A stretch of DNA of 63,187 bases, filler included, from Dugesia japonica (lineage: Eukaryota), in NCBI GenBank assembly GCA_001938525.1. It is 6 parts of 6 records of this genome, joined end to end, with 100 filler letters (N's around TTAATTAATTAA, not from the genome) between each part and the next. Parts side by side here need not be neighbours in the genome. Positions count along the whole stretch, not along the records: positions 1 to 12,870 come from MQRL01493719.1; positions 12,971 to 22,836 come from MQRL01601460.1; positions 22,937 to 31,621 come from MQRL01611931.1; positions 31,722 to 43,137 come from MQRL01633793.1; positions 43,238 to 53,699 come from MQRL01596601.1; 1 more part is not named here. One strand, 5' to 3'. The translations under genes were made by a program, and so were the position numbers. Positions 1-63,187 of the stretch are shown piece by piece (within the stretch, counting starts at the first letter, position 1; each line of letters begins with the position of its first letter). A model generated the notes under the pieces. It saw nothing but the letters and a program-made list of their open reading frames with translations. It was not told the origin of the DNA and ran no database searches.

Positions 1-1390
1 AACAGTATATTTGGATGCCAAGAAAGAAAAAACAAGGCTAAAATATATTAATAACATATAACAGAATGAAAACATTGTAGACAAAATTCGGAATGTATTT
101 TGTAAAATCTTCAGTAAAATCTTCAAAAAATAATTCAAACAATGCAAAACAAAGTGCGATAAGTAGAAAAAATCATTCAAAGAAACTATTTGGATAAGCT
201 TGATCGCGAATTGAAATTGATGATGGATTATTAGTCGTAGAAAGAAAAAATAAAAATTTGATAATAGTACCAACGAGCATAACCAACGAAATAATCGGAC
301 ATTCATGAAGAATTATGTCATTTAGGAATAAAGAAGATATTTTCATATTTAGAGAAAAATTATTACTGGCCTGCAATAATGGAGACTATTAAAAATAACT
401 TGAATAAATGTGTGATTTGTAAAAATGAAAAAAATTGATCAAGGAACAAAGAAAGAGCTGCTGTTACCTAGAAAGTTTCAAGATATTTTGGAGCAAACTT
501 TGGTAAATATTGCTCATATGGAAACAGTGGCATTAGGAAAAAGTATATGGTGGTGATTATCGATCGGTTTAGCAAACTGGTAAGTATATCAGAGTTATCA
601 AAGATAAATGAAGAAAGAATTTTCGGAATAATTTTGAACAAATGGATATATCGTTTTGGCAAACCGAAAAGCATATTAACCGACAGAGGAAGAGTGTTTG
701 AGAGTAAATTCGTGTCAGAGACGTTAGCGTAGTTTAATATTAGACAAGAGTTCAGCTCTCCGTATCAACACCAATTGAATGGGCTGGTAGAAAGAATGAT
801 TCTTACGATAAGAGATATGATTACAACTTCACTTAAAGAAAATTGTAATGAGAAAAACTGAGATACATTACTTCCAAGAATTGAGTTCAGTAAAAAGGCT
901 GCTGTTAAAGAGTCGACAAAGTTGTCACCCTTTGAGATTATTTTTTGAAGGCGGATAAATTTGCATTCAAGGACAGAAAACATTTCTGAAAACAAAACAG
1001 CTAATCTAGAGATAATTAGAAAACATTTAAATGAAGCCGCTAATAAAATGGCAACTTTTGAAAATGAAAAGCGTGGACAGAAAATTTTCAAAGAGGAGGA
1101 GTGGGTTTTAGTTTGTGTAGAACCACACAAAAGAAAGAATAATGATTTTCAATAAGAAGGACCATATCAGATAATGAAGTTCATATCAGATAGGCAAGAA
1201 GAAATCCAATTTCTTCACAGTTCAAAGTACAGAAGAAAAGAATGGCTAAAGAAGTGGAAAGCATTTTGAAGAGAGATAGAGTTAGTTATAATGATTAACA
1301 ATTTGTTTTAATATTATTTAAAAATTGTGTAATTTTGAATTATAATAAATATTTTAATGAAGACTGATTTTAAAAGTAACTTAACTAATA
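1..1390 (+). mobile_element. Ty3/Gypsy 3' remnant: decayed integrase, PPT and short 3' LTR (~1281-1390)
   Basis: Integrase motifs KYMVVIIDRFSK, RFGKPKSILTDRGRVFES, SSPYQHQLNGLVER and EGPYQI, with stops; purine tract GAAGAGAGATAGAG ~1268-1280. Confidence 0.85.
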
Positions 1391-1444
1391 CAATAAACAA
1401 TTTTAGTAGAGAATCCAACGAACAATGAATTATTTGATTATTTC

Positions 1445-4400
1445 TATTGGTTTAATTTAAAATCTCACAACTCTCAATAAGTTTATATTTATTATCACAA
1501 GTTTCTTGATAAAAGTAAAAAAGATGGAGAAATGGTATTCAAAAAAATAATCTGAGAAATTTAATTCCAATTTACAGTAAAATATTTACAAAATATAGAT
1601 TTTAATTTTACGAAATATTTTTACTTTATATATATTTTTAATTATTTAAATTATTTAAAATAATTTTATACTTTTATAATTTGCCTAATGTAATGTATGC
1701 AAATTATTTAAATTAATTTGCATTTTAAAAAAGTATTTTATTTTAAAAATCTGTTTTTACTTTTTTACAATAATATTTGAATGTTTTAAAAAATAAATTT
1801 TAATAAAATATAATTTAATATATACCAAATTAAAAAATTTCCCAGATATTTTGAAATATATGAATCACTCTTACATCCCGCTCTTTAAATTTTTTTTTAA
1901 TCTTTTCCACATTTCTTTCCATCCTCTTGCCTTCTGAACTCTTCAGCAGGTATCGTCTTTCAGGAACCTGTTTTATCATTTTGTATGGACCTGTATATCT
2001 TTCTTTGTTTTTTGATCTGCTTTTTACCTTAATTAACACCTTGTCTCAAACTTGAAAATGTCTCTTTGTTGGTGTCAACGTTTCAGATTCTTCATTCTTT
2101 TCTTCATTATTGAACCATCTTTCTCTATGTATCTTCTTTCTGAATATCACTTCTGCTGGACTTATCTCCAAGTTCTTCTGGCTTATTGTATTTAGTGTAT
2201 GTTCGATTTCTGGTATTAATTCTGCAAAAGTTCTATTCTTTTTATCTTTTAATATTGCATTGATGTAATCTCTGACGTTCTACTATTTCGTTTGTATTAT
2301 GATGATATTTACTTGAAAAGCAAATTGTTATATTCATTGAAGCTGTCATCTCTTTAAAGGTTTTTGATTCGATAATCTTCCTACAATCTACATGTATCTC
2401 TTTTGGAGCAACAAATCTTAGTATCCATTTATCTATAATCATTTTCTATATTGACTCCTCATCTTGTTAAACTAGGGTTGTTAAGCATATGTATCTTCTA
2501 AAAATTTTTATTATGGCACATATATATCTTTTTCCTCCTAAAGTTTCATGGAATGGCCCGCATATCAAAATAAATACACTCAAATGGTTCATTAGCCTTT
2601 AACTTTATAGTTTCATCCTTTGTTCTAACGGTTGTTACTTTATTCATGTGGTACATTCTGCATTCTTTAATTACATTTGACACAGTTTCTCTCAAATCTT
2701 CCATATCTTATACATTTTTTAAATAATTTATCACCTTTTCTGTGCCGGCGTGCACTAATATGTTATGCATTTCTTTAGCCATTTGAAGTTTCTTTACTGA
2801 CAGGATCCATATTTTGCCATCTTTTGTTTTAACTATATCTTCCATTAATTGAAACCTTTTATATGTTCCATTTTTATATTATTCTTTATCTGTTCCATTT
2901 CTTCTACTTTATTTTGCCATTTTTATNNNNNNNNNNNNNNNNNNNNNNNNNNNNNNNNNNNNNNNNNNNNNNNNNNNNNNNNNNNNNNNNNNNNNNNNNN
3001 NNNNNNNNNNNNNNNNNNNNNNNNNNNNNNNNNNNNNNNNNNNNNNNNNNNNNCCTTGTCTAAATTCCAATACAATATTTAGGCTACTAAGAAAATTTAT
3101 CTAAGTCTGAAATTACGGAGTAATAGGCTGGTTTTTCTTTTCATAAATGCTATCGTTTTGTAATCTGTTCTCACAAAAAATCTTTTTCCATTCAAATAAT
3201 GTTTAAAATGGTTACTGTTAGATAAGATTGGAGTATTCATCGAATCACCAATATTAAAATTTAACTCCATAGGAAAACCTATTCAATAAAAAAACTATTT
3301 GTTTATTCAAACAAATTAAAATCGATGTTTTAATTGGTGATCGCTTTTCAAGTTTTTTTATAAAATATTTAAGGTTATTTAAAATTTTCATTCAAACTTA
3401 AAACAAATTTGTACTTGATTATTTTCAAACGTAATTTAAAATTTAACAAAATACACATTAGTTATTTAAATTTTTCATCTACAATCAAAAGTGTTTTAAA
3501 TGAAAGATTTTAAAAAGAAACAATCACCAACCACAAAAAAATTTCAACTCGCTTTTTAAAACATACTCACAGTTACAAAAATAGTATATAGCCAATAATT
3601 CTTTATTTGTTATACACTATCATTTTTCATGGGCTGACATTGCATGTGACCCATATCTGAACCTTTTTAATCTATTTTCAATAAATGACATTTTTTTGGA
3701 TTAGTTCTCAATCCTGATTCTTGAATTCTTTTGAAAACTTGGTCTAAATTTCTAATGTGCTGCTCTACATTTTCTGAAAATATCAATATATCATTCATGT
3801 ATACCATCGTTCTTTTCAATCTTCCTAACACGTTTGTCATTAATTCTTGAAACGTACCAGATGCTGCAGCTATACTAAAAGGCATTTTGTGAAACAATAC
3901 TGTCCATTGTACATAGTAAATGCTGTTTTCAATTGTGAATCTTTATATAATGGAACTTGATAATATGCATTACAAAAATAAACATTTCTAAAATATCTTG
4001 CACCACTCAAATTGTCTAGTATTTTCTCTACATTAGACATAAAAAATGCCTGTCTTTCTGTGATTGCATTCAGTTTTTTAAAATCTAGACATAATCTAAT
4101 GTATTCTCTTTCTTTTTTCAAAACACATATTAACGGGGTGTCCCGTTGCAAATTACACTTTCTAATAATGCCATTGTCAAAGAAATTCTTGATAGCTTTA
4201 TCTATCTTGTTCTCTAAATGCATTGGCTGTCTCCATGATTTGGTATTTATTGGTTCACNATTTTGATTATTTGATGTTTTGCCATTGTTGTTCTGCTGAT
4301 ATACTAGTTGTCTGCCATTAATATTCCTTGATAAATCATTATAACTTTCTTTAAATTCTCATTTGGCTTGTTAGTCAATATTTACATTGCTCTCTGTACT

Positions 4401-6338
4401 CTCTCTTCATACGTTGTATTGCATCCATACTTTGTTTATATATTACAAAGATAAATTTCATTGTCCTCACATTTAGTCTCTCACAGCAGTGGGAATCCAA
4501 ACTTTTTCTGTAATTCTATTCCTCCAATTAGATCTGAGTGTATCTGTTTCACCACAATGAATTTAACTGCTTCGCTTTTATTCTCAAATTTTATTTCTAC
4601 CTTTATCGTACCTACTATTTTGAGCGGACTATTATTGGCACATCTTAACTTGTCTTCACTTTTTAATATATTGACTTTTTCCAATCTTTTCAAAATACTC
4701 AAACTGATCACATTAACTCTTGTTCCAGTGTCTAACAGGGAATCAACTTTCACGCTTGTATTTCAACCGTTGTACTTGGTCTACCTTGCATCTTGTCATA
4801 ACTTATCTCTTGTCGTTTAATCTTTTCTATGGTCAAAATTCCACTGTCGTATTCTTCATTTATATCATTGATCATCTCTGGTTGGTCTCTAATTAATTCT
4901 TTCTTTACAAACTGGTAAACCTTTTCTTTTACATTATTGTACTTATCTACTCTTTTTTTCCTTTCTTTTTTTTATATAATTATTTATACTACTTTTAATA
5001 TAATTAACAATAATGCAGTTGTTTCGGATACTTAATGCAATGCTCTGACAATCTTGACTTTGGTCAAAGCTTAGCCATTTGGGTATTCATCTTGATAAAT
5101 ATTTGATTCTTCATTACAATAGTAGCCTTTGTCTTCTCTACATGTACCTTAATCGAATTAATGTGTATTTTTTCTTATGCATTTATTCGTATTGTTCGAA
5201 TAATATCTTTGTTTGACATTTACGAATTCTTTTCTGGCCTGTTCATTTTTATTCTGATAACTAAACTGTCTGTTCAAATAATTTTTAACGGTCTTCTGTG
5301 TAATGACCTTTCTTGTTGCATCTTGAGCAACTAACTTTGGTAAAGTCTCTTTGAAAGTGTTGTTCAGATTCACAAGCATAACACTTTGTTTTCTTTCTTG
5401 ACAATTTCTGCTTACATGACCTATTTTGTTACATGTCCAACAAGTTATTTTTTGTCTTTCGTTGTTTCTGTTCTGTTGAATTCCTTCATTTTGACTCTTT
5501 TTGAAGTTTGTTTGTTCTGTACTTCGGCGAACTGCATCTCGTATTTACGAACTACATTTATTTCTTCAGTTTTTACTACGTCTTTTATATCTTCCCACTA
5601 TTTTATTGCTTTAAATACATCTACTTTTTCTATTTTTTCTGATGTGATTTTATGTTTAATCTTTCTGTCATTGCAACTATTCCATATTAACTTCTTTGTT
5701 AAGTCCTCTTTGTTCTATTAATGAGCAATTAACTTTTCTACCAATTCTTCAATCTTCTTTTTATAGATATTTATATGCTCTCCATTCCTTCAATAATTTA
5801 GTGCTTTTTCCATATCTTAAATCATTGTTGATAGCCTAAAGAAAGTCTTTCTGAATCTTTCTTCAAATCCCAATGCTTCATCTTCATTTTCATAGATTTC
5901 GTGCAGTTCTTTATCTATGAAAGCAACTACAAACAAACTCCTTTGGTCTTTCTTTGTTCCTATTATATCAAAATATTTTGTTGTCTTCAAAATAAATCTT
6001 TCGACATCATTGCACAATTTAAAAGTTCCAGGGTTCATGGCTTCTTTTAGCGAATCCACTGATACGTTGGTCACCATATTAGTTAAATTCAAAATCTCAC
6101 CAGTCTCCATAAATTTGTATTTATTATTACAAGAGTTTTTGATTAAAATAAAATAATGATGAAGAATAATTCTTAGTATTCAAACAAATAATCTGAGAAA
6201 TTTTTCAATAAAATATTTTAAAAATATCGATTTTATTTTTTACGAAATATTTTACTTTACATAATAATTTCATAAAATATTTTAAAAAAATCAATGAATA
6301 TTTTAATCAGATATTTAAATCAATGAATAATTCTTACA
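1445..6338 (-). mobile_element. Decayed Ty3/Gypsy element (gag-PR-RT-RH-INT) with diverged LTRs ~1445-1873 and ~6077-6338
   Basis: Gag ORF 5817-6110; protease LLDTGTRVNVI; RT RLCLDFKKLN, MPFSIAAASGTFQ, VYMNDILI; RNase H LLAIYYFCNHF; integrase YTGPY. PBS TGGTGACCAACG at 6076-6065; PPT next to 1873. 1445-1630 resembles 6077-6260. No TSD seen and a gap lies inside, so it may be chimeric. Confidence 0.85.
3216..3571 (-). mobile_element. Solo LTR inserted in the RNase H region of the host Gypsy element
   Basis: TG...CA ends; perfect 5-bp TSD GTTAC (3211-3215 and 3572-3576); similar to LTR 10322-10738; removing it restores LLAIYYFCNHFKHYL. Confidence 0.9.
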
Positions 6339-7514
6339 GAGTAGAAATAAAAAGAACCCAAAACAACCAACGAGCATGACTGGACCACCAATAATAATGG
6401 GCAATAATTTAGACAGCGAATACTATCCGAATCTGGCAACAATAGATAATTATATTAGTATAACCTCACAGCGAAAAGACGAAATTCCAGAACAGCTGTA
6501 CTGAAGAATGTTTAATTTAGCGTGTAATGCACATTAGAATCACAAAATGAATAGAAAAAAGTGAAAGATTTTTCCAGAAATAATAAATCTATATAAAGAG
6601 GCAATATTAGAGAAAACCGTGGGAGCTTATTTTTGAGTTGAAATTAGTTATCCAATTATAGATGGTAATTTGGTGACAACGATGCCGACCAAAGAGATTG
6701 AGGGATTTTAAAACAACAATTATCGGCAAGTTACAAGATATTCTCAGTGAATTACTTCTATAACACGGAGTGGAACGATCTAGAATCATATGTGAATATA
6801 TGGTGATTGAACGAGAATAACTAAATAAATGAAATAAATATTTACCTGAATTCAGGTTGAGACCTAGAGAGATGATATAATTAACGTTAGAATTCGATGA
6901 TTGGTAACCAAAAAACTGTATGAAGCAGTCAATTAGCCGAATCAGTGCTAAATTGAGAAAAGTGTATCAAAAGGAAAAAGACAAAATGGATTATTTGAAA
7001 TTAATTCATAATGATCAAATGGGATTAACAGCAACTGTGTAAAATATAGTATGTGTGAAATAAGCCCCATCATACTATCTATAATTTATCAATATTCATT
7101 GACAATAAGTTAAGCAATTTACTTTTCGTTTATATTATTTAAAATCAATTAATCATACACACATATACATAGAAATAAAAACATTTTCATGACATCATGG
7201 GGTCAAAGGTTCTACAAAAGGTAATTAATTATACATGTTAGGTAGATCTTCAATTGTTAATTCATTTTGTAAATCAGAATTCATATTGTTAGACATTTTT
7301 TATTTTACTACTACAAATTATATTTCATAAGATAAATAATTATGAAATACAAGTATTTAAATATTAATATTTGGATATCTCAATTTCTATTGGGTGAGAT
7401 TAATAATTAATAATTATTTCCTTATAATACATATGACATAATCAAAAGCATTACAAATCATGTACATACATAAATAGTTATATATAAACCAAGTCAATAT
7501 AATTTATTTCATTA

Positions 7515-7905
7515 ATGAAAATGCAAGAATCGAAAGATAGTGCAACAACCAGGGATTTTAAATCAAAGAAGACATACTTTGACAAGCCAATCACCTATTC
7601 CTTTTAAGTAACATTCAGTTTCATCATTACAATTATTAATTTTCATTTAGGAACAAGTAAATGTACTTAAATCTAAATATGACTTGCAGTTAACAAACAT
7701 TAGCAAGGCTGATCAAACGGCTATCAATGATATTCTATCAAAATTTGACAATACCATGTAAATAAAAGATAGTGTTTTTATTGATTCAAAGAAAATAATC
7801 ATAAACAAATGTATGATCATAGTGGACATACTAGGATACAAGAAAATAGGTAGTGGTACAAAACCTATTTGGGAGTTGAAAAAGACAGAAATATGCATGC
7901 AATAA
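7515..7905 (+). pseudogene. Unknown two-exon gene, paralog A (exons 7515-7607, 7651-7905; two in-frame stops)
   Basis: GT-AG 43-nt phase-0 intron; translation aligns with paralog B along the length of B. Confidence 0.6.
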
Positions 7906-7980
7906 GTTATTCTTACCATAGACAATATTATGATAATTGTAATTGATTCTGGATTGCCTAGATATTATTATCAGTTCAAT

Positions 7981-8328
7981 ATGAATTTCTTCATAAAGCT
8001 GATTATTTATACATTCCAAGTAAAGTTTGTAACTATTATTACTGTTATTATTATAATTTAGGAAGCAGTTAAACTAAATGGATGTACATTCAGTATGCAA
8101 ATATTAGAAATCAGTCCAGAGGACAAGACAGTAATCAATAAACTTTTATCAAGAATGGATATGTTAAAAATAGATGATGCATCATTTATAAATGATAAGG
8201 AATCGGATGAAAATAGTTATACGAGTGATAAAAAGTACTTGATAACTGTAATATTCAAAGGATTCAAAAGATATGCCAGTTCAATTAGCACTGTTTGGAA
8301 GATAAAAATTATTCAAGATTGTGATTAA
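7981..8328 (+). CDS. Unknown two-exon 101-aa protein, paralog B (exons 7981-8019, 8062-8328)
   Basis: GT-AG 42-nt phase-0 intron at the same position as in paralog A; open spliced frame MNFFIKLIIYTFQ/EAVKLNG...WKIKIIQDCD. Confidence 0.6.
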
Positions 8329-9399
8329 TAAATGTTTTTAACCCTATTTTGTTTATTTGTTTTCATTTAGTTATACACTAGTTTGTTAATCTTTATTAAT
8401 GGTATAAATAAAAACACAATTCAAAATAACAAGATTTATTAATTAAAACATTATTTATTGTTTCCATGCATTATTATTTTATTATGATCATTATAGCATA
8501 ATAGTGCTCGTATATAAACTATGTAATAGACAGTATAGAAGTACATACACAGTATATAGTTTAAATAACACACAGCCTAGTCAGACACTATGTTATAAAT
8601 TTATCAGTTTATAGTGATCGTATGAATTGGAAATTAGTGTCATTCGATTCAAAATTAAAAACAAAAACTATTTATACATTGCTTAATAAATTACTACTGA
8701 AAGATATATGGTTCTAGAAATAATATTTAATTATTGGTTATATTTATAATTATAATTACGACATAATATTATTTTTACATCATTAAAATCAGAATAAAAT
8801 ACTACCTATACATTGCTTGAAGGACTTATAGTGAAAAATGCTTTCTTTTATTAATTTTTATATATTAACTCACTGTTTTCCACTATTTTACTTTAACCAT
8901 TAAATGCAACCATTGAAATCTACGAAACAAATCCAACAAATTACATCTAATGAAAACTATAATTGATATCTTATCAACGTTTTTTTGTCAGTTCTACGCT
9001 GCATCATGAACTTAAATTCGGTGTTAACAATTTATATACATAACCCAATCCCTGTTGTTCTAAAGTCGTACTCTGACTGGGAAAGCGTATTGATTACCAC
9101 CGTTAGTACCTTGATTCAAACAATTCGATTTATGAAAAATACAACCAAGGAGAACTCCAAGGATGTTATTGACATCGATAACCCAACGTACCGAGCGTTG
9201 ATAAATTTCTGACAGCTTCTAGGTAGAATAAATCAAGATGAAATTAACTTCAAGTAAGGATAAAAGAAGAAGAAAGAGATTAAAAGCAGATAGAATTAAA
9301 AAATAAAAACCTCGAACCCTAACAAAAGTAAATTACAGAAAACCAGCAGCAAAATGTTTGGACATTTTGAAGGTCAAATGAGACATATTTAAGTTAAAA

Positions 9400-10320
9400 G
9401 TAAAAGATCGTTATTGCAGATCAATTATTACTAGTAAATTCACTGCATTTGTCATCTATCATTAATCCATTGATTGAAAAAATCTTTAGAGTTGTAAAAA
9501 ATTTTGTAAGTCACCAAAAAAATACATACTGCAAAAGTACGTTTCATCACAATTTAATAAAGTATTGACAGTAATTTTGCATGCTGGAATACTCTGTATA
9601 TTGAAACGAATTTATGAAAATCCTGATTGTATAAGGAAGTCACTATTTGATATAGATGCTAATTTCTATTTTTTACAAGAGGAAATGACATTATAGGGTG
9701 AGATGATTTCGGCATTACAGCCAATAAAAGCTACATTTGAATCACTTTGTTGTGAAAAGGCTAATTTATTTATTGTTGGTGTGCTTTTAAATTTATNTTT
9801 GGTGAATTATCAAGACTAAATAATGTTATTTGTGAAGAATTTAAACATAATTTGATTGTTTTATTGCAGAAACACGAAATGTGTATTCTGATGTAGAATG
9901 TTTACATATTTTTAATAGAGAAGCAGAGACTAATGATTATGACATTTGCAATAAATCGACAAGAATAAACTTTTAAAAATGTATTGTGAAATTGGCAGGT
10001 TATTTTATTAAACACTATAAAATCATAGACGAAGATATTGAACTGGTCGAAAATATACCCGAATTTAGCAATAATTTAACATTAAAGGAGAAGTTAAATC
10101 TTATTATTCAAAAGAAAGTCTCTTCTGAATTCGAAACCCAACACGCTAAGTCAACTTCATTTAGTTCTCTATCTCAAATTATAAAAAAGGAAATAAAACT
10201 GCTTGTTGAGCAAGGCATCATGTGTGATAACCTATAAACTTTGTAGATGCCTTGAAATCAATTCCTCAAACTAGTGCAGAATCAGAAACGTCATTTTCAG
10301 CAAAGGGATTATTTTGAACT
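9400..10320 (+). pseudogene. hAT-family transposase remnant
   Basis: IHCICH (CxxH motif), ALQPIKATFESLC, and C-terminal dimerization motif LKSIPQTSAESETSFSAKGLF; many stops and frameshifts. Confidence 0.75.
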
Positions 10321-10321
10321 A

Positions 10322-11178
10322 TGTTAGTTGAGTTTGGAAAACTCATTGTATCATCAATATCAAAATTCGAATTCATTACAACGCTTTATTAAAATCAAAA
10401 CTATAACCAATAATTTTTGTTAATCAAACAAATTAAAATTCTGTCTTTTAATTGTTTATCTTTTTCACAAAATTAAAAATTGAAACTTTTTATTTATTAA
10501 AAGTAATTTAATTTAATTCCCCTAAAAACATTTTATTTATTTACATAATTTTCATTTAAAAATTGAAAATTTTATTTATAAAAAGTAATTTAATTCAATA
10601 ATTTCAATTTATCCTTAAACCAAATATATTTTTTTAATTTTTCATCAATAATTTAAATCTCTATTTTAAACAAATGATTTTAAAACTAAGATCACCAATC
10701 ACACAAAAACTTCAACCTGTTTTTCAAAACACCTCACATCCCTTTTTTAAGAATTTTTTTGATCTTCTCTACGTTTCTTTTGAGAATTTTTCGGTTTGTA
10801 TACTTAAGGATGTAATGTCTATAATGAATCTTCCTCTTGATCTTATAGGGTCCTTCATAACGATCTTGGTTCTTGTTTCTTATTTCAGCTTTCACTAAGA
10901 CCTCATCGCCGATCTCGAATTGTCTTTGGGTTAATATATCTTTCTCTTGTTCTTTGTGCACCCTTTGAGTATTAGTTTCATACAATTTTTCTCTGCTGAT
11001 TCTCTTCCCAAATACGATTTCAGCAGAGATTTTCCCGATAGTTTTCAGTTTTGTAGCGTTTAAGGTAAATTCTATCTTAGGAAATACATCCGCCCAATCT
11101 GAGGTTTTCCTTTCTTTAAGCGTTGCATTAATCATGTCTCTCAAAGTTCTAAACTGCCTCTCAATTTGTCCATTTGTG
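10322..11178 (-). mobile_element. Ty3/Gypsy 3' end: integrase C-terminus, PPT, 3' LTR 10322-10738
   Basis: ORF 10734-11144 (IEFTLNAT...SAEIVFG...RYEGPY); PPT AAAAAAGGGA abutting the LTR start TGTGAGG. Confidence 0.85.
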
Positions 11179-11768
11179 TCAATGGGCTCGTAATCAGATA
11201 AAAGACATTACGAAATAAAATATTCATATTTAAAAACGAAAGATTTTAAGTTCAATCTAACGTATTGATGACGATTTGTTAAGGATTTCAAATTTTAAAT
11301 TTTAAAAACCCTGTACAGACGCAAAATGTTCATATCTTAGATAATATTTTGATACCAGTGTTTAGAGAATTAAAAGCTTTCTATATATTGTTTAAAAAGT
11401 TATATCGAAAAATGCATGCTTTATTATAAAATCAAAAACAAAGAAATTTTAAATTTTTTGNCTTTTGGTATTATTTCAGTATCTGAGAATTACCAATGAT
11501 AATTAATGAGTGTATATATTAAAAACAATTGAATGTATATAATTAAAAGGTGTTGATTTTTTATCGTATGACGTAGATTAATTTGATAAGATTTTGAAAT
11601 TTTGACTGGTCAAAAACGTTTTTTACCTTTTAAAATAATTGTTGACTTTTTGATAAACGTTTTGACAATTTAGACTTTAAAAATTTTAAAATAAGATATA
11701 TTTGTTTCTAGTCAAATATGTTTTTGAGTATTGTTTAGAGTATTTTAAGATTCAATTGACTACTCACA

Positions 11769-12870
11769 TTCCACCTTTGAAGAAATTTTTAATCTTCTCT
11801 ACGTTTTTTTCGAGCCTTTTTCCGTTTGTATCTTCCAGGATGTAATGTTTATCATGAACATTCCTCTTGATCTTATAAGGTCCTTCATAACGATCTTGTT
11901 TCAGCTTTCACTAAAACCTCATCACTGACCTCAAATTTTCTTTTGGTAAATATTTTTTCCTCTTGTCTTTGTGCACTCTTTGAGTATTTGTTTCATACAA
12001 TTTTTCTCTGCTGATTTTCTTCCCAAATACGATTTCAGCAGAGGTTTTCTCGATAGTTTTCTGTTTTATAGCGTTCAAGGTAAATTCTAACTCTGGCCAT
12101 ACATCCGTCCAATTTGAGGTTTTCCTTTCTTTAAGTGTTGCCTTAATTAGACTCCGCATAGTTCTAAACTGTTTCTCGATTTGTCCATTTGTGTTATGAT
12201 GATATGGACTAGAACGCCTGAGGGTAATGCCATGTTCAGCTGCAAAAACTATCATTGACTTAGACTCAAATGTTCTTCCACAATCAACTTGAATTTCTCT
12301 CGGACCCCCGAACTTTAAAAACCACTTCTTCAATATTGCTTTTCGTATGGTATCTTCATCTTGTCTTGTCATTGCTATCAAAGCTACAAAGTTACTGCAT
12401 TTGTCTATTATACCAAGAACATATTTTTTCCGACCTCTTGTCTCCGACAGTAGTCCACACACATCTATAAATAACAGTTCAAACATTTTGGATGGCTGGG
12501 TCTTCTTTGTTTCTTTCTTCGTTTTTGTTGTCAACACTTGAACTTTTTGACATATTATATAACTTCGGACAACCTCTTGTACTTTGCTCCACAAATGATT
12601 CGCGTTATAATTATGCTTAATATACGCTGCTACTTTTTATTCTCCAACATGACACAAAAGGTGGTGTATTCTCATTATAATCTCTTCTACTTTATCATCA
12701 GGCATCCATGTTCTTTCATCATTCTCACCGAAATTGCCTTGTTTTTCTTGAATACCTACTGTATTTAACATCCTTGTTTTTAATTTTCCACTTTTGAGAT
12801 CTTCATGTGACATTAGACATTGTACACATCCATCGCATTTATTCCTTGATAACATATCCAAATTTGTATG
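11769..12870 (-). mobile_element. Ty3/Gypsy integrase remnant, same family as 10322-11178
   Basis: ORF 11911-12594 with FIDVCG, LGIIDKCS, VDCGRTFES, SSPYHHNTNGQIEK; HHLLCHVG zinc-finger start; PPT and LTR start near 11768. Confidence 0.88.
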
Positions 12871-12970
12871 NNNNNNNNNNNNNNNNNNNNNNNNNNNNNN
12901 NNNNNNNNNNNNNNTTAATTAATTAANNNNNNNNNNNNNNNNNNNNNNNNNNNNNNNNNNNNNNNNNNNN
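12871..12970. other. Artificial scaffold linker (44N-TTAATTAATTAA-44N); identical linkers at 22837-22936, 31622-31721, 43138-43237, 53700-53799
   Basis: Five identical 100-bp structures, each with a six-frame stop cassette in the middle. Confidence 0.95.
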
Positions 12971-13649
12971 AAGCCTCTTCTAATATTTGTTTGGAATCTA
13001 CAGCCAATCAACTTAAATATATATTACTAGATACAAAATTAATGGTTAGACGAGTACGAGTTAAATCATCAGTACTGGTTGCTCATCAGTTGAGTCTAAA
13101 AAGCAAAATGCTGATTATCCAATAAGAACCAAGGAAGTCGTTGCATTTGCAATTAGTAAAGATAGTTCATCGTTTTATAAGAAACAAATCTTTGGTGATC
13201 GTCGATTACCTAGCNTTATTTTGGTTACATTTCAAAATGGTGAACTATATAACGGTAGTTATAAAACCTTAAGTTCAACATTTCCAAATCTAGAAGCTGT
13301 TTTTGTTTCCTGGATGAAAAACACTGCTTACCGAGACATATTTACTCAGGATTTTACAAACGATAATTATGCTACAACATATATACAATCTATAGTAAGA
13401 AATATGGGTTATTTGGATAAAAATATGAATTGTGGAATAACACTTAGTGATTTTAAGGATAATTATCCCTTGTTCACATTTGTATTTGCTCCAGATGCAG
13501 ATATAAATCAAAGTCAATTACCTCAACAAGGAAATTTGAGATTGGTTATCAAGTTTGCCAAAGCTTTAACTACACCGGCATATGTAATAATTTATGGAGT
13601 ATTTGAAAAGGAGATTAATATTCAAGAAAACGGAACAGTATTGGTGTAA
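12971..13649 (+). pseudogene. Polinton/Maverick major capsid protein (double jelly-roll, PY), C-terminal part
   Basis: KLMVRRVRVKSSVLVAH..YPI..RLPSxILVTF..YNGSY..GITLSDFKDNYPLFTFVFAPD..GNLRLVIKFAKAL..VIIYGVFEKEINI, typical of one class of Polinton MCP; frameshift near 13105. Confidence 0.88.
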
Positions 13650-14743
13650 ACAATGCTATGTATTCTTGAAATAATTTTAATAAAGTAAGAGCTATGGTTT
13701 AATTTATTGATTCTATTCAGATTGAACGGAGTACATCAATGTTACTTAAAGCATCTTATTTCAGTAAACAGTGCCTTAATCACCAATACTCATACAACAA
13801 ATTTATGAAAAGAACATTAGATATTGGTTTACAATAAAAGAAGCAACATTACATATGAAATATTTATTTACATGTATTTGTATTATACAAACGAAATATG
13901 TTTATTTGACAAAAAGTCTTGTTTATTTTTTCTTTTTAATAATACTAAGAAACAAAAGTACTCTATTTATTAAACTTGTTATTATTTTATATTTATTATT
14001 TAATTCTGTGAACAAATCATGAACATACATTTGGCATAACGCTAGTATGCATTTTACATAACATGCGCATGCATTTACATTACTACATCATATTACATGG
14101 TTATTATTTAAATAAATGCTATATTACTTATTAGTTTTTATATAAATAATGCAAGAAANAAACAAAATAATTATTCAAATCTATTTATTAAACAATAAAA
14201 TAATAATTATATTAATTCCGACCAAACAAATAAAATATCACAATGAATGAAAGTTACAGCAATACATTTATTTCTCTTTTGGATCTTCAATTCTTCCTTA
14301 ATTTTATTCATGAATATTGATCGGACAATAAATTTAACATACTCATGTTTTTTCAAATAGACCATTGTCAATCCTGCTTAAGAATTGTATGTCATCAACG
14401 GATCCACTGGTAATTTCATCTGCCAATGTTTTAATTTCTTTTTCCACTTGATTTATTTCGTCATCGGATCCACTCGTAATTGCATCTTTAATTTGTTTAA
14501 TCCCTCTTTTAATTTGGTTCGTTTTGATTATAACTTTGAATTGTAAAAGTGACTTATTTTACGAAACCTACAGTTTATATACTTTCTGCGATACATACAT
14601 ACTCGATATTTGTTAGTTTTTATTGGTNGTTACATATTTTAAAGAAAATTAATGGTTATTATTAATCTGAATTTAAATGATTAAGTGTATTTTTTTAATT
14701 TTTTTAAATGATATGATTTGTTATATAAAATATTTATGAAAAT

Positions 14744-15130
14744 GACGCAAACATACATTGTGCATGACGCAAGCATACATCGTGCAAGACGCAAGCATTC
14801 ATTTGGCATTCATTTCGTATGGTGACATTTTTTTACTTGATTGATATGTAAATAATATACTCATAAACCCTATAATATTGGGTTGCTATGTAAATAATTC
14901 ACTCATAAACCATATAATACAATCACAAATCCTATGACATTTGGTTGCTATATAAATAAAACATGGTAACTATAATTTTTTATCTGAAGTATATTAATAA
15001 ACCCTATAATACAAGGTACCTATGCAAATATTACCCCTAAAAAACCATACAATACATTGTTGTTATGTAAATAATACAAGGTAACTATGTAAATAATGTA
15101 TTCATAAACCCTAAATACTCATTAACTCTA
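14744..15130. repeat. Degenerate subterminal tandem repeats (22-bp x3 GACGCAAGCATACATCGTGCAx, then ~42-bp ATGTAAATAAT..CATAAACCCTATAATA units)
   Basis: Read directly; lies between the MCP and the TIR. Confidence 0.7.
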
Positions 15131-15489
15131 TACAATCATAAAAATATTTTCTTATAAGTTTTTATATAGACTTATTAGTTATATATGGAATTTTATGATA
15201 AAACGTTCTATGTTTTTATCATTTTGTAAAGAAATGTTCTCAGCTAATGAGACTTTTTATTAAAACTTGCAACACTAATGAGACTTTTTAGTAAAAATTG
15301 CGACACTAATATGTTTTTTTTATGAAAAAAGTTCTGTTTTTATCTGTCTTGTTAAGAAAAACTTTTATTTGAATATTTTATCATGTAAATATCCCAAAGA
15401 CTATCATCTTTAGTTATTTCTTATAAATATATTTTATCATTTAAATATCTAAAAGACTTTCTTCTTTGAATATTTTATCATTTTAATTT

Positions 15490-16798
15490 TAGACTGCCCT
15501 ATATCTTGTAATAATATCAAAAATATGAAGACTGTCTCAATTTTTTAATGATGAATGCAATATTTATGCATTAATGCAATACAGCAACACGTGCCTAAGA
15601 ATTTTTATTGATTTATTAATAAATGCAACTCAGATGCAACCCAGATGCAACCCAGATGCAACACACATACACTGAAAATCCTGCGTCTGAGAATTTTCAA
15701 TAAAATTTTCACCAAAAAATATTTTTTTAAACTCAACATAGTCGTCATTTTGATTTTTTTAAAACTTGAAAGTCATTATTTTGAATTTTTATTGATTTTC
15801 ATTGATTTTTTAATAAATTCTTTAAGTATCCAACTTAGAGGCAACTCAGATGCAACACACATACAATAAAATCACATGCCTATGAATTTTAGACTGCCCC
15901 ATGCCTTGCAAAATATCAAGTCTGCCCCATGCTATATATAGAATTTACCCGTTACTAAATATAGAAAGAAAAACTCTTCTTATTCAAAAATACTCACAAA
16001 ATACTCAAAAATACCATTACTTTCTAATAATTCATCAATTTGAGCCAAATACAGCATATTTTCTCAAAATAAAGATTTCAAAAGATTATGACGTCATAAC
16101 CACTTGGCAGAAAAATTTCAAATAGTTCTTAAAAAGTCTGATAATGAAATCTCATTTCCATCCATACCAATCTCCTCCTCACGAAAATGTTTTTAACACA
16201 CTAAAACTACTTACAAATATCTATCAATCAAATTAAAGCTCTTAAAATAAAAAATCAAAGCACATTCAAAATACAAAATAATCTCCATCACATAACCTAT
16301 CAACCATCCAAATCCAAATTACCACATACAAATCTACATCCTCGCAAAAAGCAACCTACGATAACTCATACGCCTATGGCAGTGCGCCACTACCCTTCCA
16401 GCAAAAATCATCCATCCAATCTCATAAGTTTTTTAGACAATGTATAAACGAAATTTTTGTCCAACCACAACCAAATCTTAAAAACTCCAAAAAAATTTTT
16501 TTCCAAGATCTCCGGCTCCTCCTCAAGTCCAAATTCATTCTTACACACAAACTCAACTTGACCTACTTTTTAAAAAACCCCTTAGCAACCAAATTTTAAA
16601 ATTTAAAAATACACACACATCCCCATTACCAAAAACATTTTGATTCAATCAAAAAACTTTTGATCCCAAAAATCTTGGAAAAAACTAACCAAAAATCATA
16701 GCACAATGGTAATGTGTTTCTGAGCCCTTCTCAAGGGGAGGGAGTGCGCGATATCTGCTTTTAAAATGTGCTTAAAATTGTGCTTATGAGCTACTATC
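15490..16798 (-). mobile_element. Polinton-type long terminal/subterminal repeat ending in ...ATGAGCTACTATC
   Basis: ~15990-16690 is the reverse complement of ~32935-33700; 15730-15930 matches 34040-34210 directly; terminal motif shared with 21810, 32576 and 40657. Confidence 0.72.
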
Positions 16799-17990
16799 CC
16801 CTTACTAATACTGAAAAAATGATAGAAAATCAACAAAAAGGGAGAAGATCGACAAAATGAAGAAGAAAAAGAAACAGATGTAGAATATGAAGATCCAGAA
16901 ATGGATGTTAAAGAAATTTCGTTCAAAAACGGAATTGACCTATAAGAAACTTCTACCCATGTATTTGATTTAGGTATTATTTAACTATTTTGAATAATAT
17001 TAATTAGTTTTAGAATTATTTATTGAATTAATGGAGAAATTGGACCAATCTCTTAATGCACGCTAGAACTGGTTAATTTTAAAATAAAATAACTGACTGG
17101 ATTAAACATCAAAATTGTTATGGATATTTATAACAATTATCATAATGAATATTTCAAATTTGACGCTTGTAAGAAAAATTTGAAACGAAAGATTATTGAC
17201 TCAATATATTCAGAATGTACTAAAAACATTTTTTATTATATTGTGAAATAAATTTTCTGTGTATAGTGGTATTTTCAGTTCACTTATAACTTGGTTGTCA
17301 TAAAAGAAAATTCAAATAAAAAATAATTTTCAACAGAAAATTCTTTAAAAAAACGTTCAAAAAAAACAATTTCTGATAATTAAACAGTTTAATAATAATG
17401 CGTTGTTTAAATAATACAGACTGTATAAACTCATTTTTTATTTTTGTTTGATGATGACGGTTGATTTGTCAAAATATATAACAGTAAAGTTTTATTTTAA
17501 ATGGCGTTATTTATTTTTTAATAAAAATAATAATCATTTTTAAAGTAATTTTAGATCATTCAACTCAGAATTAAAAGATCTATTGAAGTATAATTTACTT
17601 TTCTTAAAACATGTTTGGTTATAGTGAAAAATAAAGACATAATTAATATAGCAAGATTTATTTCAATAATTATTTAATCTTTATTGAACACATTTGTACT
17701 GGTTTGTATTGAAACACTAAAAATAAATGCATTTAATTATTCAAATAAAAATTAAACAAATAATACATGTTATTGTTATGATCTATGGTTTTATAATGAA
17801 TCGTTAATTTTCACGTAAAATATCAGCCAAGTCAACTTTTTTCTCTACTTTCTACAATTTTATCAATATTCATTGTCAATAAGTTCAGTAATTTAATATT
17901 CGTTTATATTATTTAAAATCAAAATCAATTAATCAACCAATAGCATTAGCAGCATGAAGACTAGTAAATTGTACACAAACAATAAGTAAC

Positions 17991-18660
17991 ATGCAATCAT
18001 TGTCAAGAATTTATCTAAAATTAATATCAAGTTGTTGTAAAGGACAAAACCGAACNNNNNNNNNNNNNNNNNNNNNNNNNNNNNNNNNNNNNNNNNNNNN
18101 NNNNNNNNNNNNNNNNNNNNNNNNNNNNNNNNGGCGTGTTAAAAAAGTGGTTATCGAACAAGTTAGCGTTCAGTCTGAACAAGCGAATGTTGAAAAGATT
18201 CCAAACAAGACCGTATAAAACCTTGAGTATTAATGATTTATGGCAAAGGTATTTGATGGAAATGATACATTATTCAAGAATTAATAAAGGATAAAAGTAT
18301 ATTTTGACATGTGTTGATGTGTTTAATAGATTTTTAATAGTTTTACCGATAAAATCAAAATCTGCTGATGAGCTGAAAGCTGCAATCAAAAATTCTTTAA
18401 ACAAGGACATCTATGAATTGAAAAAGTACTTTGTACATACGGGTAATAAAACCTGGATACATATATTACCGAAAGTATTCAATAGTTATAATTATACAAG
18501 TCACAGAGGATTAAATGGAGCAAGACCCATTGAATTACCATTTGATAATTCAATGAAATTATGGCTTTTCAGGCAACAACCAAAAGTAGTCAAGAAACCA
18601 AAATATAAAGTTGGTAATCATTTTAGAATCTCAAAGATATCAGCTTCACCATTCATCAAG
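17991..18660 (+). pseudogene. Polinton/Maverick retroviral-like integrase, decayed with internal deletion
   Basis: VLKKWLSNKLAFSLNK..RF..INDLWQ, YSRINKG*KYILTCVDVFNRF..LPIKSKS, TWIHILPKVFNSYNYTSHRGL, PKYKVGNHFRISK. The central catalytic segment is missing; the start at 17991 lies across a gap and is uncertain. Confidence 0.85.
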
Positions 18661-21164
18661 AATGCAATTAATTCATTATATAAAATAAAAAAATCGAATT
18701 AAAATTAATAATTAAGATATAAGAAAAAAAATATAAAAAATAATTATTAGATGAAAATTAAAATTAGATTAAATTTTGGCTTAGAAATGAAAACAGAAAT
18801 TTAATTAATAAATTAAGAAGAAAATAAAAATAAATGATATATTTATTAAATAAAATAAAACATACAGATTAAAATGATTTATTATAAAAAAGAAATTAAA
18901 TTTATAGGAAAATATAAGAAAATGAAGACAAAAATAGTGGTTAAGAAGATTATAATCACGAAAACGTCGTGGATTTCAAATATTCAAGTCCAAAAATTAT
19001 AGCTAGACCAGAGAAGATGCTAGAAAGATTTTAAAATTAACCAATTGGATTCCAGTTTTGGGATTCCAAAATTTTTACCAATAAAAAAAACTGAGGTGAC
19101 ATAAAATGAAAAATCCAACCAATAAAAACATTAGAAAAATTAAACGATGCCCATTAGTCAATAAAAAGAAAGAGGGCGTACGAGAAAATAATATAAATAC
19201 AATTGTTATTTTCAGCAGAAATCTTTCTAATTTTGAATCAAAGACAAATTCGATCAAGTTAATCAAATTACTCATAAACGGTAATTAATTGGCAAGTTTT
19301 GTTTAACAGCGGTTTACGACTCAAAAAATATGAAATACGGAAGACCCCAAGTGTATAATTAATCACCATGGTTACGAGAGAGAGTGAAAGTAGGCAACGT
19401 GTAGGTGTGCAATGGAATGAAAACATCGATTACACTAGTAGGAATATGGATACTGCGTAGGTGGGTAATCAATTTAGGCAATGAAGAGGGTAAAATTCTA
19501 GAATAGATGACTAATTGGACACAAAAATCAATTCAAATGAATCGCCATAGAAACTTAATTGGCTATGTGCTTGCTCCGGATCGATTTACAGCTCATGTTA
19601 GTTTTGTTCACTTTATGTTACTTTTAATTTGATTTATAATCAATGAAATATTTGANAATCACAATACAATTTCATTAAATGAAGTCTTTTTGTAAATAGT
19701 TTAACCATTGGTGCAATGAAAAAAATGTTAAAATTTGTTGGTAGATAATATTGATTGATTAAAGTTCTTTTGTAATTATTCCTTAAAGAACTAATTAAGT
19801 AAAACTTTCTAGAATAATTCATGTAGAAATAATTAATTAATTATTTCAATTTATAATAATTCATAATGATTTCTAATAATGAAATAATGATATATTTCCC
19901 TGCTTAAACAAAACATGATTAGTAACCTTTGGTTAGAAAAAAAGATAATAACTAATAAAGTTATAATTAATGAGGATTAAGTAGGAGTCAAAGAATTAAG
20001 GAAGTATGCCATAAAATATCAGAAAGTATGAACTCAAAAAGAATACGAACATACACTCAAACCAAGGGTTACGAGTCACCGGCTTCATTCTGAAAATCTA
20101 AATCGGGCGTCTAGGTTAACTCTTCGCGCAATTCTACAAGATCAGACCACCATAGACGGAAATTACATTTAAATTCCCTAGATAAAACCTCAACATTATT
20201 ATCCGATACATAACTAAAATCACTATTATTATAATAACCGCAAATAGGATATTTAATATTAATAATTAATAAATTAGGGTTACAAAATCTGTCTTTTAAC
20301 CTTATCAGTATGATCATTTACCATTTTCAACACTATAGATATCTTTGAAGAGTTTCAGTATCATTAGTTGAATTATGATTAAAGTCTAATTAGGACTGTT
20401 TTCTAGCATCTTAACTTTATCCTCAATCTTTAATCATAACGGTTTACTTCATTATTAAACAATGGGACTTTGACTCCTTGTTCACTTTAATGCTAGTAAT
20501 TATAGATTATCTCATGTGTCAAAAAACAATAATGGTCATTCAGTAATCATTATAATAGCGATTATTGAGTAACTATGCCATTAAAATAAGTCCACTACAC
20601 GCCGATTGAAAATAAATAAATCATCAATAATTAATCTATATTTCTGAAAATGATTGAAAACACACCACAAAATTCGCAATTTTTATAGTGGTTTGTTAAG
20701 AGGCCTATCCGAGCATTCGGGCTGAAATGCAACTAAATAGGGACAACTATCAACATACACCAATTGAGCACACACTTGTCAGTGACTTTATAAAAAGATC
20801 GCGANNNNNNNNNNNNNNNNNNNNNNNNNNNNNNNNNNNNNNNNNNNNNNNNNNNNNNNNNNNNNNNNNNNNNNNNNNNNNNNNNNNNNNNNNNNNNNNN
20901 NNNNNNNNNNNNNNNNNNNNNNNNNNNNNNNNNNNNNNNAAAAATAATACAATAAAATTACATAAATATCTAAAACATTTTTCACAATAAATTAATCACA
21001 CAAAACAATTATTATTTATAATATTTAAAAATTAATTTTTTCTTACAACAAACAAAATTATTTAATTAAAAAATAAAAATTTAAATTAAATAAAGTTCTT
21101 TGGAAAAAAATAAAATATTTTACTTAAAGCAAGAAAGTTATGAACTTTGATAATCTTCAATAAT

Positions 21165-21680
21165 TCATGTATTTTTCGGTGGAACTAATTGATTCTTTAC
21201 AAATGGCAATGAACTGTAGAAATCCGAGTCAATATCTATTTTCCCAGTAATTAATTCTTTTTCAACTTTCTTATAATACCATTTCTCCAAACATCGTAAC
21301 GTTGCTGGTTGAAAGTCTTCATGAAATTTATTGGCAAATAATTGTGGCGCTTTAACTAATTTTGGTAAATCACCAACACCCAAAATACAAATTTCTCTAA
21401 CTATTTTTCTGCTGTTGCAAGAATATTGTCCCCAATTCTTAAATCGGGTCATAAAATAACCGAGATAATCTTCTTTTGGTACATCATCCTCTGGACTTCC
21501 AACGAATGAGCCAGGAATTCTGAAGTGTGAATTAAAATTCAAAGATGTGAAAAATGTTTCATCAGGAATAATTTCGTCTTTCAAAACTTCTAATAAAATT
21601 TTTGCTTTTGGCGATTCAAATATATAGGCAATAAAATCATGATTAACTGTGATGTGTACTGATCCTTTGTACCAAATTAT
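21165..21680 (-). CDS. Core-2/I-branching beta-1,6-N-acetylglucosaminyltransferase (GT14, GCNT-like), terminal exon
   Basis: Open frame after acceptor TTTTTTTCAG: WYKGSVH..IPDETFFTSLN..TRFKNW..C..VREICILGVGDLP..LFANKF. Confidence 0.9.
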   Translation of the reverse strand: MIWYKGSVHITVNHDFIAYIFESPKAKILLEVLKDEIIPDETFFTSLNFNSHFRIPGSFVGSPEDDVPKEDYLGYFMTRFKNWGQYSCNSRKIVREICILGVGDLPKLVKAPQLFANKFHEDFQPATLRCLEKWYYKKVEKELITGKIDIDSDFYSSLPFVKNQLVPPKNT

Positions 21681-21801
21681 CTGAAAAAAAAATTATGGGA
21701 ACTAAATAAATAAATCACACAATATGAAAATTGAAATATTTTTAATTACATTTTTAATGGATTATTAAAGGTTATTCAAGTACAATCGAACCTGTAATGT
21801 C

Positions 21802-21960
21802 AGTAGGTAGATAGTAGAGCATAAACACAGAATGGGTTATCGAGCTCCCCCTTTTAGCGAAAAATTATAACACTGTGCTTTAAATTTGATATGGGTTATC
21901 GTGAATTTTTTTAAAAGATTTATGTGGCAATCAATTTTTTGATCGGATCAATTTTTTTAA
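21802..21960 (+). mobile_element. Short fragment of the Polinton-type TIR inside the GCNT intron
   Basis: AGTAGGTAGATAGTAGAGCATAAACACA matches the reverse complement of 16779-16798; TTTTTGATCGGATCA matches ~32954. Confidence 0.6.
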
Positions 21961-22936
21961 ATCGGAATCGGGGTTAATTTTTCATAGAAAATTCATATTT
22001 TTAGGGTGTAGTGCGTTTATTCAACTTGATTTATTTTAATACAAATTTCTCGATTTCCAAAAGAGTAAGCCCTCTTATAACACAGTACTTCTACAACAAG
22101 GTTCAGAAAAAGCGGAAACCTTCTTATAACGCCGTACTCCTACAGTGAGATTTCCTACAACGTGATATTTTCTGAGAAAATATCTATCGCAATTTTAGGA
22201 GGGTTACCTGTATTCTGTTAATTAATTCAACTACTAATTTATATAGTATACATATCAACTGCTTATTATTTATTGTATTTCATTCTTCTTTCGATATTAT
22301 TTTATCTTTATGTCACGAAAACAGCTAATGTTCTTGAATAAACAATCAACAATGATAAGAGAAACTAATTTATAATGGAATATGGTGAAATATTGAAATA
22401 AAAAATATTGTTTTCTAGCTTTTTTTGAAAATCCAAAATTGAAATTACGATAAATTCTTCTCGACTGAAGTAAATTTTAAATAATTTTTAAAAATAATTT
22501 ATTTTGTGTACATTTTGCATGGTCGTAAAAATTTAATATTGTCAATCAAAATCAATAATCGTTTTACGTGTAGATGATGTATAAAATAAAAAAAATTTTG
22601 AAAATTAAAAAAAAACACTAATTGCTTAATGGTTAAAACTTATTAAATTACATTTTAAATAAAAATGTACTAGTTAAAATAAATATTGATTTTTTAAAAA
22701 TTTTGATAGAAATGAAAATTTAAATGATTTTTATTATTTTTCTACAGTTGAAAACTTACTATTTTTTAAAAAAAAATTTAGCATATTACATTTTAAGATT
22801 AATTAAAAATTTCATAAATTATTGACTTTGATGAATNNNNNNNNNNNNNNNNNNNNNNNNNNNNNNNNNNNNNNNNNNNNTTAATTAATTAANNNNNNNN
22901 NNNNNNNNNNNNNNNNNNNNNNNNNNNNNNNNNNNN

Positions 22937-23170
22937 TTACTGCCTCTATTTGATTACTCTATTCATTGGTTTACTGAAACTCCTGGTTTTTACTGTATTA
23001 CATAGCTTTACTGTGTCACATCGATCTTACCATGTTACATTGGCTTACTCTATCCCTTGGTTTACTGTAACACGTGGATTTTATTTTAACACATTGGCTT
23101 ACTGCATATATTTCCTTGCTCTGTTCATTTTTTTTACTGAAATACATAGGGTTCACTGTATTACATAGGC
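22937..23170. repeat. Degenerate ~18-19-bp tandem repeat (TTACTGTxxxACATTGGx)
   Basis: About 12 degenerate units at the scaffold start. Confidence 0.6.
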
Positions 23171-23299
23171 TTGTTGTGAACAGTGACGCGTTGACAAAAA
23201 ATGAAGCCATAGACACACACATTTTTGGGGCCTTTTGAACATATATACGGAGAGTAGACTGGTGTCTATGATCAATAAGTTGCCCAAAAACAGGAATTT

Positions 23300-24770
23300 A
23301 AGCTTAAAGCCATTTTGTGAGAGTTAAGTTAAATGGGGGTAATGATTATTTATAGCAATAATTTTCAAAAAATGTGACGCTATTTGATTTTAGTGAAAAA
23401 AGTGTGAAAAGCCCATATACATGTATTGCACAAAGTCAAAACTTGTTACTGCAGTGGTACATGACTCAGCAGCAGCATTACCTACTGAATTTAGTAAGTG
23501 ATTAGAACACGAAATGTAATCTGCAGCCGGGCTTTTACCTTTGATGCTAGTTTGCAATTCAATCTATGCTTCGTACATATTGTTTGCATTGTAGTGGCTT
23601 TGTTCTCTGCATTTTGTAATATTGATACCCCATTTCTTAAGAGTGTCAAAGATTACTTGGAATAAATATGCAACATCATGACCTTGATATCAATGAAAGA
23701 AAAAAGTCTTTCTTTTACGTTTCCGCCTGATAAAATATACCTAAAAACAAAAATGGTATGATCCATATGACTCAAATTGAGTGTTGCATCAACCATCAAT
23801 GCAAAATACGTGGCCACTAGTACCTCTTCAATAAATTGAGCTCTTATATTGTCTTCCATAATGCCTATTCTTGGACAGAAAGCAATGTCATGGTCGCGAC
23901 TACTCTTTTCAGTACACTCCTCCATATTGCTGCTGTTTTTTAAGTTGTTTCACCATTTTTGTATATATTTCTGTATATATACGTCTTTTGAAAACGTTAT
24001 CATTGATTCTTTATGTGCAGTTAGTACTACTAATGCGTTTTTCAGATCGAAATAATCATTAGTTAGTTGTGTTTACTTAGCAAAAACAACTTACAAACGT
24101 AGCAATAAATTTTTCCGGTTGTTTNNNNNNNNNNNNNNNNNNNNNNNNNNNNNNNNNNNNNNNNNNNNNNNNNNNNNNNNNNNNNNNNNNNCAGAAAAAT
24201 GTTGATTGCATCTTCTATATAAATCTTTGACTTGAATTCCTTGCATGCTTTTGCTCATTTCAATATTCACATGTTTTGGTTCCCGAGTCAAAATTTCTTC
24301 CATCAAAGTTTCAGTTATATTACTTTAGGATATAATATTTCAGTTTCGAAAAATTTATTATTGTGAATTTCACGATCGTCTGAACGATAAAGAGGCTCTT
24401 TATCATTATTTTTTGAACCATGTGTCTATTCGTTTAGGATAAAGTGAAATTCTTTTTAAATTTCATAATCTCCTTCCATTTGAAATGGTGATGTCATACA
24501 TATTAGCTAAGATGGTGTACGTGTTGGTTGAAAATGATCAATGACTATTACATTCACATTTGTGAAAGATTTCAAATGGCAACTCTTATCTTCTGCATTC
24601 GTATTATAATTCGTATTAGTCGTAACACGAACTACAGTTTCGTCATCAACATGTTTACGACTTACAAATGCATCAAACGGCTTTTTTGTTTCTTTGCTCA
24701 TTTATAGTATATGCTTCTTTCTTTTTGCAGCTCAAGAATTGTAGCTACATTTGATTGAAGCAGATTTTAA
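23300..24770 (-). pseudogene. hAT transposase remnant (ZMYM1/Tip100-like)
   Basis: YFALMVDATLNLSHMDHTIFVFRY..VKERLFSF; INITKCREQSHYNANNM; YISCSNHLLNSV. Confidence 0.8.
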
Positions 24771-25330
24771 TCAATATTTCGATTTTATTGTTGGTCTAGA
24801 ACAAGTATAAAAAAGCTGCACTGAAAAAGGAAATTTAAAGCATCAAGACCCAAACCAATACCTAAGAAGAGAAAGAAAAGATACTATAAATAAGAGAGAA
24901 AATAAATAAATATACATGCGGAATTAAAAGAAAGAATATTAAAAAAAACAAAAGTTAACAATATATAACTTATTTATAATTTGTAAATGATATAAAAGTA
25001 ATAATATATTTAAATGAGGAATATCCAAAAATGTTATTATATATTAAAATGCATGAAAATATTATAAGGTAAAATAATTATTAGTATTATTCGGAGATTA
25101 AGTAAAACAAAATTAAAATTATTATTATCATATCTAAATAAAGGATTATTTAGTAAAATGAAGTGCTGGTATTTTTATAGTAAAATGGGATGCTTATCTA
25201 AAATCAGTTTAACTATTAAAATCAAAATTATTATTGCGAAAGTTATTACAATATAATTATATAAATAAGGTTGTAAGCAGTTATGATAAATGAGAAATAC
25301 CATTATTAAAGATTACTATTAATATTGTTA

Positions 25331-28300
25331 TTATTTTATTATCAGAATCACCTTTAATATCCAGTTATCTTTTAATACACGAGTTATTGACTCTTCATCT
25401 TGTTTGCTGTTGCTGTCAAGGATATATTTATTATTCTGATCGATAATAACCACGATACATTTCTTTTTTTGGAACTTTTCTGGCCATGGTCCTACTATAT
25501 TAATATATATTCTCTCAAACGGCCTTGCCAACTCGGATTTTATAGTTACTTCTTTAGTTTTAGTTGTTTCCACCTTCACACGCTGACATGCTAAGCATCT
25601 GTCCACGATTTCCTTTACACTTTCCAACAATCTAGTCATGCCATAATGTTTTCTAATATTTTTGGCAACTTTTTCTGTTCCTGCGTATGCTTTCAACTGA
25701 TGCATTTCTCTGATCATATCCGATTTTCTTTTTGCTAGTATCAAAATCTTTCCGTTTTGTGTTAATATCTGAACATCTATTCATTGGAATCTCTCTTCTT
25801 TACCATCTTTGATCTGTTCTCATATTAGTCGTATCTCTTCATTATTTCTTTGCCATTTTGATTTCTCCGTTATTGTATTCAGTCATCTCGATTTTAACTT
25901 GCCCCTATAGGATCTTCGTGTAATATCATGGATTGTACATATGTGCCACATGCCTGCCTTGAGAGAAAATCCACATTGCCATGTTTGTCACCTTTCCGAT
26001 ACTGTAAATCAAAGTCTAATCCAATTAGGTAATTGATCCAATTTTGAAACTGTGCGTTATAGGTTTTTTCGTAGTTAACATAAACGTAATTACTTTATGG
26101 TCTGTTCGTAGAGTAAATCTTCGCCCATATAAGTACTGACTGAAATGATTGCAAAAATAGACTATCACTAACAGCTCCTTTCTTGTTATACAATACCTCA
26201 ATTCGTGATTATTCATTGCGTGTGATCCATACGCTATTACTTTTTCTTGTCATTGTTGTCAATTTGTGATAATACGGCACCAATAGTATTGTAGCTTGCA
26301 TCTGTATCCAGTATGAATTCTTTTCTGACATCCGGAAACACTAAAATTGGTGGCTTTGTTCCACTTCTTTCATATCTTTGAATGATTGTTCGCAGCTCTC
26401 TGTCCATGCTAATTTCTTTTTATTTACACTGCACAGTTTTTCTAGTTCTCTAGCTTTCTTTGTGTTATCCTTTATGAATCTTCTGTAATAACAACATATT
26501 CCCAAGGAACTTTTCAATCCTTTCTTGCATTTCAGTCTTTCGTATGTCTGTATTGCAACCAATTTTGCTGGATCGGTCTAAACTCCTTTATCATTTATGA
26601 TTTGTCCCAAAAATTTAATCTCTTTTCTTAGCAATTGACATTTTGACGAATTCAAACGTAGTCCTGCTTGATGTATTTTACTAAATACTTTATCCAGTGT
26701 TTTAGAATGGTCTTCCACGTTTTTTGAATATATTAGAATATCGTCTCAATACACCGTTGTTTCCTTTGTTGTACCTAAAACCTTTGTCATGTGTTCCTGG
26801 AGTTTCTCAGGCCTGCAGCTATGGCAAACGGTATTCTATTGAAACAGTATTGACGTGACTTTGTTGAAAAGGCTGTTTTATCTTTTGACTTTTCTTCTAG
26901 TTCAACTTGATAGTAAGCATTACCTAAATCTAATGAGCTGAAGAATTTGGACCCACCTAATCCATGTGGAATCTCCAGTACATTTGGCATTGGAAATGTT
27001 TGTCTTTCCGTAATAACGTTTAGCTGTCGAAAATCCAGACAGAGATGAACATCTTTTTTTTCTTTTTTCCAGATACATATCAACGGAATGTTCCATGTTG
27101 AATTGCACTTTCGCATAATTCCATTTTCAAAAAAATTACGTACTCCTTTGTTTTATCTTATTCTCTAGGTTCAAAGGTGTTCTCCATGGTTTAACATTTA
27201 TAGGTCCTTCTTTTGTCACTATTTTATGCTTCACCAGTTTTGTGCATCCTATGTCCCATTTATCTGCCATAAAGATGTTTGAATGTTTTCTTATCAACTC
27301 CTTGATCGTTTCATTTTCCAATGTATTCATCTCACTCAAAGCCTTTTGGCACGTTTCTTCATCTGTCATAATCCTTCCAAAATGCGGATCGATATTGCAA
27401 ATCCGATCTTGATTATCTCTTTCTGCTGTATCTATCCAATGTATTTCTAGTCCAAAACTGGTCTGCAACTCAATGCCACCAATTATGCTAGAGATCACCT
27501 TTTCCACAACTATGAAATTAACCCATCTATTAATATTGCCGATCCTCACTTTCACCTCAAATCTCCCCTTGGTACTTAATAAACTGTCGTTAGCGCACCG
27601 TAGTCTGTCCTTGGTTGTTAGTAACGGGATATCCTTGAATTTGTTAAACACATCCATACCCATCACACTAATTCTTGCTCCGTTATTCAGTAGTCATTCA
27701 AACTCCATGTTTTGGATCTTTATCGCAATACGTGGTCTACCCTGCATTATATCACATATAATCACATCTTTTCCCTATTCTTCCACTGTTTCGATTGTTG
27801 GTTCTACTGATGATTCTCCCTTAATTACTGATATCTCTTTCTTTAAAAAATTATAAACGNGTTCCTTGACATCATCCTCTATATTATTTATATGACTACA
27901 TTTACTACAACTATCGATATTTTGGGGATCACCCATTAGATTTTGAGTTCTAAAGCTTCTACCATCTCCCCTGTTGGTAGAGCCTCTCCGTTTGAGTTTC
28001 TCCTTGATTTATATACATTTGCATCATATCTGTTGTTACCATATCTAACGTCTTCATAGCTGTCGTCCTCATATTTCTTGTTTCATCATTTTTCACTGCA
28101 TTGATGTTAACATGCCTACCCGGAAATGGGGGTTTTTACCTCGCATTTCTTATATTCCAAAGAATACTCATTTCATCTCTTGTACTTTGTGAAACAGTCT
28201 TTGGTTTTATGACCGTTTTTGTTGCATTTTGCGCACTTTATCTTGTTGCACTGTCTTCTTATATGCCATACATTTCCACATGCGTAGCATGTAGGAGGAT

Positions 28301-39260: not shown

Positions 39261-42068
39261 ATTATATTAATTAATTATAATTAATGTTATTTAAAATTGA
39301 TTTTTGTTAAATCATATTAAATAAAATATGTCAAACAATTATTAATTATTAAATAATTTTGTTTTAGCATATTACTTAAATATGACCGGAATGGAATAAT
39401 TTCATATTATTCCATCATTATTCCGACATTTTAACAATATCAAGTAAGATTTTTATTTAATTTGCTATATTATTAATTTTATTTTAGATTATTTAGGAAA
39501 ACTTATTATGATTTGTCTTAGATGTAGTATGACAATTTATTATGATCAATGTTATGAAATCTTATTCTGGTAAATGTTGCTATCAATATGATAAACTATG
39601 ACATTAAGTAAGGATTTATTTTTATTAAACAGTAATGATTTTCTTAAATTGTAATAATTTTTGTAATGATTTTATTTTAAGTTAAAGGTTTCGAGTTTAA
39701 TGTTTTAAAATTATTAATTTCTTTTCAGTTAATAAATTGATTTTCAGTTAATAATTGTTATGAATTCTTAATGATATGGTTAAAGTTATTGGAAATATGG
39801 TAACTTATTACAAATTATGATCATTGTTATTTGAGAATAACTAAAGATTTACTTTTATTTAAATTAAATGGTAATAATTTTATTTAAATGGAAATGTTTT
39901 TCTTAAATGATTTAACTCAATAAACTTTTACTAATGCTTTTCTTTATTGGTAATAAGTAATGATTTTCTATTATGATTTAATTTAAAGATTTTTTAAATG
40001 ACAGTTGACTTTGAATTCTTTACCATTTTGCGGATCTGTTCCTAGCCAAATATTGGCGTTGACGACTAACTGTTTTTATGTTATAAAGGTTATACAGTTG
40101 AATCAATGTATATTTGAGACCGGATGTGAACGGTTGGCAGCATTGCTGCCAGAGATGCACATACTGTAATAAAGCTTAGTCCAGTTAAAACTACACAAAC
40201 TGATCGATAAGTTCAATCATGAACGAACTCGATTGGATGCTAACGGATTCGCTCTGTATTTTCCATATAATTATCATTTGGATGATATCAAGCTTGATAT
40301 ATAAAATATTTTTTAAAATTCCTATGTTCTTTCTTGTGCGAATTTCTTGCAAAGGATCCATTTTTCGATACTAAATTTTTAAACAATGTATAGGTAGTTT
40401 TTAATTGCCCACTCAATAGTATTAAATGAAAGTCTTGATAATTAAAATTATAGGCTGGCCGCAGTTTTTAAACTTAAAAGTTTTAAATCTTTAATATCAC
40501 GTGACAAACACATTAGATTGAAATTCTGAGATAGCAGTTCTTCAAGATTTTACAATTCTAACGATTCTATGTTTGTTATCATAGCATGTATCTACTCGTT
40601 TTAATAGTAATTTTAATAGTGATGAATTTATGTGATTCCATGCGCCACTATCTATCTAGTAGATTGTTCTTCATTTTTTGACATGAAGAAAACATTTTTC
40701 GACATGAAGAAAACATTTTTCGCCATAAATACTTTTTCATAAATTTTGTATGGATGTGTTCCTATCTTACTTTTTCATTTTCTCTCTAAAGGTGGAAACC
40801 AATGACCTAGATCACTTCATCAGGAAAGGAGAATTTGATACATAAGGAAACATTTTTGATGAAACAATTTATAGGTAATTTTTTTATGCTGATTACAATG
40901 GTTTTAATGTCTTTTTGTATATATTGTTATTACATTATATATATATATATATATAATCATTATACTAATTCAGTGCACCACGTTATTTATTTTGAGAACG
41001 AGACATTATAAAACTAAGATTCTTTAGTTAATGTATAAGTAGTATTTATTTTCCTATCAAATAATCCGAAGATCAACTTGATTCCATCAAATCAATATCA
41101 ACTTATCAATATTAAATCATTAATAACCTCTTACCATCACGCTTGATTGAACCGAAGATTGCACTATGAGATCCCTCACTGCATTGTGCATCCAACAATA
41201 CCATGGGGATAATTGTACAATAAAGTATTGTCGTATTGGCTGAAATACCTACCAATTGAAAAGTTCTGCAGAAAGCCGCATTAAGAAATCGCTCAATAAT
41301 AGACTCAGCACACCTTAAAAAAATTGGGACCCGTTCCGTAATAAAAAAATATTAAGAGGAAATATGAATCTCATAATTTAAAAGTCGCATGCATAAAAAG
41401 AGGCCCAAGTATAATTAAAATTACCGGAAATAAGTAAAATGAATATTATCAGTCACATAATAAATAAGATTCAAATGTTTTATGAACAGAACAAACAAAA
41501 TATCAGTATTGATATTTGATTTTGATTTGTAAAAAACCGTTTATTAAGTTAACCGGAGACCATTTTCTATTGAAAGCATTAAAACATTATGTTGCCATGT
41601 GTATAGCGCATAATTGTTATGTGTGTATTTTCATTTGTAAAGTAACCGAACGCTGGTGTCATATATTTATATTAAGGAATTAATTTTCTTATTGGCATGA
41701 AATTAAATTTAAATCAAGTTTAGTTAAATTAAAATTTCCTGAATATCAAAAATCAATATCAATCCAACAGTAGAAAAACGAACACATGTATTAATTATAA
41801 ACGATTAGGATTTGAGTAGTTCGAAAATGTTCGAAACAACAAAATTTAAAATAAAAATCTATTTACCAACAGTCGAATAGTATTATCAAAAGTAAAATTA
41901 AATTGTATGAAATGAAATGGCAATCAGATAATAAAAATTAGCAAAAATTAGAATTATCTTACAAACTGAATTAGTATTAATAGAACAATTCATTCATTAT
42001 TCATTCATATTGTGATTTGTTTTATTGGACTACTCATTATAAACCATAAAATAATTTGATAATTTGAA

Positions 42069-43105
42069 ATGTATAAATTAGACCTTCCCGTCGATCAAAA
42101 AGAAGCCGCTATTATAAATCATCGGAGGTCACGGGAAGAACAACGTCAAAGTAGGATTTTTAATAGTAAAACAAGACAAATCGGTGTAATATTTTCTTAT
42201 TTGTATTATTTTAAAAATAAAACTACTGACTAGATTGATAAACAAGCTCTTGATCAACAGATTAAAGATAAAAAGGAAAGAGAATGTATAGAAAGAAATG
42301 TTGAGTTGGCTTATGGTAATGAATTACTTACAAAATATTATTNNNNNNNNNNNNNNNNNNNNNNNNNNNNNNNNNNNNNNNNNNNNNNNNNNNNNNNNNN
42401 NNNNNNNNNNNNNNNNNNNNNNNNNNNNNNGAATTAAATAAAATTTTAAATGAATTTCGGGCATTCCATCAACAACCGGAAACTAGAAGAGAATGGGATC
42501 TTTATGATCCGGATGCATTGAAAAAAGATAAACCCGCACGAGTTTGTGATGATGATCCCAGATGTGGAATTTCAAGCATGCAAAAATTTGATGGAGAAGA
42601 TCTAAACAACAAAGCACGAACGAAATATCAGAAAGAACAAATGAATGATTGGAATGAACGACAAAAAGCAGATAAAGAAAGAGCAGAACAAGCTCAAAAA
42701 GAAGCAGATAGGTTTCAATTAAATTTAAAAGAATAGATTAATTAATTAATTAATATCTTAAGACTTTATGATTTAAAAAGACGTGAAATGGATGAACGCG
42801 CTTGTGATTTAGCTGCGGCAGAGGAAGCATGTCGTCGTGCAATGAATATTGCTAATAGTCAATATAATGTTGCTTTAATTAACGAAATGAATGAAAGGGA
42901 AAGATTAAAAAAACAACAAGAGACCGATGATACTTTAACTGCCATAGCAAACGCACTTTATAGCGATTTATTAACCGAAAATCCAGCTCAAGCTACTTCT
43001 TCATTCGGGCCTGGAAGAGTCATTCCGGATCGATTTAAAGGAATGACTCCAGAACAGCTTAATGAAATATATAAACAGCAAGAAGATCAAATGAAAGATA
43101 ATAAA
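42069..43105 (+). CDS. RIB43A-like coiled-coil ciliary microtubule inner protein (RIBC family), 5' exons 42069-42185, 42234-42315, (gap)-42711, 42763-43105; 3' end missing
   Basis: MYKLDLPVD..RIFNSKTRQIG/IDKQALDQQI; RREWDLYDPDALKKDKPARVCDDDPRCGISSMQKFDGEDL; DLLTENPAQA..RVIPDRFKGMTPEQL; canonical short introns. Confidence 0.93.
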
Positions 43106-43809
43106 GTAGATTGATATAATAATAATAATAATAATAANNNNNNNNNNNNNNNNNNNNNNNNNNNNNNNNNNNNNNNNNNNNTTAATTAATTAANNNNNNN
43201 NNNNNNNNNNNNNNNNNNNNNNNNNNNNNNNNNNNNNTAGAAATAAATGTTATCAACAGAAGAAAGTGTTTTTAATGTAGGGTATGTAGGCCCAACCCCT
43301 AATATATACAAATAATATATTGTCCAAAAAATTAATTGTCATAAATAGTCAAATAATTGTCAGAAAATAAATTAGTCAATTATGGATGAATGGATTGAAC
43401 TGTTTGGTTTTCTTGTTGGATTGTTGAATTATTGGATATTGAATTGATTGATTATCAAATGTTGAATAAATCAAATATTGATTGATTCAGGTGTTGTCTG
43501 TTTGTGTTTTGTGTGTGTTTGTATTATGTATTGTTACATGTTTTAATTGTTGCTTTCCTCAACACTATATAAATCAGGTACAGTGATTCTGAATCTAAAT
43601 AACTATTGCAATGCGTTTTTTCGATATTGTATTTACAAAAGCAAGTATCCATATTTTTAATTATAAACAAAACCTTTATTTTGATCGATTCTATTTAAAA
43701 ATGCAACAAAAAAGACTTTGAATTGATTTGGAAAGTAACGTTTTCAGTTACAATTATTTGCAACTTCGAGCCTACTCAATGTTTAGATTACATATGATTT
43801 CATAATGCA

Positions 43810-46800
43810 TGTTAGTTACAGATAAATTTTCTGAAAAGTCCATTAAATTAAATAAAATTTTATTTATGAAACGAAATTTCAAATCTTTAAATCTTATTTT
43901 TAAATAGTGAATATTTAAACCACGTTTTCAAATATTTAAAAAAATTCTTGAAATCTTTAAAAATTTTCTTTTACATAATTTTAAAGGCTTTTCTACGTTT
44001 CTTTTTTTAGCACTTTTCCATTTGCATTTCGTATACGATATCTTCTCTCATATACCTTCTCTGTGATCTTGTATGGGCCAGTGTATTTTTCATTGTCTTT
44101 TGGTCTAGTATCTACTTTTATCAATACTTCATCTCCCACTTGGATTTGTCTTTTTGTAGGTGTTTCCTCCATCGACTCTTTGTCATCTCTTTGGTTGTCA
44201 AACCATTGTTCTCTGTGAATTCTCCTACCGAATATTAATTCTGCTGTTGATATCCCCAATGGCTTTTGCCTTGTTGCATTCATCATGTATTCGATCTCCG
44301 ATCTCCTGTTTCACCAATCCTTTCTTCTATCTTTTTCTGCAGCAGCGTTAATACAGTCTCTGATTAGGTTGAATTTTCTCTCTATAATCCCGTTTGCATT
44401 GTAATGGTATGGACTTGAAAAATGTACTTCTATACTCATCGATCTCATTAGATTCTAGAAATCTATTGATTCAAATGTTTTACCAATGTTTACGTGAATT
44501 CTTTTGGTGCTCCAAATTTCAGTGTCCATTTTTCCATGATCACTTTTTAATCGTCTCATCATCTAGCTTGCTGATTGCCGCTAGGCATATATATCGACTG
44601 TATTGGTCTATTATTCCACATTTATATCCTCGTTTGTTCACAGTCTCTCAAAAAGGTTCACATGTTTCCAAATATATCTTTTTTAATGGAAAATTTGCGC
44701 TTAATTTTACTGCTGTCTCTTTTGTTGCCACAGTATTAACTTTGTTCTTTTGGTACGCTTCACACTGTCTTATCACTTCTGTGATTGTCTTCTTCAGTTT
44801 TTTCATGTCGCATTTGCTGATTATGTAGCTGATCATTTTCTCTGTTCCTGAATGTATTAACAATGTATGTATCTCTTTGATCATTGATATTCTTTTTCCT
44901 CTTGAAATCCAAATTTTTTCATCACTTGTTTTCACTATATTACTTTCGACTCTATACTTTGAATCCTTTCCTTCTTGAAAATCTCCTTTGATTAGTTTGA
45001 TTTCCTCTATTCTCTCTTTCCATTTACATCTCTCTATCTTTGTCATTTGATTTATTTGTCTTGTTTTCATCTTTTTCATCTTTGGATCTTAATGTTGCAT
45101 TTTTCATTGAGTGCACGTTCCGCATTTCATTCTTGAGAGCATATCTGCGTTTTTGAGAGACTGTGAACAAACGAGGATATCTGCATTCGCGTGTTTTTTG
45201 CCTTGTTTATATATTAGTTCTATGTCTAAGTTGCTAAGGTAATTCATCCATGTCTGGAACTGAAGTTTTATCGGTTTGTTAGTCTTTTTCATTAATACGA
45301 TGGTTTTGTGATCTGTTGTCGTTATGAATATTTTCCAAATAAATAATGTTTAAAGTGGTTGCAGAAGTAGTAGATTGCTAGTAATTCCTTCCGTGTGATA
45401 CAATAACCCCTTCTCATGTGATATCATTGCATGTGAGCCGTAAGCAATAACTTTTTCTCTTTTATTATCATCATTTTGTGATAGTACCGCTGCTATTGCG
45501 TCGACGCTGGCGTAAGTATCTAAAAAAATGTCTTCTTTATATCACGGAATCCCAGAATAGGTGCTTCCATCAGTGCTTGTTTCATTTCTGCGAAAGCTTT
45601 CTCACATTCATTTGACCATATTAGCTTCGTGCTGTTGCTTCCACATAATTCTTCTAGGGCTCTTGATTTCTTTGAATAATTCTTGATGAAACTCCTGAAA
45701 TAATTGCATATTCCGAGGAAGCTTTTTAGGCTCTTTACGCATTTGGATTTCTCAAAATTCTTGATAGCTTCGATTTTCATTGGGTCGGTTCAAATTCCTT
45801 GTTTCTTTATTATGTGACCAAGGAATTTCACTTCTTCGCGTAATAGGTTATATTTTTATAGATTTACTAGCAGCTCTGCCTTTTGAATCCGCCTTAATAC
45901 CTGACGCTGAGTTATATAATACTCTTTTAGTCCTTCTGAGAATATCATTATGTCATCTATATACACTATTGCTCCATCTAGACCGTCAAATACTTTCGTC
46001 ATTAAATCTTGGAATGTTCTAGGGGCTGCTGTGCCATTTATGTCAAAAATGCTATTTTCTCTTGTGACATTTCTTTAAGGGTACTTGGTAATACGCGTTT
46101 CCGAAGTCTATGGTACTGAAATATTTATTCCCATACAAATTGTCTAACATTTTCTCCACGTTTAGCATTGGGAAGGCCTATCGTTCTGTAATTGCGTTCA
46201 GTTTCCTGAAATTCAAGCAAAGTCTCCCATCTTTTCTTTCTTTCTTCCAGACACATATCAGTGGTGTGTTCCACTGTGAATTACATTTTGTTATAATATT
46301 GGCGTCCTCTAAATTTTCTATGGTTGTATCTATTTTTTCTTCTAGATTCATAGATTGTCTCATTACCCTTTGTCACTATCTTGTGTTTCGCTAACATTCG
46401 ACATCCCAGTTATCTGGCATGAATACTCCTTGATTTTGTACTATTACCTTTTCTAGTTTTTCGTCTCGTTTTTTCATCAAAATTCTTAAACTTCTCTGTT
46501 TTCTTTCAGCATTTTCAATTTTCCGGCCAAACCTTGAGTTCGGTTAACTTCTGAGAAACGTTTTTATGTCATGCCTTTTTTACTGCATTGGTATAACTCT
46601 CCACCGTATTTATATTATCTGTTTTTTTCAGGACCTCCTTTACTTCATCATTTGTTTTATCGTCTCAAATATCTCTTCCTAGTTAACTAGTTTGCCTCCT
46701 TTAATCTTTATTTGCATCCTTTTATCGTGGCAACTATTGAATATTAATTCTTTTGTCATCTCTTCTTTATCTAGTTTGTGTGCAAAGATTTAATCGACCA

Positions 46801-47302
46801 ATGCTAAAATCTTTTTTTTGTACACATAAACGTGTTTATCGGTTTTCTTATATTTTAAAGCTTCCTCCAAGTCTTGTATAAGAGTATTCTTTTTTGTGGA
46901 AGGCTTTCCTCAGTTAGTCCTCAAAATCTAATAATTCATCCTGGCATTCATATGCTTCTCTTAATTCACGATCAATTAAGCCAACCACCAAGAGGTTTTC
47001 ATCCTTTTTCTTTACACCAATACATTCCAAGTATTTGGTGCAACCATTGATAAACTGTTCAATATCGTCACCATGCCGGTAAATTCCTGGGTGTAGTGCT
47101 TCTCAAATGAGGTCCATTGAATCGTTGGTCACCATGTTAGTTACAGATGAACTTTCTGAAAACTCCATTAAATTCAATAACATTTTATTTATGAAACGAA
47201 ATTTCAAATCTTCAAATCTTATTTTTAAATTCTGAATATTTAAACAACGTTTTCAAATATTTTAAAAAATTCTTGATATCTTTTATAACATTTTCTTTTA
47301 CA
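43810..47302 (-). mobile_element. Decayed Ty3/Gypsy element with both LTRs (43810-43975, 47135-47302)
   Basis: Similar ~167-bp TG..CA LTRs; PBS TGGTGACCAACG at 47134-47123; gag, RT (RLCLNFRKLN, FLGICNYFR), RH and INT (YTGPY) remnants; protease deleted; no TSD seen. Confidence 0.9.
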
Positions 47303-48014
47303 AACTTTTAATTTTAATTTTCAATTTTTCATTGAATAAATACAAATGTTATAAAACATGAACAACACGCAACAGCCAGATGCCAATGCGCCATTTTATT
47401 TTCCATTAAAGTTATTTTCATTAAATATCGTAAACGAAAATTTTTAGATTGTAGCAATATGAGAATTTTGTTATTAATTATTTTTCTTTTTTGAAATGCT
47501 GATCAAATTTGGAGCCCTTTCTGATTACTCACTTGCACCAAATGTGCTATTTTCTAAATCCTTCTTTCAGCTCTGAAAGTAATAACGATATTAAGGATTA
47601 TCATTATGATAATTATTATTATTATAAGTGTTATTAGTAGCTATTANNNNNNNNNNNNNNNNNNNNNNNNNNNNNNNNNNNNNNNNNNNNNNNNNNNNNN
47701 NNNNNNNNNNNNNNNNNNNNNNNNNNNNNNNNNNNNNNNNNNNNNNNNNNNNNNNNNNNNNNNNNNNNNNNNNNNNNNNNNNNNGCATTTACAATTTTTT
47801 TTATTTTTATGTTATTTAATTTAGATGTTTGTGGTCCCCGACTAGACAATATTCAAATGAACTTGTAAAAACGCGAGAATATTTGGCAGAAATATCTTTT
47901 GAAGTTGATAATGTGGTAAATTATTTTTATTATCATTTTTATTGCTGAGTATCTAAGTCAACAAAAGACAAATTTTATTTCGTACGAATAAATTTAATTA
48001 GTGTCTGTGGAAAT

Positions 48015-48294
48015 TATTTTCATCAATAGTATTTATATACGTAGCTCAATAATTTTTTTTAAAGATTTTTTTTAAAATTTTATTTTTTGGAAATTTTTTT
48101 TAAGGTCAGCTTCTTTGGTTTTTTTTCAAGGTCATCATATTTTTTGAATTATCTATAATTCTTATCGGACAGTCAAAAATTTGGTATTATTAGACGCGTC
48201 TTAAACCAAAATGGCTGACCTTAAAAAAAAATTTTTTAAAAATTCTTAAAAAAAAATTATTGAGCTTCATGTATAAATACTATTGATGAAAATA
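48015..48294. mobile_element. MITE with long imperfect terminal inverted repeats
   Basis: TATTTTCATCAATAGTATTTATA...TATAAATACTATTGATGAAAATA plus inner AAGGTCAGC/GCTGACCTT. Confidence 0.75.
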
Positions 48295-48321
48295 GTTATG
48301 TTAATGCATTACTATATAAAC

Positions 48322-48549
48322 CAGTGGTTATTAACCTTTTAGGGTTGGTGGAGCACATTTAATTACATGAAACTTTCCCGGGGCATCAGAACTAATTAAT
48401 ATTAATTCCAGTAATTAATATTGATTTTAATATATCAAATCTTTTATTTATTCAAATTAAATAATAATTATATACATAAAATAATTATAATTGTATTTTT
48501 TGGCGGAGCACCTGAGATAAGGTTGCGGAGCATCAGTTAAAAATCACCG
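48322..48549. mobile_element. hAT (Charlie-like) MITE
   Basis: TIRs CAGTGGTTATTAAC / GTTAAAAATCACCG; perfect 8-bp TSD ATATAAAC on both sides. Confidence 0.88.
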
Positions 48550-48608
48550 ATATAAACGTATAGTGCGTACTCGTATAAATGAGTGATATAGGTGTTCCTT
48601 TTTGTAAT

Positions 48609-51099
48609 TATTAAGAAAATTTTAAAAATTTAAAAATAATTAAAAAAATTTCAACCAATAGTATTTGTTGAAATTAAGTTAAATGATTTTTTAGTTTCTA
48701 TTTCAGAAAAATTTTTAAAATTTAGATAGTTGTGATTTTGAAATAAAATGTTTGAAATTAATTGCTCTAATTTTAGAAATAAATTATCAATTGAAGAATT
48801 ACTTAACATGGTGGCAACGGTAAATACCGATTCTATTACAGAGAGGTTATTGTCGAATGTGTTCTGTAGAGGAGAAACCTGTAAATCATACAGTGAATAG
48901 TCATGTAGATTAAAGAAAAGAAAAACAAAATATTGAATGTTGGCTATGCCATATGATTGGTCATATCAAAGCAAATGTCCAACAAAGAAAGTAGTAGAAT
49001 GTTAGACTTCTCGTAAAAAAAGGACATATAAGTCGAGTTTGCCCAGATAAAAAAACCAAAAGATTTTTTGGTTGTGGAAAGGTGGGACACGTTAGAAGGT
49101 TATGTCAAAAGGTAAGATGTAAGAGATTTGGAAATGATAAATATAGGGCAGAATAGTGTTACACAAATTTAAAATTAAAAGAACAACCAAGAAACTTGTA
49201 AATAATGGAGGGCCAAGAAATGGATATAACCAAATTTATGCAATTGCAGACGCAGAAGTTAATTCAAACGATGAATATGAGGAAGTATATGAAAGTGATT
49301 CTGAAAGGCAGTACCCAAAAGGCAGGGCGCAACCAGTAGAGGAGTTGGTCTGAGCCATCCATTGCTAAATGAAGTGGTCAAAAAGTTGGATGATATTGGA
49401 AAAGTTTCAGAAAAAGTATACAGATTCTTAAAGAGGGAAAATTTTGGGATGATTGAAAATAGAATGGGTTGGAACNNNNNNNNNNNNNNNNNNNNNNNNN
49501 NNNNNNNNNNNNNNNNNNNNNNNNNNNNNNNNNNNNNNNNNNNNNNNNNNNNNNNNNNNNNNNNNNNNNNNNNNNNNNNNNNNNNNNNNNNNNNNNNNNN
49601 NNNNNNNNNNNNNNNNNNNNNNNNNNNNNNNNNNNNNGATGAAAGATTGCGTTGTGCAAATAATAGTACACTTGAAATTGTTGGGAAAGTTAGAACCAGA
49701 GTGATAATTGACGAAGTTTGCAAAAAGATTACGTCCTTAGTTGTTGAAAGAGTAACACCAGATTTGATAGGAGGAATGTTATCAGGAATTGACTTTTTAG
49801 TCAAAAAAGTCAATTCCTGATGAAGACAAGGTCGAAATATCAAATTGTTATCCAATATCAATAATTAAAACCTAAATTTTGATCAAAGCTTTTATATTAA
49901 ATGAATTCTATAAAACGATCCATGGTTAAGTCCAACAATTATTCTCGTAATAATTGCAATTGTAAAACAATTAAACATAATCAAAAAAATTCAAATTTCG
50001 GAAGACAAAATACGTGGAACAATAGAAGAAATACATAAATTATTATGTCATGCAGGAGTTGAAAATGTGTACGAATAGATGAGAAACAAGTACATTGCCA
50101 AGAATTCGTGGAGCGAAATATACAGAAGATAGTTCGTAGTTGTGAAATTTGTCAGAATACCAGAGTAGTGACAACAGCAACTAAAAAGAAGACAAGGTGA
50201 CTAGAAGGTACCAATTTGTTTGAAGTCATATTTACACATATATGTGGACAATTTCGGGAATCTGTGGACGTAATAAATATATACTCGGAATAATAGACAA
50301 GTTCAGTAAATATCTGGTTCTTATAGCACTCCCTAGACAAGACGAGGAAACAATACGAAAAGCTATTTTTGAGAAGTGGATTTTGAGATTTGGATGTCTA
50401 AAAGAAATAAGGCTAGATTGTTGAAGAGTCTTTGAATCCAGAGTTATGAGAGAGTTAGCACAGACATTAATCTGTGCTTTTTGAGTCCTTATCATCACAA
50501 TGCAAATGAAAGAATTTAGAGACAGTTCAGGACAATTCGAGATTTAATCTCTCTCACTTTGTGAGAGAAAGACAACTGATTGGGGAGATCTTTTACCGGA
50601 AATAGAATTTACAATGAACGCAACAAAGCAAAAGACAACTGGAAAGAGCCCGTTTGAGATTATTTTTGGAAAGAAAATTAGCAGAAAAAAGTTATACGAG
50701 TCAGAATTTTAAGGAAGCACTAAGGGAAACATTTCAGAATTGACTACAAATGGAGAATTCAACGTAGGAGATTATGTTCTCATCAAGATAAAAGCAAGAA
50801 ATAAAAGCCAAGACAGATTTGAAGGCCCTTTTCGAATAATTGAGAAAATTCACGAAAGAAGGTATGCAGTACAAGGAGAAAATGGAAAGAGATTGGAGAG
50901 AAATGTGAAAAACTTAGAAAGTTCTTAAAAAGGGGGATATAAAGAAAATTTAAAAAATCAAAAATAATTAAAAATTTTCAACCAATGGAAATTTTTGAAA
51001 TTAAGTTAAATAATTTTGTAGTTTCTATTTCAGAAGAATTTATAATATTTTTTAGTTGTGATTTTGAAAATAAATTATCAACTAAAAAATTACTTTAGA
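48609..51099 (+). mobile_element. Internally deleted Ty3/Gypsy element (LTRs ~48609-48808 and ~50938-51099; gag, PR, INT; RT/RH lost)
   Basis: PBS TGGTGGCAACGGT (48809-48821, tRNA-Leu-like); several knuckle remnants; RLRCANNSTLEIVG; KYILGIIDKFSKY; RFEGPF; PPT AAAAAGGGGGA. Confidence 0.85.
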
Positions 51100-51645
51100 C
51101 AAATTTATTTATTGTAAGAAAAATACACAGGTACTTTTGTAGAAAATGAAAAGGCTAAAAATGCGATACTTATTTATACTTATTTTGGCTTACACAATAC
51201 AATATTTTCAAAAAAAATAAAAATATACACAAAAGAATTACTAGGATGCTATTAACTAATAACCTGATAGGATAAACGAAGAATTAGATCTGGTGTCCTG
51301 ATTCAGACTTTTAGAATAGAACAGGTAACTCACCCTATTGTAGGTGATAACTATCATTCCTTTCAATTGGGTTCTTTAATATTTTGCTTCTCGTTTTGGC
51401 TAAACTTTTGTAACTTTTCGTTTCCTAATAATTCCGACCGTGCTGTTTCTCTTTATTTTCCTACACCTTTGATAATTATGCCCGATATTCTCCAGTCAAT
51501 TAGTCAAATATTGTTTTAATAAACAATTTTCAAGTAAGAATTATATTATTGTATCCGAAGATGACAGTTATAATGTAAAAACATGTTATACAAAAATATA
51601 TATTTAAATGGCGTTTCAAAGCGTATATATATATATATATATATA

Positions 51646-51817
51646 TAGGGTGTATCATAAGTTTCCAAATATATGAAAAATAAATATAAAAACGAAAGGT
51701 AAACCTTTTTTATTTATATAACATGCTCAACAATGCCATTATTGTTCTGGAAACACATTTTCATGCGTATTAATTTTAAAGATTTTACCTATGTATTAAA
51801 ACTTATGGAACACCCTA
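51646..51817. mobile_element. Tc1/mariner-type MITE next to (TA)n
   Basis: TIRs TAGGGTGTATCATAAGTTT / AAACTTATGGAACACCCTA. Confidence 0.7.
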
Positions 51818-53072
51818 AATATATTCAAATTATTTAGCTTTTATTTATATTTAAAAATATATATGGTATATCATGTTTCGGAGTGGGCCTCAAATAAAGT
51901 GTGACAATTTGTAACAGTGGGTTAGGGTAAAGATCATAAAAAAACACAAATTTTTTTTCTTATCAAAAATATAAAACCTGGAATTAACAGTGCTGTTTAA
52001 TTTTCTGTTGTGATGAATGTGTTTTAATAGAGGATACACTACCAAAGTATAGTAATTATAATGTTATAATGCAACATTAAATATAAATCTTAAGTAACTT
52101 ACGTCATTAGTGCCTCAATTTATATTTCTATGTTGTGGGCTGCTTAAAAGTGTGATGTACTTTAGGGAAGGGTCAAGATGTGTCAAAGGGAAAGAAAAGG
52201 TTAAGTTGTCAGAAATAGCGTGATATACTTATAGGGCAGCCTCAAAAGGTTAGTATGCTTTTTATGTTCTATTAAAAACAGATGCTTCTTTAAAAAACAT
52301 AAGTTCTTATAAATGAACCCTAGTCAACTATAAAGTTAATAAAAAGGCGCGTGGGAATTAAATAATCAAAATTATTTGAGCAAATAAATTTGGATATTAT
52401 TATAAATTTATGATACCTTCACTTTGATGTATTTGGATGTTGTGATCTAATTCACTGAAAATAAGAAATTACTTCAAAATAACATAAAATATATAATGGA
52501 ACAATATGTAAATATATGAATAAATTGTAATTCTAGTAAATTTGTAGATGTTCCAAGTAGCCATGTTTATTAAATAAACATCATTCGATCCTTGAATAAA
52601 CATCATTCGATGTTACAATTTCAAAACTTAACATTACAGACGGTTTTGAATAATCCAATTCTTTGTTTTTTTTACCGTACATTCTGATTTTTATTTATTT
52701 GATAAATGATAACACGGAATGTTTTAAAATGTGAATAGTAATACTGTTTTACTATTATTATTCAAATATATATATATATATTCATAATTAACTCTTTATA
52801 GCCCATTTTTTGTCACTTGAAGGTAAAGAACTTTGTAAATGAAAAAACGTCATTCTGAGCAGTTTAGAAAATATTTAAGCGTTAATAACACAATGTCATG
52901 TCCACATTTAATAAGCATGTATTGTTTTAGATCCAAAGTGGGACTAATGTGTTTTAGCTAAACTATTACCAGAATGCCTATAAGAAGAGAATGTTGCTTT
53001 GAAGAAACACAGAGCTATATAATGTTAAGGATTAGAATAGATCATAGAGATATTTATAATGATAATGTCTCA

Positions 53073-53074
<2 letters not shown>

Positions 53075-53141
<67 letters not shown>

Positions 53142-53197
53142 NNNNNNNNNNNNNNNNNNNNNNNNNNNNNNNNNNNNNNNNNNNNNNNNNNNNNNNN

Positions 53198-53234
<37 letters not shown>
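53075..53234. repeat. (AAT)n microsatellite; others at ~33982-34020, 43119-43137, 53636-53699
   Basis: Read directly. Confidence 0.95.
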
Positions 53235-53252
<18 letters not shown>

Positions 53253-53634
53253 TTAATAATTGTAAGAATCATTCATAGACTTAAATATCTGAGAAATATT
53301 TTTAAAATATTTTATGAAATCATTATGTTAATTAAAATATTTCGTAAAAAATCAAATCGGTATTTTTAAAATATTTTTGAAAATTATTAGGTATAATAAT
53401 GAGAAATTTTTTGTAATTAATTTATTTTCAATTTAATTCTTAGAGATCATCATTTTATTTCAATGCTAATTTATCATATTATCAAAATGATAAATATCTA
53501 AAACTAGAACGATTTAAAGATAGTTTATTCCAATATTCCAGTAATCCTGCACAAGTTCATTCACAAGACTTTAAGTAAATTTTTATTATTTATTTCCCCA
53601 TTATCATTGTTCGAATTTACATAAGTTTATTTCA

Positions 53635-53699
<65 letters not shown>

Positions 53700-55100
53700 N
53701 NNNNNNNNNNNNNNNNNNNNNNNNNNNNNNNNNNNNNNNNNNNTTAATTAATTAANNNNNNNNNNNNNNNNNNNNNNNNNNNNNNNNNNNNNNNNNNNNC
53801 GAAACCAAGTTATTAATTAAGAAAATTATTAGCATTAAAAAGAAAATAAGAAAATGACCAGGAAAATAATATTTAATTAATAAAGGAAAATTAATTAATT
53901 TTGTCGAAAAATAAAATAAAATTACGCAAAAATCTGTTTTTTACAGATAACTCCGCTCAGGAAAGTCATAGAAAATTGGTGTAAGAAAAACTAAAAAAGA
54001 TGATCANAGGTAACAGAATTTTGCAGGAAGAAAATCCTATCACTATCAGGAGAACCCCTACAACGGTTGGAAGAATAAACCAATAAGGAACCAGAAAAAT
54101 AAAATAAAACAAAGAACAGAAGATCACATAATGACTTAAAAATAGCCACCAATGGAACTCTAAAAATCTATGAAAAAATATAAAAATTGGCGCCGTCACC
54201 AATCAGAAGCAACGAATTCGAATGATGACGGGTTGCATGCAGAAAACTATTTGTCTTTCAAAGAGAAGAAACTTGATCGTACAATTTTATTAATTTCTAA
54301 CAATGATTACGATGACTGTAGCCATCCTTGCAATTCGGAATCACATTCAATAAGAATGGCTTTATTCCCAATATTGTTACATTCAATGGCATGATTATTA
54401 TTGACGAGTGTGGTTGTTATGTCGATTCTGATATATTACTATCAACCATTGTTCTATCGATCACTGAAGACTAATTGTATGACCAACATATTACATTTAA
54501 CATTATTAAATTAAGTTATGATTTTTTTTCTTTATTTAATTTAATATTACTACTGTCGATTCAGGTAACAATTACGTAGTATGAATTATTATGATCTTAA
54601 TTATCTTATATTTAATAAAATTATTATTAATGGAAGCACCGGCTATTATAATATAGTGCCTTTTTGCCGATATTGCATTCAGAGCCAGGTTCAAAGTATG
54701 ACGAAAACTATTACCCTACCCACAGGCTCGAATAATATACACTTTGTAAAATTCATTTTATTCTTATATTTATTAGGAAACCAGGCCACATGACTGAAAT
54801 GTTATTAAAGACGTTACGGGTAATTCTCAAAGAAAGACGTAAGGGTCGTAGGAAGCAGTTATTAGCTCACCTTCTCTCTAATGGCGCGACGAAACTGATC
54901 TCCAGTGTTTTGTCGAGATGTTCCCACTAAATTTTCTGGTTGATATAGATGCCGAAATCTGAAAATATTATATTGAATGTTTTTTATAAAGATAAATAAT
55001 AGACCAGTGATCTTGGTAGTTGAATTTCTCATTACAATTAATATTTATGTATTATTGTAAATTTCGATGTTAATAAATAGATGTCATTTTATTTTTATAG

Positions 55101-55522
55101 TAGAGCATAAGTTGGAAATCCTCCTTGACCAGAGAACCGGTCGCACTATTTTTAAGAGATATNAAAATCCATATGATCGGAATGCCAGTGTCCTAGTAGA
55201 TAGGGCAAATGTGTCGGTTGAGACTGCAGAAGAAGAAAGAGACTGGGATGCTGACGAGCGGCACACCTACTATACCTGGAATGGGCCGGACCGCAAGCGG
55301 GCAGTATATCATTCGATCACCACTAACCAGATACGTGCTAGCGGGGAGCCACAGATCACACGAGAATGGCACGAGGGACCATCAGTCGTAGGCGTCATTA
55401 CGAGTCATCTCCCTGCTAGTTACAACTTAACGGCTTTTGTCCACGAGAATTTATGGAACATAAGGAACACCTTGGATAGTAGTACTGATGAGAATGTAGG
55501 CTCAACTTCAATTAATTCATGA
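55101..55522 (+). CDS. Unknown protein, probable terminal exon
   Basis: GC-elevated open frame after a TTTTTATAG acceptor; a decayed paralog lies on the opposite strand at 56040-56313. Confidence 0.45.
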
Positions 55523-55835
55523 GCCTGTTGTTGTTGCCCTAATCTTTTTATCGTCTTAATAAATAGTGTTAGTCCTCTTAATCGTCTTAGTAATAAATGT
55601 TTACATCAAGATCTTTCAATTACTTATAATGCTAACTAAGATATAACATTGTTTGTTTTTAATTAATTGGTCTAACTTTTAGAACTTACTAACCAAAAAA
55701 AATTTTATAGTGCATTCTTCTCTTAACCACTCCACGGCTCCCACAAAGAAAATGAGAGTAGCGAAGATCCCGAAATGACATACGACCTCTATTGTCTAGC
55801 GAAACGACGCTGGGAGGCGGACACCGCGTCAGCTT

Positions 55836-55895
55836 AGAGTAAAGTGTATATACTGATAGTAAAGTGTAAATACTGAGAGTAAAAGTGTATATCCT
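55836..55895. repeat. 20-bp tandem repeat x3 (AGAGTAAAGTGTATATACTG)
   Basis: Read directly. Confidence 0.8.
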
Positions 55896-56774
55896 TTAGG
55901 AAGGAAGTGGANGCCTCTCACACGCAAGTTTACAAGTTTTCATGAAATTAAAATAATCAACCACGACTTATAAATCAAAAAACAAATGAGCGAACAAAAA
56001 TGGAACATCAATATTTAATTTAATACATAAGTAAAAGCTAGTAGTTGGCTCTTCCAATCAGTGGGTATTCGTCGAAATCCTACGTAAAGGAAGGGGTGGG
56101 AGAAGCAAGAGATTCGGTATAAATGATTGGCGGCCTCGGCCAGTATTGGTGGTTATAGCACTCAAGGCTACGCTCGCAACGCCACTGAATTCGGTCCTCA
56201 GACGGGATATTCTACCTATCTACTAGTATCTCGGCGGAACGGGTTGTAAATTTCCAGGAACACTACTCATCCATTCTCGAGCGGAATTAACTTCCATATA
56301 TACTCTGGACATTCTAAGAAAATTAACAGAATTAATACTACACGTAAGGCAAAATTGAAAACATTTATTGATAAAATAAAACAAAAATCCGCTAATTTAA
56401 TGATTTAGTCTTTGACAGGTGATTGGTGTATGGGAAACATCTACACGAAACACGCCAGTTCTGTTTCGTCGGGATGTTCCACTTCATCGGGGGATAGTAC
56501 ATGGTGTACCAATTCATATAAGCGCCAACTCACGCTCGTATCTGATGTTTAATAGCAGATGGGGATAACTTGGAATTCCTTAAAGAAAAACTATTCATGT
56601 AATATCTTAGAATTTTATCAAAACCCAGTCACGTTGCATATTAGGGTTGATTGGTTATTAAAGCAATGTGAAATTTTGATTCCATGAATACGTCGCCATT
56701 CTCAATTATCATAACATAAATACAATGTTAATAAATGTAACACTAATATTAGAGACTCATCATGATCTTTATGT

Positions 56775-58230
56775 TTTCCAGACACATATGCCAGTTTCGA
56801 TACAATTGGAGCAGTATTGTTACAGAAAGATAAAGGAAGAAGATGAGTTGTTGCCTATAGATCACACTCAATGACGAGTCATGAAAAAAGATACTGCATT
56901 ACACGAAAGAAGTTATTGGCTGTTTATTATTTCTGTAAGCATTTCAAACATTACTTGTACGGTAGAGACTTACTCTTAGAACAGATCACAAAGCTCTAAC
57001 TTTCTTGATGACGAAGAAACCGATTACTTCNNNNNNNNNNNNNNNNNNNNNNNNNNNNNNNNNNNNNNNNNNNNNNNNNNNNNNNNNNNNNNNNNNNNNN
57101 NNNNNNNNNNNNNATATGTTATGTAGAACAAGATGTGGCGTATGTGCACAGTGTCAAATATCACATGAAGATTTCATAAAAGGGAAGATTAAAACAAGAG
57201 TACTGAACACAATTGTAAAAGAAAAAGGGATCAATCAAAGATTTCTGAAGAAAATAATATAATCAAGAAAATTAAAATTCCGGATGACAAAATTCATGAA
57301 GCAATAGAAGAAATACATAAATTATTATGTCATGCAAGAGTTGAAAAGGTGTAACAATCTATGAGAAACAAATATATTGTAAAGAATTTGTGTTGCCAAA
57401 TACAGAAGATAGTTCATAGTTGTGAAATTGGTCAGAAGACCAATTTAGTGACAACAACAACTAAAGAGAAAGCAAAGAAATTAGACGCTACCAAATTGTT
57501 TGAAGTTATATTTACAGATATATGTTGGCCAATTCGAGAAACAAGTGAACNNNNNNNNNNNNNNNNNNNNNNNNNNNACCAGTACAGTAAAGATCTAGTT
57601 CTTATAGCATTGCTTATACAAGACGAGGAAACAATACGAAAATCTGTTTTTGAGAAGTGGATGTTAAGTTTTGGATGTCCAAGAGATAGGACTAGATTGT
57701 GGGAAAGCCTTTGAATCCAGAGTTATGAGAGCGTTTGCACAGAAGGTAAATATTAAAGTTTCCTTTTCGAGTCCCTATCATCACAATGCAAATGGGCAAA
57801 TTGAGAGACAGTTCAGAACAATTCGAGATTGAATTAATGCAACACTTCAGGAAAGAAAAACAACAGATTGGGCAGATCTTTTACCCGAAATAGAATTTAC
57901 GATGAATGCAACAAAGCAGAAGACGACTGGAAGGAGACAACGTGAGATCGTTTTTGGAAAGAAAATTAGCAGAGAAAAGTGGTACGAGTCAGACGTTTCA
58001 GAGATAAATAAGGAAAGAATTTCAGAAGAGACTACTAAGAGAGAATTCAAAGTGGGTGATTTTGTACTCATCAAGATAGAAACAAATATAAGCCAAGACA
58101 GATTTGAAGGTCCTTATCGAATTATTGAGAAAAATCACAAAAGACGGTATGTGGTACAAGGAGAAAATGGACAGTGATTAGAAAGAAATGTAGAAAAACT
58201 TAGAAAGTTTCTTAAGAAGGGGGATATAAG
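56775..58230 (+). mobile_element. Ty3/Gypsy RNase H-integrase remnant with PPT
   Basis: TYASFDTIGAVLLQ, YCITRKKLLAVYYF, LRTDHKAL, SPYHHNANGQIERQF, RFEGPY; PPT AAGAAGGGGGA. Confidence 0.88.
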
Positions 58231-58385
58231 GAAATAATTATTAACTAATAATTTTAGCCAATAAAAGTAACAAAATTTAATATTAAGATTTAATCAATTC
58301 TATTCAATTATAATTATGTTATTAAGCATGTGTTGTAGTAGTGAAATAAATGTCTAAAAATATTAGTTGTGAATTGGAAAATGAA

Positions 58386-58790
58386 TTACCAATTGAAATA
58401 GAATTCACGATGAATGCAACAAAGCAGAAGACGACTGGAAGGAGACAACGCTCCTTCACTTACTGCATGTTTTGCTAATTCTCCTGGTAAAATCAATCTG
58501 ACAGAAGTTTGAATCTCTCTGCTTGAAATAGTTGATTTCTTATTGTAGCTGGCTAATTTGCTAGCTTCAGAAGCAATTCTTTNNNNNNNNNNNNNNNNNN
58601 NNNNNNNNNNNNNNNNNNNNGCTTTACCAGAGATTCCAGTATCAGGATGAACTTGTCTTAAAACTTTGTAAATGTAAATTCCGTAACTTTCTTTACGTTT
58701 GCGAATTCTCTTCTTTTTGTCTGTTTTGAGTTTGACATCTTTAGAAATCTTTTTGACAGATTTAGCCACAACCTTTCCTTTAATTGCCAT
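58386..58790 (-). CDS. H2B: Histone H2B with its C-terminus replaced after HAVSEG by Gypsy-derived sequence
   Basis: [50 protein letters not shown]; ATG at 58790. Confidence 0.9.
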
Positions 58791-58868
58791 TTTCGAAACC
58801 AATCGAAGATCTATTAAACACACATAATGAATCCAAAAATAGGATAACTGGAACTTTGTTGCACTGCG

Positions 58869-58888
58869 TTTTATATTGGGTTGGTTGG
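58869..58888 (-). promoter_or_regulatory. Putative H2B TATA box with adjacent CCAA(T) motifs
   Basis: CCAACCAACCCAATATAAAA about 80 bp upstream of the ATG. Confidence 0.5.
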
Positions 58889-59913
58889 TGGGTTCATTAT
58901 TTGAATCGAATCGAATATTGTTGTCTATCGTGTAAGTATGTATGTATTGTTGTGAATGAATTATTCAGTTTTGGTTATTACTTTCCCCAGCATGTGAATG
59001 TTGTGAGACGTCAAATTTGAGGGACTACCTGGGGTGGCATATACCCGCACTACGCCACTGTTTTTATAATTTATTAATTCGTTCTGATTAGAAATTTTAC
59101 TTCATAATAAGATGTAATATTTAATTTAGAACATTTATTAGAGTTATTAAGAAGTGAAATGCTAAATAACTTAATAGAAATTATTTAAAACTAAAATTTT
59201 AAACTTAATAAGTTGAAAATGTGATTTTATGTTCTAATTAAACCGAATTCAGATATTTTGACAAATCAGCTTGAGTTCCATAATAAATTGTTTGTTTCAA
59301 GGATCTAATTTCAGTATCAACAAGACAACAATACAGTACGAAAAATTCATTTATTATATCGAAAAAAATGGAAAATAAGCTTAATTAAGTCTAAATATAA
59401 ATTCGATAACAGACTATTTTACGCAACTGGTGGAATTATATTATCTCACAATATGTATCAAAGAAATAATATTTCTCATAAAACCTCTCAAATTTGAGAT
59501 CATAATTAAAATAAGCGAAAAAATATTTCAAACTTATTTATGTTTTCAGTGTTTAATTTAAGCGAATTTCATTTTAATTCTCGTTTTAAGAAATTCCAAA
59601 ATTAAAAAATTATATTGTAACATCAAATAAAAATTTCAAACAATAGTTTCTTCATTTAGTCCCCTAAAACTGTAGGAGCTACTTATTTAATATGCTTTTT
59701 ATACTGCTTTCAATAAGCTTTCCTGTTTTCATAAAAGAAAATTTTAATATCAAATATTTAAACTTTCAGATTAAACATATTTCTTCTAAATAATTTTTGT
59801 AATTTAAAAACTGTCAAAAAAATTTAATTTTCAATAAAACGAATGTGATTCTTTAATTTTTATTAATTTTTTTTATTTTAAAAGAAGATAGTAAGGAAAA
59901 CATTACCCAAAAT

Positions 59914-62668
59914 CAGAGACTTGAACTTGGAACCCAACCACGAACTGAAACTGGAGTTATTCGACATTTTTTACTGAACCCTAACCGAACCGGAATGATA
60001 TTTTGTAAAATTATATGAACCGAACAGTAACCTGTAACGATATATTTTTCAGATTTTCAAAGAAAAAAATCTTACAATTAAGATACCTACAAAAAAAATT
60101 TTACATGTAATTTTGAATCCATTCAAATGACTAAATCTAGCATTCTTAATCTACCATAATGGAGAACTCTGTTTCAAATGTCGAGTGACGTTAGTTGTTA
60201 AGCTATCACACATGTAAAAATGTCAATTCGAATTTCAATATTTTTATTCAACCTAAGGGTTTGTTATTTATAAAAATCAATTTTATTTTTATAAAAATCA
60301 ATTCTATTTTTAGAACTATTTAAAATGGGAAAAATAACACCGTTCGAAAATTCTTTTGAACTTATGGAATGTGCAAAATTGATATTTGCAACACAAAAAT
60401 AAATGGAAATCACGCTGCAAATTTCGAGAATAATGTTCAACACTTTCATACTCAAGAATATAAATTACTGTCAGAAGAAAAGGACTTGATTCCAGGGGAA
60501 ATATAATTATATCATTGGCATCGCAATCANNNNNTCGTCTGGATAATAAATTTTCATTTATTAAAAATAAAATGAACGTTCAAGTCCAAATTTCTCAAAC
60601 AAATTAATGGATGCATGTGCAGAATTGGTCACAAAAAATGATTTTCCGTTTAGTTAAAATAAAAGCTCGGGTTTTAAAAAAAATATCGATACAATTACAA
60701 GTGCATTTGACCAAAGAAATTCAGATGTCCATAATATTAAAAAACGCGTCCATAAATTTGCTGATGAACTAAAATATTAAATAAAAAACAGATTAGAAAT
60801 AAACTGATTTGTCTAAAGCTTGACATTGCTAATCGCTGCGACAGATAAATTTTAGGTATAAACTGCCAATGTTTTAAGTGACGAAATTGTCTTACGTACC
60901 ATTAGTATGGTGGAAATGACAAAAAAGCATAATGCCGAATATATAAAAGAAATTGTTATGGCAAATTTGAAATCGTATAGAATTATTATAAATCAGATAT
61001 ATAGTAACCACAGATAATGGTGTCAATATGATCAAGATAAGGAAACTTATTACTGAAAATTTGGACGTCAATATGAATTGTGATGATGATCAAAATGAAG
61101 AATTTATTTATGACGAAACTGATAGTGNNNNNNNNNNNNNNNNNNNNNNNNNNNNNNNNNNNNNNNNNNNNNNNNNNNNNNNNNNNNNNNNNNNNNNNNN
61201 NNNNNNNNNNNNNNNNNNNNNNNNNNNNNNNNNNNNNNNNNNNNNNNNNNNNNNNNNNNNTTAAAGAAAATTCTATTAATAATAAATTAGCAAAAATAAG
61301 ATTTGTTTGTAAAAAATAAGGAACTACAAATATTGTGGTTTTATTAAAGAAAATGAAATGTAAAAAACCTAAAATTGATTGTTCGGCGAGATGGAATTTG
61401 GCATATGACATGGTAAAACGAATATTAGAATTTACAAGCTTTTGTTCAGATTTGGAAAATTTGTACAGCTTTCTCAAAATTTTAGTCACTGTTTGAAAGT
61501 TTGAAGAAAAATTTGTTTCAGTCTTAAAACCCTTTAAAGTAGCTACGCCTTAATTACAAAGTGAGCAATTAACAATTGGTGATTTTTATGCTCTTTAGTT
61601 AGAACTAAAACTGGAATTAGGAATAAAAGCACTAGATGTACGTAACTTCACAAATTTGAAAAGTTCACTGTTAAAAGCTATTAACAATAGAGAGAAACTC
61701 CTCTTTGAAGGGAACCATATTGTGGCTGAATTATATTTGGATTCACGAGTAAAATTTTTACTTANNNNNNNNNNNNNNNNNNNNNNNNNNNNNNNNNNNN
61801 NNNNNNNNNNNNNNNNNNNNNNNNNNNNNNNNNNNNNNNNNNNNNNNNNNNNNNNNNNNNNNNNNNNNNNNNNNNNNNNNNNNNNNNNNNNNNNNNNNNN
61901 NNNNNNNNNNNNNNNNNNNNNNNNNNNNNNNNNNNNNNNNNNNNNNNNNNNNNNNNNNNNNNNNNNNNNNNNNNNNNNNNNNNNNNNNNNNNNNNNNNNN
62001 NNNNNNNTAATGTTTGATCCAACAAGATGTATAAACATGTTCAAATTTTGGGACTAAAACACAGTTTACACCAGAACTTTCAGCAATTGCAAAAGTAATT
62101 TTGGTAGTACAGACAACGCAGGTTAGCGTTAAACGCAATTTTTCAGTCTTAAAAATGATTTTAAAAGAAAAAAGAACAAATCTGAGTGAGCAAAATTTGG
62201 AAAATATTTTGCTTCGTAAATTGAACAAACTGTTCTCAATTTGATGCAGTTGTTGGAAATAAAATGTAAACTGGATTTAATTGAAAATTATTAACTTTTT
62301 AATTTCTACGGATTCAAAGAATATTGAACTCATGTATTTTTTGATATGTAAATGTAATATTTATTTATATATTTTATTTTTGTTACATTATTTATATTTT
62401 TTTATTATTATTTTTGTTGTGGTAAAAGACCTGAATTAATAAAAAATGTCTGAATTAACAAAATATCAAGTGTTTTTAATAACATAATATCTTATTCGTT
62501 ATATTTATATATCATATTCCTTTACTGAAAATTTTTAATTAATTTTGAACCGGTTTTGAACCTTAACCGGAATTAAACTGAACCGGAACAAAACTTAAAT
62601 TTCAATAATTGAAACGTAAGCTGAAACCCAGAAATACTACGAAACGAACCGTTCGGTTCATGTCTATG
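59914..62668 (+). mobile_element. Full-length decayed hAT transposon (transposase ~60330-62245)
   Basis: TIRs CAGAGACTTGAAC vs CATAGACATGAAC (11/13); TSD CCCAAAAT/CCCAAGAT; GAACCG subterminal repeats; LKLDIA, TTDNGVNM, DCSARWN, TTQVSVKRNFSVLK. Confidence 0.9.
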
Positions 62669-62900
62669 CCCAAGATATGTAGGTTTCATTGTCGAAAAAC
62701 ACAGAATTTCTTTAATATCATTGGTATTAATGAGGAACATAGTTAAACGATCAATTCCCAAACGCAAAACAGCCATTGGTAGCATACCAAGCTTCATAGC
62801 TTTTGAAAAACCTCCATCAATAAACATATTCATCCTAACCACCAGCTCTCCCTTTGTTCTTTTTTTAACAAGAGGGTCATTCTATTGTGTAGCGCGATAG
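62669..62900 (-). pseudogene. Lysyl-tRNA synthetase C-terminal (class II motif 3) fragment, diverged
   Basis: MFIDGGFSKAMKLGMLPMAVLRLGIDRLTMFLINTNDIKEILCFSTMKP versus LysRS consensus MFIDEnFctALEYGLPPTaGwGmGIDRLtMfLTdsnNIKEVLLFPaMKP. Confidence 0.8.
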
Positions 62901-63187
62901 CCCAATTTTGTTTTCAATTGAAATGAGAATCTTTTCAAATGAAATAAGAATATTTTTTTAAAGTAATTAATCAATAAACTGATTTTTGGAAGGAAAACTG
63001 TATTTAAATATTAAAATGTTTATTTTAATATGACCATANCAAAACATATATCAAAATAGAAAAATTCTAATACGGAAAAAAGTTTAATTTGTAAGAAATT
63101 CGACTATGGTAAAAGTGTTAAACATATTTTTAAAGAGATTTAGGTAAACTATAAAACAGTTCACAACATTATTAAAATTAATAAATT

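Follow-up and report, generated by a model that had tools for sequence, protein, structure and literature searches.

Background

The Ty1/copia elements (Pseudoviridae) are a different superfamily from Ty3/Gypsy and have integrase ahead of reverse transcriptase (RT). In the part of PMC5454406 that was available, the GAG AUG of Ty1 falls within the 5' LTR part of the RNA, with the 5' UTR at nt 1-53 and the primer-binding site (PBS) at nt 95-104. The PBS is coding there too, so a preliminary description of the planarian DNA studied here was apt in comparing its elements with Ty1. This also limits the surprise, since a coding PBS is a principle already known from Ty1. The AUG-to-PBS distance is similar as well (41 nt in Ty1, same part of that source). 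It is 3n+2 in Ty1, as computed here from those numbers, whereas it is 3n+1 in the planarian lineage, so no in-frame ATG arises at the junction of Ty1. Its primer differs too, being the initiator Met tRNA rather than Arg or Leu. Tca5 of Candida albicans is another of the closest known systems, with differences: the available part of PMC4139406 gives a copia-type element with a single ORF and an ATG deep in a 685-bp LTR.

The ICTV profile of the Metaviridae describes their LTRs as non-coding (PMC7879559). Canonical members such as Ty3 and the errantiviruses have TG..CA LTRs, a tRNA PBS, a polypurine tract (PPT), a gag with capsid and CCHC knuckles, and pol in the order PR-RT-RH-INT (PMC7879559). 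Our lineage is like them in this, with a capsid fold that is putative, but it has ORFs over both LTR ends and no env. Among errantivirus rows with LTR coordinates from Lepidoptera and Diptera, 57/57 have a gap of some 400 nt or more from the end of the LTR to the start of gag (PMC13524379 supplement); these distances are inferred from the 3000-nt flank stated in that paper, and the count leaves out four Collembola rows whose LTR ends lie past position 3000, whose flank length is uncertain and which could be exceptions. Microsporidian Ty3/gypsy groups have a single polyprotein according to the available part of PMC4202319, whereas gag and pol here lie in separate, overlapping frames, and a sequence look-up with the relative P0061 gave no match. 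The available part of PMC12801592 does not mention start codons. The literature searched describes no Ty3/Gypsy clade with such anatomy; Repbase Reports, GyDB and most subscription papers lay outside that search and may record it.

Classification of the elements

The window is the whole stretch of DNA analysed, 63,187 nt from Dugesia japonica with the filler between its joined records included. Its features are listed in Table 1.

Table 1. LTR, PBS and gag features in the window. ATGs marked (p) are those of the preliminary description.
Feature	Position	Strand	Observation
E1 3' LTR	1276..1390, start approximate	+	ATG 1357 (p), 11 codons open to LTR end
E2 3' LTR	1445..1875	-	after PPT; no ATG, stop in frame
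E3 solo LTR	3216..3571	-	5-bp TSD, sits in E2 pol; ATG 3270 (p), 18 codons
E2 gag	5038..6110	-	stops and frameshifts; begins within 5' LTR; tblastn to P0001 residues 1-366; zf-CCHC
E2 PBS	6068..6076	-	9-nt pairing, tRNA-Arg(UCG/UCU)-type 3' end
E2 5' LTR	6077..6338	-	ATG 6110 (p); junction ATG 6077-6075
Solo LTR, E7/E9 group	7236..7426	-	5-bp TSD; 20 open codons
E4 3' LTR	10322..10738	-	after PPT; ATG 10376 (p), 18 codons; E3's family
E5 gag, decayed	27942..28985	-	in-frame ATG gone, junction unreadable
LTR	~30217-30306		no ATG
E6 3' LTR	43810..43975	-	ATG 43843 (p), 11 codons
E6 gag, N-terminal half	46655..47168	-	begins in LTR; stop at codon 22, frameshift near 46890
E6 PBS	47126..47134	-	Arg-type
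E6 5' LTR	47135..47302	-	ATG 47168 (p); junction ATG 47135-47133
E7 5' LTR	48603..48808	+	ATG 48748 (p), 20 codons; junction ATG 48808-48810
E7 PBS	48809..48820	+	Leu(AAG/UAG)-type, 11/12 pairs
E7 3' LTR	50938..51100	+	ATG segment missing
E9 3' LTR, truncated	58225..58397	+	ATG 58350, open as far as break

On sequence grounds we classify these elements as Metaviridae, in a variant with coding LTR ends. They have direct LTRs with TG...CA-type termini, a target-site duplication (TSD), a PBS complementary to a tRNA 3' end, and a PPT before the 3' LTR (none is visible at that of E6). Pol runs PR-RT-RH-INT, judging from Pfam positions in E5 and from domain sets. Residues 228-957 of P0061 are colinear with Ty3 Gag-Pol, and Ty3 is the best PDB match (E 9e-99). 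Gag carries 2-4 CCHC motifs in 8/8 families. Its retroviral-type capsid fold is putative: Atlas features give Retrotrans_gag at 0.93 with 129/256 shared, and the top Foldseek matches are the dArc1, PNMA2, Copia and Ty3 capsids, all weak (E > 0.07), with none at E <= 0.001. The LTRs are not non-coding: in 7/8 families the gag frame opens in the 5' LTR, and in 12/13 pol reaches its stop within the 3' LTR. With the gag frame opening in the 5' LTR and pol running through the PPT into the 3' LTR, the internal region has no UTRs. No env ORF was found after integrase, as an Errantivirus would have, and there is no room for one because pol ends in or beside the 3' LTR. Integrase is not upstream of RT, as it would be in the Pseudoviridae.

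Reading frames at the LTR ends

The preliminary description held that LTR copies in the window carry an ATG whose frame is open to the LTR end, and all seven of its peptides translate as it gave them. The open frame is real in the window copies. There are two further cases that it lacked, the solo LTR of the E7/E9 group and the truncated E9 LTR. It also lacked three counter-examples: the E2 3' LTR, the E7 3' LTR (no ATG within the last 100 nt) and the LTR near 30217. The decayed version that it listed near 28985 has a stop and no in-frame ATG. The TN common to the peptide ends is simply the terminal inverted repeat.

We set the LTR ends without reference to reading frame, from TSDs, RNA read breaks and paired LTRs. 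Both solo LTRs with TSDs (2/2) have the 5-bp repeat at each end; E2 and E6 have no matching TSD. RNA read alignment stops precisely at 47135 with mixed flanks beyond (loose ends, agreement 0.6-0.67), and paired LTRs define the ends of E6 and of the metagenome elements L005 and L007. The end of the E1 3' LTR was inferred from its terminal motif, its partner being absent from the window.

A stop-free in-frame ATG is found at 8/11 window LTR ends; at background motif sites the figure is 139/861 (16%), giving a binomial P of 5e-5. One can imagine that this is chance in AT-rich DNA helped by selective listing in the preliminary description. The three ATG-less ends were indeed left unlisted, and the window copies are interrelated: they fall into about five families, the LTRs at 3216 and 10322 are 76% alike, and the two E6 LTRs are 92% alike. 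However, with one copy per family the ATG is present in 5/6 against 0.95 expected (P = 5e-4), and the unbiased RT-motif set and the gag proteins described below give 7/8 and 25/35. The background, per-family and RT-motif counts refute chance, and we consider it almost certainly wrong.

A second in-frame ATG, made of the last A of the LTR and the TG of the PBS, had also been claimed, and it stands at 3/3 window junctions with a PBS. Its context has A at -3 in 14/15 LTR ends and G at +4 in all. The upstream ATG has a purine at -3 in only 8/15 LTRs. E6 has one more in-frame ATG 5 codons before the listed one.

Relatives elsewhere

A scan for the RT motif, which is blind to gag, gave 21 metagenome loci, and 0 matches in viral contigs and 0 in prokaryote genomes. 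L008, L016 and L018 were removed as bacterial chance matches and 8 more because they had no LTR-gag junction. Merging L002/L003 and L011/L017 left 8 families with unbroken gag, in elements of about 4.5 kb with gag identity of 23-61%. The LTR-PBS spacer is absent and the junction ATG is in frame in 8/8. An LTR ATG stands 11-22 codons upstream of the junction in 7/8, against 1.9 expected (P = 2e-4); for L007 we took the first after AATAAA out of five in-frame ATGs. A search of viral and metagenome contigs with the gag alignments gave no matches. At the protein level 25/35 gag relatives open with M-x(4-18)-[N/Y/H]-M[AVST], and neither start pattern fits 5/35; these starts are gene-caller calls, biased to the longest ORF. 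The N-terminal half of E6 gag has 76-80% identity to the proteins P0003 and P0039. The architecture is thus lineage-wide, as had been proposed, and it is found with both Arg- and Leu-type primers.

The upstream ATG is not universal, and we reject it as such. L014 has an unbroken gag without it at the DNA level, and at the protein level the junction M is the start in P0012 and in 11/15 members of the P0041 cluster. In these three lineages the junction ATG seems to be the only start. L014 is the sister of L009, which has the upstream ATG, with gag 61% identical.

Primer-binding sites

One PBS type had been called Trp-like, but tRNA-Arg fits better. E2 and E6 pair over 9 nt with Arg (one G-U) versus 8 with Trp. 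We reject a Trp primer, as 5/8 intact relatives pair over 11 nt with tRNA-Arg(UCG/UCU); the range across the 8 metagenome families is 8-11 contiguous pairs. The Leu-like call for E7 is upheld by its pairing (Table 1), with the CCA tail added by inference to the published tRNA entry. All tRNA 3' ends used are those of other animals and may differ from the host's own; ARAGORN found 0 tRNAs in the window.

Position of the ATG within the LTR

The ATGs had been placed in U5. They are inside the LTR, but the U5 placement is only putative. In 8/12 families, against 1.3 expected, AATAAA precedes the ATG by no more than 30 nt, which puts the ATG at about the R/U5 border. A highly improbable alternative is a very short R with the cap downstream of the ATG; the ATG would then belong to U3, and the genomic RNA would never contain it. 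AATAAA begins 6-22 nt before the ATG in 11/15 LTRs, so the poly(A) site may follow the ATG as this requires. However, in L002, L009 and E3 AATAAA is 37-91 nt upstream, which would place the ATG in U5 and thus on the RNA, and there is no reason for a U3 ATG to keep an acidic in-frame peptide. Sense RNA depth, with the strand set from histone H2B, also argues against U3, being roughly level through gag, junction and ATG in two of three runs. In the third it falls by half, from 18 to 10, right at the ATG and upstream of it.

In two runs, 71 and 99 reads leave the LTR ORF and run on into PBS/gag-type sequence. Among the rows listed, relatives' reads on E6 have no indel at 46891-47173 but 9 rows with indels ahead of the ATG, and the E9 reads have 1-nt indels that are all upstream and none in the ORF. 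None of the RNA loose ends listed is poly(A)-tailed. Antisense RNA on E6 gag reaches up to about 3x sense and no read is at least 99% alike, so much of the RNA in the E6 region may be read-through from other loci and not LTR-driven.

Translation of gag

We argue that the window holds decayed copies from a compact Ty3/Gypsy lineage whose gag probably starts mainly at the LTR ATG, with the junction ATG probably a built-in second start. The gag frame would begin within the 5' LTR, 5-22 codons from its end, and continue across the attachment end for integrase and the PBS. The transcription start, we infer, lies ahead of the poly(A) site set by AATAAA, which would place the LTR ATG on the RNA. Scanning ribosomes would reach this ATG first and make a Gag with a short acidic, predicted-disordered arm before capsid helix 1. 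Those leaking past it would initiate at the junction ATG, where the LTR end would supply the -3 A for free and the complement of the tRNA CCA the +4 G. Lineages that lost the upstream ATG would have the junction start only. By analogy with Ty1, ribosomes would cross the PBS, so a single RNA could not be translated and primed simultaneously.

The LTR ORFs are short and have diverged between families, and within a family the copies decay neutrally. The LTR-coded peptide is acidic beyond chance, exceeding nucleotide shuffles. D+E make up 19/96 of the LTR-coded codons in the window (5.9 expected) and 18/86 in the metagenome set (6.5 expected), with K+R at 4 in each (12.8 and 13.3 expected; p <= 0.0005 for both sets). 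Structure prediction gives residues 1-15 a pLDDT < 50 with helix 1 beginning at residue 15, so the arm is predicted to be disordered.

Another scenario is that the junction ATG is the sole real start, while the upstream ATG and frame persist for some reason at the RNA or DNA level (a poly(A) downstream element, structure) or are simply tolerated because they are in frame. The junction ATG is invariant in the 8 families with its favourable context, arm length varies and disorder is predicted, and lineages with the junction start alone exist. They are three separate tips, which makes the acidic arm dispensable. However, mere tolerance predicts about 16-24% presence, not 7/8, and D+E are up about threefold and K+R down about threefold beyond nucleotide shuffles. 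A ribosome scanning from an upstream cap also reaches the LTR ATG first, which is textbook knowledge. We consider a sole junction start improbable.

If both starts are used, the CCA end of the tRNA primer binds the second start codon itself, and primer loading would block the arm-less start. One could then propose an unnamed, widespread Metaviridae clade without internal UTRs and with a two-start switch, giving armed Gag from the LTR ATG and arm-less Gag from the junction ATG. The primer would tune the isoform ratio and the shift from translation to packaging. We hold this fuller proposal to be unlikely.

Consequences for annotation and host DNA

On the two-start reading of gag, a leaderless design like that of Ty1 would have arisen in a Gypsy lineage, with the added feature that the integration end and the primer site together spell a start codon in strong context. 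Three functions would be packed into about a dozen bases. Annotation software that takes LTRs to be non-coding would cut these Gags short. L009 and L014 would be a natural pair for studying arm function, and translation versus priming at one site.

Each solo LTR of this clade would leave a promoter, a poly(A) signal and a start codon in host DNA. The donation of a start codon had been suggested, and the frames do read into the flank. This goes on for only 3-39 codons in 5/5 window cases, and exaptation is not seen and is rejected for the window. At the ATG itself GC goes up in 15/15 LTRs.

The gag frame opens inside the LTR

A gag reading frame that opens within the LTR is a real, non-random and lineage-wide feature of these elements. 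The window is AT-rich eukaryotic DNA (20-35% GC) in which numerous decayed retroelements lie beside fragments of RIB43A and histone H2B. LTR ends were set independently of the reading frame, using PPTs, paired LTRs, the 5-bp TSDs that flank two solo LTRs, and RNA reads, which lose alignment at 47135 and pass into mixed flanks at the LTR end of element copy E6. An in-frame, stop-free ATG (the LTR ATG) lies 4-30 codons upstream of 8 of the 11 placeable ends, against 139 of 861 background sites that share the terminal motif (binomial P = 5e-5). With one copy per family the count is 5 of 6, where 0.95 is expected. The preliminary description listed seven U5-type peptides and all are present at their positions, with two further positives (the LTR at 7236-7426 and an ATG at 58350). 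Its list lacked the three negatives, however, which are the 3' LTRs of E2 and E7 and the LTR near 30217. The 'TN' common to the LTR-end peptides is the terminal inverted repeat. The LTR's last A plus the PBS TG does form an in-frame junction ATG, as had been claimed, in all three copies with a readable PBS.

A scan for the clade's RT motif, made without regard to gag, hit 21 metagenome loci. Of these, 3 are bacterial chance matches, 8 lack the junction, and the 10 that have it fall into 8 families with 23-61% gag identity. Their units are ~4.1-4.9 kb, their LTRs measure 122-599 bp when complete, and none has a spacer between LTR and PBS. The junction ATG is in frame in 8/8 and opens 350-395 codons. 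Seven also have the upstream LTR ATG, whereas dinucleotide shuffles predict 1.9 (P = 2e-4); the exception, L014, has a sister (L009) that carries it. Chance would have to explain both this excess and the one in the window, which is hardly credible.

The E2 gag N-terminus as query retrieved P0001, an intact 367-aa gag with the same start anatomy, plus 31 representatives, and a profile search added further relatives. The final set is 35 proteins, with P0014, P0022 and P0043 excluded (repeat or knuckle-only matches) and cluster members uncounted. Going by gene-caller starts, at protein level, 25/35 begin M-x(4-18)-[N/Y/H]-M[AVST], 5 at a junction-type M and 5 at neither. Families and proteins together bear out the lineage-wide architecture proposed earlier.

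Which ATG is used

We argue that the LTR ATG is probably the main start, which would give Gag an acidic N-terminal arm of 5-22 residues. The junction ATG would catch leaky scanning and may be sufficient by itself in some lineages. Gag isoforms could result, and some link to priming is conceivable. At the LTR ATG, just 2/15 LTR ends combine a -3 purine with +4 G, so there is room for leaky scanning; the junction ATG has -3 A in 14/15, and +4 G by construction.

One can imagine translation from the junction ATG only. Junction-only anatomy does occur: L014 has no upstream ATG, and in the P0041 gag cluster 11/15 members begin with the junction M, while 0/15 begin upstream of it. Three junction-only rows in a 25-row gag tree require 3 changes. 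As a general account this is nevertheless unlikely, given the upstream ATGs of the families and the codons between the two starts. Leaving out the ATG and two terminal codons, D+E make up 18/86 codons in the metagenome set (6.5 expected) and K+R 4/86 (13.3 expected). The window gives 19/96 (5.9 expected) and 4/96 (12.8 expected) in a set that includes related copies; p <= 0.0005 in each case. GC in the LTR ORF exceeds that of the 60 nt upstream in 15/15 LTRs. RNA reads of E6 relatives list indels at position 46890, then none until a group of 9 rows at 47174-47219, which is upstream of the ATG. E9 reads have 1-nt indels upstream of the ATG and 3-nt insertions just before it. AlphaFold gives pLDDT < 50 for gag residues 1-15 and helix 1 from residue 15 (pTM 0.29, 13 sequences). 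The top-ranking structures in Foldseek are capsids of Arc, PNMA2, Copia and Ty3, none of them a significant hit.

Position of the ATG in the LTR

AATAAA occurs within 30 nt upstream of the LTR ATG in 8/12 families (1.3 expected), at distances of 6-91 nt overall. Poly(A) cleavage occurs 10-30 nt past this signal, which places the LTR ATG near the R/U5 border. A cap site downstream of the LTR ATG is very improbable. The cap has to lie ahead of the poly(A) site, so a U5 ATG is necessarily on the RNA. The RNA should also include an ATG in R, except where R is very short.

Histone H2B reads show that the libraries are strand-specific, the first mate being antisense to the RNA. On E6, sense depth is 12-23 over gag, the junction and the LTR ORF. 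It is 8-17 in the 40 nt that take in the ATG and its upstream flank, and apart from a halving in one run there is no sharp step. Two runs yield 71 and 99 loose-end reads that pass from the E9-type LTR ORF into PBS/gag-type sequence (strand not given). Antisense exceeds sense over E6 and every read derives from some other copy, so these data do not place the TSS. At 46860-47200 antisense poly(A)-selected RNA of E6 relatives is up to ~3x as deep as sense along gag; it tails off around 47180-47200, within the LTR, where antisense transcripts possibly end.

The pol end and the frames

In 12/13 metagenome families pol ends 2-36 nt into the 3' LTR, which makes the PPT coding as well; in L007 the stop falls 13 nt before the LTR. 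Gag and pol of the 8 families occupy different frames that overlap, and L005 and L007 have a frameshifted pol. By eye, an X XXY YYZ heptamer lies in the gag frame ~50 nt ahead of the gag stop, at the opening of the pol frame, in 8/8 families with unbroken gag (L002, L005, L007, L009, L010, L011, L013, L014). It is a likely -1 ribosomal frameshift site, located within a conserved Gag C-terminal P-N-x-x-A-P motif. L002/L003 form a tandem of two 4480-bp units that have one LTR in common and show no difference over the 3.7-3.9 kb compared; this is either a tandem insertion or assembly of a circle.

Primers and known elements

Pairing used tRNA 3' ends from one part (34) of the supplement of PMC13524379, which come from animals other than this host. 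On these the PBS pairs 11 nt with tRNA-Arg(UCG/UCU) in 5/8 families and 8-10 nt in the remaining ones. Two primer types, proposed earlier as Trp-like and Leu-like, still stand: E7 matches Leu at 11/12 pairs. 'Trp-like' is doubtful on this table, since E2 and E6 pair longer with Arg (9 nt) than with Trp (8 nt) and the families are Arg-type.

A gag start within the LTR is already known from Ty1, whose AUG follows a 53-nt UTR ahead of the PBS at nt 95 (PMC5454406). Our elements resemble Ty1 in this, and also Tca5 (PMC4139406); both of those are copia-type. Domain order and Ty3 similarity place our elements in the Metaviridae. ICTV describes Metaviridae LTRs as non-coding (PMC7879559), whereas here the gag frame mostly opens, and pol mostly stops, inside them. 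Errantivirus LTRs end ~400 nt or more before gag in two sampled table parts of PMC13524379, in all rows that give LTR coordinates (39/39 for Lepidoptera, out of 44 rows, and 18/18 for Diptera, out of 20), the distance being inferred from that paper's method and four uninterpretable Collembola rows left out. Microsporidian Ty3/gypsy groups are described as single-ORF in PMC4202319, unlike the two frames here. Our literature search, with Repbase and GyDB outside its scope, found this anatomy described for no Gypsy clade.

Other features of the window

Remnants and other features by position
Feature	Position	Remark
LTR remnant, E2-like	53262-53430	3' end not placeable, outside the 11 ends counted
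LTR remnant after second integrase end	11763 downward	3' end not placeable, outside the 11 ends counted
Truncated LTR, then 55-nt duplicated integrase piece and partial histone H2B gene	58395-58800	H2B gene on the minus strand
Host RIB43A gene exons, pointing to a ciliated eukaryote	42080-43110	
Decayed ORFs, presumably Polinton/Maverick-like (by eye)	13065-13649, 18140-18700, 31720-32200, 34440-36340	one with a phospholipase A2-like domain

The solo LTR at 3216-3571 (E3) lies in frame within the E2 RNase H region, and its ATG reads 39 codons into the old pol, probably by chance.
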